NCBI GenBank assembly: GCA_000004985.1 | Contig: GG738875.1 | Reading direction: 5' to 3' (one strand) | DNA length: 64,000 bases | Origin: Naegleria gruberi | Lineage: Eukaryota | Shown here: positions 1 to 64,000 of the stretch, piece after piece | How positions within the stretch are numbered: the first letter of the stretch is position 1 | Layout of the letters: each line of letters starts with the position of its first letter | Notes under the pieces: model-generated | What the model was told of the DNA's origin: nothing | Database searches by the model: none | Seen by the model: the letters and a program-made list of their open reading frames with translations, nothing else | Program-made: the position numbers and the translations under genes

Positions 1-12
1 ACCATATTATTT

Positions 13-2169
13 ATGTGGAGGAAAAATATTACAGAATGGATTGATTGCGATAAATTACTTGAAATTATACCAAGGCTAAAATTCTTCAAAAATATCAAAT
101 CAGACTCTGCTCAATTTGCAAAGATAATTATTAACACTTATCAATTTCTCAATAGACATGGATATATTAATTATGGATTTTTATCAAAATCAAAATATCC
201 AAATGGTATTACTACTAACCTAAAAATCAACCATTATAAAATGTTGGATAAATTACCAGTGAATAATCAAAAAGATAGAAAGCATATAGTGGTAATAGGA
301 GCTGGATTTTCAGGAATTTTTGCAGCTAAACAATTAATTTCATTTGGATACAGAGTTACATTAATAGAGGCTAGAAACAGACCAGGTGGGAGAGTGTTAA
401 CAGATTTTTCATGGACAGATGATTCTCCAGTTGATATCGGAGCATCAATTGTTACATGTAGTGCCGCTTCTCCTGTAGTTGGTGTAGCAGAACAAACTCA
501 AATCAAATTGAAAAATATTGGTAAAGAAGATCAACTTTTTCAATCTAATGGACAAATACTACCTAAAGATTTGGATGATAAATATCAAAGAGCATTTAAT
601 GATATTTTGGATAAAGTATGTTCCCTTAAACAACCAGGCTTTGAAAATGAAAGAGAGGAATATAGAAGAGATGTTCATAAGGGATTTATTGACAGCCATC
701 CAAAGGATATGACAGATGAATCACGAATTGGCAAAACAGACATGTCACTCGGATACGCAATGGATAAAATGACTGAAAAAATTGTAAATGAAGCACCTGA
801 AAGTGAAAGAAAAACTATGCAGGAGGTTCTTCAATGGCATACAGCCAACTTGGATTATGGAGTTGGTCACGATATAGAATCTGCTTCATTATATTTTTGG
901 GATCAGGATGATATTTATGAACTTGGTGGAGAACATTTGTTTGTCAAGAAAGGATTTTCCTCAATGATAGATGCACTTTGCAATGATGCTCAGGAATTGG
1001 ACAAATATATAGAATATAACCAAATGGTAGTTGGTGTTGATTACTCAAATCCAGATATTGTAAGAGTCAAGACCAAGAAAACTCCAGAAACCACAGGAAT
1101 TCATAGGAACCCAATTGGAAAATCAAAGCAGCTAAAAGAAGGCAAACTGGATACTAATGCTGATGATTTTGAATATGACTGTGATGCTGTACTTACGACT
1201 GTTCCTTTAGGAGTTCTTCAGGGTAAAAGTCCACTAAATATTTGCACCTTTAATCCACCACTTCCTGAATGGAAAACTAACTCGATTAACAAATTAGGAT
1301 TTGGCCTTTTGAATAAGATCATCTTGGAATTCGATTATGTTTTTTGGCAACAAGATCACTTTTATTTTGGACTAACGCATGAAGATCCATCAGAAAGAGG
1401 TTTTTGCTATTTATTCTGGAATTTATATCCTTTAACCAAAAAGCCTATACTTTGTGGTTTGGTAACTGGAAAGGCTGCTTATGCAATAGAGGAAAATGAG
1501 AGTAATTTGGAATATATCAAGTCAAAAGTTATGAAATATTTGAGAAAATCCTTCTCATGGAGTACAAACTTACCCGATCCAAAGAAAATTATGAGAACCA
1601 ACTGGTATCATGATCCTTTCAGTACTGGTTCCTATAGCTACGTTAGAATGGGAGCTAAGGGAGAAGAATACGACTTGTTGGCTGAAACTATTGATAATAG
1701 AGTTTATTTTGGAGGAGAGCACACTTGTAGAAAATTCCCAGCAACTGTTATGGGAGCTGTAATTAGTGGACTGAGAGAGGCCGCCAAGATTGACAAATAT
1801 TTTAATGGACTATTGTTTAAAAAACAGAATAAGACCCAAGACCAAGACCAACAGGAGAGTGTTACATCTAGTCTAAAGCCAAAGGGTGATATCTTAATAC
1901 CTTCAAACCCTACTGAAATGTCACAAATAATGAAACCTGTTCCTGCAAATCAGAGAGGATGGAGAAGACATTTGAATGCGTCAATTTTAAAGGACCCAGC
2001 CCAATTCCCTTTTCCAGTTCAAAACGTTGGCTTCAAACCTCCACTTCCTGGTTTTTTTCAATTTCCACTAATTTCTATGGGTTTTAATCCACAAAACCAA
2101 ACTAAGAAACCTCTAAACCTACAACAAAATATCAATGGCCAGCAAACCCCTCAAAAACCAACAGAATAG
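13..2169 (+). CDS. Lysine-specific histone demethylase 1 (LSD1/KDM1)-like flavin amine oxidase with N-terminal SWIRM domain; possibly 5'-truncated by window edge (reading frame open to position 1)
   Basis: 718-aa ORF. SWIRM-like N-terminus (…FLNRHGYINYGF, compare LSD1 …LERHGLINFGIY). Rossmann FAD motif VVIGAGFSGIFAAKQL…LIEARNRPGGRV. LSD1-type motif WDQDD. Amine-oxidase C-terminal motif GGEHTCRKFPATVMGAVISGLREAAKI. Single exon within window. Confidence 0.8.
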   Translation: MWRKNITEWIDCDKLLEIIPRLKFFKNIKSDSAQFAKIIINTYQFLNRHGYINYGFLSKSKYPNGITTNLKINHYKMLDKLPVNNQKDRKHIVVIGAGFSGIFAAKQLISFGYRVTLIEARNRPGGRVLTDFSWTDDSPVDIGASIVTCSAASPVVGVAEQTQIKLKNIGKEDQLFQSNGQILPKDLDDKYQRAFNDILDKVCSLKQPGFENEREEYRRDVHKGFIDSHPKDMTDESRIGKTDMSLGYAMDKMTEKIVNEAPESERKTMQEVLQWHTANLDYGVGHDIESASLYFWDQDDIYELGGEHLFVKKGFSSMIDALCNDAQELDKYIEYNQMVVGVDYSNPDIVRVKTKKTPETTGIHRNPIGKSKQLKEGKLDTNADDFEYDCDAVLTTVPLGVLQGKSPLNICTFNPPLPEWKTNSINKLGFGLLNKIILEFDYVFWQQDHFYFGLTHEDPSERGFCYLFWNLYPLTKKPILCGLVTGKAAYAIEENESNLEYIKSKVMKYLRKSFSWSTNLPDPKKIMRTNWYHDPFSTGSYSYVRMGAKGEEYDLLAETIDNRVYFGGEHTCRKFPATVMGAVISGLREAAKIDKYFNGLLFKKQNKTQDQDQQESVTSSLKPKGDILIPSNPTEMSQIMKPVPANQRGWRRHLNASILKDPAQFPFPVQNVGFKPPLPGFFQFPLISMGFNPQNQTKKPLNLQQNINGQQTPQKPTE

Positions 2170-2216
2170 AAGGACACTAATTTTAGAATTCAATGACGTA
2201 ACAAATAATTTAAAAA

Positions 2217-4192
2217 ATGGCAGATATTGTTCTTCCAGATACTCACTATGATGCCATCATTGTCGGAACTGGTATCGAAGAGAGTTTAATTGCTGCATCG
2301 TTGAGTAGAGCTGGAAAACGAGTACTTCACTTGGATTTAAACGATAGTTATGGTGGTCATTTTAGTACAGTGAATCCATCTGAATTAAACGAATATGTTC
2401 ATGTAAAATCTTTTGATTCTGATGTTCCGGAACCTTTTTATCAAAATCCATTCTCTCAAATTAATTTTAAAATTATTGATGATTTAAATATTTCTCTTCA
2501 AAGAAAGACAATGATTGACTTGTGTGGATTGCATGTTTTATATTGTAGAGGACCTATGGTAGAATTATTAATTCAATCTGGTATTGCTAGATATTTAGAA
2601 TTTAGATGTTTGGATTCTGTTTTAATGTTTGACAAGGAGCATTCCACTAACCCATTTAAAAATGTTGTAAAATCTGAAGATGAATTTTCACTTGTGGATG
2701 TTTCTCAATTGTTTCAAGCAGTTCCAACAACAAAGGGTGAAGTTTTTAAAACCAAGTTTATTTCTCTCAAGGAAAAGAATAGACTTGTAAAGTTTATTAA
2801 CTTTTGTGTCAATCTATCCACTCAGGAAGAAGAAATGAAAACCTATAAGGAATTTGAAAATGAATCATTTGATTTATTTTTGAGCAAGACACAACTGTTG
2901 GGAGACGAACAAAGCTTTGAAAAATTGAGAGATATTGTTGTTCATGCTTTGGCTTTATTAGATTCTCCAATTGGAATAACCACTAAACAAGTTATGAGTA
3001 GAGTACAATATTTCATTTCAAGTTTAGGTAGATTTGGAAATGGAGGAGCTTTCCTTTATCCATTATATGGACAAAGTGAGCTTGTACAAGCATTTTGTAG
3101 AGTTGGTGCCGTTTATGGTGGTGTATATGTTTTGAGAAGAGGAATTCATAGTGTAAAACTTGTTGAAAATGCTCACTATCAAGCTGAGCCTGTAAATATC
3201 GATCAAAATGAAGAGAAAAACTCAGACCCAACAGATGAAACTACCGATAGACCAGTAATTTATTCTAAAGAAAAGGTTGTGATTGAAGTTGGAAGTGGAG
3301 TTCAAACATTTACTTGTGATCATTTGGTAATGAACAGAGATTCTTGTCCAAGTGATACCAGTAGCACAGATGACGATTTACTTTTGAAGTTTGTTGTAGT
3401 TACTGAATCTCCATTGTTCAATTCAATTGCCAACACTATTGCAGTTATTCCTAGTGGTACAATTTCAATTGTTGCCTCTGATGAAACAATCGTAAAACAA
3501 CCATGTGCTATTTATTTGAATCAATTAGATTACTCAAGTTGTGTCGTTCCTAGAGGAAAGTACATGATCTCCCTTCAAACAAGAATTCCTTCAGACATTA
3601 GAAAATCCAATTCAGAGGTAGAAAGTCTTGTAATCAAAATGTTACAAACATGTGTAGACAGATTTATCAAGAACATTGAAAATGAGGAAAATATTGTATT
3701 CTCAACTTTATATAAGCAATCAATTCGTAAGGGAAGTTTTTCATTCTCTCAAGAATTGGACAGTAAGATTCATTTCTGCAATGATGCTAATCATGATGTC
3801 ATGCAATTAGAAAGTGGAATGACAGAACATGTTAAGGCTATCTTTAAGGCTATTGCAGGTGAAGATGTTGAATTCCTCGCAAAGATTCCTGATCCAAACA
3901 AGAGCGATAGAGACGAAGAAGATGAGCTCTACGATGAAACCACTAAATTGTTGGGAATTGAAAAGTCCAAAGTTGTGCAACCTCCCAACACAACAGCACA
4001 ACAATGGAGGAGCAAAATTTGGGAGGCGATAACCAACAACAAGATGAAATCAAAGATAACAATAACCCAGCAACACCTGCTGCTGATCATGAAAATGTTG
4101 CTGTTTCTGCTTCTGATGAAAATAATAATATTGAGCAAGAACAACCTCAACAACAAGACGACTCTGAAGGTACCAAAACAACAGAAAAATAA
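2217..4192 (+). CDS. Rab escort protein (Rab geranylgeranyltransferase component A, REP/CHM family) with acidic N/Q/D/E-rich C-terminal tail; frame change near 3962-4006 unresolved
   Basis: N-terminus MADIVLPDTHYDAIIVGTGIEESLIAASLSRAGKRVLHLDLNDSYGG matches the REP/GDI FAD-fold start (human REP1 [45 protein letters not shown]). The ~580-aa core has REP-type insertions, longer than GDI. Conserved frame 0 runs 2217..~3964. A low-complexity acidic tail is in frame +2 (3962..4192, stop TAA 4190-4192). Frame 0 read-through beyond 4004 gives implausible hydrophobic junk and would fuse with the next gene. Junction is either a 32-nt GT-AG intron (3965..3996) or a frameshift. Confidence 0.7.
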
Positions 4193-4238
4193 AGGAGTTT
4201 TTTCCCGCCAATTTGCCATCCAATTACGATACAAAAAA

Positions 4239-6509
4239 ATGCGAAGATCATCATCAGGGTCAAATATTGCTTCCTCATCTTATCGATCGAATACATCAAA
4301 CTCTGATAGTGATGAGGATTTAAAAAAACCAAATAACAAATTGATGAGAAATTCTATTATTCAAAGTGTAATATCTGAGGCGAGAAGTATAGTAGAGACA
4401 GAGGAAATTCTTAGGCCCTCAATAGCAAGGCCATCACGACCATATACACCTCGGGATTGTGAGAGAAGATTATTTATTGAAAATGAATACACTTCGCGGC
4501 CCACCTCAGCTGTATCAATCTCCAGCACTTTTGATTTTTCTCACCGAAATATTGGTTCATCAAGTGGTACGCGGGATGAAACAAACCCAGAAATTACCCG
4601 AGTGGGTTCTGGTAGCAGAAAGAAGGTAAGTAAACTTTATTAAGATTTATTGGATAAATGGTTGTAATAGAAACCTTCATCATCAAGCTCCAAAAGAACA
4701 GGAAGTAGTAAAAGTAGTAGAAGTGATTTGGAAAAAGAGGAAACACATATTCATGAGCAAGGAACAAGTGACAAAGTGTGGAATTCAATAGAAACAATTC
4801 TTGGCTCTTTGGAACAATGCGAAGACGAAGATGCTCTTATGGACTCCTTGGACTCGATATTATTGCTGGTTGATAAACTTAAAACAGTCCACAATCCAGT
4901 TGAAGATGAAAAGAAGATTAATTTCATTGGAAGACTGTCAAAATACATAGACATAGAAAACGGGCCTCGAGCTGTTAAATGTTGTTCTATAATTTTAAGA
5001 GTTACCACCTTTGGTTACCAGATACTACATATTTGTAAAATACTATTCAAGATTAGCAAACAAGAAAAAAATGACAAAGTATTTAAGGATGACAGTATTA
5101 TTGCACCCTTGGTTAGATTGTTAAATCAAGAATTTTCAACCGATAATTATTCCGTTTCTTGGGAGATTTTACTGTTTACAATTGGTACATTGAAAAACAT
5201 TTCATATGATAATTTCAATCAAAAACTGCTGATCAAACACAACACCATTTCACTCCTTTCTTTACTCCTTTCGTCAGCACTTAGAGAGCTGAAAACTGGA
5301 AATATGGAAAAGGTAAACAAACAAGCTCAGCTTTTAGTTCAGATTATGGCCACATTGAGAAACTTGGCCATGAAGACTGGAACTTTTAAACAATTTTTTG
5401 AGTATAATGTGATTGATAATATTCATATTTTGATGAATGCCCTAATGTCTCACTCAGAGTTTATACATAACTCTACTAGAGTTTTAAGCAAACTTTCTTT
5501 AGATGAAACGTGTACAGAAGAAATGAGAAAGATCTCAACCTTAAAATCATGTTTAATTAATGTTATGAAAGAGCACAAGAAACACAAACCAATAGTTGTG
5601 CGAGTTACCTTTATTCTAGGAAACATTACATTCCAGGATTACTCAGACCAAGAACTCTTTGATGAAAAAACAGAAATTCCTTTCTTGTTAGACCTTTTAG
5701 ATCTTTACTCAATCGAAGATGAAAGAAATACTAGTGCAGAAAATGTAAAGAAGGAAACTGAGGATTTATTGACAAAATTAATAAGGTTGATTGCAAATAT
5801 TTCGATGGATGAGCACCAAGGAAGAATAGTCGCTCAAAGTAAACAAGTAACTAGGTTGATTGAAATAATAGAAAGAAAGAAAGTTCAAGATTCTGAAGAG
5901 CTTATTTTGAATACACTAAGATGCATTACCAATCTTTCGTTTTATGCTTTTAGTGACACAGCAAGTCCTTTATATACATTCAGAGTTAAGCTTGCTTCCC
6001 TTCTTTCTCCACTTCTCTTCCATGATTTGACAGATGTTGTCTACGAAGCTACAAGAACATTCGGTAATCTTTCTCAAGACTCAAGTGTTCGGGAATACAT
6101 TACCAAATCTAGAATTGATGAAGCTTTAATAATAATGGTTGAACATGGCAATACGGATATTGTATATGCTGTTTGTGGAGTACTTGTTAATATGACTTCA
6201 GACCCAAGGGGTATTAAAGCAATCCAGGAGCATGGTGTAATTGAAAAATTACTAGACGTACTGGAGAAGTGTAATGTTTCACTAGCTTTAGTAATTTTGA
6301 AGATTATCCATAACATTTGTCTTAACAATGAGGCTTTTGGAGAAAATTCAAAAATTTACTCTGACTATGATTTGGAACATTTAGATATGTTACTAAATGA
6401 TATTCTCAACCATGAATATGATCACGAAGAAATGAACGAGCAAGAAGTATCCATGTTGAGAGATTTGTCAAGTGTTGCTCAAGAATTACAATATATTCTT
6501 TCTAAATAA
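4239..6509 (+). CDS. Armadillo (ARM)-repeat protein with Ser/Arg-rich N-terminal region; join(4239..4625,4671..6509), 45-nt intron 4626..4670
   Basis: ATG at 4239 preceded by an A-rich leader, 46 bp after the REP stop. GTAAGT donor at 4626 and TAG acceptor ending 4670; the 45-nt intron is AT-rich and has in-frame stops. Exon 2 is the ORF 4728..6509, whose listed M is TTG. Repeated ARM-like helices (…IAPLVRLLNQEF…, …LLSLLLSSALREL…, …RVLSKLSLDE…). No specific orthologue recognised. Confidence 0.6.
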
Positions 6510-6522
6510 ATTAATTCATATA

Positions 6523-7491
6523 TTATTGATTCTTATCAGTTGTAATTTGAAGCGGATCCTTCTCAATTTCAATATTTATATCCTTAAAATCACAATTACT
6601 CTTTCTAAAAATCTCTGTTACTTGTTTTAATATTTCCTTTTCACTACTTTGTACATTGATTAATATCTTTAAACTTCCTACATTTGAGTTTGATTTCAAA
6701 ACCCAAAAGTGTGGATTACTAACATTAATAACTCCATCAATATCCAGTATTTCTTTAATGCATTCATTAATAGAATATTCGTATTGAATAGGTGTTCTTT
6801 GAAGTAAAACTCTACTAGAATTAGAAATTAAAGGGAAGCTAGTATAAAGAATCATAATTGAAATAATTAAAGAACAAATTGGATCAGCAATATACCATCC
6901 AAAATATTGTACAATTAATGTTGATACAATAACACCAATACTTCCCAGAGCATCAGCAATCATGTGAAGATAGACACCATAAATATTTTCATCATGTTGA
7001 TGGTGATGATGAGAACATGAATCACCTTCATCGGAATGATGTTGATCATGGAAATAAATTACACCATACATATTTACACCAAATCCTAGTATCGAAACTA
7101 ATAACAATTGTTGAGTATGAACAATAGGCGGATCAATTAGCCTATGAATTGATTCAATTAAAATATAAATCGAAATAAACACAAGTAAAATTCCATTAAT
7201 AAATCCAGATAAATATTCATATCTAACATATCCATAGGAATATATGTGATTTGACTTCCATTTTGACATTATTGATCCATATAAACCAATAATTAAAGCA
7301 GCACAATCAAAAAACATGTGTGCAGAATCGGAAATTAATCCCAACGAATTATTATATATTCCAAAAGCCAACTCTACAAACATAAACAATAAATTAACAA
7401 GAATAAAATAAAATAAATATCTAGTGTCCTTATTCGCATAGATATGTGTATTAAACATATCGGAGAGAAAATTAGGTGATGATGATTTCAT
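6523..7491 (-). CDS. Cation diffusion facilitator (ZnT/SLC30-like) zinc transporter
   Basis: 322-aa ORF with six predicted TM helices. CDF signature region SDSAHMFFDCAALIIGLYGS. His-rich cytosolic loop (HHSDEGDSCSHHHHQHDE). HMIADALGSIGVIVS…YIADPICSLIIS motif typical of SLC30. Single exon. Confidence 0.85.
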   Translation of the reverse strand: MKSSSPNFLSDMFNTHIYANKDTRYLFYFILVNLLFMFVELAFGIYNNSLGLISDSAHMFFDCAALIIGLYGSIMSKWKSNHIYSYGYVRYEYLSGFINGILLVFISIYILIESIHRLIDPPIVHTQQLLLVSILGFGVNMYGVIYFHDQHHSDEGDSCSHHHHQHDENIYGVYLHMIADALGSIGVIVSTLIVQYFGWYIADPICSLIISIMILYTSFPLISNSSRVLLQRTPIQYEYSINECIKEILDIDGVINVSNPHFWVLKSNSNVGSLKILINVQSSEKEILKQVTEIFRKSNCDFKDINIEIEKDPLQITTDKNQ

Positions 7492-7705
7492 TTTTTTCTT
7501 ATGGTCATGTCATCTTATGAAATTATCATCATCTTTAATCAATAATAATTCATTCACAATACTATTAGCAACAACAACAACTTGATAAGAGAACTCTCTC
7601 AATTGCCCTCTCTTTTGCGAGACAAATTTAAAAAACTTACGGTTACATTCAAGTTTTAAAAAAAAGAGAAAACACAACTATTGAGGGCAAAGATTTTTCA
7701 AACAA

Positions 7706-10700
7706 ATGTCGTTGTTTGATTCATCATTTAGAGCCACATCGATGGTAGTCTCCCCTCATCGGTATGGTTTATTTAATAAGAGAAATGATGAGGATGAGGA
7801 TAGTGTTTTTGGAGAACGTATTGAGGTTGATTATGATACAGATAGTGCCTCATCCGAAGAAGAGAGTTATGGAAGTGGACCAAGAAGTTTCATCAGTACA
7901 AAAAGCTCAAACGGAGAGTCATTGATACTCAATGATGGTGATTCCAGTGCCTTGGATTTAACCTCTAGCTTGGACTTGGAGAGGAAGAGTCCTGCTTCTC
8001 CTCTATTTAAATCCATCCTCAATACATCACCTCAACATTATAATCCAAAGAATGATCCGAGTACCACCTCTTTAGGTTTACCAGCACATATAATTGTTTC
8101 TAAGAATTCAAGTGAGGATGATATTAAAACAACAACGAAAACAATTGAGGATGAAGATTACGCATGTTTTCGTTTACTAGGATTGTACAAACATCAGGTC
8201 ACCCCACATGATTTGCTGCTGAAATTATTCGATATTTTTGGAAGTACAGATTATACTGACAATACTATTGAAGCTAAGAAGAAATTAACTTTCAGGTCTG
8301 CAGCTATTGCAGTTACAATGTCTGCAATGCTCAAATCAAAACAACCACAACCAGAATCTGGCTCTGAACACAGACATCACTCAAAACATGCAGCAGCAAT
8401 TAGTAATATTCACAAGAAAATTAGAGAATCTATTAATGGAAAAACAGGGGATGACAAGGGTTCACCACAATATTTGGAAAAGGTCAGGAAAAGAATTGGC
8501 TATGTTCCTAAGAAGCATATGAAAATGATGATGAAGCAAGAGCAAGAGAAAAAGGAGGTGAAAAAGGATAATAATATTGAGGACGAAACATTTAATAAGT
8601 ACAAAATTTTGCAAAACCAACATCAAAAACAAAAGAACAAGTACAGTAATGTTAAAAAGAGAATCAAATACTTGAAATTTAAGAATATTATGTTGGAATC
8701 CACTATTTATATGAAAGATAAGAATAATTCTTTAGAGTCCGTACTTGGTTACTCAACTAAGGTTATTTACGAGAATCCATTTATTGATTTCAATACATGC
8801 CTAAACCATATAACTACACTGGCAAAGATTAGATTTCCTGAAATGGAGAAAAATTCTTTAGAAATGTGCTCAACCAGTCTTCTTTATCCTTATGTTTTAA
8901 ATATGATGAAAAGAGCTCTGAAATTAGTGAATAATTTCTCAAAATGGATAACAGACGATCCCAACGTTTCATCTTTATTCCATTATTATAGACCTCCCCT
9001 TCTAAGGATTTTTAACTTATTTATCAAAATGGATAATGAAGAAAAACAAACTGAAGCTGTGGATATTTTTAAGACAAACAACACTATGAATATTGATGCA
9101 TTCCTCAATTTTTGCACTGTATTTTCAATTACACCAAATATGATTCCTGAACAAGTGGCAAAAAAGATATTCCACAATATTCTGAAAGAGAAACACAGCT
9201 CGTTTCTTTCTAAAAAATCATCCAATCAGATTAGAACGGTGGTAATTGGAGATTTTCTTGAAATTTTGGCTAGGCTGGCTAGTAACTTTTCGTATCAATT
9301 TGAGGATCTATTGAAACAATGTCAATATTTATTGGACCATTTAGAGGAGAATTATTATTTGTTGTTTGGCGAGTACATGTCAAAGGAAAGGAAAAGAAGC
9401 TATCTCACTAAGAATCAACCTGAAAACAATCTCAATATAACAAAATCTAGCTTTGATGAAGCCACCATCCTCAGAAAGAAATCCGTATCTGTGAACAGCT
9501 CAGTAGATTTCTATCAAACAACTACAGCCCATGTAGAAGAAAAGAAAATACCCTCTATACTAAGAACTGTAAATACACAAAGGAGTGTAAAAAAGCCTCC
9601 AAAGAGGGATTTTATCAAAACCGAACAAGACTTGGTTGACTATATTGGTGAGGATAGATTCAGAATGATGGATAGTAGCAGAACTCTGCACAAGGTTTTT
9701 GCTCTGTATTGTAAGGATAAGCAAGGCAATTGGTCTTGTAAAGACTTTCTTAACTTTCTGGAAGATTATGCAATCGATAAGAGAATTAAGAAATTTCAAC
9801 AATTTCTAAATCTAAGATATGAAGACGAAGAACTGTTCGACGATTTGGGTCTTCCAGTAGTCGATGAAAGATATCTTACCGCTCAGTTTAAATCGAAATC
9901 ATTTGACAGCTCTCTTTCAAGAGTTAAGCTGTACGCTCTTTTCCATGATGTTTATGAAGAGAAGGTTAAGTCACTCTCTTCAAAAGATACATTTTCTTTA
10001 TTCCTTGATAGAGTATTTAGTAAGAGTAATTATCTCAAAGCTGTAGAAAAAGTTAGAGAACGAAATTTACAAAAGATGAAGGATCCTTCTTCAATCCTCG
10101 AGACATCTAATCCCAACACCTCTGTTTCTTCTTTAAATTTAAGCTCGATTTCACTAAATATGAGCTCTAGCTTAATATCCATAGAGCGTGTTCGACCTTC
10201 GACATCAACAAGCATTTCAGCGCAAGAGAGTCGCCAATTCTTCACAACCAGAGTTTTCAGACAATTCAACTTGTTGAAGGGATGTAAAATTGTAGCATAT
10301 GTGGAAAACAGAAAGGGTTGTGTAATGAAATCAGATAATGGTATTTTGCCAACCTCATTTGATTTGAATATGGTAATCAAAGACAAATTTGTGGAGCGAG
10401 AGTTGCTTTCTCATCTAACAGTTTGTGAAACATTTAATCAACTTGTAGATAGATTACTCATGATTGGATACGATATACAAAGTAAGTGTGGAGATCACTG
10501 CATTCAAGGAAGTATTAAGTGTTTGAGATTTTGTAAGAGAAAGACACTCGACCCTGTTGGATGTATTTTTGAAATGAAAGGTCAATTCTCATCCCTTCTC
10601 TATCAACCCACTCTCGGTGATTTAATTAGAACTGATTGTGGTCTGACATTGTATGACTTAGACCCTTCCAACATTTTATTTAACAATCTTTTGAAACTTT

Positions 10701-10783
10701 ACAAGGAAAGCATTTGTATTGATGAATTAACTCATGCAATACGTGATTTAGGTTTTGACATTGTCAATGTTAAATTTTGTTGA
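7706..10783 (+). CDS. Large hypothetical protein (1025 aa), no domain recognised with confidence
   Basis: Uninterrupted 3078-nt ORF with ATG at 7706. Codon composition matches neighbouring genes. N-terminal acidic/Ser-rich region, basic K-rich middle, structured C-terminus. Function unknown. Confidence 0.55.
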   Translation: MSLFDSSFRATSMVVSPHRYGLFNKRNDEDEDSVFGERIEVDYDTDSASSEEESYGSGPRSFISTKSSNGESLILNDGDSSALDLTSSLDLERKSPASPLFKSILNTSPQHYNPKNDPSTTSLGLPAHIIVSKNSSEDDIKTTTKTIEDEDYACFRLLGLYKHQVTPHDLLLKLFDIFGSTDYTDNTIEAKKKLTFRSAAIAVTMSAMLKSKQPQPESGSEHRHHSKHAAAISNIHKKIRESINGKTGDDKGSPQYLEKVRKRIGYVPKKHMKMMMKQEQEKKEVKKDNNIEDETFNKYKILQNQHQKQKNKYSNVKKRIKYLKFKNIMLESTIYMKDKNNSLESVLGYSTKVIYENPFIDFNTCLNHITTLAKIRFPEMEKNSLEMCSTSLLYPYVLNMMKRALKLVNNFSKWITDDPNVSSLFHYYRPPLLRIFNLFIKMDNEEKQTEAVDIFKTNNTMNIDAFLNFCTVFSITPNMIPEQVAKKIFHNILKEKHSSFLSKKSSNQIRTVVIGDFLEILARLASNFSYQFEDLLKQCQYLLDHLEENYYLLFGEYMSKERKRSYLTKNQPENNLNITKSSFDEATILRKKSVSVNSSVDFYQTTTAHVEEKKIPSILRTVNTQRSVKKPPKRDFIKTEQDLVDYIGEDRFRMMDSSRTLHKVFALYCKDKQGNWSCKDFLNFLEDYAIDKRIKKFQQFLNLRYEDEELFDDLGLPVVDERYLTAQFKSKSFDSSLSRVKLYALFHDVYEEKVKSLSSKDTFSLFLDRVFSKSNYLKAVEKVRERNLQKMKDPSSILETSNPNTSVSSLNLSSISLNMSSSLISIERVRPSTSTSISAQESRQFFTTRVFRQFNLLKGCKIVAYVENRKGCVMKSDNGILPTSFDLNMVIKDKFVERELLSHLTVCETFNQLVDRLLMIGYDIQSKCGDHCIQGSIKCLRFCKRKTLDPVGCIFEMKGQFSSLLYQPTLGDLIRTDCGLTLYDLDPSNILFNNLLKLYKESICIDELTHAIRDLGFDIVNVKFC

Positions 10784-10888
10784 TAAAATCTCAAATTGAT
10801 TCGGCAATTAATCTCACAAATCTTTGTTAAATTTGCTCATGTAATTTTTAAAAGAAAATGTTGAATAGTTTCATCTTTATCTTTTCAA

Positions 10889-12326
10889 TTACTTTTTTGA
10901 TTTCTTATTTTTTGTGGATGGTTCTTCTGCTTTTCTCTTGGTTGATTTCTTGATCAATTGTCCAGATTCTAAAAAGAAAGCCCACATTATAAATTCTTCA
11001 TTTGATTTGGTTTTAGTTTGATAGTATTTGAAACGTTTGTCAATATCTTTACACACTTTCACACATGACTTGTAAATGGGTTTGTGTTGTTCGAATAAAT
11101 CTTCTTTAGCGCTTGGTGTTTTGTGAATCCATTCCAGTAATTCTGTTACGAATTTAAAAGTTGAGCTTTCGGTAAAGGACGAATTTTTAAAACATTCAAC
11201 AATAGTTGGATCCAAACGTGGAGATATCTCACTGAGTGCTTCAAGTTTTTCCAAAATAATGGATTTTCCATTGCTAAATAGCGTAAATAGTCCCATTTCA
11301 ACTCCTTTAATAAAATCAGAAAAGGGTATATTTTCCAATAATTTTCCAGGGTCATAACCATTAATCAAATCATTTCTCTTTAAAAAATCAAATATATCTT
11401 TGCTTGATTCTCCAATATCAGCATCACCTAGATTCTTATAGGCTAAAGAACACTGAAACTTTTGTTGAGATTTTACAACTAATATCTTAATTGGTTCACG
11501 ATCACGAAAAGAAATAGAGCTAACTTTTGGAAGGGGGTCTTTTGTGATTATATCTACTTTTTCACCAAGTACAATATTACAAAAGTCAATCTTATCATAG
11601 TTTTCCAGATAGTGTGAAAGTAATGCTCCTTGAATATAAAAGTTGCAACCATTTTGGCAATCAAATACTATTACATTTTTGAGCTTTTCTAATTTTTTCA
11701 TGGTTGGTGTGACAGTTTTCTCAACTAATTCAGTAAAAGCTCTAAAGTTGTTTTGGGATGATTTTGTTCGTGAACTAAATCTAGAATATACATATCTGTT
11801 TCTCGTGTCATTTTCAATCTTATCAAAGTTCAAAATAATTTGGGGTAACCAATACTGTGAAAAACCACCTCTAGAATCCCAATCTGTTATAAATTCACAT
11901 TGAGAAATAACAAGTGTTTCAACTTGTGTCAATTCAATTGCTCTAACAATTTCATTAGTAACTGTCATATTACATAATGTAATTCTCCTCACACCTCTGC
12001 ATCTATCAAGTATTTTCAACAAGTCAGTATATTCCATTTTACTTGGATTGATATATCCTATATTCGAATCAGTTAAAAGACATCTCACCTATCAACCTAC
12101 CAAAATTTAAATGTAAATTATAACGTGGATCACTAGCTGCTCTTTCCATCAAATAATTTAGAATTTCATTCCATGTTCTATTCACCCGAGAGAGTTTGAA
12201 AAAGAAAGGAAGCATCGGAAGGAAGGAAAGAATTTCATAGAATATTTCCATTGGTAAATCTTCCCATGATGAAGTTGGGACTGATGAGGTTTCGGCCAAG
12301 TGTATCTCAGTTTCTAGTTGCGCCAT
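10889..12326 (-). CDS. F-box/LRR-type protein; complement(join(10889..12057,12089..12326)), 31-nt intron complement(12058..12088)
   Basis: Exon 1 (ATG complement 12324..12326) encodes an F-box (SWEDLPMEIFYEILSFLP…RVNRTWNEIL). GTGAGA…ATATAG intron of 31 nt. Splicing joins …NFGRLIG to YINPSKMEYTDLL… in frame. The listed start of ORF 10889..12088 is the GTG of the intron donor, not a real start. Downstream Cys-containing LRR-like segments (ITLCNMTVTNEIVRAIELTQVETLVISQCEFITD). Confidence 0.65.
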
Positions 12327-12654
12327 TTTTTTTCTTGGTATTTGTGGATTGTTGTAAAGTTTATCAAGTTAAAACCGTAAGATTTTTAAATATCAAATTT
12401 TGTATAGAAATTAGTTAATTAACATTCTTAAATTGAAAAATCTCTTTTTATCAATGTTGTAATACAGTTTGTGTTGAATAAGGTGAAGGATCACTCGCGC
12501 ATTTCCACCAACCAATTTCGAAAGGGAGGATGCTGTAGAAGCGGGTTGCTATTTTGTTCATTGCTCCGGTTTTGGTCTTTTTGATTCTTTCAACATAATG
12601 ATGAATGCTCAAAACAACAAAAGCGCCTCTCTTCAATATTATTAAAAAGAATAT

Positions 12655-13625
12655 ATGAGCACCTCAGCAACAAACAATAGCAACAACATCAACACAGCAC
12701 CTCCTCCATCAGTAGCAGAACAATTATCATCATCAGATCAAAAGGGGAGCAGCAGCAACAATAAACAATCGTCATCAAGAGTACAAAAAACCTCATCAAT
12801 TATTAATATTATTTGTACAGCTTACGCCAGTTTAGCCTTCTTTTCTTTATGGATTCCAGCCTACTTTTGTTCAGTTCTTACCAACAAAATAACAAACCTC
12901 TTTGGATGGGATGTTCAAAAATCACTAACAAGTGTGTTTATGAGATGGAGTAGTAGAATTGCAGTTAAATTAAATCCATTTTGGACAGTTAGAACAATGA
13001 GCACCGACAAGGCACCTAAAGAAAATGGAAGATATGTGTTTATTTGTAATCATCAAAGTAATATGGATCCTATTCTGATAAATAGTGTGTTTAGATATAA
13101 TGCCAAGTGGGTTTCAAAGGATTCAATTTTTAATGTTCCATTCGGTAAGTTTGTTATAAGGTTGACTTGCAATTAAATCAAAATTAAATAGGAGGATATA
13201 TGATGAAGCATTGTGGTGACATTCCATTATCATTCAGTTCTGCTAATGTAGAAGATACAACTACTGAAAAACAAAGTGCCAAGAATTGCATGTCTAAATG
13301 TAAGGAATGGCTCGAATTGGACGTACCAATTTTCATGTTCCCTGAAGGAAGAAGATCTAATGATGGTGAACTTTTGGAATTCAAGAAGGGAGCTTTTATT
13401 TTGGCAAAACAAACTGATGCCAAGATTGTACCTTGTGCAATTCATGGAACTAAGGATATTTGGCCTGTTGGAATTGATTTGCCTGGACCTGGTAAATGCA
13501 TGTTTGTAATTGGAGATGTATTTGATTCTAAAGATTTTAAGGATGTGGATGAATTGACCAATTATTCAAAGCAAAAAGTTTTGGAACTCCAACAAATTGC
13601 TAAAAAGGAGTGTGCAAAGCTTTAA
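12655..13625 (+). CDS. 1-acyl-sn-glycerol-3-phosphate acyltransferase (LPAAT/AGPAT, PlsC family); join(12655..13144,13192..13625), 47-nt intron
   Basis: Acyltransferase block I HxxxxD (FICNHQSNMDPIL) in exon 1. Block III FPEGRRS and block IV (VPCAIHGT) in exon 2. GTAAGT donor at 13145 and TAG acceptor ending 13191; frame-consistent with phase 1. N-terminal TM segment. Confidence 0.8.
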
Positions 13626-13692
13626 TTTATAAACGTTATAAAAGTGAAATAACTGTTAGAAAGATTCGTAGCAATAAATAGTTTAACTTTAT

Positions 13693-14205
13693 CTATTTTT
13701 CATGATTTAGAAGTCGCTTAAAGAGAATATCCTTGAAGGTTGACACATTGTCAAATCTTTTGATATCAAACCTGTGTTCAACTCTTTCCAATAATTTCCA
13801 TAAATAAATATCAGCCCAACTCATTTGCCCACCAACTAGAAAACCATCTGTTTCTGGAGAAAGAAGGTTTTCTAAATATTGAAACAGTTCTTCTAGATCT
13901 GATGCAGATATTTCATCTTGTTTCAACAAGTCGCTAAATATTTCAACAAACTCATCCGAAAGTGTTGCATCATTAAGTGTCTCTGTCGGATACAGCTTTG
14001 CCAATCTTGCTAAATATCTACCAATTGTACTGGAATGAAGATTCGAATAATGAGCATTGAGAAAATGACCACTCTCCTTCTTTTGATTAATCAAATCCTC
14101 TTCCTCTTTTGAGTGAAATCGAATGGAAATTCCACTCATTTGGGCCATAGTTTCAAAAACACCTTTGAAATTAGAGTGTCTATTAGATATTGTCAAACCT
14201 TTCAT
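13693..14205 (-). CDS. Small GST C-terminal-domain-like protein (170 aa)
   Basis: ATG at complement(14203..14205). Helical region with GST-C-like motif (…DGFLVGGQMSWADIYLWKLLERV…). No N-terminal thioredoxin-fold half present. Weak assignment. Confidence 0.4.
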   Translation of the reverse strand: MKGLTISNRHSNFKGVFETMAQMSGISIRFHSKEEEDLINQKKESGHFLNAHYSNLHSSTIGRYLARLAKLYPTETLNDATLSDEFVEIFSDLLKQDEISASDLEELFQYLENLLSPETDGFLVGGQMSWADIYLWKLLERVEHRFDIKRFDNVSTFKDILFKRLLNHEK

Positions 14206-14302
14206 TTTTTAATTAAGATACAAAGAATAAAAAACCAAATTAATAGAATTTCTTTTTTTAATTAATTTACTTTCTAGCAACTGATATCCAGTTGTACAAA
14301 AT

Positions 14303-15982
14303 TTAATAACCTCCTTGTTCTCCAAAGATATTAATAATTTGAGCATTATTTGGATTTGGAGTTCCAATAATTTCTGAATGCTCAGATTTAATCCATCCCC
14401 AAAGATAATCAGCCATCAAAGATTGACCAGGTTGACTAAGATGGAAACCATCGAATGGTTCAATTAAATCTTTTGGTTGACCACCTTGTTTAACCCACAT
14501 TTGGACAACTTCCTTCAATGGGAATTCATGATAGTACATCTTAAAGTTCTTGAAAGAGTATTTTTGAATAATCTTATCATAAACAGTTGAAAGCAAAGCA
14601 GCTTGAGCACTAGTAATATTACGAATAGTACCATTAGTATTCATCCAACCATAACATGGATTAGATTCCAAACAATTCAAATAATCATACATTTGTGGAT
14701 ATGAAACACCGAGTGGATGCATTTGATCCTTTAGGAATTCAAACAAAAAACCACCTTGAGCCATACCAACAAAGACTACACTTGAACCAGCAGGTAAAGT
14801 TTGTTCCAAATAATTCAATGTAACCAAAACGTTAGCTTCAAATTCCTCAGGTGTTGTAAAGTCCAAACTGTGACTTGGAGCACAAACGTCATTACCAACA
14901 AGAGCATAGAATGCAAGAACAGGTTGATCATTCTTTTGATCTCTCTTGTAAGTTAAAGAAATATCCTTCATAGCACCAGTTCTAGCACCATTAACAGCAA
15001 TTGTAGCATAATCTCTATGCATACATCTATTGTGATTTCTCATATGTTTGTAAATTGATGAAGAAAGACCAGGAGTCAAATCAGAGAATGTATCATTCAA
15101 AAATCCAGTACCCCATGAAAGCATTGGCCAATCAGCTTCATTAGTAATAATTTCCCACAATTGCTTATAAGTATCAGCAGTCATGTATTTTGGTTCAAAA
15201 AGTTGTGGTGGAATTCTAAAGTGAGCTGAGAGAGAATCACCAAAAACGACAACACCCTTTGTTTGAGTACTATTACAGAACATATCTTCATAACTCTTAC
15301 CACTCTTATCATAACCAAATACACCATTACAATTATGATCATAAAGTGGAGATAAACTTGAAGTCTTTCTTCCAGGATAAATAGCAGCATTGTTATCATT
15401 ACAATCCTTTCCTCTCCATGCAGATCCTCTGAATGCAAATTCTGTAGAGTAAGTATCACCATCAATGTCAACAAGTGGTGTGTGATCACTCAATGATTTA
15501 ACAATTGGTCCAGCAATAATATCAAAGAATTCCTTAATCCAATCAATCTTGCCACTAAATCTTGTTGTTGTCCTTTTAGAGCTATATTTAGTTTGACCTG
15601 GTTTGAATAATGTACATTGTGGATATTCCTTGCATGGTCCTAATTCTCTGCAAATGATATCAGGAGTTTGTTTTTCTTCGAACATTTTGATCAAAGTTTG
15701 AGCTTCAACTGCAACGAAAACTTTGCAAAATGATGAAAGTTTATCTGGGAGAATTGAACACCATTCACTCAAAGATTTTTCAATTGGTTGTTCTTTATAA
15801 TTGACATAACTTTCTATTGATCTGAAAACTATTGTACAGCCCACACATTTGGCTCCTTCGCTAGCTCTTGTTTGATGACTCAAATAGAGTAACACAACGA
15901 CAAGGCTTGCCATCATGAGCGTCACTGCAGAGGAGAGAACTGATCTCTTCCCTCCTCGATTATTGTTGTGTGTTTGTTGCAT
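14303..15982 (-). CDS. Acyloxyacyl hydrolase (AOAH)-like secreted lipase: signal peptide + saposin-like domain + GDSL/SGNH hydrolase domain
   Basis: N-terminal hydrophobic signal (LSSAVTLMMASLVVVLLYLSHQTRA). Saposin-B-type cysteine pattern (CVGCTIVFRSIESYV…CSILPDKLSSFCKVFV…CRELGPCK). GDSL motif VVFGDSLSAHF. Long SGNH-hydrolase region. Domain order matches AOAH. Single exon. Confidence 0.8.
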   Translation of the reverse strand: MQQTHNNNRGGKRSVLSSAVTLMMASLVVVLLYLSHQTRASEGAKCVGCTIVFRSIESYVNYKEQPIEKSLSEWCSILPDKLSSFCKVFVAVEAQTLIKMFEEKQTPDIICRELGPCKEYPQCTLFKPGQTKYSSKRTTTRFSGKIDWIKEFFDIIAGPIVKSLSDHTPLVDIDGDTYSTEFAFRGSAWRGKDCNDNNAAIYPGRKTSSLSPLYDHNCNGVFGYDKSGKSYEDMFCNSTQTKGVVVFGDSLSAHFRIPPQLFEPKYMTADTYKQLWEIITNEADWPMLSWGTGFLNDTFSDLTPGLSSSIYKHMRNHNRCMHRDYATIAVNGARTGAMKDISLTYKRDQKNDQPVLAFYALVGNDVCAPSHSLDFTTPEEFEANVLVTLNYLEQTLPAGSSVVFVGMAQGGFLFEFLKDQMHPLGVSYPQMYDYLNCLESNPCYGWMNTNGTIRNITSAQAALLSTVYDKIIQKYSFKNFKMYYHEFPLKEVVQMWVKQGGQPKDLIEPFDGFHLSQPGQSLMADYLWGWIKSEHSEIIGTPNPNNAQIINIFGEQGGY

Positions 15983-16392
15983 TTTTTTGAAGTATCACTT
16001 ATTCGTTGTTGTGAAACCTAACTCCTTGATTCACTCCACAATAATAGAAGAATATTTTCATAATATGAAGAGTTTATTCTTCCGTTGTTACATCTATTGG
16101 TTTCTTCTTGCTGTCAATGAAGCAATAGAGATTACAATAATGTCTTGGTTTAGAAAAGACCAGTTAAATACTCCTTGACATTTAATAAGTAGGGCCTTAT
16201 GGATTCTTAATAAGGTTTTCATAAGCTGAAAATATCTTAACCATTGATTTTACGTCTTGATGGATTGTTATTCAATAAGCATGCATTGATTTTACTGTTG
16301 TTGGACACAATTGAAAACTGACCTCTTGAAATTTTCCTTTCAACAAATGATCTTATTGGTACGTAATAACGAGGGCACACAATCAGGAAGCT

Positions 16393-16404
16393 AAACCCGC
16401 CAAA
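16393..16404. promoter_or_regulatory. E2F-like motif (TTTGGCGGGTTT on minus strand) in the bidirectional AOAH/USP14 intergenic region
   Basis: Plus strand aaacccgccaaa. Lies in the 718-bp divergent promoter region between AOAH (minus) and USP14 (plus). Motif match only. Confidence 0.2.
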
Positions 16405-16700
16405 TAATAGATCTTATCAAAGGCTCTATTCTTAGTAAAACGAGAGAATACCAAGAATAAGAATCTTAATTCAATCCATCACTTGAAGTGTTGTAGATGG
16501 AGAACTCACTGTAAGCCAGCTAACACATTATCCAGGTTGCAAGCAAAGCAAATGGTGTTGCTCGGATTGTTGTTCTTAAAATAAGTTGTTGGCTTTTTTT
16601 TAATTTCATCACTTCAAAAAAATTGGAAGAATACAACATCAAGGATTACTCTTTGCTTGCTCAATTCGTCATCAATTTTATACATTGTACAATAATATAA

Positions 16701-18208
16701 ATGTCTACAACAATTACTTTAAAGTGGAACAAGTCAACTTTTGACAATGTCGAAATTGGGGATTTAAAAACTGGTTTAGATTTCAAGAAGAAATGTCAAG
16801 AATTAACTGGTGTTCATCCTGATAGACAAAAAATCATGGGTTTGGGAGCTGGTATCTTGAAAGATAATCAAGAATTGAGTGCTGTTAAAGTTAAGGCTGG
16901 TCAACTTGTTAGAATGATGGGGTCTGCTGATGAATTACCAGAACCACCAAAGGAAAAAACAGTTTTTATCGAAGATACTGCTAAAGAAAATGGTGATGGT
17001 GAAGTGGTAAGTAATTTTGATTCCGATCACAAATATTCATTTCCTCTTAGCAATATTATCCAGCTGGTTTGGAAAATTTAGGAAATACTTGTTATATGAA
17101 TTCTGCCCTTGAAAGCTTTAGATACGTTCCAGAATTGAGAGAAGCTATTGAACATTTTGATGGATCGTCTGTTAGTGAATTGTTGGAAAAGGATAAGGAA
17201 ATTGCCTCTGAATTGAAATCATTGTATAAGAGATTGGATACTGCTAATGATTCTATTTCACCAATTACATTTTTAGAAGCTTTCAGAAAGGCTTATCCAC
17301 AATTTGCTGAAAAGGAACGTACTGAATTGGGAGAATTTTATTCTCAACAAGACTCTGATGAATTTATTACTAATTTATTAGGATCTTTGGAAAATATGCT
17401 CAAAACTAGTGATCGTAATGTTGTCAAGGATTTATTCGAAGGTGAATTTGATGTCAAGTAAGTTATATTCGAAAGTACTTGTTACTTATATTGCTTTTAC
17501 AGACTTCAATGTACAGAATGTGAAGAAGCTCCAACTGTCACAAAGGAAGCTTGGAAGAAACTTTCATGCTTTATCTCACAACAAGTAAGCAATTTACCTT
17601 ATGGATTACAAAAGAGTTTAGATGGTACTTTGGAAAAAGAATCTCCAACTCTTGGTAAAACTGCTGTATATACTAAAACTCAAAGAATTTCCAAATTGCC
17701 AAATTATTTGGTTGTTAACTTTGTTCGTTTCTTCTGGAAGCAAAAGCAACAAGTTAAGGCTAAGGTTTTGAGAGATGTCGCCTTCCCATCTGTTTTGGAT
17801 ACTTTTGAATTGTGTACTGATGAATACAAGAATAAGTTGAAGGAAACAAGAGAAAAGATGAGATTGGACCGAGAGGAAGAAATGAAAAAGAAGAAGGAAG
17901 AACAATTAAATAATTTGGGACAACAAGCCAAGAAGCAAAAGACTGAAGAAACTGACAAGACACCACTTTATCAAGTCAATGATAGTGGTTGGTTTGAATT
18001 GTGTGCTGTAGTTACTCACAAGGGTAGAGCAGCCAACGAAGGTCACTACGTTGCTTGGGTTAAGAATGATGCTGGACAATGGTTGCAATTTAACGATGAT
18101 GATGTCACTGCTGTTACTGAGGAAGAAGTCAAGAAATTGAGTGGTGGTGGAGATTGGCATACTGCTTATTTGTGTCTCTATCGTAAAGCACGTAAACTCA
18201 ATTTATAA
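16701..18208 (+). CDS. USP14: Ubiquitin carboxyl-terminal hydrolase 14 (USP14/Ubp6): N-terminal ubiquitin-like domain + USP catalytic domain; join(16701..17006,17051..17457,17503..18208)
   Basis: Ubl domain (TLKWNKSTFDNVEIG…QKIMGLGAGILKD…MMGSADELPEPPKEKTVF) closely parallels human USP14. Cys box GLENLGNTCYMNS spans the exon1/exon2 junction. Introns: GTAAGT…TCTTAG (44 nt) and GTAAGT…TTTTACAG (45 nt). Exon 3 …LQCTECEEAPTVTKE…SCFISQQV…SPTLGKTAVYTKTQRISKLPNYLVVNFVRFFWK matches USP14 collinearly. Confidence 0.9.
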
Positions 18209-18280
18209 ATCATTTACATTTTGTCATCACTCTTATTGTCACGATTCAAAAAGAACTTGGTTTATTAAGGTTGTATTGAA

Positions 18281-19609
18281 TTACAATCTCGATCCTCGAC
18301 TTATATCACTCATGGTGTATGAATTATTAAAATCTAAATCCTGATCTTGCGACCACTTGTGTGAAATCCACAACTTGAAATCTCTTGGATCAATAAACAA
18401 ATTCATACGAAATGACTCAATGAATGACTCTCTACTTGCTAATAATGATCCCATCGTATTGCCTCCCCCACCAAATATCATATTCCAAAATCCATCATTC
18501 TTCTTTTGTGATGGATTTTGCATGCCATAAGCATTCTGAACCTTTTGATTGTCTCTAATGAAAAATGTAAGCTTTTTACAATCACACTCAACTGGCAATG
18601 CTTCCTCTGAATGAACCAGCATGATATTAAGATAATCATTGAATTTCTCTACCAAAATTTGATTAATACAGTCGAACTGTTCTGTTGAAAGGGCAATTTC
18701 ACAACTATTACAATTTGTAATGTTGAAAACAACTAGGAAATTATCACAATTCCACACTTGAAAACAAACTCCAACATTGTCCTCAATGAAGCAACCAAGA
18801 TACTTTTCATTGAAAAACAATCCTTCTAAATCCACAAGTTTGCATCCAGAGTAAATATTTTCCATCAAATTCTTGTAACTTTGAAAATTGGTTACAGATC
18901 TTGGATTTAACTTTTGTTTTTGTGTAACACTCAATCCACTCAAAAGTGAAATGATGTTAAGATTGTGTCTTGAGGGTATCATTCCACATGCATCTGCAAA
19001 CGCCGAGTTTCTGTCATCTATCAACATACAATATTGAATGTCAAGTTTCAATTGTAGTTGAGTAAATAGCGAATTGAAAACTGAAAATAAACTTGATGGT
19101 ATAGATGTAAAATTCTCAACCTTATAAACAAGTGCTATTCTAATTTTCTTATTTTGAAACCTAATCTCTCCTACTGTGAATGCAACTCCAAATATATCAA
19201 AATCATTCAAAGAACAGTTTTTCGTGTGGTTTCGTCCATTATCAATCTCCATGTTTGATTGATAATGCATCTTGAGCACAAACTTTTCACTCACCACATC
19301 CAAATTATGACACGGCATGAACCCCAAATCAGTTTCCAATGTTAAAACATTGGCAATATTTGCATCATCCTCCTCTTGTATGACATTCCACTCCCTATCC
19401 ATAAATAAATGTTGATGAGGTTGATGTTCTAATAGAGAATCCACCAATTGTTTAATTTTATTGGCTTTTGGGAGAATCCTCTTGTTGTTGTTAAGTGAAG
19501 AAGCTGCCGGTGGAGAGACAGTATCAGGACATGAAGAGCTCACTGTTTTAAATGTAGATGTGCTGCTGGTTTGATGATGATGTGGCGATGAGGAAGTTGA
19601 AGACCACAT
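18281..19609 (-). CDS. Hypothetical protein (442 aa) with Ser/His-rich N-terminus
   Basis: Uninterrupted ORF with ATG at complement(19607..19609). Coding-like composition. No domain recognised. Confidence 0.5.
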   Translation of the reverse strand: MWSSTSSSPHHHQTSSTSTFKTVSSSCPDTVSPPAASSLNNNKRILPKANKIKQLVDSLLEHQPHQHLFMDREWNVIQEEDDANIANVLTLETDLGFMPCHNLDVVSEKFVLKMHYQSNMEIDNGRNHTKNCSLNDFDIFGVAFTVGEIRFQNKKIRIALVYKVENFTSIPSSLFSVFNSLFTQLQLKLDIQYCMLIDDRNSAFADACGMIPSRHNLNIISLLSGLSVTQKQKLNPRSVTNFQSYKNLMENIYSGCKLVDLEGLFFNEKYLGCFIEDNVGVCFQVWNCDNFLVVFNITNCNSCEIALSTEQFDCINQILVEKFNDYLNIMLVHSEEALPVECDCKKLTFFIRDNQKVQNAYGMQNPSQKKNDGFWNMIFGGGGNTMGSLLASRESFIESFRMNLFIDPRDFKLWISHKWSQDQDLDFNNSYTMSDISRGSRL

Positions 19610-19937
19610 AATATCTTGTGTTTTCTTTTTATTGATTGTTGAGTATTATGCTATCCTAGATTGATGAAAGCTTATTGGAATCGTCTTTTTTCCGCTCATT
19701 TTCTATTATGTTACATTCATGTAATAACAAGTACCACTTGTATCCATTGTGTGAAGGGGATTCCAGTACAGATCGATTTTAATTGACATTCATTCTCCCA
19801 AATCAGGTCATTGGATCAAACACAATTTTCCATTACATGAATTAAACTGTTAAATAGGGTGGTGTAAATCTTATCGTGATAAGTTTTTATGGATTTGTTG
19901 TTGTATTGATTAATTATTATTGTAAAAATTAACAATC

Positions 19938-19948
19938 ATTTTGGCGCC
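19938..19948. promoter_or_regulatory. E2F-like TTTTGGCGCC motif (inverted overlapping half-sites) 35 bp upstream of the importin-alpha-like ATG
   Basis: caTTTTGGCGCCATTTTtt. The core GGCGCC is palindromic and flanked by T-runs on both strands. Motif match only. Confidence 0.25.
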
Positions 19949-19982
19949 ATTTTTTAAAGTTTGATAAAAATTTAAAAAAATA

Positions 19983-21386
19983 ATGCAAGACAATAATTTA
20001 TTGTTTTCTGGTAATAATTCTAGCAGAAAACATGCTTCTATTAAATCACAGAGTGAAATATCCTATTCACAGAGGAAAAATAATCGGATTGACTTGCAAA
20101 AACAAGCACATAAACAAAAGAGAAATCAATTATTGGAGCAATTAAAAAGAAGAAAGGTTTCCGACACTGTAAATGATGATGCCACCCAAGGAAGTGATTA
20201 TGTATATAATATTGGAGTATTTTGCAATGTTTTACTTTCACAAGAGTCTTCAATTCCTCAAAAAATCAATGCAATGAAACAATCGAGAATTATCTTGTCA
20301 AAATGTGATCCCGATACTTTGACAAATATTTTGGAAAAGAATGATCAATTTATTAATCTATTACATCAATATTTAACTTGTAAATATTCCGAGTTGCAGT
20401 TGGAATCTGCATGGTGCATTACAAATATAGCTGCTATGAAGGATGAAAGTGTTTCATTTTGCATTCCTACTCTGATACAATTGATTTCAAATTCATTCTT
20501 GGATGTGGTATTACAAGAACAGTGTATATGGGCTCTTGGAAATATTTCTCTGGGATTTTATAATAATACTCCTCTATCGACTGTTATTATACAGAATGGT
20601 GCTATTCAATATCTGTCTAATACTATCAGAACATGTAGAGCCAAAGAAATTCTCAAAACAACTTTATGGTGCGTATCGAATATTATTAGAAACGAGATTT
20701 TACATATGAAACACAATACACCAGAACATAATCAGCAAATATTTGGATGTCTTGGTCAACTGTATGAACCAATAATTTACCAATTACTGAAAAGAAATTT
20801 GAGTGATGATGGAAACATTTCAGATTTGTTATATGTGTTAAGCTATTTAACTGCTTATCCTCTCACTGACATGAGCAACTCTACAAATTTTGTTCAAATA
20901 TTTATCAAATATTTAACCCCACAAAAACAAGAATTTATAACACCAATTATACGGATTATTGGAAATATATTTTGCTCTTACAACTTATTTTCAGCATTGG
21001 ATCAGAACTTATCTTTAGAATTAATGAACTTGTTGTCTAACATTCCAGATAAAAACAAGGAATGGTGCTACATGATGGGAAATATATCTTCGTATGAGGA
21101 AATCAATGAGATTCTCATTCAACAATATCACCTTCTTAATATTGTAATAGATACTCTCAAAATAGCCATCAATTCTGATATTTCGAACAATAGCGAATTG
21201 GTGCGTGAGACTGTCTATACTATAATCAACCTGACAACAGCTAATCATAACAAATACCTAACTAAGGAAATATTGGAACTGATTCAACGAGTAGCTCAAA
21301 CCTATACATTTGACGAGAATGAAAATAATCAACAATTCAAAATGGTTCTTACACAATTCTTCGACTATGCTTCCAGATTACAATAA
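19983..21386 (+). CDS. Divergent importin-alpha (karyopherin-alpha)-like ARM-repeat protein with IBB-like N-terminal motif
   Basis: Basic IBB-like segment (QRKNNRIDLQKQAHKQKRNQLLEQLKRRKV). ARM repeats with the importin-alpha hallmark W-x-x-x-N motifs (ESAWCITNIAA…, CIWALGNISLG…, LWCVSNIIRNE). 467 aa, shorter than canonical importin-alpha. Confidence 0.55.
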   Translation: MQDNNLLFSGNNSSRKHASIKSQSEISYSQRKNNRIDLQKQAHKQKRNQLLEQLKRRKVSDTVNDDATQGSDYVYNIGVFCNVLLSQESSIPQKINAMKQSRIILSKCDPDTLTNILEKNDQFINLLHQYLTCKYSELQLESAWCITNIAAMKDESVSFCIPTLIQLISNSFLDVVLQEQCIWALGNISLGFYNNTPLSTVIIQNGAIQYLSNTIRTCRAKEILKTTLWCVSNIIRNEILHMKHNTPEHNQQIFGCLGQLYEPIIYQLLKRNLSDDGNISDLLYVLSYLTAYPLTDMSNSTNFVQIFIKYLTPQKQEFITPIIRIIGNIFCSYNLFSALDQNLSLELMNLLSNIPDKNKEWCYMMGNISSYEEINEILIQQYHLLNIVIDTLKIAINSDISNNSELVRETVYTIINLTTANHNKYLTKEILELIQRVAQTYTFDENENNQQFKMVLTQFFDYASRLQ

Positions 21387-21405
21387 AAAAAATGCAAACA
21401 TAAAT

Positions 21406-23304
21406 ATGGAGCAACATATTTTAATTGATGGGAAAATTAATTATGAATTGGATGAGTTGTGTTCTAACCTTGCTCTTCATCATGAACAATATAAAGAAGG
21501 AATAACAAAAATTAAGAGATGGGAGGAAGCCAAGTTTTTAAAGGATCAAGACTTTCAAGTACCAGAAAAACCTTCACTTGATGAATTAGAAAAGGAGGAA
21601 TTACGATTTGAATGTGAGAGTGATGTCCTCCCGAATTATGCTATACCATCTTCATCTTCTAGAAGAGATTTAGAAATAATTTTAAATCAAATTCTTTCGA
21701 TTATTAGATCGGATCATGAATTTAAAAAGTGGATTATTGAACAGGCACTCTCCTTCATTTCTAAAAATTTTAAATCATTATTAATTGATAATTTCCTTGA
21801 AGTAATTCAGAATTTATTTGAATTACATGTGAAAAAAACAAAACCAAATCAAGATGATGTATTTATTGAAACTAGAGTCCAAGAGAGTATTTGGAAAACA
21901 ATTTTATTTGATATGAAAGAGAATCACGCGGAGGATGGGATACTGATTGACATGTCTTTAACATTTTTATATTTGAGAACTAAAGAATATGAAAAGGCTG
22001 AAACATGTCTATTGAATATCATAATAGCATTAGAAAAATTAGAGTCTAAACTAATTCTAAATTATTTTTATTTATTATTAGGACATGTTTTGAGGATAAA
22101 CTTCAAGCTAGATTCGTGTGCTTGTTATTTTAGAAAATTAGTGAATAGTCTGCCTTTCGATAAAACAAATAATACAATACTTTATTCTGCCATTTATATG
22201 TGGTTAGGCGAGGTAATGGAATCAATGGATTTGGATGTGTGGGCTGTAGAATCATATCTTAAATGTAGCAAATATTTTTCTGATCATCCAAATATGAACC
22301 ATCCCTTTGTAACGATTTCATTTGTTTTTATCAAGTTGGCAGAGCTTTTCTTTAAGGATTATAAGGAGAATGGAAATAATATACATCTTGCAAAAATTTT
22401 CTATCACAAAGCCTTTATTGGATTTGAGAAGAATAACCTACTTCAAAATAAGACATTTATAGAACTGTCTCCATATACAATCAATTATAACAAAGCGAGT
22501 ATAGCAATACGTTTGGGTTGTATTATTTATTTGGAAAAAGATTTTGAAAAGAGTTTAGACTTTTTCCTAAAAGCTGAGGAATGCCTGCTTAAAATCAGAT
22601 TTGAGTAAGTTATTGAAATTTAACTCGATACTAATTTTGGATCTAGTCAATCTCAAAGAAAAAGTGATGGATCAGCTCTAAATATTTTACAATCTCTACA
22701 TAGAAAAATAGCAATCAATTATTGTAGATTGGGCCTTTTTCAAAATGCCTCACGATATGTCATGTATAGAATTATTGTGGATAATAGTAAGATTTCAGAC
22801 ACAACAGACTACCAGAAGCAATTAAATCTCATACTGGAAGAAAAAGAAAGAGAGAAACAGGAACGAAAAACTCATGCCAAACATGTGATAGCTCAGGAAC
22901 ATCCAATATGTTTCCTATCTCTTTCTCTTATATCATTTCACAAAAAGTCTATTATAGAATTATGTAAATACTGTGAACTAATTTTCAAAACAAGTGAACT
23001 CGACAAGGAAGTTTATCTCCCACTCCTTACCTTCCAAAAACTTGTTTCCTTATTAATCTCTTCACAGCAATTAGAACTAGCCCAAATAATCTGTTCCAAA
23101 TATCTCATCTCTGCCAAATCATACGCACTCGGATATTACATTCTCTTTCTACTTTCCATTAAAAACCAAGACAACAATTCAATCATTGGATGTTGGAAGA
23201 AGTTTAATGAAACCTATGTAAGCAACAAGCCATTTGAACCAATGAGTGTCTACTGGCCATTCATCTTGTCCTCAACTTTAAGATTTCCACTGCCAAAACT
23301 GTAA
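21406..23304 (+). CDS. TPR-like helical-repeat hypothetical protein; join(21406..22604,22647..23304), 42-nt intron
   Basis: First in-frame ATG at 21406, 19 bp after the upstream stop; the ORF track start 21310 overlaps the previous gene. GTAAGT donor at 22605 and CTAG acceptor ending 22646. Exon 2 corresponds to ORF 22729..23304, whose listed M is TTG; the frame is continuous after splicing. Confidence 0.5.
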
Positions 23305-23515
23305 ATTATCCTCTTTCCTTTGAACAAAGAACTCAAGTAACGGTTCAAAATGAAAATCTCCTAATCATCTTCTTATAAAATTAATAATAATATTATTGTT
23401 TTTTATTGGATGATCATGATGAAACACATGCTTATCTAACTTGTCTTTTGTATTCCTTCTATCACTGGAGAATGGTGATGAAAGGAATTAGGAAAACAAC
23501 ATCATCACAAAAAAT

Positions 23516-25336
23516 ATGCCACAAGATAATCCTTTTGAAATTCCAGCGACATCATCGTCTGATGTTGGATTAACGAGAGACTCTACATTCATGAACCAAC
23601 AAGATCCATCACCATCAACAACAACAACAACAACAAATTTACTTTTATCCAAGACTCCATCATCTCTAAAAACTAAAAAAGTTAAATCAAGACAATTAGG
23701 TTTATCTATAACAGCACCATCTTCAGATCAATATCCAGAAGAAGATCCTGCAGGAATGGGAGATGAAATTCCATCCTTCCTACTTGATGAACAATCTGCT
23801 GCCATTGTACAACCTGGTAAAGTTATTAGTACTATCGGAACACTTCCAACATCATCTTCAAGTCCAATTCCTGTTAGACTTTTGTCTAATTTGAGTTTGA
23901 ATGACAAGAGACCTTCCTCGAGCGTTTCTTCTCCTTCATCATCTATAGCCGATAATTTTAATAATATTGCTAATAATACAACAACAAGTGTACAAGTAAC
24001 ACCACTTCGTATGTCTAGGAAAGGTACATCTGACGTAAAAAAGAAGAAAGGTCCTATGTTGAAATTGGAAGTACCAGTTAAAACAAAATTAGCAAACGAG
24101 TTTACAGTGTAAGTATATAGTTATTTCAATCAAGTTAGTTTTACATTTTTGTAATTATTATTCAGATCACATAGCGGTACCTGGAAAGCAGAGGATATTT
24201 TGATTGGAAGAGGAGGATTGATTTCTGAAAAATTGGATTCTGCAACTACAACACCAAGTTCGAGTGAAAATCTATCAGTATCAGAACTTCATAGTGCCAA
24301 TAGCAGTTCATCAATAACACCACTGTCAGGAACTAGTGAAGCCTTTTCTCCAATTGGAGAAGTGACCAGAGGTTCAAAGAAAATTGCCTACGAGGATTTG
24401 AAGATTTATAAAACAAAATTGGGAGAAGGTGCAAGTGGAAAAGTATATAGAGCACATTTGAAAAACGACAAGACTCAACAATTTGCACTCAAAGTTATTG
24501 ATATTTATGCTGAAAATGTAACACCAAAACAAATTTTATCGGAAATCAAGTCACTTTGTGACTCTGTACAGTGTGATAATATTGTTAAATTTTATGAAGC
24601 CTATCACAGAGAAGGATCTATCCGTATTTTGATGGAATATATGAATTGTGGAGCTCTTGATGACATTTATAGAACTACTGGTAGCATTCCAGAAGATGTA
24701 TTAAGTGAAATTTCTTTCCAAATTCTCAAAGCTCTCGCCTATCTAGCTGAAAAAGGTGTTATTCACAGAGATATCAAACCAGCTAATGTATTGTTAAATA
24801 AGAATGGTGTGACTAAACTCACCGATTTTGGCATGTCAAATCAAAACTTGAAATCCAAAGACTTTAAGACTTTCCAAGGAACTTTTTACTACATGTCTCC
24901 TGAGAGATTGAAGGGATTAACACATAGTGTTGACAGTGATATTTGGAGTGTTGGTGTTTTAATAGCAGAATGTGCAATAGGAGGACTTCCATTTACCAAA
25001 GGTGCTGAAGTATCAGTTTGGACATTATTGAAACACGTACAATCCAATCCAGAGGTTGTGACAATCAAACCTGGTGAGGTTTCTGATGAATTCTTTGATT
25101 TTATTCACAAATGTATGGAAGAGGAACCAATCAATAGACCTTCTGCCAAACAATTATTGAACCATCCATACATTAAAAAGTACATCAAAGATCAAGATAA
25201 TTTCAAACCAGTAAGAACTGCTAAATGGTTGAAAGAAGTTTACCTTCCAAAAAAGAAAGAGAAAGAAGAACAGAAAAACTTGGATTTCAATACCTTGTCA
25301 GACATTGTAACAAATTCTTTCCAGCTAAAGCAATAA
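23516..25336 (+). CDS. Dual-specificity MAP kinase kinase (MEK/STE7 family) with long S/T/P-rich N-terminal extension; join(23516..24108,24166..25336), 57-nt intron
   Basis: Kinase subdomains: GEGASGKVYRA (Gly loop), ALKVI (VAIK-like), HRDIKPANVLL (catalytic loop), LTDFGMS (DFG), YMSPERL (APE-like). Basic docking-site-like KKKKGPMLKLEV precedes the intron. GTAAGT donor at 24109 and TTCAG acceptor ending 24165. ORF 24200's listed M is TTG. Confidence 0.85.
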
Positions 25337-25342
25337 AACACT

Positions 25343-26512
25343 TTATTGACCTTTCTTTTCTTTGAGTGCAACACATGCCTTTGCAAACTGAACACACGTT
25401 CTTTCCATCCAAGAAGGAAGAGCTTTGTAAGGTGCCATACCATCTAACCAAGCAACGTGACCACCTCTTTTGGTTGTAGCTAAAATAGTGTTAGAATTTT
25501 TAGCAAAGTTAGAGTAAGGAATTACACCCTTACATGATATTGGATCGTCTAAAGAAGACAAGAAAAGTATAGGAACTTTAACATGAGCTACATCATCAGA
25601 GCAGCTGCATTGTTGGTAAAATCCAGATAACGAATCACCGCCAAGCAACACTTTAGAGACAGCATCATCAAATTCCATTGTTGAGCTAACTCGTTTAACT
25701 TGGTCAATTTTTACAGGAGTATTTTCATAGAGATGTTCGTGAGCAAGAATCAATTCCTTTCTCTTCTTTGTAAATACCTTGTCATAAATTAAATTATTAA
25801 TAAATTCAGTCCTGAGTCTTTCAGATGATCTTCCCAATTCGAATGGATTTGAAACTGCAATAGCAAAATCAATTGGTGTATCTGAGCCAACTTCTCCCAA
25901 ATATTTAGTCATGATATTTGAACCCAAACTAAAACCACACCCAATCATGGCCTTTGATTTTGGATATTTTGATTTGATGTGACGAAGAACTATTCCCATA
26001 TCCTCAGTTGTGAGTCCAAATATTGGTGTATTGAGACCAGTTTGGGCACCTCTGTAATTAACAACCACAGCTCTCATACAGGCATCCCTAACAGCATTTG
26101 AGACAAAATGTTTAATTTCAATTTCCTTGCTTCCACCACAAACTCCAGCAAAAACAATCATAATTGGTGATTCATCTGTAATTTCATTTTCCTTGTGTTG
26201 TTCCTCAATTGGACGATTATCATGAACCCAGTCAAGAATAATTCTTCCACCACAACTAAAAGTAAAATCTTCCGAATCATATGAAAACCAATTAATATCA
26301 GGTCTAAAAGCAACGTTGAAAATTGTTTGTAAATGTTCATTTGTTAAATAGGGTGTTGGACAAAATTCACTCCTCAAATTGTATGTATGTTTTACTAAAT
26401 ATTCAATATCCGAATTATTACTATCATAATATAATTTAACCTTTTCACAAATAAAGTACTTGTAATAGACCCAATAACACAATAGGCCAACTCCAACCCA
26501 AACCAGAAACAT
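25343..26512 (-). CDS. Alpha/beta-hydrolase, ABHD1/ABHD3 (EMB8-like) family
   Basis: N-terminal TM anchor. Conserved ABHD1/3 architecture. Nucleophile elbow GFSLG. Typical …VVNYRG… and C-terminal His region. Single exon. Confidence 0.8.
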   Translation of the reverse strand: MFLVWVGVGLLCYWVYYKYFICEKVKLYYDSNNSDIEYLVKHTYNLRSEFCPTPYLTNEHLQTIFNVAFRPDINWFSYDSEDFTFSCGGRIILDWVHDNRPIEEQHKENEITDESPIMIVFAGVCGGSKEIEIKHFVSNAVRDACMRAVVVNYRGAQTGLNTPIFGLTTEDMGIVLRHIKSKYPKSKAMIGCGFSLGSNIMTKYLGEVGSDTPIDFAIAVSNPFELGRSSERLRTEFINNLIYDKVFTKKRKELILAHEHLYENTPVKIDQVKRVSSTMEFDDAVSKVLLGGDSLSGFYQQCSCSDDVAHVKVPILFLSSLDDPISCKGVIPYSNFAKNSNTILATTKRGGHVAWLDGMAPYKALPSWMERTCVQFAKACVALKEKKGQ

Positions 26513-27501
26513 TTTTTAATTTTGTTATTTATATATTGCTGTGATAATGATGATGATGACTTGTTTTTGAAACACACAGTTTATCTTCTATGGAATGTTG
26601 AGTTAAAAAAGTTGATGTTTTTTTTGTTTTGTGGAAAATGGGTTTTCTTTCCATGAAAAGTTAGCTGTTTGAAAGTTTAAAGAACGAAATTGGCGGGTAA
26701 GGATTGAGGGGAACATGTCCGAATACAAATTCCCTTCTTTCTCATTCACCACCAGTTAATTTCCTTTCCACTTTGGCAATTAGATTATGACAACTTCTTG
26801 AGTTCTAAACTACTTATATACCATTTATTGGGTTGTCACTGTTATTCTTAAACCCTAGTTATTTGATTGTTTAACTCACGGGCTGCAAATAATGAAAGAA
26901 ATCAATTTATTGCTATTGGAATGAAGACCTCTCGTTGAGTTTTGAGATATCTTCCAATCGAAAAGACAAGCGAGTCCAACATTAGAGCAATTTATTCTAA
27001 ATTGAAAATTTCTAAAAATTGTTTCTATCCTAATTTGTATTTGCATAGAAATACTTCAAAAGAAATGCAATTTTTGATAACGACAATGTAATAATTAGCA
27101 GAGCCATTAGATAAGGTACTTTATAGAAGGGAATATTCAAACTATTCGCAGCCATTATTGAGCGGAATTAATCAGACACTGATAGAGAGTTTACAATGAT
27201 AATCCTGGTGAAGGATCGTCATCATGTGCTCCGTCCTTGCTTGTCGGAGTTGGTTCACCACCATATTAAAAAAAAATAAATTCATCCTCCAGAGAGAGAT
27301 ATTGGGAAGATACTTATTTTCTGTTGATCAAAGGTTTTTCAAAGAGGTCTTTTCAAATTTTGGATTATTTGTTATCATCATCATCATATATTAAATTTTA
27401 AAAATTGCTTTTAAAAGTTTCATAGCAATTATCAAGAGCTCCTAAAACTTACGCTATATAATTGCTACTAACGAATTAATTATTACACCAATGTGTATGA
27501 A

Positions 27502-28619
27502 ATGGGAAAAGATATGCACAAAATTAATCAAGAAAAAGAAGGATCCATTAATGTTATTGGCCAAAATGTAAATAACAACACTTCTGTGTTTCAATCATCG
27601 GATGAATCTTCAGCAGCTTTCATCAACTCTGACCCACTCTTAGAAGTTAATACATTAAACTCACAAATAGATGAATCACACCATCCTCACCAAGCTTCCT
27701 TTGAAGCAATGCCTTTTTGGAAAGACTTTGTTGCAGGTAATGTAGGAGGAATGTGTGGTATCCTTGCTGGACATCCTTTTGATACGCTGAAAGGTAAGTA
27801 TTTATCAAAATATTATTATTCATCAAAATAGTTCGTATTCAAACACAACCACACAAATATAACGGAACAATATTTAGTACATTGTATAGAATAATGAAAA
27901 ACGAAGGTATTAATGGTCTTTATAAAGGACTGTCATCCCCTTTACTAGGAGTTGGAATATTAAATTCTATTATTTTCGGAGTTTACGGAAACACAATGAG
28001 AGCTTTGGATGATTATCGTGGAAGAAATAGAGGTGTTATTACAAGTGATTACCTTTATTATGGCGATGTTTTTATGGCTGGTTCACTTGCTGGTCTTGTG
28101 AATACACCAATTTGTAGCCCTCTTGAATTGATAAAAACAAGATTGCAAATTCAAGATCAAGCTAAATCTGACCTTACTCATAGAGCTTACAGTGGACCAA
28201 CTGATTGCTTTATGAAAACATGGAGATCTGGAGGAATTAGAGGTATATTTAAAGGTTTAAATAGTACAATGGTTAGAGATGTACCAAGTTATGGTGCATA
28301 CTTTGTAATGTATGAATATCTGAAAGAATTATATGGTGAAAGTCCATTAGCTCTATTTTTAAGTGGTGGTTTTGCAGGAATAGGATGTTGGTACCTTTCA
28401 TATTGGTCTGATGCTATAAAGTCACGTATCCAAGCATTACCAGATCCTCCACATCCAGGTCACGATAAATACAAGGGATTTATTGACTGTTGTGTGAAGA
28501 GTTATAAGGCTGAAGGATATATGGTATTTTTCAGAGGTTTAAATTCATCTATTGTAAGAGCTTTTCCTCTTAATGCTGTAACATTTTTAGCTTATGAAAC
28601 AACTATGAAAATTTTGTAA
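27502..28619 (+). CDS. Mitochondrial carrier family protein, carnitine/acylcarnitine-carrier (SLC25A20)-like; join(27502..27793,27832..28619), 38-nt intron; true start uncertain (27502 or 27709)
   Basis: Three mitochondrial-carrier repeats. First signature PFDTLK|VRIQTQ is split by a GTAAGT…AAATAG intron (27794..27831); the spliced sequence PFDTLKVRIQTQPHKYNGTIFSTLYRIMKNEGINGLYKG parallels CACT. The ORF-track start 27493 is GTG. In-frame ATGs lie at 27502 and at 27709 (MPFWKDF…, the typical carrier start). Confidence 0.8.
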
Positions 28620-28807
28620 GAAATGTAGCAATATTTTGTAACGTAGTATTGTAATATATACCAAGTAGTATCAATTTAATTAAATAATTGTTTAGATTAT
28701 AATTTAACTTGAATCATTGATTTTCTTTTCCAAGATATCCAAGTAACAACATCATCACAATCTATCTAAAAGTAAAATAATATTATTTTTAAAATTAAAT
28801 TAAAAAA

Positions 28808-29596
28808 ATGTCCTTTATTCTTCATCATCCTTCGACATTGGTGATCGACTCTGCCATCAGAGATTGGGTCTTATTGCCAATTGTCGCTTTTATTTTGTTA
28901 TTTAGTATTTTGAGACATTATGCATCAATATATTTCAAGAGTAACAAGGAACCACCAGTTGATAAATTTACTCATTTCCAAACTTTAACAAAAGGACAAA
29001 TACTTGGACGTAATTTTAACTTTATTCCTCTTCAATCCTTCTTGACAAGGAAGGCCTTTTTCAATAGAGAAAAGGATGGCGAGTTTCGGAAAAAGATTGA
29101 AAATAATCCTTTGACCGCCATGGCTGATCCTAATAATATGACTGAAATGATGAAGAACAATGTTCAAACCATGGTTCCTAACTTGGTCATGTTTGGTTGG
29201 ATTTATTTCTTCTATGCTGGATTTGTTATTGCTAAATTCCCATTCCCTCTTTCTGATCGTTTCCGAGCAATGGTTCAAAGAGGTATTGAACTTCAAAGTC
29301 TTGAAACTTCCTATGTTACCAGTGCTTCCATGTACTTTTTGATTTTATTTGGTGTGAAGGGTGTTCTTTCATTGTTGTTAGGTGAAAATGTTGCTGATGA
29401 AGCTCAATTAATGGCCAATTCAAATCCACTTACTATGGGACAAATGGGAGCAACTCCAGGAGCAAATCCAATGTTAATGGTTGATTTTGGTAAAGCTTTT
29501 GAAAGTGAAAAGGATAATTTGGAACTCATTCAACATACACATGAGCCGCTCAATGAATCAGAATCTGCATTGTTAGCAAAATGGAAGACTCAATAA
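28808..29596 (+). CDS. EMC3: ER membrane protein complex subunit 3 (EMC3/TMEM111)
   Basis: Collinear similarity to EMC3: IRDWVLLPIVAFILLF…RHYASIYF, …LQSFLTRKAFFN…, MTEMMKNNV…, FGWIYFFYAGFV…KFPFPLSDRFRAMVQRGIEL…SYVTSASMYFL…FG. Single exon. Confidence 0.9.
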   Translation: MSFILHHPSTLVIDSAIRDWVLLPIVAFILLFSILRHYASIYFKSNKEPPVDKFTHFQTLTKGQILGRNFNFIPLQSFLTRKAFFNREKDGEFRKKIENNPLTAMADPNNMTEMMKNNVQTMVPNLVMFGWIYFFYAGFVIAKFPFPLSDRFRAMVQRGIELQSLETSYVTSASMYFLILFGVKGVLSLLLGENVADEAQLMANSNPLTMGQMGATPGANPMLMVDFGKAFESEKDNLELIQHTHEPLNESESALLAKWKTQ

Positions 29597-29980
29597 CATT
29601 TTTAAATATTTATTTTAATTTACTTTAAAAGGCAGTGGAAAATTGTCTCACTTCCTTATTTGCTTAAAAAAGTGCCTACTATCTTTAATGTTGATATTGA
29701 AATCTCTCGAATCTCGTAGCCATTCATGTTGATATCTTACATTATATCGTGTAATCTCAATTGTTACATTAATTGTGTTCTTATCCATTCCTCAATCACT
29801 TTCGCAACAAACCACGGAAAAAAAATTTGTTGGTACATCTCTCCTTGTCACATTGATTTGTTAGTGAAGAGAAGGTAAATATTAAAAAAGGATCTTTGTA
29901 GGACATTACATTGAAAAACCCTCTCTATCATTGTTGCGCATCCATTGGTCAATAGGAAAATCAACAATAAAAAAATAGAG

Positions 29981-31832
29981 ATGATTGCAGCATCAAACAA
30001 GCCATCATCATCTGGTGACCACCAACAAAATACAACAGTGCCAAAAGAAGATGCTGCCTTGAACACTAATAAGAAGGAAAATGTTGATCAACCATCATCG
30101 GAATCAACAAATAATGCAATTGATAAGAAATTTAGTAAAAATGTTGATGATTCTGATTCAGATCTTTCATCAGGCAGTGATAACAAGGATCCAACAACAA
30201 GATTTAATATTTTAAGGTCTACAAGTCTCAGAAAAGCCTATAAAAATTTAAAACAACAAGAAAGAGAAGAGTTTGATTTGGTTCAATCAGATGCCAGTCA
30301 ATCCGAAAGTGAAAATTATATTCCATCAAAAAAGACATATGGCAATGGTGTATCACTTTTGAAAACACCTAAAATTCCAACTACTGTTGCAACCCCTACG
30401 AAGCATAGTGAGACTGTCAGTCAAACCAATAGACTAGTTTGCATAACTAGACCTTCTATTCTGGCTAGAGACTCGGATAAACTTAATTCGTATAGAGGTT
30501 TCTTGAATTTGGCCATCATCATACTTGTTGGTATGTTTCTAATATTATTATTATATTTTGTTAAACAATTTAATAGTGAGTCACTTACGTTTAATGTTAA
30601 TTAATTTCAACAAGTATGGTATCTTGTTGAATACCCATGAATATGTAGCTGCTTTCTTGAAAGATCCATCAAATGGATGGGAAGTCATTCTCATGTTTGC
30701 ATCTTTGATTATTTGGATTGTTTTGGCTTTTGCAGTTGAAAAAGTTATTGCAATTTATATTAGAAACAAGTTCAGTCAATTGTTAACAAAGAAAGATCAT
30801 CAAGTAAGCAAGAGAAAAGCTTTATGGAGTCATATTTTGAAGAATGCAAGCTTTTTCTCATTCTGTTGTTACTTTGTGTTGGACACTACATTATTGGGAG
30901 CCACTATATCATTTGTATGGCTTTTTAATCCACATCCAGTTGCTGGTATGATGTTATTGACCTTGGGAACTATTGTATTCTTAAAGATGACATCATATGG
31001 TGTGGTAAATGACCATTTGAGAGAAAGAATGTGGGAAAGAAAGGCACAAAAATTGAAAACAATTGACACTGTTGCCACTGCTACTGGAATTTCTTGGTAC
31101 AAACAATATCCAGACAATATTTCACTCTATGATATTTTCTATTTTATGTTTACACCAACACTTGTCTATGAAGAATGCTTCCCTAGAACCAAGTCTATTA
31201 GATTCAAGGTTCTTTTATTTGATTGCTTGGAACTTTTGGCTTGCTCCTTCATTTTAATCTTCTTAGTTGAACAATACGTTATGCCTCTTGTTGAACACTC
31301 AGTTGAGCCAATGAGAGAAAAGGACATGTTACGTTTATTCGAAAGACTCCTCAAATTGACAGTTCCTAATATTGTTATTTGGATTGTTGGATTTTATATT
31401 GTTTTCCATTTAGCTTTGAATATTGTAGGTGAGATCCTATGTTTTGGAGACAGATTATTTTATCTTGATTGGTGGAATTGTACAGATCTATCCTATTTCT
31501 GGAGAACATGGAATTTACCAGTTCACAAATGGATGGTATTGCACATTTACCTTCCACTTGTAAATAATGGTGTTAGTGCATCTATTGCCAGCTTTTGTGT
31601 ATTCTTTGTGAGTGCTATATTCCATGAACTTATCATTTCAGTACCTTTCCATAAGGTTTATGGTTTGGCATTTATGGCAATGATGGTACAAATGCCATTG
31701 TCATTCGTAACAAAGAAATACTTGAGAGGAAAACAAATTGGTAATGTAGTATTTTGGATGAGTTTTATGATTGGTCATAGTAACACTCTCATTTTCATTT
31801 ACAATGATATGCACTCAGCAGCAAATAATTAA
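29981..31832 (+). CDS. DGAT1: Diacylglycerol O-acyltransferase 1 (DGAT1, MBOAT family); join(29981..30530,30577..31832), 46-nt intron
   Basis: ORF-track start 29945 is TTG; first ATG is at 29981. GTATGT donor at 30531 and AATAG acceptor ending 30576. The spliced junction gives …NSYRGFLNLAIIILVVSHLRLMLINFNKYGILLNTHEY…, aligning gap-free with human DGAT1 [35 protein letters not shown]. Downstream DGAT1/ACAT signatures: FGDRLFYLDWWNCTDLSYFWRTWNLPVHKWMVLHIY and the MBOAT His region. Confidence 0.85.
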
Positions 31833-31840
31833 AGTCTTTA

Positions 31841-32739
31841 TTAAGAAATGTTAAATAATCTTACAAATTCATCGTATGATATTAAACCATCCTTATTAGT
31901 ATCTACAAGGTTAAATAATTGTCGAATCTCGTTATCTTCCATGACAATGCCTATACCCAACTTTGATGAGACAGACTTGAATTCATTCACAGACAAGAAA
32001 CCATCCTTATTCAAGTCAAACATGTCAAACACTCCTCTCATATCCTCAGCACTTGCTTGGTCAGAAAATTGAATTGGTGTTTCATTACCTCCCTTCTTGA
32101 TTGGAGGTAGCTTATCGGAATTAAGTCGTGAACCATTTGTTGGTGATTTACTTCTTGAAATTGGTAGGGGAGATGTTGGACTTGTTGGCACAAGGTTCTT
32201 TTTTGAAGAAAATAGGCCTTTGAAGGATAAGGTGCTAGATTGTTGCGAAGAAGGTTTACTTGCAGCCTCTTCTGCAAGGGAATGTCTTCTTGAGGTTGAT
32301 GGTGGGAATTCAGGGGCAAGGGAATTTCGTTTTGTAGACAAAGGGTAGTATGATGGTGATACCACACTCTTTCTTCTTGTAGGTAAGGTTTTCATAGTAT
32401 CCATTGTTGGTGCTTTCATTATTGTACAGAATTCATCAAAAGATATTACACCCTTCTTGTGTGTTTGTATTTCAGACATGATATCATCCATATCATTCAT
32501 TGTGACTTCATGACCCAGAGCGCGTAATGTATTTAATAATTCGTCTTTTCCTATGTATCCATCTCCATCCTTATCAAAAAGACGAAATGTTTGATGAAAA
32601 AGAATCCTTTCTGTGTTGAGGAGTAGAAGCAGTTTATAAATAATCATGATCAAAAATGCTTACCCTCAGAGGAAATGTCAGAGGTTGTTAGTGAAGGTGT
32701 AATAAATCTTATTGGCGTGTTGTTAGGAGATCTTTTCAT
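31841..32739 (-). CDS. EF-hand calcium-binding protein (two EF-hand pairs separated by S/P-rich linker); complement(join(31841..32610,32664..32739)), 53-nt intron
   Basis: Exon 1 is 76 nt (MKRSPNNTPIRFITPSLTTSDISSE). GTAAGC…CAACACAG intron complement(32611..32663). Exon 2 begins in canonical EF-hand loops (FRLFDKDGDGYIGKDEL; C-terminal FDLNKDGFLSVNEF and VDTNKDGLISYDEF). Confidence 0.65.
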
Positions 32740-32889
32740 TTTTTTTTCTTTTTATTCAGAAAGACACTATGAACCGGCGTTAAGGTAGTAATATAGGAAA
32801 TTGGCTTTGAAAAAGTAAATAGGTTCGCACTTTTGATCAAATAATGAAGAGATATACTTCAATTGTTAATTTATTTACAAACAATTCAT

Positions 32890-35800
32890 TTACTGCGTGC
32901 TGCCGAGAAGGGCAACACCTCTCAACTTCCACTTTGATTTATCTTCCAAACAATTAAGTTCAACATTGAAGATAAAGGTCAAGTCACTACGATTCTTATT
33001 TCTATACACTGGGCATGTGTAAGAGTTCTTCTTCTTTTCTTTTTCCTTATTCTTATCATTAGCAGCAGCAACATTTGAATCCTTAGCAAAGGCAGAAATG
33101 TGAATAACAGGTAATTTGCAAGTGAGGATTTTTGGTAGAGATTCAGTGAGTCTTGCTGAAGCCTTATCCCAACCAGCACCTTCCAAAGATAAACCATGGA
33201 TGTAAACACCTTCACTTGGAGGTTCAATTACATCTTTTTCTTCCATCTTGGTAACTTCAGTCTTGAGTACGACATCATCAAGAGCCCAACCTCTGGCTCT
33301 AGCTACTTCTTGTTGTACAGCTGTCAAGAAACCTTGTGGATTGTAGAATCCTGTTAATTTGAATGAGTTTGGTCTTCCTTCAGTGAGCCACTTGAATAAT
33401 TGGTCATGTCTGGTATCAAGTTCATTGAACCACAAACCAATAGTTTGGGACTCCCAAGAGAATTTCTTCCAAATATCTGGAACTCTACCATCGTAAATAT
33501 TATTCAAAATATCAGATAAACCAGCACTCATGATGATAGCACCATCAATGGCCAGCTTTAAATTGGTAAGATCGGCTCTTACCATACCAATAAGCTTTTG
33601 CAATCTATCAATTTCTTGACTAAGGAAAACGTTCAATGAATTTCTATCAAAACCACCTTGCTTCTTAATTTCAGAATCAACCATATCACGTTTGAAATCT
33701 GGTGGAAGTCCCTTCAAAAATTCATCAGCCTTCTTGAAAACGTTATCTTCTCTTGTTTCTCCGGCGCCACCAGCACTTTCCTTTGGTTGAACATCGAGGA
33801 TTGTTGACAATACTGACTTTGATTCATCAGTTCTGTAGTTAATATCAGCATTAGGGTGCAAGCCAAATACTTCAGGGTTATCAATTTGAGGAATTTGCTT
33901 TTCAATAAATTCGACAAATTGTTCCTTATCTACTTCAGTGATAACTTTTTCAGCACTAACGAAAGGAATTGTGTAACCATCATAAAATTTAAATTCAACC
34001 TTTGCAACATCAGGAGATAACCACTTTTCACCATAGGTCTTGAATAGTTGTCTGTCTCTTTCGTCAGTAATCTTACCACCATAGTGTACATCGCAAATCA
34101 TGTATCTAATAGTTGGCCAACTGATGGATCCCTTCTTGATATCATCACCTATTGAAGCAAAGTGATTTTGCATGAACATTAAGGAAGCACTCAAGTCAGC
34201 AAAGTTGAATTCATAAGGAATATTCCATCCCAAGTAACCAAACTTCTTTCTTTCAGAAACAACAGAGCTCAAGAAACACATTGTGTAAATGAGTGGTTTC
34301 CATTCTGGTCTCTTTGATGCATCTAACATATCTTGTGTGACCCATTCAAAGGCGTTCTTCATACCTGCCTTCACACCAACATCGCCTTCAAGAGTAAGCT
34401 TAATAGATGTTTGAAGTAAGCCAATTGGGAATTTTGGATGAGGTTCGCTAGTAACCCAAATTCTAAAGTCTGGATGTATATTTTCAGCATTCTTAATCAT
34501 ATCTTCAATAAGACTGATAAATTTCAAACCCAAGTGACAGTTTTGTAATAATACCCAACTACCAGTGGAGAAACCAGTTTGAATATATTCTGTAGCTCTT
34601 GGTTCCTGCCCTTGACCCATAGAAATGGCTAACACATCCTTCTTGTGGTGTCTGGCCAAGCCTTCAATTGCTGAAGTTGGATCAGAACCAGGACTCAACA
34701 AACAAACAAATGGCGTCTTGTTATCACTTTCCTTCCAGACGTTATCCAAGTTGATAGGTACAACGTCTAAGTACTTTTGGCCAAGTGCTGATCTAATATA
34801 TTGCATAGCAGCAAGGATGGTTCTGTCTTCTCTCAATGAACGAATAAGTAACAATTTTTCAAAATCTGTCAGGTTACTATATTCTGGGACCTTTGTTTCT
34901 TCAGGCTTTTCTTCGTCATAGAACTTCTTCCATAACTTGTCATTCTTGTGCATTTTTTCTGGCAATTGTTTGAATGTTTCAATAGAGAACAAGCTCATTA
35001 CATTCAACCAGTTAACATCAGGTAACCAGTCAACCTTTTGTCTAACTTTAGACAAGTCAAGCAAAGAACCTCCTCTTAATAGAGTACTGAATTGTTCAAA
35101 GTCTAATTTTCCTTCTCTTAATTGAATCTTACAAGTGAGCAATAGTAAGAATAAGAACTTGTGTCTCTTGAAAAGACCTCTGCTTGTGTATCTGTAAATA
35201 ATGAAGGTACATGATTCCTTAATATTAATAATTCTTTGAGAGGCAACAGGAGCAGGAGCTGCAGTCTTAATACCTCTATCAAAGAGAATCAAGAATTGAT
35301 TCAATGAAGTTTGGTACATAGGATTGACCAATGACATTTCAACAATCAAGAAATAGAGAACAGAACCTCTGATAGCAACATCTTCATATTCCATTCTAGC
35401 CTTATTGATTCTTTCCTCAGTATCTTTTGCATTTACAAGCTTTTCCTTAATTTCAGCTGCTTGCTTCTTTGTTTGGGCTAATACAGCAATCAATACTTCA
35501 TCTTCAATAAGAGACTTGTCTGATTCTTCAGAAAGTTTTGACAACAATTGGGCTTCAAGATCAGCCATGACTTGTTGGTTACCGTTAATATCTTCCAAAA
35601 TCTTTTCTCTTTGTTCTTCCAGTTCAGCCTTTTCTTGTTGGATAACATAACCCAAAAGCTGTTGTTCCAACCCTTTCATGGTAACTGTAAAGTCAATAAT
35701 GTTGCACTTAGCAAACAACTCAGGAGTAAAGTTAGGATTGGCAATCTTTGTTGTCAAGAACAACTTGAATCCATCATCGTAATCAATAGCCTTATCTTGA

Positions 35801-38800
35801 ATGATGATTTGCTTTTGTTTACCAGTCATAACGAATGACTTTTCCAATAGAGGATCAAGCATAGGATCAATTTCTTCTTCCACATTTTCAATGATAAGTG
35901 GACGACCATTTGAAATGGCATCTTCAAGTTGATTACGGAAGTACTTGTCAGTCAATCTAACAATTAAGAGACCTTGTTTTTCAAACTTCTTCTTCAACCA
36001 GGCTAAACCTTGTCCTTGAGGATCAACCAACAAAGCCCACTTAGAGGACTTTGTCAACATGATAGCATTTTGAATTGAGTGGGAGTCAGTTGGTAAGCCT
36101 TCAAGATTCCATGCACCTATTTGAGCTTCAGTAGTCAACAAATCTACAATCTTATCCTTCTTTTCATTTTTATCTTCTTCTGTTACAGGAATATCTTTTT
36201 CTTTACAATCAGCATAGAAACATTTGGAGAGCAAAATCTTACGGAATTCACTGTTAAAAGGTCCACAGTAAGAAATAAAAGCACAAGCGAGTGCAACATC
36301 ACCAGTTAACTTTCTCAATCTATCAGAGAATTGTTTGGATTGAATACCCCATCTTTCACTTTCTCCGCCAAGAGATGAAATAAGACTGGTTGCTTGTTCC
36401 ATGAACTTTCTTGTCTTTTCAGCATCTTCTTCGAGAAGTTCCTTTTTTCTTGTTTCTTCTTCGAAAACTCTTTGCTTTTCTTCAAATTCAGCGATGACCT
36501 TATTCAATTCTTCCATCTTCTTATTCAGTTGTGCAGTAGCGATAGCAAGAGTTTCTTCAGCTTCTCTAAGTCTTTCTCTCTTTGGTCTAACTTCCTTTTC
36601 TACGTTGTGATATTCAGCCATAGCACGAACCCAAGTACACAAATTTGAAGCAGCTGAACTTGATGATTTGATGATATCATATGTAAAGAATGAGTAATTA
36701 ATATAAGGCATCAACAATTCTACAGTTTCATCTGTAATTTCATCTTGCTTAAATTGTTGGATACCTTTCAAGAAACCAGCGTCAGCAGTCATCTTTTGAG
36801 CGTTAGAATATGAGTCTTCAATTATGGCACCCAATTTTTCGTCATTAATAATTTTAACATCATTGATTGGGAATTGTCTCAAGATGAGAACACCATCAAA
36901 TACGGTTTTAATGGCTTGAGCAGGAACTGTATAGGCCTTGACAGTTTGAATGTCTTTTGGTTGAATTGAAGCAACAGCCTTTTCAGCTCTTTCCAGGGCT
37001 GGTTTAGCTTTTTCTAAATCTGCTAAAGCTTCCTTCTTTTGAATTTCAACCAAGTTATGCTCCTTTTCAATAATATCCTTTTCTTTTTCTACTTCAGTCT
37101 TCTTAGCCAATGTCTTGGTCTTGCTTTCGGAAACTTCTTTCATGATCTCTTCAGCTTTGAGTTTGGCTTCATCCAATTTCTTTTCCTTAATCTTCAACTC
37201 AATTTGAAGCTTTTCAACATCTTCCTTTGCTTCATGAAGTTTAGAGAGACCCATAGCAACGTTCTTAGCTTCTTTATCAATTTCAGCATACTTAGCTCTG
37301 TATACGTCCTTATACAACTGTATAAATGATAGGTAAGACTTTGGAGTTGTGTGGACTGCTCTTCTGAATCTTTGGAAGTATTCAGAGGCGACTTCATTAA
37401 TCTTATTGTGTACTGCAGCCATGTGTTTAATCAAACTCTTCTTGACTTCAGGTGTACAATGAATTTCATAATCATCCAAGAATTTCTTGGCAACACTTGT
37501 CAAAGCTTCCTCTGGCCATGGGAAGAACCAATTTACAGAACATCCACTGATAAGAGCAGGGAACTTCAAAGCTCTGCTTCTGAACTTCTCACTAACTGGT
37601 GAGAAGCACAATACAATATGCAAATTATCTCTAACTCTGTTGATAAAGAATCTGTACAAATTATCATAAGTATCATTTCTTCCAATAGTAGTTGGGTATA
37701 AACGTTTAGCAACCATTCTCAAATCGTTAATGATAGAATCAATTTCTTCTTTCATGAATAGACCAGAGACTTCTCCTGAAGATAAGATACTATTAATATA
37801 TTCAAGGAAAGTTTCATCTTTGATTTCGTTATCTGTGAAAATGAAACTGACTGGTTTTCCTTGCAAACCAGCAAGCTTGAACATTTCTCTTAAATCTTCG
37901 AAGAAGTTGTTAGCGTTATAAGTCTTGTGAAGAACAATTTGCTTGATTTCATAGCCTGCAATAAATGAAGAAAGTCTTGTTAATGATTGTTTTCCTGAAC
38001 CACCAACACCGACTAATAAAGCATTACCTCTTGGCATACTCAGAATTCTTGAAATACGAACCAAGTGTTTGAGAGCCATGTCGAAGAGAACCAAGTCCAA
38101 TTTTTTAATATGCTTTCTTTCACCATTGTAATTCTTCATGAATCCTTCAACTCTTTGTCTGAGAGATTCAATTGACTCAATAGGTTCATAAATCTTTGGA
38201 GCTTCTTCAACTACTTCATCAGTGTCCTCATCAACAATAGGATCTCTCAAGAAATTGACAAAGTAATAATTATCAACCTTAGCTAATTCTCTGCCAAAGT
38301 ACTTTTCAGCTGTCTTAACAATGGAATCATCAAACCAAATCTTGTCTTTGACATCATTCAATCTGTCTGAGAAAACTCTACCACATTCGTGTTTCCACAA
38401 TCCCATCAAAATTTGTGGAGTTTTAACAACATCTGAAGGACAGTTCATTAAACCTTGATAGACTCTTGATAAATCTCTCAAGTTGAAAATGTAGTGGAAC
38501 TTCTTTGGAGTTGGAAGCATCTTATCTTGAGTCATTCTCCAGAATTCAATAGTAGCTGGAGTAATGCTTGATGCAAGCTTTACCATTTCATCAGAGAATC
38601 TTGTAGTATTATATCTACCTCTGATGACAGAACCGAAGATTTGGTCAATAGATGCTACAGTAGGAAGTGTAATATTCAAAATAGAGAAGTGTCTCTTCAA
38701 TCTTTCAGGAATATCATTCTTACCACCACCTGGATGGGACATGGCAGCAATAAATTGCAAATCTTCAATATGAATAAATTCACCAATCTTAGTTAAACTG

Positions 38801-41800
38801 TAGAATCCCTTTTCTTCTACAAGTTGTCTTACAATTTCGTTTGTAACTTGATCTCCCCAAGCATTGATTTCTGGCATGTTAATATCGTCAACAAAGACTA
38901 CCATCTTCTTGTTTTGAGGTGGTCCGTAAACTCTGAATCTCTTTTCAATATTGTCTTGAATAGTGAATTGGAAGATGTTGTGTGTTGTTGCAGAAGAAAA
39001 GTTAATCTTCTTATACATCATTGTTTCAGGGTCCAAATTGTACAAGTAGTTTTCAATTGTAACAGTCTTTGCTGTACCAGAACCACCTGTGAACAAGATA
39101 TCCCTCTTTTGTTTAGCCAAGAGTTCAATGATATAGGTTGTTCTTACAGAATCTGAAGTAGGAACGTACAAGGTACTGAATTCAAGAACATCATTTTCAG
39201 GATAATTCCAAGCAGGAATAACAGCCTTCCAATTCTTCCACTTCTTAGATGCAGGATCAACGAAAAAGTCATAAATATTTTCATCTTCACCCATATCAGT
39301 TGGGAAAATGGTTGCCTTGGATTTGATATAATCACTGAATTGTTTTCTCGCCTTTGATTCCAACAAACCACCAATAGACCAAGCAAAGGAATACCAGAAA
39401 AGCATTTCAATATGTTGCTTGTCTAATTTGATTTCTCCCTTATTAGAGTGTTCTTGAATCAACTGTGTAATAATACTGAAACAGGTCATAACTTGATTGA
39501 CTCTAACAACATTCATCACAGACTTAAGCTCTTTCTTAATATAATCAACACCATTGTCAATATGAGTTGTAAATAATGTTCTGACAATAGTTGTTTCTTC
39601 TTCCTTGAACGGAGCGACTGGTACAGAGTCACCAGTTGAAATAGTTTCATTAACTCTTCCTGCGTATCCTTTCAATCTTGATTCTAAAACAGGAGCCCAA
39701 CCAAGAACGGATTCAGAAATATAAATTTGACCAGCTCTAGAAACAGTAGCAGGAGAGGCATTATTCAAGTTTTCGACTTCGAAACACATCTTAACATCTG
39801 GGGACATTGCTAATCTATCACCGTTAGCAAGAGTCAATAACTTGTTATCATCCAAAACAGTGTTCAAATTTTCAATCCAAATAGCATCAACAGGACCATC
39901 ACAATTGATCCAAATGTGTTGCTTTCTTTGTTTGTTTGCTTGTTTCCACAAGTCAGAGAAAATACCGTCAGTCCATTCGTTTGCTACTACATCAAGTTTA
40001 CCAAACATTTGATTAGCTGTAATGGCCTTTGGATTCATTCTAAGTTGTTTATATGTTTTCTCTGGATTGAGAACACTGAGTGTCTTCAATAATATAGAAT
40101 AACAAGCACTTTTACCTGAACTGGCAGCACCGACCACCATGATACCGTGACGAACCAAACAAGTTTCATATAATTGGATCACTTTTTCCACCCAAGGTCC
40201 ATGATTTTCAAAACCATTTTGTTTGATTTGTTGTTCAAGTTGCTTTTCAAGTTCTGGAAAACGTCTCTTTTCTGCAACAATTGAAGGGAACAAGTCTTCT
40301 ACAAGAGAATTGAACAAGCTAACGTCTTCAGCGACCAATTTAGAAGTGTTCATGTCTCTGAGAGTTCTCATGAGCAAGAAGTGTTCTGATTTACCAATGT
40401 TAGCTCTCATTGTTTCACCAGCAGTTCTCAAAACTGACAAAATATTTCTGAGACCAAAATCGTAGTGAGCTTGTTTTGAAAGCTGTTGTTCACAAAGTCT
40501 GTACAAGACATCGAACTTCTTTGATAATGGTTCGTTCTTCTTGTAACCAGCAGCAGCTAACTTGACTCTAATAATAATTCTTCTGTCAGGAACCATCATA
40601 GTGACACCTCTAAACAAAACCTTCAAGTTTTCTGGAAGTTCTTGACGTCCTTGATAACCAGGATTCATAGTAATAAACATGGCTGTCTTGTCATTCAATT
40701 TACATGGTTTACCATCTGTAAAAACGAATTTCTTTTTACCATCTCTCAAGGTTGACAGAATGGATTGGACTTGTTGAGCAACGACAGACAACACTTCAAG
40801 TTCAATACGATTGAATTCGTCGAAACAACCCCAAGAACCACTTTGAGCCAAACCTCTAAAGATTTTACCCATAGCTCTATAATCCATTTGATCTGAACAG
40901 TTAAAGACAACTACATATTTACCAAGAGTTCTACCCAAATCTTTAACAGTTTCTGTTTTACCTGTACCGGCTGGACCAGCTGGAGCACCACCTAACTTCA
41001 AACCGATGGCTTGAGAGAGGGTAAGATAACATCTGTCGGTCAAAGGTGTAATGACCAGTCTTTCCTTACAACCCAAATATTCATAACAATATTCTTGATC
41101 GATATCTGCAATAGAAACAATACAAGTATCTTGATCTGGTTTCCAATAGAATCTGGCTTGTTTTTGCCAATCAAAATTAATAGTGTCCTTAACTCTATCT
41201 CTTAAAAGTTCACCGAAAACGTCACGTTGGTGAACTTGAATTGTAATAAGAGTTTCAACCTTTGTTCTTTCCAAAGGAGTCAATTCTCTTGTTGTTAAGG
41301 TTGTAAGTTCATCAAGAATAGTTGAAATTTTAGCATGGGTATTAGACATTGCTCTCTTATCAGACTTGGCTGAATTCAAAGCATTTTCACATTGTACTGT
41401 CCACACGAATTGAATACCAAGAATAGTAACTTGAGCAGGATACTTTTCAATGAAACTAGTGAGTGACATTGTGTTACATTCTTCAGCAGCATCTCTGACA
41501 ATGAAACGAAGAGTTCTTTGCATTTCTTCTTCGAGTTTTTGTAACCAATCTTCAACGTTACCTGCAGCTACAACAGCATCATTAAGAGGAACAATTTCTC
41601 CTTCAGGGGATTGCATACTCAAAATCTTGTTGTCTTGTCTAGCATCGAAAGTAACCTTTGAAATAGAGTCGAAAATTGTAATCAAAGCAGGTTGAATAGC
41701 ATGAGGATCAGATGATTGAGACAAGATTTCCAACAAAGCAGTGTCAGAGTTGAAATAGAATCTTGGGAAAATATCTCTCTTTTGTTCCAAATAACCAGCC

Positions 41801-44800
41801 AAAGCCTTTTGACATTCTTCCAAACTGATTTTAAGAGCTGGCAACATCTTCAACATTTCATTATCAAAGCAGAAACGAATAACGTTTGGAGTAGCAACAG
41901 CCTTTTGTAAAATCTTGACCCAGTTCTTATCAATGTGACTGAATTTCTTGTCTTCATGTGGCAATTGTCTCTTAATATCACCACTTGCAAATACAGGCTC
42001 AAGATAAAGCCATTGAGCTTGAACTTGTCTCCAAGCTTGAATATTTTCAGTTACAGATGTAAGCTTTTGCATCCATCCAGAGGCTAATTCTCTGAATGGT
42101 TCCAAATACTTTGAACCCATGATACCACCCAAGTTCATTTGGGCTTCTTCAAGTTGTTCCATCAATTCTTGAGTTTCAGCACCCTTCAAGATAATAGGAC
42201 CACGGTGTTTGTATTCAGCGAAAGACAATTCTCTATCCTTCCATTCTTCAGTAAGCTTTTTCAACTTGTCTTCAATTTCTAATTCCTTACGAGCTGAGTT
42301 ACAAACATCTTCGACTTCTTCCTTACATGCAAGTAAATTAGCTTCCAAAATGTCTTTAAGTTTAAACACATCGTCTTCCTTCTTAAATTGCTTCTTTGTG
42401 AGGGCTTCCAAACGTTCCCAATGTCTTTCTCTCATAGATGGATTCTTAAGTTGATCCAACAATGGTTGTAATTCTAAGAAATCTTCAATAGTTTGTCTCA
42501 AATTTTCATAAGCCTCAATGCCTTTTGCAGCTTTCTTTAAAGAATTACATTTAGTAGCAAACTTGTTGACTTCATCAGTAATGGCTTGGAAATCAAGTTC
42601 AGACCACAATAACTCTCCATAACTACCAACTTGTTTCTTAACCTTAATGTATAAATCGTACAAGGTGTCGTATAACTTTAACATCTTTTTCATCTTTGCA
42701 AGATCTGGGTATTCTTGCATTGGCAATCCGAATAATTTTTCACCTTCTCTGTACACTTCATATTTTCTTTCTCTTTCAGCATACAGTCTTTGGAATTTGT
42801 TCAGTCTTTCTCTAGCTTCTTCAGGTGCAATATCAGGTACTGCAGGCCCATTAAGTGTAAAATCTTTACAGAATTGCTCGACATCGGTTTTAAAGAGCTT
42901 TACCTCAGAAATTAATCTTGTCTTGAACCCACTTTGAACCTTAGAAATAGTTTCGTTAACTTTACTGGCCAATCTAGTCAATTTCTCCCACTTGAAAGCC
43001 AGATCGTAAACTTCATCAATTTCTTCCTTAGGAACATTTACAGAGTACTTTTTCAAAATAGAATATCTGTCAGCAATTTTAGAGAAATCATATTCAATCA
43101 TTGCTTCCCTAGATCTAATATCCATAACAGTACCCATGACAAATCTCAAGTCTTCAAGGTTTGCAATTTCTTGAGATAATCTCTTTGTAGATTCATCCAT
43201 CATTGTCAAATAGTTGTTCAATTCTTCCTTTGCACTTTCGTGAAGGTTATTGGCATATTGAACTTTCCATTGAATAACTAGCTGGAGTATGGAATTCTTC
43301 AATCCTTCTGCATCCAAAAAGAATGGACCCACAATACTTGATGTCTCCATTTGGCCAATCTCATTTTCAAGAACTGTGTATTTGTTCAACTCCTTTTCAA
43401 AATCATCAAGAGTTGGCTTCTTATCAACACATTTATCAACAAACTTTTTGTAGGCTGTTTGTTTGTCTTCCTTCCAGAGATAGCTGTACTTTTCGTATTT
43501 AGCCATAAATTGCTTAATTTCTTTTTGTAATAAAGCACAAGCTCCACTAGATGTCATTACCAGTCTAATAACATCACAGTCTCTGGATACTTCTCTGTTG
43601 AAGTGAATCTCTGGTTTGCACCTCCATGGTTGGATTGCCTTTGGAGATCCTAAAACAGATTGAACAACTCTGTCAATAGACTCTTGAATTTCTTCAAGGT
43701 TAGGTTTGAGAATTACATCAGGAGCTGCAAGTTCAAAACCAATTTTGAAAATTGGATCACCATGTGTGTCCTTTCTTGTTCTGCTTCTAAAGTAATGCAA
43801 AGACTTTACGACAGAATTCAGTAAGTTTTCTAAAATTGTTCTATGGTAAAATTCTTTAAGTCGAGTCAACAAATCTGGAGTAATTGTTAGTTTTGTTTCC
43901 TCGAATGGAAAACCAGAAATTACTTCTAAAATATCCTCTACGGCTCTTTCTATTTCAATACTCTTATTGTTGAGCTGTTCAGATAATTCTTTTGAGTATT
44001 TGTCTTGTGTATCTACAATTTGTTCAAGAGTGGAATCTTCTCTTTCAGGGAGCAAGAAAAATCCAGTATTTGATATATCCTTCAAATTTTTGTCGATTCT
44101 TCCATCGATAATATCATTAACCTTAAGTAATACATCTTCTAACTTTTCCAGTGTCTTGTGAATTCTCTTTAAATAAACTGAAATATTCATAGAAGTCCAT
44201 GAAAGAGTTGTAACACCAGGATCAATTTTCTTCTCAAGCTCGTCAATATGTGGTTCAAGTAATGGCTTTACATCATCTTTAACCATAGAAAGAATTCTTG
44301 CTCTTTCCTTCAAAACAAAGGATAACTCGTTGTAATATCCTTTGTATTTTTGTTCTTGAAGGAGAACAGTTTTACCCACATCTGGGATTTCAACTCCAAG
44401 TCTCATTAACCATTTGGCTTCTCTAATGAGTTGAATTATTTCAATATCAAAGTTAACAAAGAGTCTATCTTCAACCTTAATAATCAAAGTTGCCAATAAA
44501 CCGTCCTTTGCCTTTTCAACATATTTCTTCCAAGCTTCCAACCATGAGGTTTCAAACTTGATTAAACCCATCAAAACCTTGTTGTATGTTTTGATAATCT
44601 TCTTTGATTCCTTACTTTGCATAATAGTTGGGATTTGTTGGAATTTAGTCATTGGCTCCTCTATTCTTCTCATAAGTTGTCTACACCAAATAACTTTTCC
44701 GGCAACGGGTGGGGCATTTCTTACCAATGGTGGTTTAACTTTGAATTTTTCATATAGCTTTTGAATGTTATCAAGTTGGAATCCATAGTTGTGGAAAATT

Positions 44801-46392
44801 ACTGTATACTTATTTTCCAATTCAGTTTGAAGAGATTCTCTTTTCAGAATTGATTTAAACTTTTTAAGAACTTCTAAAGCTTGTTCACTGCTTGAAATAT
44901 TTTCAAACCATGTATTGATGAAAACCTGTAAGTATTGTTCAAGGTGAACAACTTTCTTGTTAAAAGCCATATATTCCTTATCGAAAGCATTTCTTTGATA
45001 ATCAAGAAGATTGGATGATTTTCTCTTAATTTCATCAACATATCCGAAAAATTGAGAAATAAGTTCATCCATACCTTCAATGTTATTACTCTTTAGTGAA
45101 TGGAATTGATCAATTGTCAAAAACAATTCAATAAGGGTTTCTATTCTTCTACAGAATAATCTCAATTTACCAAAGATTTTCAATTCATCAAAATCAAATT
45201 CTCTTCCCTTAGTTTGTTGAAGCTTAGACTTTTCAGCAAAATAACATCTTTCATATTCTTCTTTCAAGTCAATACAAGTCTTCAAACCTGATAATAATTC
45301 AGTAGTGTCTTGATCCCAAAGACGTCCTCTGTTCTCAATGTTATATTTACAGTTTTGAATGATTTGAAGACTGATCATAACCAATAATTTCTCCATCTTT
45401 TCCTTTGAACTATAATATTTAGCTATATTATACATCATACTAATATTCTTAATTAAACTTGGTAAGATTTCAATAATATGGGATGGAAGGGAGGAATACA
45501 AAGGCTCAATATATTTTTCTAATGATGTTAAATATTTAACATTGTCCTTTGCTTCGTTAATGGCATCTGTTAATGCAATATCACAATCGGCCCATTCTTG
45601 TGGCATTGAATACAGTTTCAAAGCGGAAAGAATTGCCTTATATTCTTCTCTCTTTAATTGTTCCATTACACTGTTCAATTTTAAGTATCTATTCTTCCAG
45701 TGTTCAATTTCTGCTGTTGGACCTAGTTCGTTATCTGTTAACTTATTGTCTTCAATCACTCTTTGAATCTCTTGAACCCATATCTTTACCAAATTATCGT
45801 AATAGTTCATCAGATTAATGTTTTCTTTAGCCTCCATAATTGCTGTTGGATTGTTTGGGATAAGTCTTTCTTGTGGAGGTCTTGTGAGTGTAATTGTTGG
45901 TGATTTTGATGTAAGAGCTTCTCCTAGTTTATCCGACATTCTCTTTGTTGTTTGTAAGAACTCTTTTGCTTGTTCTGAAGATGATTTACCCCAATCCATT
46001 TCCTCTGCACTGAACAGTGGAATGTAAACTTGGCCAAAGACTGTGTGTAAATTGTCTATCACATTTCCTTCAATAACACCACAAACAAGTGAATCAACAA
46101 TTTGAGCTTCTTTTGCAGGTACTGCTGCATTATTTCTTCTAAGAATATACAATACTTTTGGTGCCTTGTAAGGAAGATCGCTTGTTGTAGTTTTTAAAGA
46201 GAGGATGAATTCCCTGTTTTTTTCCACTACCGAAATCAAAAGAACATGGCATTGTTCATCTCCGTTCATAAAAGTATCGATACTCTTTTCATTTTCCTCT
46301 AGAAATTGTTGTATTTGAAGGGCCTTAACCTGAGGGAAGGACTCTTCAACTCTATCAGAAACGTATTTAGCTCGAGTATCCCTTATGACCAT
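32890..46392 (-). CDS. Axonemal outer-arm dynein heavy chain (about 4500 aa), intronless
   Basis: Single 13.5-kb ORF. AAA1 P-loop region [58 protein letters not shown] is of the outer-arm type (NCSDQMD…[17 protein letters not shown]). Further AAA2-AAA4 P-loops (GAASSGKS…, GGSGTAKT…, GVGGSGKQS). Coiled-coil stalk and C-terminal domain. The ORF-track start 46476 is TTG; first ATG is at complement(46390..46392), preceded by an A-rich leader. Confidence 0.95.
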   Translation of the reverse strand: [4500 protein letters not shown]

Positions 46393-46454
46393 TGTTTTAT
46401 TTTTTTTTAAATTGTAGTTTTTTCTTGTAGGTAATACAACGAAGAATTGGCTGT

Positions 46455-46465
46455 TTTGGCGCGCA
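46455..46465. promoter_or_regulatory. E2F-like TTTTGGCGCGC motif 63 bp upstream of the outer-arm dynein heavy chain ATG
   Basis: Sequence ctgTTTTGGCGCGCaatt matches the E2F consensus TTTSSCGC. Similar copies lie upstream of the second dynein gene (62348..62356) and the importin-alpha-like gene (19938..19948). Motif match only, no functional evidence. Confidence 0.25.
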
Positions 46466-46811
46466 ATTCTGCTCAAATTTCTGCTGTAGCTTTCTCACCT
46501 GAGACAACCCTTTTGAACTTTATGAGTCAAACAATAACGTGGTTTGATGTGGGTGTATTTCGAATTGTCAGCTTCATCATTTTCTATTTGATTTCAAAGA
46601 TTAAGGGTGACATCCTTGAAATAAATTATTTCATCATCCAAATATGTCAAAAAGATCCAAGTGTAAATGTTCGTTACCGAATGCATTGATCCGAAATCGT
46701 TACGTATTAAAACAAACTGGAAATCAATAATAGAACTGGACTAACCGTTTCTCAATAAAAACTCAACAAAAAAAAATCGTAAATTATTATCTGTAGCATC
46801 ATTAATGAAAA

Positions 46812-48473
46812 ATGAGCATAACGAGTGATGTGATTGATGCTGAATCTCTCTTATCGGATGAAGTCTTCGAGAATGAAACAATGAAAAGGGAAATAGAAGA
46901 GGGCAGATTAATTCCTGACCCTCTTAATGCTTCTCTAATTTCTGACAATCTTATGGACCTTAATAATACTAACAGCACAATTAGAAGACAACACCGTTCA
47001 TCATCAAGACAAAAATCCTTCAATTCTTCAATTAACCGATCAAGTATATCAAGAGCAGCAACACCTTCTATACACTCATTTCCGAGTAGATTTTCTGTTG
47101 AGAGTCCTGTTATTTCGTTTTCAAAAGGAGAACGTAAATACACCTATCTAAATCAAAGAGTTGACACTCCTGGTCCAATATATGAATCCATTCCAAAATC
47201 TGTGTCATCAAGCTTCTCCTTCCCAAAAGGAAAGAGATTTGTTGAAGAAGAATTAAAAATACTCCAACAAGCTCAAAAACCTCCTCCAACTGCCTATAAT
47301 CCAAAAGATCACATCAAGTACAGAACTGATCCATCTTTCAGTTTTGGTTCGAGAACTCCGACCCAAGAATACAGATCAGATTCACCAGGACCAATTTACA
47401 ATCCAACTGATGTTCCTTCAAAGAGATTTTCAAAATCTTCAACAACATTTGGTGCTGGAGAAAGATCTCTTAAAATGAGTGATGGGCGAAGTGGGTCTCC
47501 TCCACCAGGAGCTTATAATCCTTCCTTAATGGATTCTAAAAGGAATATTTCTTTTTCAATTTCAAAGAAAGAAGGTAGGTTTTAAATGAGGTTTAAAACA
47601 AAACATTTTTTAGAAAATTATATTTACTTTGGAGATAAATTAAGTGCAAATAAGGAGGTGAGTATTAATTGGAATTTATTTATTAAAGAAAATGAATAGT
47701 CAATGAGAGTACCTGGACCAGTTTATGATCCATCCTATCGATTGTCAATTACATCATCACCTTCATTCTCTTTTGGAAGAAGAACACCACTGCCCAGTGA
47801 TCAAGTACTTCTTGAACATCCTGGGTTAACAGATTACAACAAACAATTCGTTTCTCATTCTTTTTCCCTTCAGGGCAAAGATAGAGAAGTTGACCCAAAT
47901 ATTACATATAATGCTCCAAGAGCAAGATTTTTGGGAGATCAATTTTTGAACGAGAACCTGGGAAGAGCATCTCCAGGACCAAAGTATAATATAACTCAAA
48001 GTTTTGTCATTCCATCCAAGAGACATGTTGAGGAAGATCACATCCTGACATTCAAAGCTAAAGAAAAGAAAAAGAAGGACAAACCGATTCCTACACAAGT
48101 TTATCCTGGTTATAGTATTTCCAAGGCTTCTGCTCAAATTACTGAAAGTCCTGGGTGTGTTTACACTCCAAAAACAGATTTCTCGTCACGAGTCCCAAGA
48201 GTATGCAGCCCTGTAATGAAAGTAGCAAAACCAGTGGATAACAGAAAAGCTCCTGAAATTTATCCTCAATTAAGAAATCCAAATCTTACAGCACTTTCAA
48301 ATGTCCCAACTTCAACAGTACCAAAGTTCATAAGAACTGGAAATACTGTTGGTGTTAGAACTCCTCCTCTGATTTCCCATTCTCCTGGTCCAGTTTATAA
48401 AGTTGACTGGGAATCATTGGAAAAGAATGCAAAGAAAGGTTTACCTGGAGGTAAGTTTGGAGGCCTTTCGTAA
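46812..48473 (+). CDS. ODF3/SHIPPO-like sperm-tail PG-rich repeat (STPGR) protein; proposed join(46812..47574,47614..47657,47700..48473) with 44-nt micro-exon
   Basis: More than ten degenerate SHIPPO/STPGR repeats of the form [ST]PGP.Y.P (TPGPIYES, SPGPIYNP, SPPPGAYNP, VPGPVYDP, SPGPKYNI, SPGCVYTP, SPGPVYKV). The two halves are in the same frame, separated by 117 nt. The ORF-track segments are joined in frame only through a 44-nt exon (47614..47657), flanked by GTAGGT…TTTTAG and GTGAGT…GAATAG introns. A possible further GTAAGT donor at 48451 is unresolved. Confidence 0.6.
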
Positions 48474-48623
48474 TAAATTTCTTTTTGATTCTCACTATTA
48501 TTTTTCTAAAAACATTCCTCTTCGACGAATTAGAATATCAACAACCTAATCTAGAAGGTTATTGGAAATCATATTTAAGGTTGTTCGAAGTGCTTAATAA
48601 TTTATTGTTACAATTGATACGAA

Positions 48624-49858
48624 TTACCAGATCACACCCTTTCCAAAAATTACAATAAGGCCAACAACAAGAACAGTGAGCAATATTAAACCAAGAATGA
48701 TCCACATCATTTTTGATCCTGTTTTACGGAGCTTGTTACTCTCTGTTGATCATTCCAATAAAAAATTAAACTTGAACGCAAAAATAAACTTACCTTTGAG
48801 ACTTTCCACACCTCTTTCCACATTGTCCTTTGATGTAATGACATTGGTGTGAATAGTGTCCAACATTGGATCTTGTTCATCTACAAGACTAGAAAAAGAA
48901 TGGAACAAGTGATTCAATTCATGATATTCACTTTGATAAGTTTTCAAATCTTCATACTCTTCCAATGCAATTTTCATTTCTACATTCAAAGTGCTATCTT
49001 GCCAAGAAACAAGAGCATTTTCTTGTAATTCTTGATCAACAGTAGTTTGCTTTTGTTGAGTAGTGTGCAATAATGGTTGATCTTCAGATTGAATTTCTTC
49101 TTCCTCATCAAAGTGATCCATTGGTGTTTGGTGATGGGCAGCAAATTGTTCTTGTTTTTGTTTAGTTTGTTGAGCAATCCATTCCTTATCACGTCTAATA
49201 ACATCCTTAAGAACAGTGATAGTTTTAGTAAGATCATTCTTTACACGATTATATTTAACCATGGTTTCATGTTGAGTATTCATTGAGGATGAATTAGTTT
49301 CAGTGGAAGAACTCAATCCAGATTCCATTAATAATCTGCTTTCATTACCAATCTTTGACCCAATTCTATTGGAAATCTTTTTCAAATCATTAACTTCTGA
49401 TGTGCACCATTGACGAATTGATCTATTAAATTATTTCAATCATTAATATTCATCATTATTTCAATTAGAATATTGAAAAATTCCATATTTCCTTACCTAA
49501 TCTTTTTAGTAATATCATTTCCACCAACACGAAGAGAAACATCACCATGATTAAAAGATGAGTCCGATCCTGAATTATTGTATGAAGAAATGGCCACTTG
49601 TTGTGCTCTCTGATTCGACAATTGTTTGTATTGTTCCACTTGTTTAGACAAGTTAGTAACTCTCAGAACAAACTCCTCAACCGAGTCATTATTTGAACGT
49701 TGGAAGGAGTTGAAGTTTTCATTTTCCTTGCTATTGTTTGTTCCAAGGTTATTGCTGCCTGTTGTGGTGGCGTTTCTTTTTTGTTGATTCAAAGTTTTGG
49801 CGCGTTGATTTGTACTTGCTCCAACACTAGGAACATTTCCCCACGATAAAGAAGACAT
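48624..49858 (-). CDS. Syntaxin-type Q-SNARE with C-terminal TM anchor; complement(join(48624..48742,48794..49422,49497..49858))
   Basis: SNARE motif …YHELNHLFHSFSSLVDEQDPMLDTIHTNVITSKDNVERGVESLK with central Q. 74-nt GTAAGG…TAATAG intron and 51-nt GTAAGT…CAACAG intron. The last 119-nt exon encodes …KMMWIILGLILLTVLVVGLIVIFGKGVIW (TM anchor), stop TAA at 48624..48626. ORF-track pieces 48750..49385 and 49493..49858 are exons 2 and 1. Confidence 0.8.
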
Positions 49859-50577
49859 GTTGTAGTTGTGGTTGTTCTTTTCCTATGCACGGATAATGAT
49901 GATCAAACAATTTCAAAAAGGTGAGATGATGAAGAAACTGTGTCAGTGATCCAAACCGCCAATTTTTTTTTATGAAATGTTGGTGCTGTCAAACGTCATG
50001 TCTGGTGACTGGCCTTAAAAAACAAGAATGCAAATAAGAGAAGTGGGCAAATGAAGAAATGATTTGAATGAGGAAAACTAAAGGAAAACCCTTTTATAAA
50101 ATGATATCATTGATGATAATATTTCGATTAACCCTCTTTCTTAATTAATAAACTTTCCATCCAGAATTTTCAATAATAGAACTAATAAGTTCCACAGCCT
50201 AATGGCAGAAAAGTTACTTCACAATTCCTATAAAGATTACAACAAAATCGGATCGTTGTTCACATATTTAAAACTCAAAATATCTTATCTAATTAACTGT
50301 GATTGAGTGAAATCAATTCGTATTAATTAAATAAAAATAAATAATTAAAAATGTAAAATATTTAATTAAAATTGTTATTGTTGCTAAATTAAAGTTATTA
50401 TTAATAATACGAAAGTTGTCATCAAGCTCATTAAATTTTAGAATTTAAATTGTGACTTTTTATTTCCCTTTGATAAGGCACTAATAATTAGAGTGTATCC
50501 CTTAGAGAGGTACTATTGAAAACTAAAAGGACATGGTTCAGAGTTGTTTGAAATAAATCTCTCAACTAACTATAAAT

Positions 50578-52059
50578 TTACAAACGAATGCTAGAAGTGA
50601 ACAAACGAGCCCATGAGTAATCAATGAATTCCTTAGTGTAACCAACACCAACAAGAACTGGTTCCTTATCATAGATGTATGTATTGGCAACACGCTTAAC
50701 ATCATCAACAGTGATGGAATCAATTCTAGCGAACATTTCGGCAGCAGATGGTCTTCTGTTGAACAAGAGGGTTTGTCTACCCACTTCTTCCAAAACATTC
50801 TTCAAATTTCCATCATATTGAGATAAAACAGAGAGTTTGAGCAAATTCTTAGCACGTTCCAATTCAGCATTAGTAACCTTATAACAGAGACGAGTCATTT
50901 GTCTAATAATTTCAACCATCAAATAATCAGTATCTTCACCACCATCACTGACGAATTTAACACCGAACAATGATGTATCAGAGTATCCGTGGAGGAATGG
51001 AAGAACTTGTTGAGCCCATCCTTGTTCTCCGATGTATTGAGCCATATTGGAAGCAGCATATTTACCTGGAGTACCTTGAGAAACATCGAAAGCACCCAAG
51101 AGGAATTGAATCAAGTTAATAACAACCATGTCACCAGAGGAGAGACCTGGACCTTGGAAAGCAATAGCACCATGCAAACCGTTAACATCTTCAGTGTCAA
51201 CTCTAACATCTGAACCAATATATTCTGGAGTAGTTTGGTATTCAGCGAGTGGACGTGGAGTCTTAGTAGCACTTTGTAAATGACCAAAGTTTTGTTCGGC
51301 AAGTTTAACAAGAGCTTCATGATCAACATTACCAGTACCAACCAAAACCATTCTTTCAGCTGTATAGAAATCCTTTTGATATTGAATCATTTGTTGACGA
51401 GAAAGTTTCTTAATGTTTTCAACAGGACCAAGAATGCTCAATCCAAGTCCTGAATCAGGGAAAGCGGTTCTATGTAATTCATCATAAACACATTCTTCAA
51501 CACTTTGGCTGACATCCTCAGATTCAAGCAAAATAACACCTCTTTCTTCATTAATATCCTTTTCATCCAATCTGCTATCAAGCAAAATTTCGGACAATGA
51601 ATTTACACTTCTATCAACGTTATTCTTCAAACATTGTATAGTAAAAGCAGTATATTCACGAGATGTATGAGCGTTCAAGAGAGAACCTGTTCTTTCATGT
51701 TCAGCTTCAATAGCAACTTTAGATCTCTTGTTGGTACCCTTGAAGTACATATGTTCCAAAAAGTGAGCAACACCATTGTTGAAAACATTTTCTTGTCTAG
51801 AACCAGCACCGATGAAAACACCAACAGCAGAGGTTTCACCAACTTTTGGTTCAGTTACAACTCTGAAACCATTGTTAAGAACAGTAACACGTGAAGCTGG
51901 AGCCTTTGTCAATTCATATGGTAAATTATATGATGGTTGAACTGAAGATTGGTCCAAAGCAGCAGACTCACGATTAGCTGATGTTGTAGCGAATCCACGA
52001 TGATTGAGGATATTCTTCAAAATTTTTGAGTTGTTCTTCTTTGCGAGCTTTGAGAGCAT
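50578..52059 (-). CDS. Mitochondrial processing peptidase beta subunit (M16 family, inverzincin motif intact)
   Basis: N-terminal presequence-like region (MLSKLAKKNNSKILKNILNHRGFATTS). Zinc-binding HxxEH motif GVAHFLEHMYFKGT with downstream Glu (…EHERTGSLLNAHTSREYT…). Full two-domain M16 architecture. Single exon. Confidence 0.9.
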   Translation of the reverse strand: MLSKLAKKNNSKILKNILNHRGFATTSANRESAALDQSSVQPSYNLPYELTKAPASRVTVLNNGFRVVTEPKVGETSAVGVFIGAGSRQENVFNNGVAHFLEHMYFKGTNKRSKVAIEAEHERTGSLLNAHTSREYTAFTIQCLKNNVDRSVNSLSEILLDSRLDEKDINEERGVILLESEDVSQSVEECVYDELHRTAFPDSGLGLSILGPVENIKKLSRQQMIQYQKDFYTAERMVLVGTGNVDHEALVKLAEQNFGHLQSATKTPRPLAEYQTTPEYIGSDVRVDTEDVNGLHGAIAFQGPGLSSGDMVVINLIQFLLGAFDVSQGTPGKYAASNMAQYIGEQGWAQQVLPFLHGYSDTSLFGVKFVSDGGEDTDYLMVEIIRQMTRLCYKVTNAELERAKNLLKLSVLSQYDGNLKNVLEEVGRQTLLFNRRPSAAEMFARIDSITVDDVKRVANTYIYDKEPVLVGVGYTKEFIDYSWARLFTSSIRL

Positions 52060-52318
52060 TTTTTTTGCGAGTTTGACGCCTATATTATTTACAATGGCTA
52101 AATAGTTGACTCACAGACGCATTAGGTTAAAACTCCTGTTGGAAAGAAAGAAATAACATGAGAAGAAATATTAAATTCTACTTTTTTATATATTTGATTG
52201 GTTTTTAAAGATTAAGTATTATATAATAAAGAATATTAAATCTCCGTAATATGTTTTTCATCTAGAAAACATTTACTTCTTCTTCTTCTTTTTCTTAGCT
52301 TCTTCTTCGCTGCTTGAA

Positions 52319-53791
52319 TCAGAATCCGATGAAAGATGATGAGGATGAAGAACTTTCATCATCAGATGATTCTTCCTTTCTCTTTCTCTTCTTTTCTTCT
52401 TCTTCTTCAGCTTCAACCTTCTTTGGCTTCAAGTCAATCTTCTTGCTCTTTGTTTCAGCAACAGTTTCAATCTTCTTGCTTCCACTCTTTGGCTTGAGTT
52501 GATCCATAGCTTCTTGTCTTTCACTCTTCTTTCCGAGAGCAGCGTTAATTTCTGGCTTTTGTAAGAAGAACCACTTATTAGCAGAAACATCACGATAATT
52601 GTTCAACCAGACTTCAGGTGTAGATTCAGTTGGTTGACCATACTTATCCAATTTACCTTGTTCAATGAGTTCCTTCTTGAGCTTGGAAACTGGACCCATA
52701 CCCCAACGTCTTGGATAGGTATTACGATCCATAATAACTCTCTTAGTCTTACAAACAACACCATAATCCATAGATTGAATTTGAATTGAGGTCATGACAG
52801 CATAAGCAGTAGCAATAGCTTCACCCTTTGTGGTAATCAAAACAATTTCTTCACCAGTTTCAATAGAATCATCATAACGTAAAACACCAGGAATCATCAA
52901 TTGAGCACCGAAACAAATTGAGTTAACAGCACTATCCTTAACAATAACACGCTTATAGTTGGTCAACAAAATTTCCAATGGTTTAACAATACGTCTCAAA
53001 TAAGATTCATCACCCTTGGCCTTCAATTCATGTTGAGCATCCAAAACATCATGCATAGTGTAGAGGAAATCCTTTTCACTCAAAGAACCAGATTGAACTC
53101 TTCTCAATTCAAACATAGAACCACCAGTACCCAATAATAAACCTAAATGTTCACACAAGGTTCTGACGTAGGTTCCGGCTTGACATTTAACCCAGAAAAC
53201 AGCCATTTGACTCTTAGCATCAAATTCGAAAAGTTTAACATCATAAATAGATCTAATACGCAATTGTCTCTTAACAGCAGAAATTTCTGGTGGCATTTGG
53301 AAAACAGCACCAGTCAATGTAGTCAATGCTTCTTCAACAGCCTTATATCCTCCTTGAACTTCTCCGTTTAATTTCAAGATAGAAACGTATTGTTTACCAG
53401 CACCTTGTTGGGATTTAACCAAACGAGTTGCACGATTCAAACAAACAATCAAACAACCAGTAACTTTAGGATCCAAAGTACCAGAATGGCCAGTCTTTTC
53501 AACATCGAGAATTTTCTTAACCCAAGCAACAATTTCGTGGGAAGATGGATTAGCTGGTTTGTCCAAATTGATAACACCATATTTAAGATATTCTTCTAAT
53601 TTTCTTTTTGTTGGTGTGTTACCAGCTGGAATTGGAGTGTAATGTCCAGTTCTAGCGTTCAATTTATCGAAATTTTTCAACAAGAGTGGGAATTCGCTAG
53701 AATCAGTCTTGCTAACATCCAAATTTGTTGGGAGAGTTTTAGATGATGTTTCTTCAGTTGTTGAAGATGATTTTTTATCTTTTTTGCCCAT
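52319..53791 (-). CDS. DKC1: Dyskerin/Cbf5 H/ACA snoRNP pseudouridine synthase (TruB family, PUA domain, Lys-rich C-terminal tail)
   Basis: Near-collinear match to dyskerin: [21 protein letters not shown]…[69 protein letters not shown]…; catalytic Asp in GTLDP. K/E-rich tail. Single exon. Confidence 0.95.
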
Positions 53792-54064
53792 TGTGATACA
53801 GTTTAATGATATGTTGTTGGCAATATTTTTTTGTGCAGCAAAAATGAGAGACTTTAATTTTTCGACCAGCGACCAAGCTCATTCTCAATTATTTTGTTGA
53901 ACAATCACAGCAGCAAGTAAAAGCAACAGGAAGAGTAAATTTTATTAAAACAACTTCAATAAATGCTGTCCAGCAACAATTTTAATAAAATTAAAGGAAA
54001 TCGAATATTCTTAGTAACTCTTCAAAAGGAATGAACAAAAACAAGAAAGTGTTTATGAATAAAT

Positions 54065-54928
54065 TTAAGCATGTTCATTTAGATAATCAACAAATCCTGT
54101 TACAATCTTTTGCTTTGTTTCAGGTGGATGCATTTGACACATTTTGACGAACTGAGTTCTGAGCTTTCTCAATTGTTGCATACCAACTGAGATACCTGGC
54201 AATTTCAGTTTATGTTTGGTAATTTGTTCCTTTGAGAGAGCATAACTTGTTGGAAGTGTAATTTCTTCTCCTGGCATATGAAGTGATTTAGAGTCAACTA
54301 AAAGTTGAACAATTTCAGTTGTAATCTTATCTAATTCATACATGAGTGTATTTTCGCTCAAGTGTATTGGAAGTGTGGCAGTATTTGGTTTGATTGTCTT
54401 CTTTGGTCTCAACATTTCGTCTTCAATTTCTTCGAGTGGTGTTTTTTGGTCTGGTGTCAATCTAAATAATGGACAATCCCATCTTGATTTTTCACTTGGT
54501 ACTTCCATTCTTTGTAACATTCCAGTAAGAAAATCCTCTTGATATTTTGATGATAATTTATCCTTATTCCAAATAAATGAATGTTCATTGAGATTTACAT
54601 CACAATATACTACACAATGTGGTGTTCTCAAAGATCTAGCAATACAATAGAGTTCATATCTGAACCCTTTAATATAATTTAAAGAATCAACTATTACTAC
54701 ATCATCCTTTGTCAATGCTCTTTCAACTGCAGCTTTAACTTTTCCTCTCATTTGTTTTTCATTGAATGAATCTTTATAAGCTTGATGAATATCTGTTACA
54801 AGCTCTTCATCTCTCACAATAATTACTTGTCCTTTTAAATCTTTTGATGTTTTGAAATGATTGGCAATTTCATCAGCTCTACTACTCTTTCCACTACATG
54901 GAATTCCAACTAACATTATAAGTGGCAT
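54065..54928 (-). CDS. KTI12: KTI12-like protein (Elongator-associated P-loop ATPase, PSTK-like)
   Basis: P-loop MPLIMLVGIPCSGKSSRADEI. Conserved KTI12 block VVIVDSLNYIKGFRYELYCIARSLRTPHCVVYC, compare human VVILDSLNYIKGFRYELYCLARAARTPLCLVYC. Single exon. Confidence 0.85.
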   Translation of the reverse strand: MPLIMLVGIPCSGKSSRADEIANHFKTSKDLKGQVIIVRDEELVTDIHQAYKDSFNEKQMRGKVKAAVERALTKDDVVIVDSLNYIKGFRYELYCIARSLRTPHCVVYCDVNLNEHSFIWNKDKLSSKYQEDFLTGMLQRMEVPSEKSRWDCPLFRLTPDQKTPLEEIEDEMLRPKKTIKPNTATLPIHLSENTLMYELDKITTEIVQLLVDSKSLHMPGEEITLPTSYALSKEQITKHKLKLPGISVGMQQLRKLRTQFVKMCQMHPPETKQKIVTGFVDYLNEHA

Positions 54929-55209
54929 TTTCCGTACGTAATTATTAATATATTCTTCCTTCCGAAATTAAAAACCGAAACCAAAAAACTCTCTTCAATA
55001 AAAACACCTAGTGTTGATTGTTGAATATTTTTTAATGATGAAGAATTTATTAATATTCTTTGATTAATTTTCATAATTGCACCTTTAGTCAATCAAGATA
55101 ACTACATTGAAATATAATACAATTTATTATACTCAAAATGTAATTCTTCTATTTAATATATTAAAAAGAATAAAAGTTCGAAAGTGGTGAATAGTGAATA
55201 TTAAAAAAA

Positions 55210-56490
55210 ATGTTTATCAATCAAATTAATCACAATGAAAATAACATTCTAAAAAAACCATCATCACAATTAATGATAATTCTAGGAATTGCATTATTAT
55301 TTTGTTTAATTGCTACCAATAAATTAGTGTCGGATAAGAATGACTTGCCAAGAATATTGAGATCCTATAATAATCCACAGTATGATGCAATTATTGATGG
55401 ACCAATCGGAGGAGATGATGAACAGGTTGGAGCTTGTTCATTTCGTTTTTTAATATTTTCATCAGTGGATTCCGAATCTATTGGATTGGGTAATACATTG
55501 CAAAGCATTTGGAAATTAAAGAGTAAATTATTTGTGCCATGTGTGGCTGTTATCATGTCATCGAAAGATTCAGAAAAATCAATTGAAAAGAGATTGGATA
55601 TTATTAATTCATCAGATTTTAAAAAGCATCCAAGTATGATAACAGCTATTGGCATTGGACATAACAATAGAAAGAGAGGATCAACAATTGTTGATGAATT
55701 GGGAAATTATTTGAAATCGATACGAGACGACAAGAAATTTATGATTGTTAATGAGGGAAATACTTTTTGTGAAAGGGCAGAATATCATATTATGAATGTT
55801 TTAGATGAGGCAAGGAGAAGAAAGATGGATTCCGAATCAATGAATCATCTTGCTTATAAGGTTTCTATGGGAAAATTGAATGGTTTTATTATAACGAGAT
55901 ATATTTTATCAAAATGGGTTGAAACTTCATCAATCAAGAGTTCTGTATTGCTTGACATTTTAGAAAAGAAAAAGGTATTAACCTATCGATTCCAAATCAT
56001 GCAATCTGTTCAAGAAGACCAACCAAAATGTTTTGAAACATTAGTTGAAAGGGATTCTTCGTTTTCATTTAATTTGGATCAATGTTCAGATTCATTATTT
56101 AGTCCCTGTAACAATGAGAAGAAATCGGTAGAATTTTCACATGATGTTGTGAAGGAAACTGTATTCCCATCATCCTCCAAATATTCAATTTCTGATTTTG
56201 AAAGAGTAGAATCAATCAAATGTTTGAAAGGAGAAGATTGTAACACTTGTTGCGAAAAGAAAGCAATGAAATGCACTCAAGAATTCTTCCCTTTCATCAA
56301 TAGATGTGACGAGTTGCAATATCATGATAATTCTTGTGAGTGTGAACGTGAATCTGAGTCAACTTCAATTTCACCATTTTACAAAGGATCAAAATGTGTT
56401 ATTGCACTTAGAAAAAGCAAGTTTACCTGTGAATCAAAGCCAACAACATCTAGTTTCATTTCTAGGCTTTGTCCATGTTTAAAAGAATAA
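55210..56490 (+). CDS. Hypothetical type II membrane protein with Cys-rich C-terminal region
   Basis: ATG at 55210. N-terminal signal-anchor (LMIILGIALLFCLIATN). Luminal domain. About 20 Cys in the last 130 aa, with CxxC and CxC pairs. No family recognised. Confidence 0.5.
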   Translation: MFINQINHNENNILKKPSSQLMIILGIALLFCLIATNKLVSDKNDLPRILRSYNNPQYDAIIDGPIGGDDEQVGACSFRFLIFSSVDSESIGLGNTLQSIWKLKSKLFVPCVAVIMSSKDSEKSIEKRLDIINSSDFKKHPSMITAIGIGHNNRKRGSTIVDELGNYLKSIRDDKKFMIVNEGNTFCERAEYHIMNVLDEARRRKMDSESMNHLAYKVSMGKLNGFIITRYILSKWVETSSIKSSVLLDILEKKKVLTYRFQIMQSVQEDQPKCFETLVERDSSFSFNLDQCSDSLFSPCNNEKKSVEFSHDVVKETVFPSSSKYSISDFERVESIKCLKGEDCNTCCEKKAMKCTQEFFPFINRCDELQYHDNSCECERESESTSISPFYKGSKCVIALRKSKFTCESKPTTSSFISRLCPCLKE

Positions 56491-56617
56491 TTTTGGGCAT
56501 TACACATTAGTCAATGGCAACTAATAGATATCCGAGTTTATATGTAATATTTCCAATTAAAGTTTCAACATAACTAGAAACCGTTCACTGAAACTTTGAA
56601 TTAAGCAAAAAACAAAT

Positions 56618-57343
56618 ATGAGCACAACAACAGCAACTATTGGAGAAACCCCTCAAGTTGGATCTACCACAACTGTTGGTAGTCAACTTCCAAGAACAAG
56701 AGTTAATCAACCATTCCTCAAACTATTTCTTAATGTAACCTGGTGGGAACCATTCTTTGAGATGGCAGTTGGAGCCATTATGTTATTGCTTCCATCATCA
56801 TGGATTGTTCTTACAACATTTATGAGCCAACCCTTACTTGACTCTATTGGTTTCTCTCGTACTGACAATCCAGTAATTCTTGGAGTTATTGCATTATCAC
56901 AACTTAAGGATTTCATTACATTCATGATTAGAAGCTTTGGATTTATGGTTTTTGTGTTTGGAGTTATTCATCACTTGTTATTGAGAATCTGCTTTAAAGA
57001 ATTGGCTTTCAATGATCATAAGGTATTAATTGAGAAGGTTCCAATGTTTCAATATATTGTTACTGCATTAGCCCTTGGTGATTTGATACATATTATTTTG
57101 GTTTGGAGCCATGCAATGTATTCAACTGCATCAGCTGTAATTAGAAGTGTGGAAGGTGGTATTTCAAAGGAAGTGGAAAATATAGAAGGCTGGTATGGAG
57201 TATTATACCTCATTATTCCAACTTTCATATCCATGGCATTATTTGCAATGAGACTTACCTATTTATCATTCTATGCACCTTCTTCAAATTTGAGTGGAGT
57301 AAAGTATTCAGAGGTTCAAACAAGAAGAGTTCATGCTGAATAA
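56618..57343 (+). CDS. Hypothetical multi-pass membrane protein (241 aa, about 4-5 TM)
   Basis: ATG at 56618. Hydrophobic helices (AVGAIMLLLPSSWIVLTTF; FMVFVFGVIHHLLL; LYLIIPTFISMALFAM). Weak, unverified resemblance to small ER membrane proteins. Function unknown. Confidence 0.45.
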   Translation: MSTTTATIGETPQVGSTTTVGSQLPRTRVNQPFLKLFLNVTWWEPFFEMAVGAIMLLLPSSWIVLTTFMSQPLLDSIGFSRTDNPVILGVIALSQLKDFITFMIRSFGFMVFVFGVIHHLLLRICFKELAFNDHKVLIEKVPMFQYIVTALALGDLIHIILVWSHAMYSTASAVIRSVEGGISKEVENIEGWYGVLYLIIPTFISMALFAMRLTYLSFYAPSSNLSGVKYSEVQTRRVHAE

Positions 57344-57478
57344 TTATAGACCTTAATAAACAAATTTATCAAAAGATTATGCTCAAGTTTTTCATAATTT
57401 TTTTTGGTGAATTTTCTAAAACGAAACAATTTAGCTGACAAATCTTTAAAAGATATTTGTGATAGCATTATTTGTTTA

Positions 57479-59134
57479 TTAAAACAATTCTGTTGATGTC
57501 AACTTTGAACCGCCAGTAACACCTTCAATCAAGTGTTTAAGACGAGTCTCCGAAGAACGTGTTGTTGAAATAATTTCTTCTCTGTTAAATCTTTCTACAG
57601 GTGTATTTTCCAAGATGTCACTCAACTTTTCTGTAACTCTTTCCAAATCTTCTTGCAAATATTCGAACAAGTTCTTTTCTTGACCATCCTCCAAATAATA
57701 TCCGTATACATAAGTATATTTCAAATTACCTCTGCATTCAATAAGAGTGTTCACTGCTTTTTGAATGTATTCTACATCAACCCATGAGCTATACTTATTC
57801 ATTTGTGTCAATTCTCTCATCTTTTCTTCAGTCTTTTCACGTAATTGTCTTTCGAATTTTTGTGACTTGTCGTGGTTGGCATATCTGGTGAAGTAGTGCA
57901 TATATTTTTCAAGAGCAGTACGAGCTGATTCTCTTTCATCTTCGTGCAACTTCTTCTTCAAATCTTCTGGTTGATACTTGTTACATTTATAATAACCACC
58001 AGTTTCACTTCCGTGAGTTGACCAAACATCCATACAAACCCAACAAAATTCGTATTTGCATTGAGAACATGTCATGTGGTTACAACCACCATTCTTTTCA
58101 ATAGAACGATTACATTTTGGACAATCCTATTTGAAAAAAATATAAGTGAACTTTGTAAAGTTCCTACATACCTTTGTGTTAGCAGTCAACCAAGTTGCTG
58201 TTTCTGATTCGTCTTGTTCTTTCTTCTTCCAAGCTTTTAATTGAGCACATGATGCAGGAACGTGAGCTTCACAAGAACACTTGAAACAGAACTTTTGATG
58301 ACATCCTCCGCATTGAACTGCTTCAACAGTAGTTTCTGGACAATAAACAGCTCTACCACAATCAGCAGTAGGACACCACTTAATTCTTGGATTATCTTCA
58401 ACAAAACTTCTCACTAAATATTTAGAATATGTCTTGTAACTATCTGCTGGCACCAATTCTTTGACAAGGGCTTCAATAATCAATGTTGTACATCCTCTTT
58501 CCAAACAACTTGCTGTGAGACAAGTATTACCATTATTAATACTAGTTATTAAATGTTGACGCCAACAATCTTGACAGAAATAGTGTTTGCAAGCCATTGC
58601 TAACATATTTGAACCATCATAGGTATCATAACAAACACTGCATTCATATTCTTTTCCTGGTACTCCTTGATAAACTTTAAAGTCATTGATATTAATGTTG
58701 GCTTTCTTTATCACACGGTCCTTATTTTCAAAAAAGTCATTCCAAAGTTTTTCCTTGTTCCAATCATAGCTTCTAAGTAAAATACCACAAGCTCCTACAG
58801 GAACACCCAACACAGTAGAAACTTCACTAACAAGTTCTTGTTGTTGTGCCATTAATTGTTCAGGATCAAGAGTGATGAATTGAATTTCCTTTGCAGCCAT
58901 TGGATTATCTTCGAGAGGATCTGTTGGAGTTAGAATTTCCAAATCATCTTCATCACCATCAAATGGATCATCTTTTGTTGGCATTGGTGAAGCATCCACA
59001 AGTTGAGCATATAATTCCTCCCTTGTAACACCCATATCAGCTAATTCTTCTTCTGTAAGTAAATCAATTTCTTCTCTAGTTAGGGTGGTATCTTCACCAT
59101 CCATAATATCAATATCTTCATCCATATCGGACAT
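57479..59134 (-). CDS. ARIH1: RBR-type E3 ubiquitin ligase, Ariadne (ARIH1/HHARI) family; complement(join(57479..58126,58172..59134)), 45-nt intron
   Basis: Acidic N-terminus. RING1 (CSVCYDTYDGSNMLAMACKHYFCQDCW), IBR and RING2 (DCPKCNRSIEKNGGCNHMTCSQCKYEFCWVC; catalytic Cys context). C-terminal Ariadne domain. RING2 is split by the GTATGT…CAAATAG intron (complement 58127..58171); both exons are phase 0. Total about 536 aa. Confidence 0.9.
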
Positions 59135-59602
59135 TATTTATATTTTAATAATACAAAAGTGATTGGCTTGATGTGCTAAAATAATTACTATCAACAATAA
59201 GATTGGTTTTTAAAGCCAAACAGGTGTGTGATCGCAATTTTTTTTAAAAATAAATTTTAAAAATAGTTTGATGTAATTAATTTTTTAATATTAGGGTAAA
59301 GTTCTTTTGTTTTGTAAACATATGATGTCTGGCGTTTGTTGGCTTTTCAATCCATTAAAGAACTTTGCTTTCATCTTGTTTTTATTGGTTCATTCTCGTT
59401 GTATTATGCAAGTTGAACTCTATCAAATCAAAGTAAAGCAATTTTACAAAATTAAAAGATTCATTTAACATTAGTTAAATCCCAGTTGTGCGATTTCTTT
59501 TGTTATTGATAATTATTTATTTGTAGTGTTATTATTGGATCGGAATAGAACACGTGTTTGGCGTAGAAGAAAATAAATCAAAAAATTTGCAGCGAGATCA
59601 TC

Positions 59603-62344
59603 ATGCCTATGAAAAAGACAAACCACAGGCTGAAGTGGAGTGTGGGAAAATATATTATATTCATAACAATATTAATAGTAGCTTTTTCTATTATAATATC
59701 ACATCAAGAACAAGTTAATCAAAAGAAAAAATCTAATAATCAAAATTCGGAAGAGGAAGAACCAAAGTTTATAATTTTGAAAGATGGTGATGAATCTGAG
59801 CTTGAAAACCTTCCTGAAGAGTTTAAACAAAAAATCAAGGAAGCTTTATTGAAAGTTAAGAGTAATATTAATTTTGAACAAGCTCCCCCAGAATCAAATC
59901 CTTTAAATAATAATATGCCTGATCAACAACAGACTAAAACTTCCCAAACAACCAAACCAACACCTCAAGTTGAAGAGACATTGGATACATCAATGTTAAG
60001 TGATATTTCTATTCCTTTGGATGAGATAACAATTCCAACAGAATATTCCTCAACATTGGATGAAGAGTTCACTAGAATTAAGAGAATGAAAGAATTAAAA
60101 CTTGTAACAAGAAGAAAATTCATGTCTAAAAAACTCAATGATTTGAGAAAACAACAAGAAAATGAAATTGATGGAAAGAAGGATTCTACAGAAAAATTAT
60201 TAGAAGCAAGAATGATTTTGGATCCCGATCTTCCAGAGTATGACAAAGAAGCTGTTGAAAAGGCAATTGGAATTTATCTTTCTGTTGTTAAAGAAGATCC
60301 AACAAACCCACTTGTATTGTATAATTTAGGAACAGTATATAAGGTAAGATTTTCTGAGAATATTAATGACTAATTGTTTAATTAGAGTGAAAAATTTGGT
60401 GTTAGAGACTTTTCCAAGAGTAAAATGTACTACATTTTGGCAGCTTATTTAGGTAGTCAAATGTCACAATTCGAGGTTGCTCTATTGTATAATAATAACT
60501 TGATTTCAAGCAAGGATTTAGAAAATGTGAAAAGTTTAATGATTGAGATATTTGGACCAGTTGAAACAATGAAAAAGCAAGTCAAACTAATTTATGAGAA
60601 GATTCCAAAATCTATTGAAAATCCTGAAACATTATCTTTGTTGAATCTTTTCTATAGCTCTTTAGGAGGAAATACTGGAGCAAATATTGCTTTGGGATAT
60701 AGACATATGTTCGGACATGGCGTACCAAAATCTTGTAAAACAGCTAGCTATTATTATTCGAAAGCAGCTTCTGATGTTATTGTCGAGTTTGAGGATAGCA
60801 GAATGCCTCTTATTGATCATGTAAGACTTAATGATGAGAGTGCTATTCAAAATAAGCAATCACAAGAGGATATTATGGAATATTACCAATATTCTGCTAG
60901 TAAGGGATCATCTTCATCGATGCTTATTTATGGTTATGCTAATTTATATGGTATAAGAGGTGTCGAGCAAAATGGAGAAGTTGCTAGAAGATTATTTGAA
61001 CAAGCTGCTGAGGCAGGAGAACACGAGGCTTTTGGCGCTCTTGGTAATATGTTCCTCAAGGGTGCTGAAGGTATTCCAAGAAATAATGAGACAGCTTTCA
61101 AGTACTTTAAGAAGGGAGCAGACAAAAAAGATCCATCCTCATTAAATGGGCTTGGAAAGATGTACCTTGAGGGATCAAATGATGAACAAGGAAATATCAT
61201 TCTTGAAAAGAATTTTGAATTGGCAGCTGGATATTTCAATAAGAGTGCATCATTGGGCAACTCTGAAGCTCATTATAATTTGGGTCTTTTATATTTGGAT
61301 GGTAAGGGTGTAAAGAAATCATTTAAACAAGCAATGCAACATTTTGCGATTTCAGCTCAACATGGTCAAGTTCTTGCCAAATATCAACTTGCCAATATGT
61401 ATCTTCATGGATTGGGAACTAATCCAAATTGTGAAATTGCTGTTAAATTCTTAAAATCTGTTGTTGAGAAGGCCTCATGGACTTCAGTAATGGAGAGTGC
61501 TTTTGAAAAGTTTGTATCAGGAGAGGATCAACATACTGCTCTTCTACTTTACCAACATGCTGCAGAAATGGGTATTGAAATAGCACAAGCTAACATTGCT
61601 TTCATGTATGACAGAGGATATGGATTTGAGGAAATTTCCAGTGGATTATCTGAAGAGGAAAGTGAATTGTTAAAATTCAAGGGAGCTATCAAATGGTATC
61701 AACAAGCAGCTGAACAAGGTAATGTTGATGCGTATGTCAAAGTTGGGGATTATTACTATTATGGTTCATCTGCTTTATCATCTTCAAACTCTTCTGTTGG
61801 AAGTTTAGAACAATCATACGAAAAGAGTATTTATTTCTATAGAAGAGCTAAGGAATTGAACAATGCTCAAGCAATGTTTAACTTGGGTTATATGCATGAA
61901 CATGGAAAGGGACTTCCACAAGATTTCCATTTGGCTAAAAGATATTACGACATGGCATCTGATGCTGATCCAGTAGCTTATGTTCCAGTTATTTTGGCCT
62001 TGGGTAAATTATATGGTCATTGGGGATTTTATTTAGTTAAAGATTATGTAACAAATATTTTCAATGAAATGCCAAGTAGTGAAATAGATGAAACCTCAAA
62101 CTCTGATATTTCAACTTGGTTGGTCAATCTCATAATTGAACATGAGGATTACTTTTTGGCTATTCTAATTGGTGGTCTAGCCCTACTTATTTTTGTCAGA
62201 CATGTAGTGAATAGTCAAGCTAATGCAAGACCAAGAAGACGTAGAGTAGTCACTACCACTGAAAACACTCAACAAGAAGATAACGTTAGAAACCAACAAC
62301 CAGAAGAGCAAGAAGAACACAATCAGCACGAACACCAAGAATAA
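59603..62344 (+). CDS. SEL1-repeat protein, SEL1L/Hrd3-like ERAD component with C-terminal TM anchor; join(59603..60343,60386..62344), 42-nt intron
   Basis: N-terminal signal/anchor (YIIFITILIVAFSIIIS). About 10 Sel1 repeats (…GANIALGYRHMFGHGVPKS…, …ALGNMFLKGAEGIPRN…, …GLGKMYLEGSND…, …NLGLLYLDGKGVKKS…, …LANMYLHGLGTNPN…, …NLGYMHEHGKGLPQD…). C-terminal TM (LAILIGGLALLIFV) followed by a basic/acidic tail. GTAAGA donor at 60344 and TTAATTAG acceptor ending 60385. Confidence 0.8.
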
Positions 62345-62347
62345 ATA

Positions 62348-62356
62348 TTTGGCGCC
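62348..62356. promoter_or_regulatory. E2F-like TTTGGCGCC motif in the 50-bp spacer between the SEL1L-like stop and the second dynein ATG
   Basis: atatTTGGCGCCtttttt, 40 bp upstream of ATG 62396. Motif match only. Confidence 0.25.
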
Positions 62357-62395
62357 TTTTTTAAACTACAATACAACACCACAAACGCAAAAAAA

Positions 62396-64000
62396 ATGAG
62401 AGAAGATACAACTGAGAATTACAGTGAGGATGCCTTTATTGGTCATACATCGCTGTCAAATCTTCATCTTGTACTTCAAAATATATTTCTTCCATTCTTA
62501 TCAGATCAAAACGGACAAGAGGATGAAAATAATAATACAAACAATCAAAAATATGGTGAAACCTTACAAAATATACATACCCTAAATTCTGATTTCATAT
62601 CACATTTGAAAAAGTTTAGTGGACAAGTTGGATATACAGTTAAACAACTCTCTGGAGAAGTATTGATTGATTTACCGGAAGTGCATTTGGATGATCCCAA
62701 GACAGCAGCAGAGGATGAACATGTAAGTTTTTTATTTGATACTTGATGAGCTAATTATTAATACAATTAGATTGTTCAAAAATTGGAAGCATGCCTTAGT
62801 AGTTGGACTCAATCTATTAACTCCCTTTTAGAAAAGGTTGTGAATCAAGAAAGAGAAGGAGAGGTAAGCATTATTTGAAATTAAAATTCTAAAAAAATGA
62901 TTTAAAAAGGGACCTCTCTCCGAAATTGATTATTGGAGAACAAGACACGCTTCACTAGGAACAATTTGGGAATCACTAAATAGTAAAACTGTAAAGAATG
63001 CTATAGAAGTGCTCCGAATTTATGATGCACAATTATTACCTGGTTTTGATGACCAATTTCAAGAATTAACTAAATTATACATGGAAGCAAAGGAAAATGT
63101 AAAGTTTTTACAAACTCTTGAACGTCACTTTAAAAACATTTCACAAGCAAGAGGTTCATTAACACCAATTTCCGATACACTTCCTTCTATGATGAATGCC
63201 ATCAGAATGGTTTGGGTAATTAGTAGATATTATAATACAGACAAGAGAATGATACCTCTTATGGAATTAATTGCTCAAGAAATTTGCTTGAAAGTATCAC
63301 AATATATTAACCTAGAGACTAGTTTAGATGTAAATAATATTTTTAATAATCCGTACAAGTTAGCAGAAAGACTTCAAGAGGGAGCTGAAGTTTTACAAAA
63401 ATGGAAAACTGTATGTTTAAAAATTTAAATTTATTTATTAATATTGCTCTAGACCTACTTCCATGTAAGAGAAAAAATAGAAAATACAAGTAAGGATGAA
63501 CGTTGGCATTTTGAAAAGGACTCACTTTTTGAACAATCTGATTACATGTCAGAAAGATGTTACGAGTTGAAAGAATTAGCAATTTTTATTGGAAGATATA
63601 AATCATTTTTAGGTCCAGAATTGAGAAGTATGTTTTTAATTCTATCATTTTTTTAAATTTTATTTTAATCCATTAGATATTACTGGTGAAAGTGGTATTG
63701 ATGAAATTTTGGATAGATTGAAAGATCTTGTTACACCATTCCAACAAAATGCTAATTTAATTTTTAATAGAAATGCACAAATGAAGTGGATTGAAATATT
63801 TAAACAATTTAAAGAAAATTCAGAGGAAATTAAAATACAAACCAACTCATTTATTGATAAGAGTTTCAAGAAATTGAGATCAGCAGAGGGTGCCTTTAGG
63901 CTTTTACAAGATGTTAGAAAGATTCACAGCCAAGACAAAGACTCTATAAATCAAAAGATGATGCTCAAGTCGATAGATATTCTTGAAAGATATGGAGAAG
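62396..64000 (+). CDS. Second dynein heavy chain gene, N-terminal (DHC_N1) region, 3'-truncated by window edge; join(62396..62722,62771..62863,62910..63410,63453..63627,63677..>64000)
   Basis: Spliced product …GPLSEIDYWRTRHASLGTIWESL…IEVLRIYDAQLLPGFDDQFQELTKLYMEAKENVKFLQTLERHFKNI…MNAIRMVWVISRYYNTDKRMIPLMELIAQEI…TYFHVREKIENTSKDERWHFEKDSLFEQSDYMSERCYEL… is the conserved dynein heavy chain N-terminal region 1. Four introns of 42-49 nt: GTAAGT, GTAAGC, GTATGT, GTATGT donors with TTAG/AAAG/CTAG/TTAG acceptors. All frames are consistent. ATG at 62396 after an A-rich leader. Confidence 0.8.

Follow-up and report, generated by a model that had tools for sequence, protein, structure and literature searches.

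The Rab escort protein (REP) gene of Naegleria gruberi changes coding frame shortly before its 3′ end. We infer that a single-base indel in a single-exon gene is very probably the cause of this break. A 32-nt GT...AG element at the site, which the earlier note had raised as a candidate intron, is most likely ordinary coding sequence. The finding is an ordinary one, of use chiefly for annotation.

The REP gene and its change of frame

We analyzed a 64,000-nt stretch of N. gruberi DNA (the window), a compact, AT-rich eukaryotic region with a GC content of 33.6%. The gene that begins at ATG 2217 matches PF00996 (Pfam GDI) with E=1e-39, and its best named matches are REP / RabGGTase component A proteins. 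By sequence similarity it is a clear orthologue of REP (Mrs6/CHM; GDI superfamily), REP rather than GDI, in agreement with its first identification as a Rab escort protein. Further along, the neighboring ORF at 7706-10780 corresponds to XP_002675848.1 / EFC43104.1 (NAEGRDRAFT_68839) with 100% identity over 1,025 aa. The features of the REP locus are as follows, with frame 0 defined as the frame whose codons start at positions divisible by three.

2217..3974, plus strand: coding part of REP that is read in frame 0 and extends from Met to ...YDETTKLLGIEKSKV; the last stretch where homology fixes the frame
3959..3961, plus strand: TGA closing frame 2 upstream in the three-frame translation; 5′ limit for any frame switch
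3975..4027, plus strand: frame-switch zone, with one base missing or two extra, most likely before the Trp codon at 4005
4004..4192, plus strand: acidic, polar REP C-terminal tail in frame 2, including the TAA stop at 4190-4192
4193..4238, plus strand: intergenic spacer that separates REP from the ARMC2-like gene; contains an E2F-like box (TTTCCCGCC) at 4201-4209
4239..6509, plus strand: armadillo gene, ARMC2-like; its 45-nt intron at 4626-4670 is canonical and starts with GTAAGT

Frame 0 is open for 808 codons, from the ATG at 2217 to 4643; it crosses the next gene's start codon, ATG 4239, and enters that gene's intron at 4626-4670. Frame 2 opens at 3962, contains an ATG at 4004 and ends at the TAA at 4190-4192. 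Its text in the three-frame translation reads MEEQNLGGDNQQQDE...TKTTEK (full form MEEQNLGGDNQQQDEIKDNNNPATPAADHENVAVSASDENNNIEQEQPQQQDDSEGTKTTEK). We scored both frames with codon-usage log-odds, for which the 17 long ORFs of the window served as the training set. In frame 0 the score per 12 codons is +6 to +10 bits until about 3960, and past about 3990 it lies below zero. In frame 2 it is -20 to -32 bits before 3950 and +5 to +11 bits from 3996 to about 4160. Between about 3960 and 4000, frame 2 thus takes over the coding signal from frame 0. Because the log-odds move from one frame to the other, the change of coding frame is genuine in the sequence as given, and the discontinuity first noticed by eye is confirmed by both the three-frame translation and the codon scores.

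The position of the switch is less sharply defined. Both frames are open together from 3962 to 4027 and beyond, and all switch points from 3959 to about 4027 have much the same likelihood (54-59 bits), which drops after that. With a likelihood this flat over about 50 nt, the exact base of an indel cannot be named.

Past the switch, the two frames encode very different proteins. The frame-2 tail has a net charge of -13, with S, T, N, Q, D and E making up 66% of its residues, and in composition it resembles six heterolobosean REP tails. Past 4004, the frame-0 text has a net charge of +16, is 42% hydrophobic and is unlike any orthologue tail. The earlier note took the acidic tail for the real C-terminus and called the frame-0 text implausible; charge, composition and codon score agree with it on both points. 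A stop-free frame 0 is also expected here. When the codons of the tail are shuffled, it stays open past 4004 in 49% of cases, and shuffling the intergenic spacer leaves it open in 37%, so its openness is at chance level; 61% of the tail codons carry A at position 2. The statement that frame 0 would fuse REP to the next gene therefore holds in that the frame does run open into that gene, but the openness itself is what chance provides (49% and 37%).

The next gene encodes an ARMC2-like protein with 67% identity to N. lovaniensis C9374_005755 and 99% identity to a metagenome protein (P0126). Its ATG at 4239 lies 46 nt beyond the frame-2 stop. Two loci from relatives, a metagenome relative (L001) and an N. 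fowleri-like contig (L002), are syntenic with the window: a REP stop is followed by a spacer of about 70-90 nt and then by the ARMC2-like gene, which starts MRSRSSSG... in L001 and is split in L002. Placing the REP stop at 4190-4192 recreates this layout of stop, short spacer and ARMC2-like ATG. REP and the ARMC2-like gene are two distinct genes; we rejected a REP-ARMC2 fusion because codon score, composition and synteny speak against it and because frame 0 is open only at chance level.

REP in relatives and independent sequence at the site

The closest REPs to the window's gene come from an ENA metagenome contig (P0001, 54% identity), a Logan contig (P0002, 53%) and Willaertia magna (P0003, 40%), followed in similarity by Acrasis kona and others. 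P0002 clusters at 90% with the annotated N. fowleri REP (XP_044560196.1 / KAF0975483.1; P0121), and the two have identical C-termini. The relatives share the motif ...(A/E)LYDETT(K/R)LLGI(D/E/T)K, and the 28-74 residues directly after it form an acidic, polar and variable tail. In all seven heterolobosean REPs compared, N. fowleri included, the motif ...YDETTKLLGI(D/E)K runs into the tail without a break. For three of them we read the DNA itself and found core and tail in one ORF (L001, 487-2556; L002, 455-3052; and the W. magna locus L003, 5001-7007). The other four, all heterolobosean-like, were compared as proteins, with the tail coming straight after LLGI(D/E)x. The N. gruberi protein has the same kind of variable acidic tail after the same motif; unlike the other heterolobosean REPs compared, it alone has the tail in another frame. 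A comparison of REP C-termini among relatives, which the earlier note had recommended, thus gives an uninterrupted passage from motif to tail and counts against an intron.

The relatives also tell how far frame 0 can be trusted. In the protein alignment, frame 0 of the window reads LLGIEKSKV opposite LLGIDKSKI in N. fowleri. At the DNA level, ATTGAAAAGTCCAAAGTT in the window aligns with ATTGATAAATCCAAAATA in N. fowleri, so that the codons TCC AAA GTT are colinear with TCC AAA ATA, each after a conserved Lys codon. Since KSKV matches KSKI, frame 0 is the true frame through at least 3974, a position inside the 32-nt element. The same homology moves the 5′ limit of the switch to 3974, past the GT donors at 3950 and 3965.

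We looked for independent N. gruberi sequence covering the break. The only independent N. gruberi-like contig, from a second strain (L004, found with L005 in metagenome run ERR1078381, PRJEB11402), matches window positions 4339-7536 at 99.66% identity, with 11 mismatches and 0 gaps over 3,198 nt. It begins about 330 nt short of the switch site. Over the 3,198 nt where the two can be compared, the assembly is accurate for indels. Because the reference is otherwise accurate in this respect, a genuine indel allele is a serious alternative to a base-calling error. JGI metagenome contigs scanned with peptide patterns and an exact 24-mer gave no match. Among 1.84 billion representative proteins there was no near-identical REP and nothing closer than P0001. 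In a contig collection that lacks the N. gruberi genome, the 62-aa frame-2 protein, the 808-aa frame-0 protein and the neighboring ORF yielded no exact contigs.

An exact protein look-up, for which XP_002675848.1 served as a positive control and was found, did not contain the 647-aa spliced model, three corrected 658-aa models or the 741-aa ARMC2-like model. The protein database therefore holds the neighboring gene, and we saw in it no N. gruberi model for either REP or the ARMC2-like gene. The missing models suggest a locus that was mis-modeled, or left unmodeled, through the frame break.

The 32-nt element and other readings of the frame break

If the genome sequence is correct, something other than a plain ORF would have to carry the reading into frame 2. 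We examined the short element proposed as an intron, the introns of the window and a predicted hairpin.

3965..3996, plus strand: 32-nt GT...AG element; donor GTCCAA, GC 0.50; overlaps the conserved KSKV codons
4626, 13145, 17007, 24109, 27794, 30531, 60344, 62723, 62864, 63411 and 63628, plus strand: introns recognized from split ORFs
49496 and 58171, minus strand: introns recognized from split ORFs
3948..4038, plus strand: predicted RNA/DNA hairpin over the switch zone; CCUCC at 3981-3985 pairs with GGAGG at 4006-4010

The element has GT at 3965-3966 and AG at 3995-3996, and its excision joins the two frames exactly, as had been claimed. It is also open in frames 0 and 2, with a codon score that is not negative. 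About 13 introns could be recognized in the window from split ORFs, and all have a GTA[AT]G donor (GTAAGT or GTATGT). The ten that we measured are 42-78 nt long, have a GC content of 0.14-0.30 and contain stop codons; lengths of 42-49 nt are common. Neither the C at +3 or +4 nor the A at +5 of the donor GTCCAA occurs in any of the approximately 13 local introns, and both the length of 32 nt and the GC content of 0.50 fall outside the range of the ten measured. The element is thus as unlike the local introns in donor, length and GC content as was first remarked.

The informative value of its borders can be judged from how easily such borders arise. Between 3950 and 4135 there are nine frame-joining GT..AG pairs without a stop. 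We then simulated 1,500 single-base deletions at randomly chosen sites within intact long ORFs from the window. A frame-restoring GT..AG pair of 18-60 nt was available in 89% of these deletions, with a mean of 4.3 pairs. Because so many simulated 1-nt deletions offer such a pair, the GT-AG borders are uninformative, and we conclude that 3965-3996 is most likely ordinary coding sequence and not an intron. The candidate intron of the earlier note has against it the uninterrupted orthologues, the loss of KSKV and the misfit with local introns.

Similar cases are known from Entamoeba histolytica: the assembly lacks single bases, and predicted introns of length 3n+2 make up for the loss; the example in a figure of that study is a 32-bp intron that stems from the deletion of a G (Roy and Penny 2007, Nucleic Acids Res 35:4737, PMC1950532). 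In Naegleria assemblies, frame-shifting mismatches between RNA-seq and genome have been described (bioRxiv 10.64898/2026.08.18.745565), in a study that curated its models with the N. gruberi mitosis time course of Kennard et al. 2025. As in the Entamoeba pseudo-introns, the frame of REP is shifted within a coding region, a short GT-AG segment that has a 3n+2 length, looks like coding sequence and lacks an in-frame stop can be posited to restore it, and one added base makes the ORF colinear with its homologues. Unlike those cases, the missing base in the Naegleria REP is inferred from sequence and could be a real allele.

A very short, atypical spliceosomal GT-AG intron, either 3965-3996 or another frame-joining pair (we considered 3972-4009, 3975-4009 and 3972-4012), nonetheless deserves to be weighed. 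Like N. gruberi introns, of which 42-49 nt examples are common in the window, the element is small and has GT...AG termini; its length is 3n+2, and its removal gives a clean ORF to the TAA at 4190-4192. We consider it unlikely. The donors GTCCAA, GTTGTG and GTGCAA share only GT with the local GTA[AT]G, and the candidates, at 32-41 nt, are shorter than any of the ten measured introns and have a GC content of 0.50 against 0.14-0.30. They lack a TAAT-like branch motif and an A/T-rich 3′ end. No relative has an intron here, judging from three single ORFs in DNA and four protein tails, and the 32-nt version deletes KSKV codons that are colinear with N. fowleri. Unlike N. gruberi introns, the element starts with GTCCAA, is 32 nt long with 50% GC, is open in two frames and is coding in relatives, and pairs of this kind arise in 89% of simulated indels. 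Two other intron types were rejected. For a U12-type intron, inspection by eye found no ATATCC/GTATCC donor and no TCCTTAAC branch site. For a euglenid-type, structure-defined non-conventional intron, the hairpin is unexceptional, and the segment bounded by its paired ends, 3965 and 4022, is 58 nt long, a 3n+1 length that would not join the frames.

Programmed -1 ribosomal frameshifting, another option in the earlier note, would leave the mRNA collinear with the genome and have tRNA-Lys slip on A_AAG (3961-3965) or nearby, stimulated by the hairpin (taken as 3965-4022). Known -1 frameshift sites, such as those of retroviral gag-pol and E. coli dnaX, combine a slippery heptamer with a downstream stem-loop or pseudoknot, expected at a distance of 5-9 nt. 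The REP site resembles them in the direction of the shift, in an A_AAG exactly where frame 2 opens and in an overlapping, moderately stable hairpin (3948-4038; MFE -26.8 kcal/mol, z = -3.4 vs shuffles). However, frame 0 contains no X_XXY_YYZ heptamer between 3930 and 4030, only the A_AAG at 3961. The hairpin has no spacer, and when every 121-nt window across the 64 kb is ranked it reaches only the 5th-7th percentile; we regard this prediction as probably incidental. Rfam matches over 3000-5000 were sub-threshold noise, with nothing at gathering level, and a known structured RNA was rejected on that basis. With a slip at 3961-3965, the conserved KSKV would be lost, and the tail stands in the zero frame in the three orthologues read as DNA. 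Unlike known sites, the REP site lacks a slippery heptamer, a spacer, a structure that clearly stands out and conservation in orthologues. It also has no zero-frame stop to define a short product, so that unless every round shifted, translation would yield a product without a stop before 4641. Such frameshifting is highly improbable. So is translation of frame 0 as written, in which the ORF from ATG 4004 would be a separate small gene or unexpressed and REP would be fused to junk or to the ARMC2-like protein. Frame 0 is indeed open from 2217 to 4643 with the next gene's ATG in the same frame, and neither an N. gruberi REP nor an ARMC2-like model appears among the protein-database matches. Against this stand the negative codon score after about 3990, a basic and hydrophobic text unlike any orthologue tail, an openness at chance level (49% times 37%), and the stop and spacer that split the two genes in the N. 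fowleri-like L002 and in L001.

Taken together, a correct genome in which a non-standard event makes the REP tail, whether a GC-rich intron of 32-41 nt with a non-consensus donor or a -1 frameshift at A_AAG beside the hairpin, is improbable. The event would have to be recent, since N. fowleri and Willaertia do without it. Were the genome correct, a heterolobosean housekeeping gene would carry a rare recoding event or a minimal non-consensus intron, and the evidence is against this.

A probable single-base indel in a single-exon gene

The 1-nt indel, listed as one alternative in the earlier note, is the best-supported reading, given the uninterrupted orthologues and the open, overlapping frames. 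REP would then be a single-exon gene whose last 60-75 codons are out of register in this sequence. The low-complexity start of the tail, between about 3975 and 4010, would lack one base or, less likely, contain two extra. The real mRNA would most likely encode a REP of about 658 aa, running from ATG 2217 through ...LLGIEKSKV... and ...MEEQNLGGDNQQQDE...TKTTEK to the TAA at 4190-4192. The 32-nt GT...AG segment would be coding sequence that has a length of 3n+2 by chance and so hides the indel.

Adding one base to any of 17 short homopolymer runs gives a single 658-aa ORF with an orthologue-like tail, and an insertion at any point from about 3975 to 4010 has this effect. Skirting the frame-2 Cys codon (3974) and the frame-0 Trp codon (4005) weakly favors an indel at 3977-4005, and possible corrected products read ...KSKVVQPPQHNSTTMEEQ... 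or ...NTTAQQMEEQ....

Given an indel, we estimate its origin as a little better than even for an error in base calling or assembly and a little less than even for a genuine indel allele of strain NEG-M. The longest runs in the switch zone are AAA and CCC, and because no long homopolymer is present, a classic homopolymer miscall is not obvious. A genuine indel would leave REP without an in-frame stop before 4641. The REP gene is essential in yeast, which makes a genuine indel hard to reconcile unless other alleles are intact.

For annotation, the N. gruberi REP is best entered as one exon of about 658 aa ending at 4192, with no 32-nt intron and no ARMC2-like fusion. The locus also illustrates a general trap, in that almost any single-base indel in the N. 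gruberi genome can be "repaired" by a GT-AG pair.

Other apparent frame breaks in the window have ordinary explanations. The one at 21383 reflects two adjacent genes about 20 nt apart, and those at 56463-56600 and 14309-14208 are ordinary gene boundaries. In the tail of dyskerin, which has a TTT run at 52332-52334, we noticed a second possible 1-nt frame break in the same window, a point in favor of the indel reading of REP.

Public reads and the annotation of REP

Two metagenome contigs (ENA ERZ929261 / Logan ERR1078381, PRJEB11402) correspond to positions 4339-7536 of the window. Across these 3,198 nt the metagenome sequence is 99.66% identical to ours, with 11 mismatches and 0 gaps; public reads therefore include a second N. 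gruberi strain. Such reads could serve to check the frame break in the Rab escort protein (REP) gene, as well as other doubtful sites.

For the region 2217-6509, no N. gruberi model of REP was found in a database of 5.8 billion proteins, nor was one found there for the downstream armadillo (ARMC2-like) gene. The same database includes the product of a neighbouring gene, XP_002675848.1, together with N. fowleri and N. lovaniensis orthologues. In the public N. gruberi annotation, the models for REP and the ARMC2-like gene may be missing or wrong.

A candidate frame break in dyskerin/CBF5

53863-52322, minus strand: dyskerin/CBF5 ORF (Pfam DKCLD, TruB and PUA)
52273-52336, minus strand: candidate second frame break in the C-terminal tail, where leaving out one T of a TTT run would extend the serine-codon periodicity

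As given, the dyskerin/CBF5 ORF terminates at TGA 52321-52319. Removing one T from the run at 52332-52334 carries the serine-codon periodicity on to a new stop, TAA 52275-52273, and gives the product a Lys-rich C-terminal tail. Tails of this kind are typical of dyskerin. This low-complexity tail may thus hold another 1-nt frame break, in addition to that of REP, in the 64 kb of the window.

E2F-like boxes and gene spacing

E2F-like box TTTSSCGCS, copies in the window:
4201-4209
19940-19948
46455-46463
49796-49804
62348-62356

The expected number is 0.23, against these five copies, and in 100 shuffles the count always stayed below five. The copy at 4201 precedes the ARMC2-like start codon by approximately 30 nt. 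In the syntenic REP/ARMC2-like spacer, a metagenome contig (L001) contains TTTGGCGCC, and an N. fowleri-like contig (L002) shows no more than a partial CCCGC core. The box could be a promoter element.

Another possible frame break, at 21384-21407 between two convergently scored plus-strand ORFs, was rejected because these are two separate genes. The gene for an importin-alpha-like ARM protein stops at TAA 21384, and the following plus-strand gene has its ATG at approximately 21407; the gap of only about 20 nt indicates that the genes here are tightly packed.

What the first reader, a model, noticed from the sequence alone, without database searches (positions are those of the whole stretch)
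21387..21405. Same-strand neighbouring genes separated by only 19-50 bp (operon-like packing)
Stop-to-ATG spacers on the same strand: LSD1-like to REP 47 bp (2170..2216); REP to ARM-repeat gene 46 bp (4193..4238); importin-alpha-like to TPR-like gene 19 bp (21387..21405); SEL1L-like to second dynein 50 bp (62345..62395). These are too short to hold both a 3' UTR with polyadenylation signal and an independent promoter. Possible explanations are polycistronic transcription with downstream processing, extremely short UTRs with promoters embedded in the upstream coding region, or mis-assigned starts.
Basis: seen in the sequence. Interest (0 to 1): 0.55.

Follow-up and report, generated by a model that had tools for sequence, protein, structure and literature searches.

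The report
Tightly packed Naegleria genes, not operons
Neighbouring genes of the amoeba Naegleria gruberi lie only 19-51 bases apart because the signal that ends one message is built into its stop codon and the next gene's control elements sit directly behind it or inside the preceding gene; this is ordinary for this very compact genome and does not indicate bacterial-style operons.

Summary
The window is Naegleria gruberi nuclear DNA: 30 genes in 64 kb, 89% genic. The four short same-strand spacers are real: 47, 46, 19 and 51 nt. One caveat applies. The REP stop at 4192 is reached only through an unexplained frame change near 4000.

The spacers are the low tail of a general compaction and not a special class. 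Convergent neighbours are closer still, at 6, 8 and 13 bp. Strand runs are random, at 1.76 genes per run.

Three of the four upstream stop codons sit inside AATAAA. This is the "dual-use" stop/poly(A) signal that direct RNA sequencing has already shown in this species, with about 22-nt 3' UTRs. In the window such stops cluster at tight 3' ends: 7 of 10 against 2 of 19, p=0.002. Sense-strand AATAAA is about 30-fold depleted in gene bodies.

Two of the 46-51-nt spacers carry an E2F-like site (TTTCCCGCC, TTTGGCGCC) 38-48 nt before the ATG. Two spacers contain no AG, so they offer no trans-splice acceptor.

The best reading is separate, abutting or slightly overlapping transcription units. At the 19-nt junction the downstream promoter must lie inside the upstream coding sequence. 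No transcript ends could be examined here. The polycistronic reading is disfavoured but not excluded.

Side finding: the downstream TPR-like gene and REP returned no N. gruberi protein from the database.

The parts
19983..21386 (+). Upstream gene of the focal junction: importin-alpha-like ARM-repeat protein, 467 aa, single exon
   Evidence: 100% identical to NCBI EFC43107.1/XP_002675851.1, NAEGRDRAFT_68846. Pfam Arm. C-terminus conserved in orthologues.
21382..21387 (+). AATAAA overlapping stop codon TAA 21384-21386 (dual-use stop/poly(A) signal)
   Evidence: The class is described for N. gruberi in PMC11529991.
21387..21405 (+). 19-nt spacer AAAAAATGCAAACATAAAT. It has no AG dinucleotide. It contains an out-of-frame mini-uORF, ATG CAA ACA TAA (21392-21403).
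   Evidence: No significant RNA structure (z = -0.73).
21406..23304 (+). Downstream gene: TPR-like protein, 618 aa, exons 21406-22604 and 22647-23304, intron 22605-22646 (GTAAGT..TAG, 42 nt). No N. gruberi protein was returned from the database.
   Evidence: Orthologues in N. lovaniensis (52% id) and Willaertia magna (39%). Intron. No N. gruberi hit. Flanking accessions EFC43107 and EFC43108 are consecutive.
2170..2216 (+). 47-nt spacer between the LSD1-like amine oxidase (stop TAG 2167-2169) and REP (ATG 2217). It has no AATAAA. It has the variant AATAAT at 2204-2209 and a bZIP/CRE-like TGACGTAA at 2194-2201, which also reads as the mini-uORF ATG ACG TAA.
4188..4193 (+). AATAAA overlapping the TAA (4190-4192) that ends the acidic C-terminal tail assigned to REP (frame 2)
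   Evidence: The frame problem is shown.
4193..4238 (+). 46-nt spacer between REP and the ARM(ARMC5-like) gene. It holds a T-run followed by the E2F-like TTTCCCGCC at 4201-4209, 38 nt before ATG 4239.
   Evidence: A CCCGC core is also present in the 67-nt REP-to-ARM spacer of relative L007.
62340..62345 (+). AATAAA overlapping stop TAA 62342-62344 of the SEL1L-like gene (exons 59603-60343 and 60386-62344)
62345..62395 (+). 51-nt spacer before the inner-arm I1/f-alpha-type dynein heavy chain gene (ATG 62396). It holds the E2F-like TTTGGCGCC at 62348-62356 followed by TTTTTT, and has no AG dinucleotide.
25332..25347 (.). Comparator: back-to-back dual-use stops of a convergent pair (MAPKK gene, +, and a hydrolase-like gene, -) only 6 bp apart: AATAAAacacTTTATT
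19940..19948 (+). E2F-like TTTGGCGCC 43 nt upstream of ATG 19983 of the importin-alpha-like gene. This shows the motif class in an ordinary 373-bp divergent promoter region.
   Evidence: GC-rich cores at similar positions upstream of orthologues in L001 and L003.

Best explanation
These are separate, monocistronic RNA polymerase II genes of a very compact genome, packed head-to-tail so that the 3' end of one unit abuts or overlaps the 5' control region of the next.

Step 1 (the sequence is shown here; the function is shown elsewhere for the species). The upstream gene's poly(A) signal AATAAA is built into its stop codon. No spacer is therefore needed for it. Cleavage is expected about 20 nt downstream.

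Step 2 (inferred). In the 46-51-nt junctions the remaining roughly 25-30 nt, plus the 3' UTR itself, carry the downstream gene's proximal promoter. This is an E2F-like site 38-48 nt before the ATG, flanked by a T-run that could also serve as the U-rich downstream element of the poly(A) site. It is followed by a very short A-rich 5' leader.

Step 3 (logical necessity if transcription is independent). At the 19-nt junction the downstream promoter lies inside the last codons of the importin-alpha-like CDS. The upstream mRNA probably ends at or just past the downstream ATG, so the two mRNAs overlap by a few to about 25 nt.
For: - Organism: N. gruberi.
- Published direct RNA-seq of this species (PMC11529991): AAUAAA is the poly(A) signal and the median 3' UTR is 39 nt. 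About 11-13% of stop codons overlap AAUAAA, and those have a 22-nt median 3' UTR.
- In the window, AATAAA overlaps 9 of 29 stops. That is 7 of 10 where the next gene is 51 bp away or less, against 2 of 19 elsewhere (Fisher p=0.002). It includes 3 of the 4 flagged junctions.
- Sense-strand AATAAA occurs 3 times in 56.6 kb of gene bodies, against about 90 expected and 89 for antisense TTTATT. The hexamer is therefore strongly avoided in messages, which suggests it acts wherever it is transcribed.
- Spacers by class: convergent median 70 bp (minimum 6), tandem 188 bp, divergent 396 bp. This roughly fits one 3' flank plus one 5' flank.
- 17 strand runs for 30 genes.
- TTTSSCGC occurs 6 times against 0.92 expected, with 0 of 100 shuffles reaching that. 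Four copies lie within 70 nt upstream of ATGs (P=6e-5), and two of those are in the flagged spacers.
- GC-rich cores recur upstream of orthologues.
- There is no AG in two spacers.
- Neighbours of both focal genes differ in N. lovaniensis, N. fowleri and Willaertia.
- Heterolobosea show no polycistron signature.
Against: - No transcript 5' or 3' ends for these loci could be examined. The supplement of PMC11529991 is not held, and the N. gruberi contig is not in the locus index.
- The 47-nt LSD1-like-to-REP spacer has no AATAAA at or after the stop.
- The 19-nt spacer has no recognisable promoter motif, and any upstream TSS would put several ATGs in the leader.
- The E2F-like assignment is by sequence only, from one 64-kb window. 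It does not survive Bonferroni correction in the blind k-mer scan (CGCCAA p=7e-5, uncorrected).
- The X-to-REP-to-ARM order with 43- and 67-bp spacers is conserved in one relative (L007). This is also what an operon would predict.
- Dual-use stops were not enriched at tight ends in the few relatives' loci checked.
- The gene models are my own curation.
Confidence: 0.8

Rival explanations
1. Polycistronic transcription. Each tight pair is transcribed from the upstream gene's promoter as one precursor. The downstream mRNA is made by processing, through spliced-leader trans-splicing or cleavage coupled to upstream polyadenylation.
For: - The spacers are as short as intercistronic gaps of known eukaryotic operons.
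- Naegleria belongs to Discoba, whose euglenozoan branch is polycistronic.
- REP-to-ARM adjacency with short spacers is kept in relative L007.
- The 19-nt spacer shows no promoter motif.
Against: - There is no AG dinucleotide, hence no 3' splice acceptor, in the 19-nt and 51-nt spacers.
- Strand runs average 1.76 genes in the window and about 2 in Heterolobosea, with no long runs and equal inter- and intra-run spacers.
- E2F-like promoter-type sites sit in two spacers.
- Convergent pairs, which cannot be operons, are packed tighter still (6-13 bp).
- The focal adjacency is not conserved.
- REP has other neighbours in L008 and Willaertia.
- The paired genes have no obvious functional relation.
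- From my own knowledge, no spliced leader has been reported for Heterolobosea.
Confidence: 0.05
2. Gene-model artefact. The spacers look short because starts or stops are mis-assigned. The true starts would lie downstream, there would be unrecognised introns or upstream exons, or a sequencing frameshift would be involved.
For: - The REP stop at 4192 needs an unexplained frame change.
- The TPR-like ORF is open upstream to 21295, with in-frame ATGs at 21319 and 21367.
- The dynein N-terminus is about 190 aa shorter than I1-alpha/DNAH10 homologues with solved structures.
- REP and the TPR-like gene returned no N. gruberi protein from the database.
Against: - Conserved protein sequence begins 3 residues after ATG 21406, so the start cannot lie downstream. 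Upstream starts would only make the genes overlap.
- ATGs 2217 and 62396 are each the first ATG after an in-frame stop.
- The REP N-terminus is identical in position in L007 and Willaertia.
- A 4445-aa dynein homologue starts only 17 residues earlier.
- The ARM orthologue in L007 starts at an equivalent position.
- The frame-2 REP tail resembles orthologue tails. L007 has a clean REP stop 67 nt before the ARM gene, in a different frame.
Confidence: 0.07
3. Read-through bicistronic mRNA at the 19-nt junction only. The TPR-like ORF would be translated from an importin-like/TPR-like dicistronic message by reinitiation.
For: - The 19-nt gap is too short for a conventional promoter.
- No promoter motif is seen.
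- The gene was missed by annotation, which fits weak independent expression.
Against: - A canonical AATAAA sits at the stop codon. The hexamer is about 30-fold depleted in messages, which suggests efficient cleavage before the second ORF.
- From general knowledge of eukaryotic translation, reinitiation after a 467-codon ORF is very inefficient.
- The orthologue in N. lovaniensis is expressed from a 219-bp divergent promoter region.
Confidence: 0.05

Closest known systems
Dual-use stop codon / poly(A) signal in compact protist genomes (Giardia, Spironucleus, and N. gruberi itself; PMC11529991)
   Same: AATAAA overlaps the stop within the -2..+5 window used in that paper at 3 of the 4 junctions. 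The organism and the hexamer are the same. The expected consequence is an ultrashort (about 22 nt) 3' UTR.
   Different: That study did not relate dual-use stops to the distance or orientation of the next gene. Here they cluster at 3' ends with a neighbour within 51 bp. No RNA 3'-end data for these loci were available to me. The downstream gene of the focal pair is unannotated, so it could not have been counted as a neighbour.
[quoted passage not shown] 2005 PNAS as cited in PMC3629993)
   Same: Intergenic spacers are shorter than the UTRs. Transcripts must therefore start in the upstream gene and/or end in the downstream gene. The genes remain individually promoted.
   Different: Naegleria is free-living with a 41-Mb genome (size from my own knowledge), not a reduced parasite or endosymbiont. 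Overlap here is inferred from sequence geometry, not observed. Microsporidian multigene transcripts are not shown here.
SL trans-spliced operons (C. elegans, Oikopleura, kinetoplastids)
   Same: Same-strand genes lie tens of nucleotides apart. The upstream poly(A) signal is close to the downstream start.
   Different: There is no acceptor AG in two spacers, no long same-strand runs and no known spliced leader in the lineage. Promoter-type motifs are present between the genes.
E2F-site-rich proximal promoters of the compact Cryptosporidium parvum genome and of plants (PMC3734150)
   Same: The sequences are the same (TTTCCCGCC, TTTGGCGCC) and lie close upstream of start codons in short intergenic regions.
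   Different: Binding and function are untested in Naegleria. Here two copies lie inside the predicted 3' UTR of the preceding gene. The genes carrying them include two axonemal dynein heavy chains rather than cell-cycle genes.

Membership tests
Eukaryotic operon resolved by SL trans-splicing | Genes arranged in same-strand runs longer than expected from random orientation | tested here: not met
   17 runs for 30 genes = 1.76 genes per run. Heterolobosea have about 2 per run and no heavy tail.
Eukaryotic operon resolved by SL trans-splicing | A 3' splice acceptor (AG after a pyrimidine tract) between the cistrons | tested here: not met
   No AG at all in 21387-21405 or 62345-62395. In 4193-4238 the only AGs are the first 5 nt after the stop. 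One plausible acceptor (ttttAG, 2185-2186) lies in 2170-2216.
Eukaryotic operon resolved by SL trans-splicing | Spliced-leader RNA and a common leader on mRNAs | not testable with these tools
   No transcript data. The Rfam scan of the window found nothing, but an SL gene would lie elsewhere.
Eukaryotic operon resolved by SL trans-splicing | Gene adjacency conserved among relatives | tested here: inconclusive
   The importin-like/TPR-like pair is not kept in N. lovaniensis, N. fowleri or Willaertia. REP-to-ARM is kept in L007 but not in L008 or Willaertia. Overall N. gruberi synteny with these species is low.
Dual-use stop codon / poly(A) signal | AAUAAA overlapping the stop codon (window -2 to +5) | tested here: met
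   Present at 4188-4193, 21382-21387 and 62340-62345. Not present at 2167-2169.
Dual-use stop codon / poly(A) signal | The hexamer behaves as a real signal: it is avoided inside messages | tested here: met
   3 sense-strand AATAAA in 56.6 kb of gene bodies against about 90 expected; 89 on the antisense strand.
Dual-use stop codon / poly(A) signal | Cleavage about 10-25 nt after the hexamer, giving an ultrashort 3' UTR | not testable with these tools
   Known genome-wide (22-nt median). No per-gene data are held.
Overlapping transcription units of compacted genomes | A spacer shorter than the combined UTRs, so transcripts must enter a neighbouring gene | tested here: met
   The 19-nt spacer is shorter than the 22-nt median dual-use 3' UTR. 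Convergent spacers of 6, 8 and 13 bp are shorter than two 3' UTRs.
Overlapping transcription units of compacted genomes | Mapped transcript ends inside neighbouring genes | not testable with these tools
   No RNA data for the loci.
E2F/DP-responsive promoter element | Match to TTTSSCGC, over-represented and positioned close upstream of genes | tested here: met
   6 against 0.92 expected. 4 of 6 lie within 70 nt upstream of ATGs (P=6e-5).
E2F/DP-responsive promoter element | Bound by E2F/DP and required for transcription | not testable with these tools
   E2F/DP are reported in Excavata. There are no binding or reporter data.

The most novel reading that the evidence does not exclude
At the tightest junctions the downstream gene has no promoter of its own. 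Polymerase that has transcribed the upstream gene carries on. Cleavage at the stop-codon poly(A) signal then both finishes the upstream mRNA and creates the 5' end of the downstream mRNA, which is capped or otherwise made translatable afterwards. This would be a leaderless way of resolving a dicistronic precursor, in a sister lineage of the polycistronic Euglenozoa.

A milder version is also possible. The stop-AATAAA / T-run / E2F-like block may be one dual-purpose element of about 25 nt that serves termination of one gene and initiation of the next.
Probability: 0.06. Interest if true: 0.8.

Novelty: new member of a known kind. Interest (0 to 1): 0.25.

Why it matters
The value is mainly practical. 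The four junctions are clear, coordinate-level examples of how a free-living eukaryote fits about 89% genic sequence into a region.
- Poly(A) signals are embedded in stop codons.
- 3' UTRs double as the neighbour's promoter region.
- Convergent genes sit stop-to-stop.

The analysis suggests two testable regularities that I did not find in the papers I read. First, dual-use stops are concentrated where the next gene is within about 50 bp. Second, there may be a minimal tandem junction of about 46-51 bp. It also flags two real genes (the TPR-like gene and REP) that returned no N. gruberi protein from the database. Gene finders may be missing tightly packed genes.

It does not change the view that heterolobosean genes are individually transcribed.

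Tried and rejected
- Looked up the N. gruberi contig for transcripts or annotation around the locus. It is not on record.
- Looked for per-gene 3'-UTR tables in PMC11529991. No supplement is held.
- The Fritz-Laylin 2010 genome paper is not held.
- Literature searches for Naegleria promoters, TSSs or a spliced leader gave nothing specific.
- ATG depletion upstream of start codons, as a proxy for 5' UTR length, showed only weak, non-significant depletion to about -80.
- Dual-use stops at tight 3' ends in N. lovaniensis and Willaertia loci were not enriched in a very small sample (1 of 7 against 1 of 13).
- RNA folding of the focal junction showed no structure.
- Rfam and tRNA scans of the window found nothing.
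- The REP-ARM fusion reading (one ORF in frame 0) was rejected. The frame-0 linker looks non-coding, the frame-2 tail resembles orthologue tails, and L007 has separate genes in different frames.
- An exact-match look-up of my spliced models confirmed only the MAPKK and importin-like models. The other models differ from, or are missing in, the reference set.
- A blind k-mer scan of 5' flanks was dominated by A-runs. CGCCAA was the best non-A-rich word, but it is not significant after multiple-test correction.

Full report
**What the window is.** The 467-aa ORF at 19983-21386 is 100% identical to a predicted protein of Naegleria gruberi: EFC43107.1/XP_002675851.1, NAEGRDRAFT_68846. The window has 30-37% GC. 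It has long intron-free ORFs, including a 4500-aa dynein heavy chain, and short canonical introns of 38-74 nt, GTAAGT/GTATGT..YAG. I curated 30 gene models from ORFs, intron joins, Pfam and orthologue alignments. ATG-to-stop spans cover 88.8% of the window.

**Checking the observation.** All four stop and ATG pairs exist at the stated coordinates.

*LSD1-like to REP.* TAG is at 2167-2169 and the ATG at 2217, giving 47 nt. A TAA at 2211-2213 lies in frame one codon before the ATG. The REP N-terminus (MADIVLP.THYD) starts at the same residue in two relatives.

*SEL1L-like to dynein.* TAA is at 62342-62344 and the ATG at 62396, giving 51 nt, not 50. The ATG is the first after that in-frame stop. 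The product carries DHC_N1 and is closest to I1/f-alpha (DNAH10-type) dyneins. Its N-terminus is about 190 residues shorter than homologues with solved structures. A 4445-aa homologue in the representative library starts only 17 residues earlier, so the start is credible.

*Importin-alpha-like to TPR-like.* TAA is at 21384-21386 and the ATG at 21406, giving 19 nt. The downstream ORF is open back to 21295, with in-frame ATGs at 21319 and 21367. Conservation with the N. lovaniensis and Willaertia orthologues begins at HILxDGK, three residues after ATG 21406, and the upstream extension is unconserved. The overlapped DNA encodes the conserved C-terminus of the importin-like protein in its own frame. 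No later start is possible, so the gap is 19 nt or the genes overlap.

*REP to ARM gene.* TAA is at 4190-4192 and the ATG at 4239, giving 46 nt. That TAA is in frame 2, whereas the GDI domain of REP is in frame 0. Frame 0 runs without a stop into the ARM ATG, which is in the same frame. No canonical intron explains the shift near 3995-4005. The frame-2 tail is acidic and polar like orthologue tails, and the frame-0 continuation looks non-coding. Relative L007 has a clean REP stop 67 nt before its ARM gene, in another frame. I therefore accept 4192 as the likely stop, with a probable 1-nt assembly error or mutation. This junction is conditional.

**Are the short spacers special?** Spacers by class are as follows.
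- Same-strand: 19, 46, 47, 51, 97, 127, 188, 211, 242, 259, 273, 384, 719. Median 188.
- Convergent: 6, 8, 13, 67, 72, 105, 135, 276. Median 70.
- Divergent: 214-989. Median 396.

Half a convergent spacer plus half a divergent spacer gives 233, close to the tandem median. On average a tandem spacer therefore looks like one 3' flank plus one 5' flank. The four flagged spacers are the low tail. Three of them fall within 46-51 nt, which may be a practical minimum.

The tightest packing is between convergent genes, which cannot be operons. Strand runs number 17 for 30 genes (1.76 per run), the value expected for random orientation. This matches a 59-species Discoba survey, which found about 2 genes per run, no long runs and equal inter- and intra-run spacers in Heterolobosea.

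**The 3' side.** Direct RNA sequencing of N. gruberi established four points (PMC11529991).
- AAUAAA is the poly(A) signal.
- The median 3' UTR is 39 nt.
- About 11-13% of stop codons overlap AAUAAA ("dual-use" stops).
- Those genes have a 22-nt median 3' UTR.

Three of the four flagged upstream genes end in exactly this way: AATAAA at 4188-4193, 21382-21387 and 62340-62345. In the window 9 of 29 stops are dual-use. That is 7 of 10 where the next gene lies within 51 bp, against 2 of 19 elsewhere (Fisher one-sided p=0.002). One convergent pair shows the palindrome AATAAAacacTTTATT (25332-25347), two dual-use stops 6 bp apart.

Sense-strand AATAAA occurs only 3 times in 56.6 kb of gene bodies. 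About 90 are expected from composition, and the antisense TTTATT occurs 89 times. Such avoidance suggests the hexamer is acted on wherever it is transcribed. That argues that transcripts reading through these three stops are cut shortly afterwards.

Taking 22 nt, the predicted cleavage positions are about 4214, 21408 and 62366. That leaves about 24 and 29 nt before ATGs 4239 and 62396, and it coincides with ATG 21406-21408. The LSD1-like gene has no AATAAA, only AATAAT at 2204-2209. Its mRNA probably ends within the first codons of REP.

**The 5' side.** Start codons are preceded by A-rich sequence; position -3 is A in 24 of 29 genes.

TTTSSCGC, the E2F/DP consensus, occurs 6 times in the window against 0.92 expected. 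None of 100 shuffles reached 6. Four copies lie 38-70 nt upstream of ATGs (binomial P=6e-5):
- the ARM gene, TTTCCCGCC at 4201-4209;
- the importin-like gene, at 19940-19948;
- the outer-arm gamma-type dynein gene, at 46455-46462 on the opposite strand;
- the I1-alpha-type dynein gene, TTTGGCGCC at 62348-62356.

Two of these lie in flagged spacers, 5-10 nt after the preceding stop, and so inside the predicted 3' UTR of the upstream gene. Each adjoins a T-run that could double as the U-rich downstream element reported for N. gruberi poly(A) sites.

GC-rich cores recur at similar positions upstream of orthologues: GCGCC in N. lovaniensis, GGCGCG in a metagenomic relative with a 63-bp tandem spacer, and CCCGC upstream of the L007 ARM gene. 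The same words mark proximal promoters in plants and in the compact Cryptosporidium genome. E2F/DP factors are reported in Excavata. Function in Naegleria is untested.

The LSD1-like-to-REP spacer carries a CRE/bZIP-like TGACGTAA (2194-2201). The 19-nt spacer has no recognisable element. N. lovaniensis has a 64-bp divergent spacer upstream of its importin-like gene. Promoters in this genus can therefore be very small, or can reach into neighbouring genes.

**Against processing of polycistrons.**
- The 19-nt and 51-nt spacers contain no AG, so no 3' splice acceptor can lie between the cistrons.
- The window holds no Rfam family or tRNA.
- The focal junction has no significant RNA structure (z=-0.73).
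- The paired genes have unrelated predicted functions.
- Neighbours of the importin-like and TPR-like genes differ in N. lovaniensis, N. fowleri, Willaertia and a metagenomic relative.

A counterpoint is that contig L007, about 54% identical, keeps X-to-REP-to-ARM in tandem with 43- and 67-bp spacers. L008 and Willaertia do not. From general knowledge of gene-order evolution, tightly packed neighbours are expected to stay together longer simply because breakpoints between them are harmful. N. gruberi synteny with its sequenced congeners is low overall. Conservation evidence is therefore weak in both directions.

**Conclusion.** These are independent genes whose 3'-end signal is embedded in the stop codon. 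The downstream neighbour's promoter overlaps the 3' UTR in the 46-51-nt junctions, or the last codons of the upstream CDS in the 19-nt junction. The result is abutting or slightly overlapping mRNAs.

This matches compaction devices already described for N. gruberi (dual-use stops) and for other compact eukaryotes (overlapping transcription in microsporidia). What is shown here is the sequence geometry, the motif statistics and the species-level RNA biology from the literature. Actual transcript ends at these loci, E2F binding and promoter activity are inferred.

I put 0.8 on independent compact units, about 0.05 on polycistronic processing, and about 0.07 on gene-model artefacts explaining the pattern.

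**Side findings.**
- The TPR-like gene (21406-23304, 618 aa, one intron) has clear orthologues, but no N. gruberi protein was returned. The flanking genes carry consecutive accessions.
- REP likewise returned no N. gruberi protein.

Noticed in passing
window 21406-23304 (+): An intact, conserved 618-aa TPR-like gene with one 42-nt intron appears to be missing from the N. gruberi reference proteome. No N. gruberi hit was returned, and the flanking genes carry consecutive accessions EFC43107 and EFC43108.
   Followed up: partly
window 3950-4240 (+): The REP (Rab escort protein) gene needs a -1/+2 frame change near 3995-4005 to reach its acidic tail and the TAA at 4192, and no canonical intron explains it. 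In the GDI frame the ORF runs without a stop into the ARM gene's ATG 4239, which is in the same frame. No N. gruberi REP protein was returned. Likely an assembly indel or a real frameshift.
   Followed up: partly
window 4201-4209, 19940-19948, 46455-46462, 62348-62356: The E2F-like TTTSSCGC(C) lies 38-70 nt upstream of two axonemal dynein heavy chain genes (outer-arm gamma type and I1/f-alpha type) and two ARM-repeat genes. This may be a shared control element of flagellar or differentiation genes. Related GC cores occur upstream of orthologues in L001, L003 and L007.
   Followed up: partly
whole window, gene bodies: Sense-strand AATAAA is about 30-fold depleted in genes (3 against about 90 expected), while antisense TTTATT is frequent (89 against about 55 expected). 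The three exceptions all lie 105-147 nt after the assigned ATGs at 12655 (+), 19609 (-) and 55210 (+). This could mean mis-set starts or tolerated promoter-proximal sites.
   Followed up: no
window 25332-25347; also 31828-31842 and 6505-6522: Convergent gene pairs lie stop-to-stop at 6, 8 and 13 bp. The first is a palindrome, AATAAAacacTTTATT, of two dual-use stops. Each mRNA's 3' UTR must therefore be antisense to the other gene's last codons.
   Followed up: partly
window 62396-64000 (+): The I1/f-alpha-type dynein heavy chain begins about 190 residues later than Chlamydomonas, human and trypanosomatid homologues with solved structures. The upstream space is fully occupied by the SEL1L-like CDS. 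One 4445-aa homologue has a similarly short N-terminus.
   Followed up: partly
window 2193-2201 and 21392-21403: Two of the tight spacers contain mini-uORFs that end just before the main ATG: ATG ACG TAA and ATG CAA ACA TAA. They would be translated only if the TSS lies further upstream, so they constrain 5' UTR length or imply reinitiation.
   Followed up: no
window ~7636-7641, ~12376-12381 (-), ~27448-27453: A CTTACG(G) word lies 54-70 nt upstream of three unrelated genes' ATGs. It may be another proximal promoter motif.
   Followed up: no
L001 5937-6000 (N. lovaniensis); L008 2553-2556: Relatives show equally extreme packing. One has a 64-bp divergent spacer that must hold two promoters. 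Another has a REP gene whose stop overlaps a convergent gene call by 4 nt.
   Followed up: no
L007 1-5322 (Logan SRR29240419): An unidentified heterolobosean relative (REP 54% identical) keeps the tandem order X-to-REP-to-ARM, with 43- and 67-bp spacers, a dual-use AATAAA stop on the first gene, and the ARM intron at the same position.
   Followed up: partly

What the first reader, a model, noticed from the sequence alone, without database searches (positions are those of the whole stretch)
32890..64000. Two axonemal dynein heavy chain paralogues 16 kb apart with opposite gene architectures (13.5-kb intronless versus intron-dense)
The minus-strand outer-arm-type DHC (32890..46392) is one uninterrupted 4500-codon exon. 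The plus-strand DHC that starts at 62396 has four 42-49-nt introns in its first 1.5 kb. In a genome where most genes carry 0-2 introns, a 13.5-kb intronless gene next to a heavily spliced paralogue suggests different evolutionary histories, for example retroposition of one copy, or intron loss driven by very high expression. The second gene runs off the window, so its class (inner arm, outer arm or cytoplasmic) is open.
Basis: partly seen in the sequence, partly recalled or inferred. Interest (0 to 1): 0.6.

Follow-up and report, generated by a model that had tools for sequence, protein, structure and literature searches.

The report
Two ordinary Naegleria flagellar dynein genes
The window is Naegleria gruberi DNA with two ancient, different classes of flagellar dynein motor gene; both are built around a giant uninterrupted exon and differ only by four tiny introns at the start of one of them, which is ordinary for an intron-poor genome.

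Summary
The window is Naegleria gruberi NEG-M: 11 window-encoded proteins match its deposited proteins exactly.

**Gene 1**, 32890..46392 (-), is one 4500-codon ORF. It belongs to the outer-arm gamma / DNAH5 dynein heavy chain (DHC) class. Its N. lovaniensis orthologue is also intronless.

**Gene 2** starts at 62396 (+). It is the inner-arm I1/f 1-alpha / DNAH10 class. Its four GT..AG introns (48, 46, 42 and 49 nt) are real:
- homology runs ungapped across every exon junction;
- N. lovaniensis has all four at identical positions;
- Willaertia has two of them.

"Intron-dense" is a wrong extrapolation. In N. lovaniensis and Willaertia nothing interrupts the gene after about 1.3 kb, and a single 12.3-kb exon runs to the stop.

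The two proteins are only 32% identical. They are deep paralogues, not a parent and its retrocopy.

In a related heterolobosean the pattern is reversed. There the outer-arm gene has two 5' introns and the I1-alpha gene has none.

The contrast therefore reflects lineage-specific turnover of a few 5'-proximal introns in genes that are otherwise intron-free.

Verdict: ordinary, low interest.

The parts
32890..46392 (-). Complete CDS (4500 codons plus stop) of the outer-arm dynein heavy chain, gamma / DNAH5 class (the ODA-alpha family of Wickstead and Gull). It is a single exon.
   Evidence: ORF. Pfam finds DHC_N1, DYH2-5-8_CC, DHC_N2, the AAA modules, the MT stalk and Dynein_C. PDB phmmer gives 4060 bits to Chlamydomonas gamma HC 7kzm_C and 4033 to human DNAH5, against 2456 for the next class. 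It is collinear with intronless N. lovaniensis P0071.
46393..46811 (.). A 419-nt spacer between the outer-arm DHC and a head-to-head gene with a weak, sub-threshold SHIPPO/PG-rich-repeat match (46812..48473, +).
   Evidence: ORF list, sequence and Pfam SHIPPO-rpt match (E=2e-4, no stretch passing alone). The same head-to-head arrangement occurs in N. lovaniensis locus L002.
62396..62722 (+). Exon 1 (327 nt) of the inner-arm I1/f 1-alpha (DNAH10-class) DHC.
   Evidence: The N. lovaniensis orthologue's exon 1 is 312 nt.
62723..62770 (+). Intron 1: 48 nt, GTAAGT..TAG, phase 0.
   Evidence: The position is conserved in N. lovaniensis and Willaertia.
62771..62863 (+). Exon 2 (93 nt).
   Evidence: N. 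lovaniensis has an identical 93-nt exon.
62864..62909 (+). Intron 2: 46 nt, GTAAGC..AAG, phase 0.
   Evidence: It is present in N. lovaniensis and precisely absent in Willaertia.
62910..63410 (+). Exon 3 (501 nt), the core of the DHC_N1 domain.
   Evidence: N. lovaniensis has an identical 501-nt exon. It is 67% identical to the 4445-aa heterolobosean protein P0187.
63411..63452 (+). Intron 3: 42 nt, GTATGT..TAG, phase 0.
   Evidence: It is present in N. lovaniensis and precisely absent in Willaertia.
63453..63627 (+). Exon 4 (175 nt).
   Evidence: The exon has the same length in N. lovaniensis.
63628..63676 (+). Intron 4: 49 nt, GTATGT..TAG, phase 1.
   Evidence: The position is conserved in N. 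lovaniensis and Willaertia.
63677..64000 (+). Start of exon 5, which runs off the window. By orthology it should continue for about 12.3 kb to the stop codon without further introns.
   Evidence: The N. lovaniensis last exon is 12,258 nt and the Willaertia one 12,285 nt.

Best explanation
These are two anciently diverged classes of axonemal dynein heavy chain gene in Naegleria gruberi. One is the outer-arm gamma / DNAH5-type motor. The other is the inner-arm I1/f 1-alpha / DNAH10-type motor. They are linked by chance, 16 kb apart, with about a dozen unrelated genes between them, and are transcribed away from each other.

Both follow the same plan: at least 12 kb of coding sequence in one uninterrupted exon. 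The only architectural difference is a cluster of four tiny spliceosomal introns in the first 1.1 kb of the I1-alpha coding sequence.

Across heteroloboseans the presence of such 5'-proximal introns varies by lineage and by gene:
- Naegleria: outer-arm gene 0, I1-alpha 4.
- Willaertia: I1-alpha 2.
- A more distant relative: outer-arm gene 2, I1-alpha 0.

The contrast is therefore the stochastic outcome of intron turnover at the 5' end of genes that are otherwise intron-free.

The most likely mechanism is inferred, not shown. It is recombination of the gene with reverse-transcribed cDNA. That process removes introns precisely and preferentially from the 3' side, so only the most 5' introns survive, and sometimes none do.
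For: Organism:
- 11 of 14 window-encoded proteins looked up are exact matches to deposited N. gruberi proteins (EFC431xx).

Classes:
- Gene 1 scores 4060 bits against Chlamydomonas gamma HC and 2456 for the next class.
- Gene 2 scores 306 bits against Chlamydomonas I1 1-alpha, 129 against 1-beta and at most 113 against outer-arm chains.
- The full-length N. lovaniensis orthologue P0322 turns up alongside named DNAH10 and 1-alpha proteins in a search with a DNAH10-class profile.
- The two classes are 32% identical.

Architecture:
- N. lovaniensis outer-arm gene: 13,476 nt for 4491 codons, so no introns.
- N. lovaniensis I1-alpha exons: 312/93/501/175/12,258 nt. Willaertia exons: 297/768/12,285 nt.
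- The DNA alignment shows conserved exons, diverged introns and exact absence of introns 2 and 3 in Willaertia.

Reversed pattern in relatives:
- L005 outer-arm gene has two 5' introns and then a 12.7-kb exon. L006 I1-alpha reads in a single frame.
- L008 outer-arm gene also has two 5' introns.
- L007 I1-alpha is one 4445-codon ORF.

Linkage:
- Both genes lie on the same N. lovaniensis contig, 26.7 kb apart.
Against: - The direction of change is not resolved. Within the sampled heteroloboseans, simple parsimony fits gain of introns 1 and 4 in the Naegleria+Willaertia ancestor, and of introns 2 and 3 in Naegleria, as well as it fits repeated loss.
- None of the four positions coincides with an intron of the intron-rich Capitella DNAH10 gene in this region. 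There is therefore no positive evidence that they are ancient.
- The rest of the N. gruberi I1-alpha gene lies outside the window. Its intron-free state is inferred from orthologues.
- No transcript data were available.
- Other long genes next to the N. lovaniensis orthologues (1701 and 1847 aa) have about 6-7 frame breaks spread along their length. A general 5' bias alone therefore does not explain why the DHC genes are so intron-poor.
Confidence: 0.72

Rival explanations
1. The outer-arm gene is a processed retrocopy. An mRNA was reverse-transcribed and reinserted, which gave an intronless gene, while the neighbouring gene kept its original structure.
For: The gene has no introns at all over 13.5 kb.
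Against: - It is not a copy of the neighbour: 32% identity and a different ancient class.
- The intronless state and the flanking gene order are shared with N. lovaniensis.
- No poly(A) tract follows the stop codon.
- The neighbour is itself about 92% one exon in the orthologues.
- An ancient retrocopy that replaced its parent cannot be told apart from cDNA-mediated gene conversion.
Confidence: 0.04
2. Selection keeps giant flagellar motor genes free of introns and of cryptic splice sites. Naegleria must make 13-kb dynein mRNAs quickly and accurately during the roughly one-hour change from amoeba to flagellate. The retained 5' introns are tolerated or useful, for example through intron-mediated enhancement.
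For: - There are at least 12-kb uninterrupted exons in all nine heterolobosean DHC genes examined.
- There are 0 strong donor hexamers in the 13.5-kb sense strand, against 10.9 +/- 2.7 expected and 9 on the antisense strand.
- Neighbouring long non-dynein genes in N. lovaniensis carry about 6-7 frame breaks along their length.
- The rapid de novo flagellar programme of Naegleria is established knowledge.
Against: - No expression data were examined here.
- Introns of about 45 nt add negligible transcription time.
- Donor-hexamer avoidance is also seen, more weakly, in other window ORFs (4 against 10.5 expected). It may therefore be a genome-wide property.
- This idea is compatible with the best explanation rather than exclusive of it.
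Confidence: 0.2
3. The four introns are lineage-specific gains at the 5' end of an ancestrally intronless I1-alpha gene. The two 5' introns of the outer-arm gene in the other heterolobosean clade are likewise gains.
For: - Introns 1 and 4 are seen only in Naegleria and Willaertia, and introns 2 and 3 only in Naegleria.
- Two more distant relatives have none.
- No position is shared with Capitella DNAH10.
Against: - Introns 2 and 3 are adjacent and are missing together and precisely in Willaertia. That is the classic signature of a single cDNA-mediated loss event.
- Only one intron-rich outgroup was compared, and only over about 470 residues.
- The intron sequences show no repeat or transposon-like similarity to one another (inspection).
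Confidence: 0.2

Closest known systems
Chlamydomonas outer-arm gamma heavy chain (PDB 7kzm_C), human DNAH5/DNAH8 and Tetrahymena Dyh3
   Same: One alignment stretch covers residues 112-4498 at 4060 bits (4033 bits to DNAH5). It has the full DHC domain set including the DYH2-5-8 coiled coil, and a similar length (4500 against 4485 aa).
   Different: Identity to animal DNAH5/8 orthologues is about 42-45%. The gene is a single exon.
Chlamydomonas I1/f 1-alpha heavy chain (PDB 8glv_Cn) and human DNAH10
   Same: The 473-aa N-terminus aligns to residues 224-664 of the Chlamydomonas chain at 306 bits (290 bits to DNAH10). This is far above I1-beta (129) and the outer-arm chains (at most 113).
   Different: The Naegleria-type protein lacks about 190-200 N-terminal residues found in Chlamydomonas and human. 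This shorter N-terminus is shared by N. lovaniensis, Willaertia and the Percolomonas-like P0187 (4445-4451 aa). Only the first 473 aa lie in the window.
Naegleria lovaniensis C9374_005806 and C9374_005820 (and N. fowleri FDP41_005431)
   Same: These are direct orthologues, 86% and 87% identical. They lie on the same contig and have the same intron content (0 and 4) at the same positions.
   Different: The spacing is 26.7 kb instead of 16 kb, because extra genes lie between them, for example a 1701-aa gene.
5'-biased intron distribution of intron-poor eukaryotes, explained by reverse-transcriptase-mediated intron loss (Fink 1987; Mourier and Jeffares 2003; cited from my own knowledge)
   Same: All retained introns lie within the first ~1.3 kb of 13-kb genes. 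Intron absence is precise, and two adjacent introns are absent together in Willaertia.
   Different: The direction of change (loss or gain) was not established. Other long Naegleria genes keep dispersed frame breaks.

Membership tests
Dynein heavy chain (AAA+ motor) | N-terminal tail domains DHC_N1 and DHC_N2, six AAA modules, a coiled-coil stalk with microtubule-binding domain, and a C-terminal domain. | tested here: met
   For gene 1, Pfam finds DHC_N1, DHC_N2, AAA_6, AAA_7, AAA_8, MT, AAA_9, Dynein_heavy, AAA_lid_11 and Dynein_C, all far above cut-off. The AAA1 P-loop GPAGTGKT is visible in the translation.
Dynein heavy chain (AAA+ motor) | The same domain set for the second gene. | tested here: inconclusive
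   Only DHC_N1 (271 bits) lies in the window. The full domain set is seen in the N. lovaniensis orthologue P0322, which is 87% identical over the shared 464 aa.
Outer-arm gamma / DNAH5-DNAH8 class (ODA-alpha family) | Closest to named members of this class by a clear margin over every other DHC class. | tested here: met
   4060, 4033 and 3544 bits to Chlamydomonas gamma, human DNAH5 and Tetrahymena Dyh3, against 2456 for the best other class. Database hits at 42-45% identity are DNAH5/8, and other classes reach at most about 35%. No tree was built.
Inner-arm I1/f 1-alpha / DNAH10 class | Closest to named 1-alpha/DNAH10 members by a clear margin over 1-beta/DNAH2 and the outer-arm classes. | tested here: met
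   306 and 290 bits to 8glv_Cn and DNAH10, against 129 for 1-beta and at most 113 for outer-arm chains. A profile that includes the window fragment retrieves named DNAH10 and 'Dynein-1-alpha heavy chain, I1 complex' proteins. This rests on the tail only; the motor domain is outside the window.
Processed retrogene | Poly(A) remnant at the 3' end, flanking target-site duplication, a new genomic location, and an intron-bearing parent gene elsewhere. | tested here: not met
   No A-tract follows the stop codon. Flanking gene order is shared with N. lovaniensis. No closer paralogue appeared in the searches. Target-site duplications were not searched for. An ancient event cannot be excluded.
cDNA-mediated (reverse-transcriptase) intron loss pattern | Precise intron removal, joint loss of adjacent introns, and surviving introns concentrated at the 5' end. 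| tested here: inconclusive
   The pattern is met: exact absence of adjacent introns 2 and 3 in Willaertia, and all introns within the first 1.3 kb in five genes. The direction of change (loss rather than gain) is not established, and no position is shared with Capitella.

The most novel reading that the evidence does not exclude
Heterolobosean axonemal dynein genes are under specific selection to be free of introns and of cryptic 5' splice sites (0 strong donor hexamers against about 11 expected in 13.5 kb). The reason would be the need for fast, error-free production of 13-kb mRNAs during the amoeba-to-flagellate switch. The conserved 5' intron cluster of the I1-alpha gene would then act as a regulatory device, such as splicing-gated or intron-enhanced expression.
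Probability: 0.12. Interest if true: 0.45.

Novelty: already known. Interest (0 to 1): 0.12.

Why it matters
It matters little beyond annotation.

- The genome is published and the dynein classes are textbook families.
- A 5'-clustered intron distribution is a known property of intron-poor genomes.
- The useful outcomes are a clean gene model for a 13.5-kb single-exon outer-arm dynein gene, which does not appear as an exact sequence in the public protein collection, and the class assignment of the second gene.
- There is also a small comparative data set: nine heterolobosean DHC genes, each with an uninterrupted exon of at least 12 kb and variable 5' introns. This could feed a study of intron loss against gain.

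Tried and rejected
- Exact look-ups of the 4500-aa product, of Cbf5 and of N. gruberi P0161 in the contig index found nothing. The N. gruberi assembly seems not to be in that index, so the window could not be extended directly.
I used exon 3 alone instead.
- The first homologue search with the 473-aa fragment returned only short fragments (264-812 aa) and no Naegleria protein.
- I reached the full-length orthologues by an indirect route: the exon-3 search gave P0187, and a profile built on it gave P0322 and P0323.
- Attempts to list introns from donor and acceptor motifs alone were too noisy for an exact census. I used only about 17-18 high-confidence introns, which gives roughly 0.44 per kb and agrees with the published genome average.
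- The N. gruberi genome paper itself is not in the paper library. The statistics come from the comparative table in PMC8296547.
- tRNA and Rfam scans of the window found nothing.
- Comparison with Capitella DNAH10 found no shared intron position, so the age of the introns stays open.
- I considered whether the upstream ORF 60425..62344 supplies the N-terminal ~190 residues that are missing relative to Chlamydomonas. I rejected this. That ORF is a Sel1-repeat gene with its own stop codon. It is conserved as a separate gene in N. lovaniensis and Willaertia. The short N-terminus is also shared by all the heterolobosean orthologues.
Full report
**Source of the window.** Eleven of the fourteen window-encoded proteins I looked up are exact matches to deposited Naegleria gruberi proteins on one 396,166-bp scaffold (ten plain ORFs and one spliced model; among them EFC43104, 43110, 43113, 43114, 43185, 43186 and 43188-43191). 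The base composition (about 33% GC) agrees with the published 33% for strain NEG-M (PMC8296547).

**Gene 1, 32890..46392 (-).**
- The six-frame ORF list shows one open frame at 32890..46476. The first ATG is at 46392, giving 4500 codons.
- Pfam finds the complete dynein heavy chain architecture.
- Against solved structures the best matches are Chlamydomonas outer-arm gamma (7kzm_C, 4060 bits, one stretch covering 112-4498), human DNAH5 (4033) and Tetrahymena Dyh3 (3544). The best chain of any other class scores 2456.
- The closest database protein is N. lovaniensis C9374_005806 (86% identity, 4491 aa). N. fowleri FDP41_005431 sits in the same 90% cluster.
- The N. lovaniensis gene spans 13,476 nt for 4491 codons plus stop, so it is also intronless.
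- A global alignment of the two proteins has only seven indels, the longest 9 aa, and the same MVIRD start. No in-frame "stealth" intron is hidden in the N. gruberi ORF.
- The sense strand contains none of the donor hexamers used by the confirmed introns (GTAAGT, GTATGT, GTAAGC). Synonymous-codon shuffles give 10.9 +/- 2.7, none of 1000 shuffles was as low, and the antisense strand has 9.

**Gene 2, from 62396 (+).**
- The four proposed introns exist as described: 62723-62770, 62864-62909, 63411-63452 and 63628-63676. They are 48, 46, 42 and 49 nt long, and all are GT..AG.
- Splicing gives 473 residues that match Pfam DHC_N1.
- These residues align without gaps across every junction to Chlamydomonas 8glv_Cn, the I1/f 1-alpha chain (306 bits), and to human DNAH10 (290). 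I1 1-beta scores 129 and the outer-arm chains at most 113. The open class question is answered: inner-arm I1/f 1-alpha.
- The ATG at 62396 is plausible although Chlamydomonas and human have about 190 more N-terminal residues. The heterolobosean orthologues are all 4445-4451 aa and start at the same place.
- The upstream ORF is a separate Sel1-repeat gene.

**Recovering the rest of gene 2 through orthologues.**
- A library scan with exon 3 found a 4445-aa relative, P0187.
- A profile of P0187 plus the window fragment then returned N. lovaniensis C9374_005820 (P0322) and Willaertia magna ABK040_001243 (P0323).
- P0322 is 87% identical to the window fragment. It lies on the same contig as the outer-arm orthologue, 26.7 kb away.
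- Mapping the proteins on their loci gives exons of 312/93/501/175/12,258 nt in N. lovaniensis and 297/768/12,285 nt in Willaertia.
- The window's exons are 327/93/501/175/324 or more. All four introns are therefore positionally conserved within Naegleria, and introns 1 and 4 also in Willaertia.
- A DNA alignment shows well-conserved exons, diverged intron interiors and exact absence of introns 2 and 3 in Willaertia.
- After about 1.3 kb there is no further interruption in either orthologue. "Intron-dense" was an extrapolation from the 5' end.

**Relationship of the two genes.** N. gruberi outer-arm gamma is 32% identical over its full length to N. lovaniensis I1-alpha. That is the same as its identity to DNAH10 of animals. 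These are deep paralogues of different classes. [quoted passage not shown] Neither is a retrocopy of the other. The flanks of gene 1 are syntenic with N. lovaniensis, and nothing like a poly(A) remnant follows its stop codon.

**Wider comparison.**
- Two contigs of one metagenomic heterolobosean (JGI 3300062347, both 37% GC) carry both genes.
- Its outer-arm gene has two 5' introns (53 and 51 nt) followed by a 12.7-kb exon.
- Its I1-alpha gene reads in one frame across residues 19-4447. This is the reverse of N. gruberi.
- A second relative (GCA_037189345.1, 81% identical to the first) also has two 5' introns in its outer-arm gene. The first lies at the same codon and phase.
- A Percolomonas-like contig has I1-alpha as one 4445-codon ORF.
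- All nine genes examined have an uninterrupted exon of at least 12 kb.

**Is the intronless state beyond chance?**
- N. gruberi averages 1.7 exons per gene and 894 nt per exon (PMC8296547), which is about 0.46 introns per kb. My rough count in the window (17-18 introns in about 41 kb of non-dynein CDS) agrees.
- A uniform Poisson model gives P of about 0.002 for 13.5 kb without an intron.
- In N. lovaniensis the neighbouring 1701-aa and 1847-aa genes show about 6-7 frame breaks spread along their length, read from stop-free segments.
- The DHC genes are therefore truly intron-poor. This is true of both genes, so it does not create a contrast between them.

**Mechanism.**
- The pattern has three features: precise absence of introns, joint absence of adjacent introns, and survivors only at the extreme 5' end.
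- This is what cDNA-mediated intron loss predicts.
- I could not establish the direction of change. Parsimony among the sampled heteroloboseans allows gains equally well.
- None of the four positions coincides with an intron of the 62-intron Capitella DNAH10 gene in the aligned region.
- Selection for intron-free giant flagellar transcripts is compatible with the data and is hinted at by the donor-hexamer avoidance. It remains untested.

**Verdict.** The coordinates and the individual observations are accurate. The headline contrast and the retroposition idea are not supported. What is present is an ordinary pair of known dynein genes in a published genome.

Noticed in passing
window 32890-46392 (-): The coding strand has no strong 5' splice-site hexamer at all (GTAAGT, GTATGT or GTAAGC): 0 observed against 10.9 +/- 2.7 in synonymous-codon shuffles, with 9 on the antisense strand. 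Other window ORFs show a weaker depletion (4 against 10.5). This suggests selection against cryptic donors.
   Followed up: partly
window 31841-32739 (-) and 32890-46392 (-): The exact 4500-aa dynein product and my 281-aa EF-hand model are both absent from the 15-billion-protein collection. By inference from accession numbering, only one deposited accession (EFC43187 / D2VIZ5) is left for these two minus-strand genes. No near-identical N. gruberi protein came back in the homologue search. The public model here is probably different or missing.
   Followed up: partly
window 46393-48473: A gene with a weak SHIPPO / sperm-tail PG-rich repeat match (Pfam E=2e-4, no stretch passing on its own) lies head-to-head with the outer-arm dynein gene, 419 nt apart. 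The same arrangement occurs in N. lovaniensis. If it is a flagellar protein, the two genes may share a bidirectional promoter.
   Followed up: no
window 62344-62396: Only 51 nt separate the stop codon of the Sel1-repeat gene from the ATG of the I1-alpha dynein gene. The adjacency and the tiny spacer are conserved in N. lovaniensis (73 nt) and Willaertia (63 nt). The dynein promoter or 5' UTR must therefore overlap the upstream gene.
   Followed up: partly
window 31841-32739 (-): An EF-hand protein gene (two EF-hand pairs joined by a Ser/Pro-rich linker, one 53-nt intron) lies directly downstream of the outer-arm gamma-class gene, as it does in N. lovaniensis. In Chlamydomonas the gamma chain binds the EF-hand light chain LC4 (PMC4415241). 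Any functional link here is untested.
   Followed up: no
L005 and L006 (JGI metagenome 3300062347); L008 (GCA_037189345.1): A related heterolobosean shows the reverse pattern: two 5' introns in its outer-arm gene and none in its I1-alpha gene. The first outer-arm intron is shared, at the same codon and phase, with a second relative of 49% GC.
   Followed up: yes
L003 32945-33548 (N. lovaniensis): A gene whose product matches PF12323 (HTH_OrfB_IS605, the TnpB/Fanzor-type domain) lies about 9 kb downstream of the I1-alpha dynein gene.
   Followed up: no
window 19983-22608 (+): ORFs 19983..21386 and 21310..22608 overlap in different frames. This could be one gene with a weak-donor intron, two tightly packed genes, or a frameshift. 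It was not resolved.
   Followed up: no
L001 (ENA ERZ929261, contig k127_575971): A 4.2-kb metagenome contig encodes the N. gruberi MPP-beta protein exactly and a near-identical Cbf5. This strain, or a very close relative, is therefore present in that environmental or contaminated sample.
   Followed up: no
L002 2223-7727 and L003 23696-29635 (N. lovaniensis): Two long non-dynein genes (1701 and 1847 aa) show about 6-7 frame breaks spread over their whole length, read from stop-free segments. Naegleria long genes are therefore not generally intron-free.
   Followed up: partly

Follow-up and report, generated by a model that had tools for sequence, protein, structure and literature searches.

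In vertebrates, E2F acts on centriole-biogenesis genes and downstream regulators, and the axonemal dyneins are driven by RFX/FOXJ1. CDE/CHR tandem elements, which are bound by DREAM (E2F4-DP-p130 plus MuvB/LIN54), consist of a GC-rich CDE and, ~4 nt further downstream, a TTYGAA-type CHR hexamer. Outside the cell cycle, an E2F-family factor is employed when cells construct basal bodies and cilia, namely E2F4/5 with Multicilin (MCIDAS/GEMC1) in the multiciliated cells of vertebrates and E2F in Stentor; the factor is tied to the cilia and centriole programmes of the former (PMC12183034) and takes part in regeneration of the oral apparatus in the latter (PMC9371601). Among protists, Cryptosporidium parvum carries DTTGSCGCCH and TTTGGCGGGAAV as its most abundant upstream motifs, at about 2,400 genes and without a specific expression pattern (PMC3734150). 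Both C. parvum and Naegleria have compact, AT-rich genomes with short spacers, and the motifs of both were found purely via their over-representation upstream of ATGs.

Naegleria is a classic model of de novo basal-body and flagellum assembly and switches on hundreds of flagellar genes within an hour, yet neither a cis-element nor a transcription factor is known to us for its flagellar programme. Our literature search likewise found no paper on any Naegleria promoter motif. The stretch analysed here, hereafter the window, is 64 kb of N. gruberi DNA with a G+C content of ~33% and densely packed, mostly intron-less genes. Open reading frames and Pfam matches yielded a map of ~34 genes, leaving ~12% of the window (7.66 kb) as intergenic DNA, and products of window ORFs are identical to the N. 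gruberi proteins EFC43189, EFC43190 and EFC43107, all encoded by a single 396-kb scaffold.

The word TTTGGCGC, which is an instance of the canonical E2F consensus TTTSSCGC, as a first-pass annotation of the window had pointed out, occurs in five exact copies (starting at 19940, 46455, 49796, 61031 and 62348) where fewer than one is expected, all five on the plus strand of the window. TTTSSCGC itself has six matches, the five exact copies and one TTTCCCGC, against 0.92 expected, a count reached in none of 100 shuffles. Three of the exact copies are intergenic against an expectation of 0.076, an enrichment of ~40-fold that was matched by none of 1000 dinucleotide shuffles confined to intergenic DNA (Poisson 7e-5), and the annotated prominence of the word in spacer DNA is thereby borne out. 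Intergenic TTGGCGG (3 versus 0.135 expected) and TTGGCG[CG] (6 versus 0.30) are also in excess, and one-mismatch variants of TTTGGCGC are not enriched over the whole window (19 versus 16.2). Chance occurrence is ruled out by shuffles both of the whole window and of the intergenic DNA alone. Nor do the copies represent a dispersed repeat or the remnant of a mobile element. Aligned pairwise, the sequences on either side of the three promoter copies score at shuffle level (z −0.3 to 0.8), and above-shuffle scores were confined to pairs that include the coding copy at 61031; the five copies, with their unrelated flanks, do not form a repeat family. In our view intergenic TTTGGCGC is a real and probably functional E2F-type cis-element, previously undescribed in Naegleria.

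The three intergenic copies occupy the proximal promoters of two axonemal dynein heavy-chain genes and of an importin-alpha-like armadillo-repeat gene, ARM467 (Table 1), in agreement with the first-pass annotation. All six sites that it quoted are present, with coordinates that differ by at most 1 bp. Its positioning of the motif 35-65 bp upstream of start codons describes the three exact sites, which lie 43, 48 and 63-70 bp from the first ATGs of their genes, and fails for the weaker copies at 104, 178 and ~300-420 bp. It overlooked the two exact copies in predicted coding sequence (49796 and 61031), and it was silent on strand: the dynein-1 site runs opposite to its gene, an inversion that arises because dynein-1 is encoded on the minus strand.

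Table 1. Positions of the E2F-type sites, neighbouring genes and accompanying words in the window.
Feature	Position	Strand	Remarks
E2F-type site TTTTGGCGCCA (TTTTGGCGCCATTTT of the first-pass annotation starts at 19939)	19939..19949	+	43 bp upstream of ARM467 ATG (19983)
ARM467, importin-alpha-like armadillo-repeat gene	19983..21386	+	467 aa; EFC43107
E2F-type site TTTTGGCGCGC (plus-strand letters)	46454..46464	.	63-70 bp upstream of dynein-1 ATG
Degenerate second copy ATTGGCTG	46446..46453	.	adjoins main dynein-1 site; aligns with TTTGGCGG in L006
Dynein-1, outer-arm dynein heavy chain (gamma/DNAH5 class)	32890..46392	-	single 4500-codon ORF; first ATG 46392
SHIPPO/ODF3-like repeat gene	46812..48473	+	divergent from dynein-1
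E2F-type site TTTGGCGCC	62348..62356	+	48 bp upstream of dynein-2 ATG (62396), inside 51-bp spacer
Dynein-2, inner-arm I1/f-alpha (DNAH10 class) heavy chain, 5' part	62396..64000	+	introns; extends beyond window
ACTACAAT (dynein-1 sense strand)	46411..46418	-	26 bp upstream of ATG; within block CTACAATTTAAAAAAAAATA
ACTACAATACAAC, i.e. ACTACAAT overlapping AATACAAC (dynein-2 sense strand)	62365..62377	+	31 bp upstream of ATG
Intergenic AATACAAC copies	16630, 18270-18277, 19900-19907, 46433-46440, 59398-59405, 62370-62377
Weaker copy TTTGGCGGGTTT	16393..16404	-	718-bp AOAH/USP14 divergent spacer; ~300 bp from one flanking ATG and ~420 bp from the other
Weaker copy ATTGGCGGG	26689..26697	+	989-bp spacer; 178 bp upstream of hydrolase gene ATG
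Weaker copy ATTGGCGG	49955..49962	-	104 bp upstream of SNARE-like gene ATG (49858)
Exact TTTGGCGC	49796..49803	+	predicted first exon of SNARE-like gene, 55 bp downstream of ATG
Exact TTTGGCGC	61031..61038	+	within Sel1-repeat coding sequence; probably incidental

The identities of the three genes were as first annotated. The outer-arm dynein belongs to the gamma/DNAH5 class, the second dynein is an inner-arm I1/f-alpha heavy chain of the DNAH10 class, and the third gene is an importin-alpha-like ARM protein; the AOAH and USP14 labels were also corroborated by the domain sets present. ARM467 is divergent and only distantly related to importin alpha, and its close relatives in our homolog search came only from heteroloboseans (N. 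lovaniensis, N. fowleri and one environmental relative). The spacer that holds the dynein-1 site is common to the divergently transcribed SHIPPO-repeat gene, which begins ~357 bp on the other side. The NCBI model for that gene, EFC43112 (519 aa), seems to fuse the SHIPPO-repeat ORF with a 256-aa ORF (46812-47585 and 47703-48473) over a 117-bp gap; the model and the 256-aa ORF fall into one 90%-identity cluster, and the SHIPPO ortholog of Willaertia magna has an annotated length of 461 aa. No flagellar assignment emerged from PDB searches with an EF-hand protein, the 256-aa ORF or a 442-aa ORF.

Comparison with described elements brings out both likenesses and differences. The Naegleria sites present the same 8-mer as animal and plant E2F/DP sites (1CF7), flanked by a run of T and built on a near-palindromic core, GGCGCC or GCGCGC, and they share with those sites closeness to the gene start and the use of either orientation. 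The targets differ, however, being axonemal dyneins and an importin-alpha-like gene rather than replication or S-phase genes; none of the three is a classical S-phase E2F target, and the window is without obvious replication genes. The variants TTTGGCGCC and TTTGGCGGG hardly differ from the motifs of Cryptosporidium, the closest precedent among protists, but the Naegleria site is rare, gene-specific and placed before axonemal dyneins. Finally, TTTAAA follows GGCGCC by 3-4 nt at two of the three promoters (19949 and 62357), which resembles a CDE with a CHR-like hexamer behind it and has to be read against a high TTTAAA background; the dynein-1 site differs in having no such arrangement.

The proteins expected to read such a site are encoded by N. 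gruberi. The first-pass annotation had suggested searching the genome for E2F/DP family members, and NgruE2F, NgruDP, NgruDEL and NgruRB indeed appear among the source data that accompany Medina et al. 2016 (PMC4862756). Exact look-up confirmed NgruE2F (XP_002668864, NAEGRDRAFT_54558) and NgruDP (XP_002674586, NAEGRDRAFT_50903) as N. gruberi proteins, and Pfam assigns E2F_TDP (winged helix) and E2F_CC-MB domains to the former and E2F_TDP and DP domains to the latter. The Naegleria E2F's DNA-binding domain aligns with its human E2F4 counterpart in the crystal structure 1CF7 (E2F4-DP2-DNA), including a 27-residue stretch with a single difference, and E2F4/E2F5 are its closest counterparts among solved structures. 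The RRXYD DNA-contact helix is conserved in N. gruberi E2F/DP, and because this recognition helix is retained, established knowledge of E2F-DNA recognition indicates that the Naegleria heterodimer should prefer TTTSSCGC, the consensus that the three sites carry. Given both motif and proteins, an E2F-type interpretation is reasonable, and we consider it fairly probable that E2F/DP would bind these sites.

The explanation that we favour, with moderate confidence in it as a whole, is that the three intergenic TTTGGCGC(C/G) words are gene-specific sites for the Naegleria E2F-DP heterodimer or its atypical relative DEL. Such sites would occupy the proximal promoters, at 40-70 bp upstream of the ATG and presumably near the transcription start, of a small subset of genes, which in the window would comprise the two axonemal dynein heavy-chain genes and the lineage-restricted importin-alpha-like gene. 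The bound factor might impose E2F-RB-type repression in growing amoebae, followed by release or activation at cell-cycle exit, and the sites could in this way contribute to the induction of axonemal dyneins during amoeba-to-flagellate differentiation.

Conservation was assessed for each of the three promoters and proved patchy. The dynein-1 comparison covered W. magna and L006, a JGI metagenome contig, both of which retain the divergent dynein-SHIPPO pairing. L006 derives from a distant relative, with proteins only 45-48% identical to those of N. gruberi (45% for the SHIPPO ortholog), and the contig stops ~10 bp short of the expected dynein ATG. In local alignment against the dynein-1 upstream region, its first 75 bp scored 54, compared with 23.4 ± 4.4 for shuffles, none of 500 of which reached that score. 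Conserved between the two are the blocks ATTGTAGTTTT (on the sense strand, ACTACAAT) and GTAATACAAC, together with a TTGGC(T/G)G copy and TTTGGCGCG; the last lies at the same distance as the dynein-1 site, and the second copy reads TTTGGCGG. By this alignment, one distant environmental relative has retained the dynein-1 site along with ~75 bp of its surroundings. A 28-codon gene called at L006 1-85 overlaps the conserved promoter block and both E2F-type sites, and this call is almost certainly spurious.

The W. magna dynein-SHIPPO spacer spans only 133 bp. Here the GCGCG half of the dynein-1 site has been deleted and TTTACCGC alone remains nearby, with CTACAATTTA(T)AAAAAAAATA as the conserved remainder of the upstream region. 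The sole GGCGCC of the W. magna locus (L002 9711) was considered as a promoter site and rejected, as tblastn places it within the coding sequence of the SHIPPO ortholog. In the same assembly (GCA_041937235.1, L002 10001-23090), the outer-arm dynein is annotated as four models of 1016, 891, 306 and 1260+ aa versus one ORF in N. gruberi, probably an annotation or assembly artefact.

At the other two promoters, orthologous regions carry altered forms of the site. The ARM467 ortholog of N. lovaniensis (L003) shows TTTG-CT-GCGCC, with a 2-bp insertion inside the motif, the environmental contig L005 shows ATGGCGCGAA, and the N. fowleri ortholog promoter (L004) has no site. Upstream of the dynein-2 ortholog in L007, only TCTCCCGC is found, at -43, and in L024, a further dynein-2 relative, neither a first exon nor an upstream region could be recognised. 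L003, L005 and L007 hold one-mismatch forms only. Taken together, a site with at most one mismatch lies within 120 bp upstream in five of six orthologous promoters versus 7 of 58 controls (Fisher p = 6e-4), where one-mismatch variants arise by chance in ~8-13% of promoters and some of the mismatches fall at core positions. The excess suggests turnover of a site whose function is maintained, for which one-mismatch sites are weak evidence.

A second N. gruberi strain offered a comparison at shorter range. Two contigs of ENA assembly ERZ929261 (L027 and L001; run ERR1078381, labelled 'metagenome') are 99.4-99.7% identical to window positions 37854-50204 and 50368-54605, from which we conclude that the assembly holds a second strain of this species. 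Across the 419-bp dynein-1/SHIPPO spacer the strains, 99.4% identical, differ at ten positions, none within the proximal 85 bp, a distribution that alone is not significant (p = 0.10). Divergence in the spacer, ~2.4%, is clearly above that of the flanking coding sequence.

One alternative, which we regard as possible if unlikely, is that the word is a dedicated cis-element of a flagellar or differentiation regulon, read by a redeployed E2F/DP or by another factor. Both axonemal dynein genes of the window carry the exact site as opposed to one of the 32 other genes (Fisher p = 0.005, computed post hoc with n=2), and the dynein-1 site also faces a SHIPPO/ODF3-like gene of sperm-tail type, the partner retained in W. 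magna and L006. On the sense strand of both dynein promoters, AAACTACAAT stands at -26 and -31. The axonemal dyneins of N. gruberi are differentiation-specific transcripts, with three of four outer-arm and five of six inner-arm dyneins induced (PMC10802493), and Naegleria is without RFX, FOXJ1 and XAP5, so that other cilia-gene factors must exist (2025 review, PMC12183034); the ties of E2F to cilia in vertebrates and Stentor add to the appeal of this reading (PMC12183034, PMC9371601). Against it, ARM467 as third target has no known flagellar role, weaker intergenic copies accompany the AOAH/USP14, hydrolase and SNARE genes, and the site is lost at the W. magna ortholog of dynein-1 and degenerate at the L007 ortholog of dynein-2.

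The stronger proposition, that E2F/DP with RB or DEL directly regulates the Naegleria flagellar programme, a single E2F4/5-like factor repressing axonemal genes in dividing amoebae and releasing or activating at cell-cycle exit, strikes us as rather doubtful. The cilia connection is a hypothesis resting on two genes, and Naegleria further differs from the vertebrate multiciliated programme in lacking RFX and FOXJ1, the link between them being drawn from two promoters only. Were it true, E2F-cilia coupling would be ancient eukaryotic wiring and not an animal invention, and the first cilia-gene transcription factor would be in hand for an organism without RFX, FOXJ1 and XAP5. A canonical E2F site at both dyneins of one 64-kb window provides a concrete and cheaply checkable hypothesis; should the association fail genome-wide, the finding would be an ordinary one of E2F sites in one more protist, much like Cryptosporidium.

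A different reader of GC boxes, such as a CG-1/CAMTA-type protein or one with zinc fingers, or an absence of function altogether, would make the likeness to E2F sites coincidental, an outcome that we judge improbable. In its favour, turnover in orthologous promoters is high, and two exact copies sit in coding DNA. However, neither the intergenic enrichment nor the conserved 75-bp footprint in L006 fits such a coincidence, and the conserved E2F recognition helix leads one to expect the canonical specificity. CAMTA-type factors need a CGCG core (the CGCG box), which is missing from two of the three sites, both TTTGGCGCC.

Very improbable, finally, is that the word serves generally as a proximal or core promoter element, carried by most genes at a fixed distance from the ATG: the narrow band occupied by the three exact sites and the near-ubiquity of E2F-like motifs in C. 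parvum promoters (PMC3734150) speak for it, and the per-promoter census contradicts it within the window. This census, which took 130 bp upstream of each of 34 starts, found the exact word in three of the 34 regions (~9%), and a match to TTTSSCGC with at most one mismatch lies within 120 bp in seven of the 34 window promoters. Of 27 control promoters from related loci, three had a one-mismatch form and none the exact word. Neither 21 kb of N. lovaniensis (L003) nor 18 kb of N. fowleri (L004) contains TTGGCG[CG], and it was not found in the environmental contig L005; over ~46 kb of loci from N. lovaniensis, N. fowleri and environmental heteroloboseans, the L006 dynein-1 spacer is the one promoter region in which it occurs. 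The first-pass view that the word is a proximal promoter element shared across this compact genome is therefore not upheld, and gene-specific E2F-type sites remain the reading that we prefer.

Other words recur beside these candidate E2F sites. The three occurrences of ACTACAAT in the window equal the number expected by chance, and two of them lie upstream of the dynein genes (46411-46418, minus; 62365-62372, plus). The block CTACAATTTAAAAAAAAATA that surrounds the first of these is kept in W. magna (L002 ~9946-9970) and in L006 (~6-16), and CTACAATTTAAAAAAAAATA/ACTACAAT may represent a core-promoter or start-site block. The word AATACAAC is found ten times in the window, six of these in intergenic DNA where ~0.5 would be expected, and each of the three exact E2F-type sites has one copy within 35 bp; GTAATACAAC is also conserved in L006, and AATACAAC may be a further promoter element. 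The sites of ARM467 and dynein-2 (19940-19958 and 62348-62365) have in common the longer word TTTGGCGCC(A)TTTTTTAAA, which may combine an E2F site with a directly adjoining TATA-like box or else form a CDE/CHR-like pair, its significance being uncertain because TTTAAA is very common in this DNA.

Three spacers (15983-16700, 26513-27501 and 49859-50577) are unusually long at 720-990 bp and contain one TTGGCGG each. Window scans detected no ORF, tRNA or Rfam match in them, and they may conceal unannotated exons or non-coding transcripts. The most over-represented words of the spacers are CAT/GAT and CAA trinucleotide runs (GATGATGA, CAACAAC), seen for example upstream of 26512 (minus) and 27502 (plus). 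Immediately 5' of nearly every ATG stands a very regular run of A (AAAAA-ATG).
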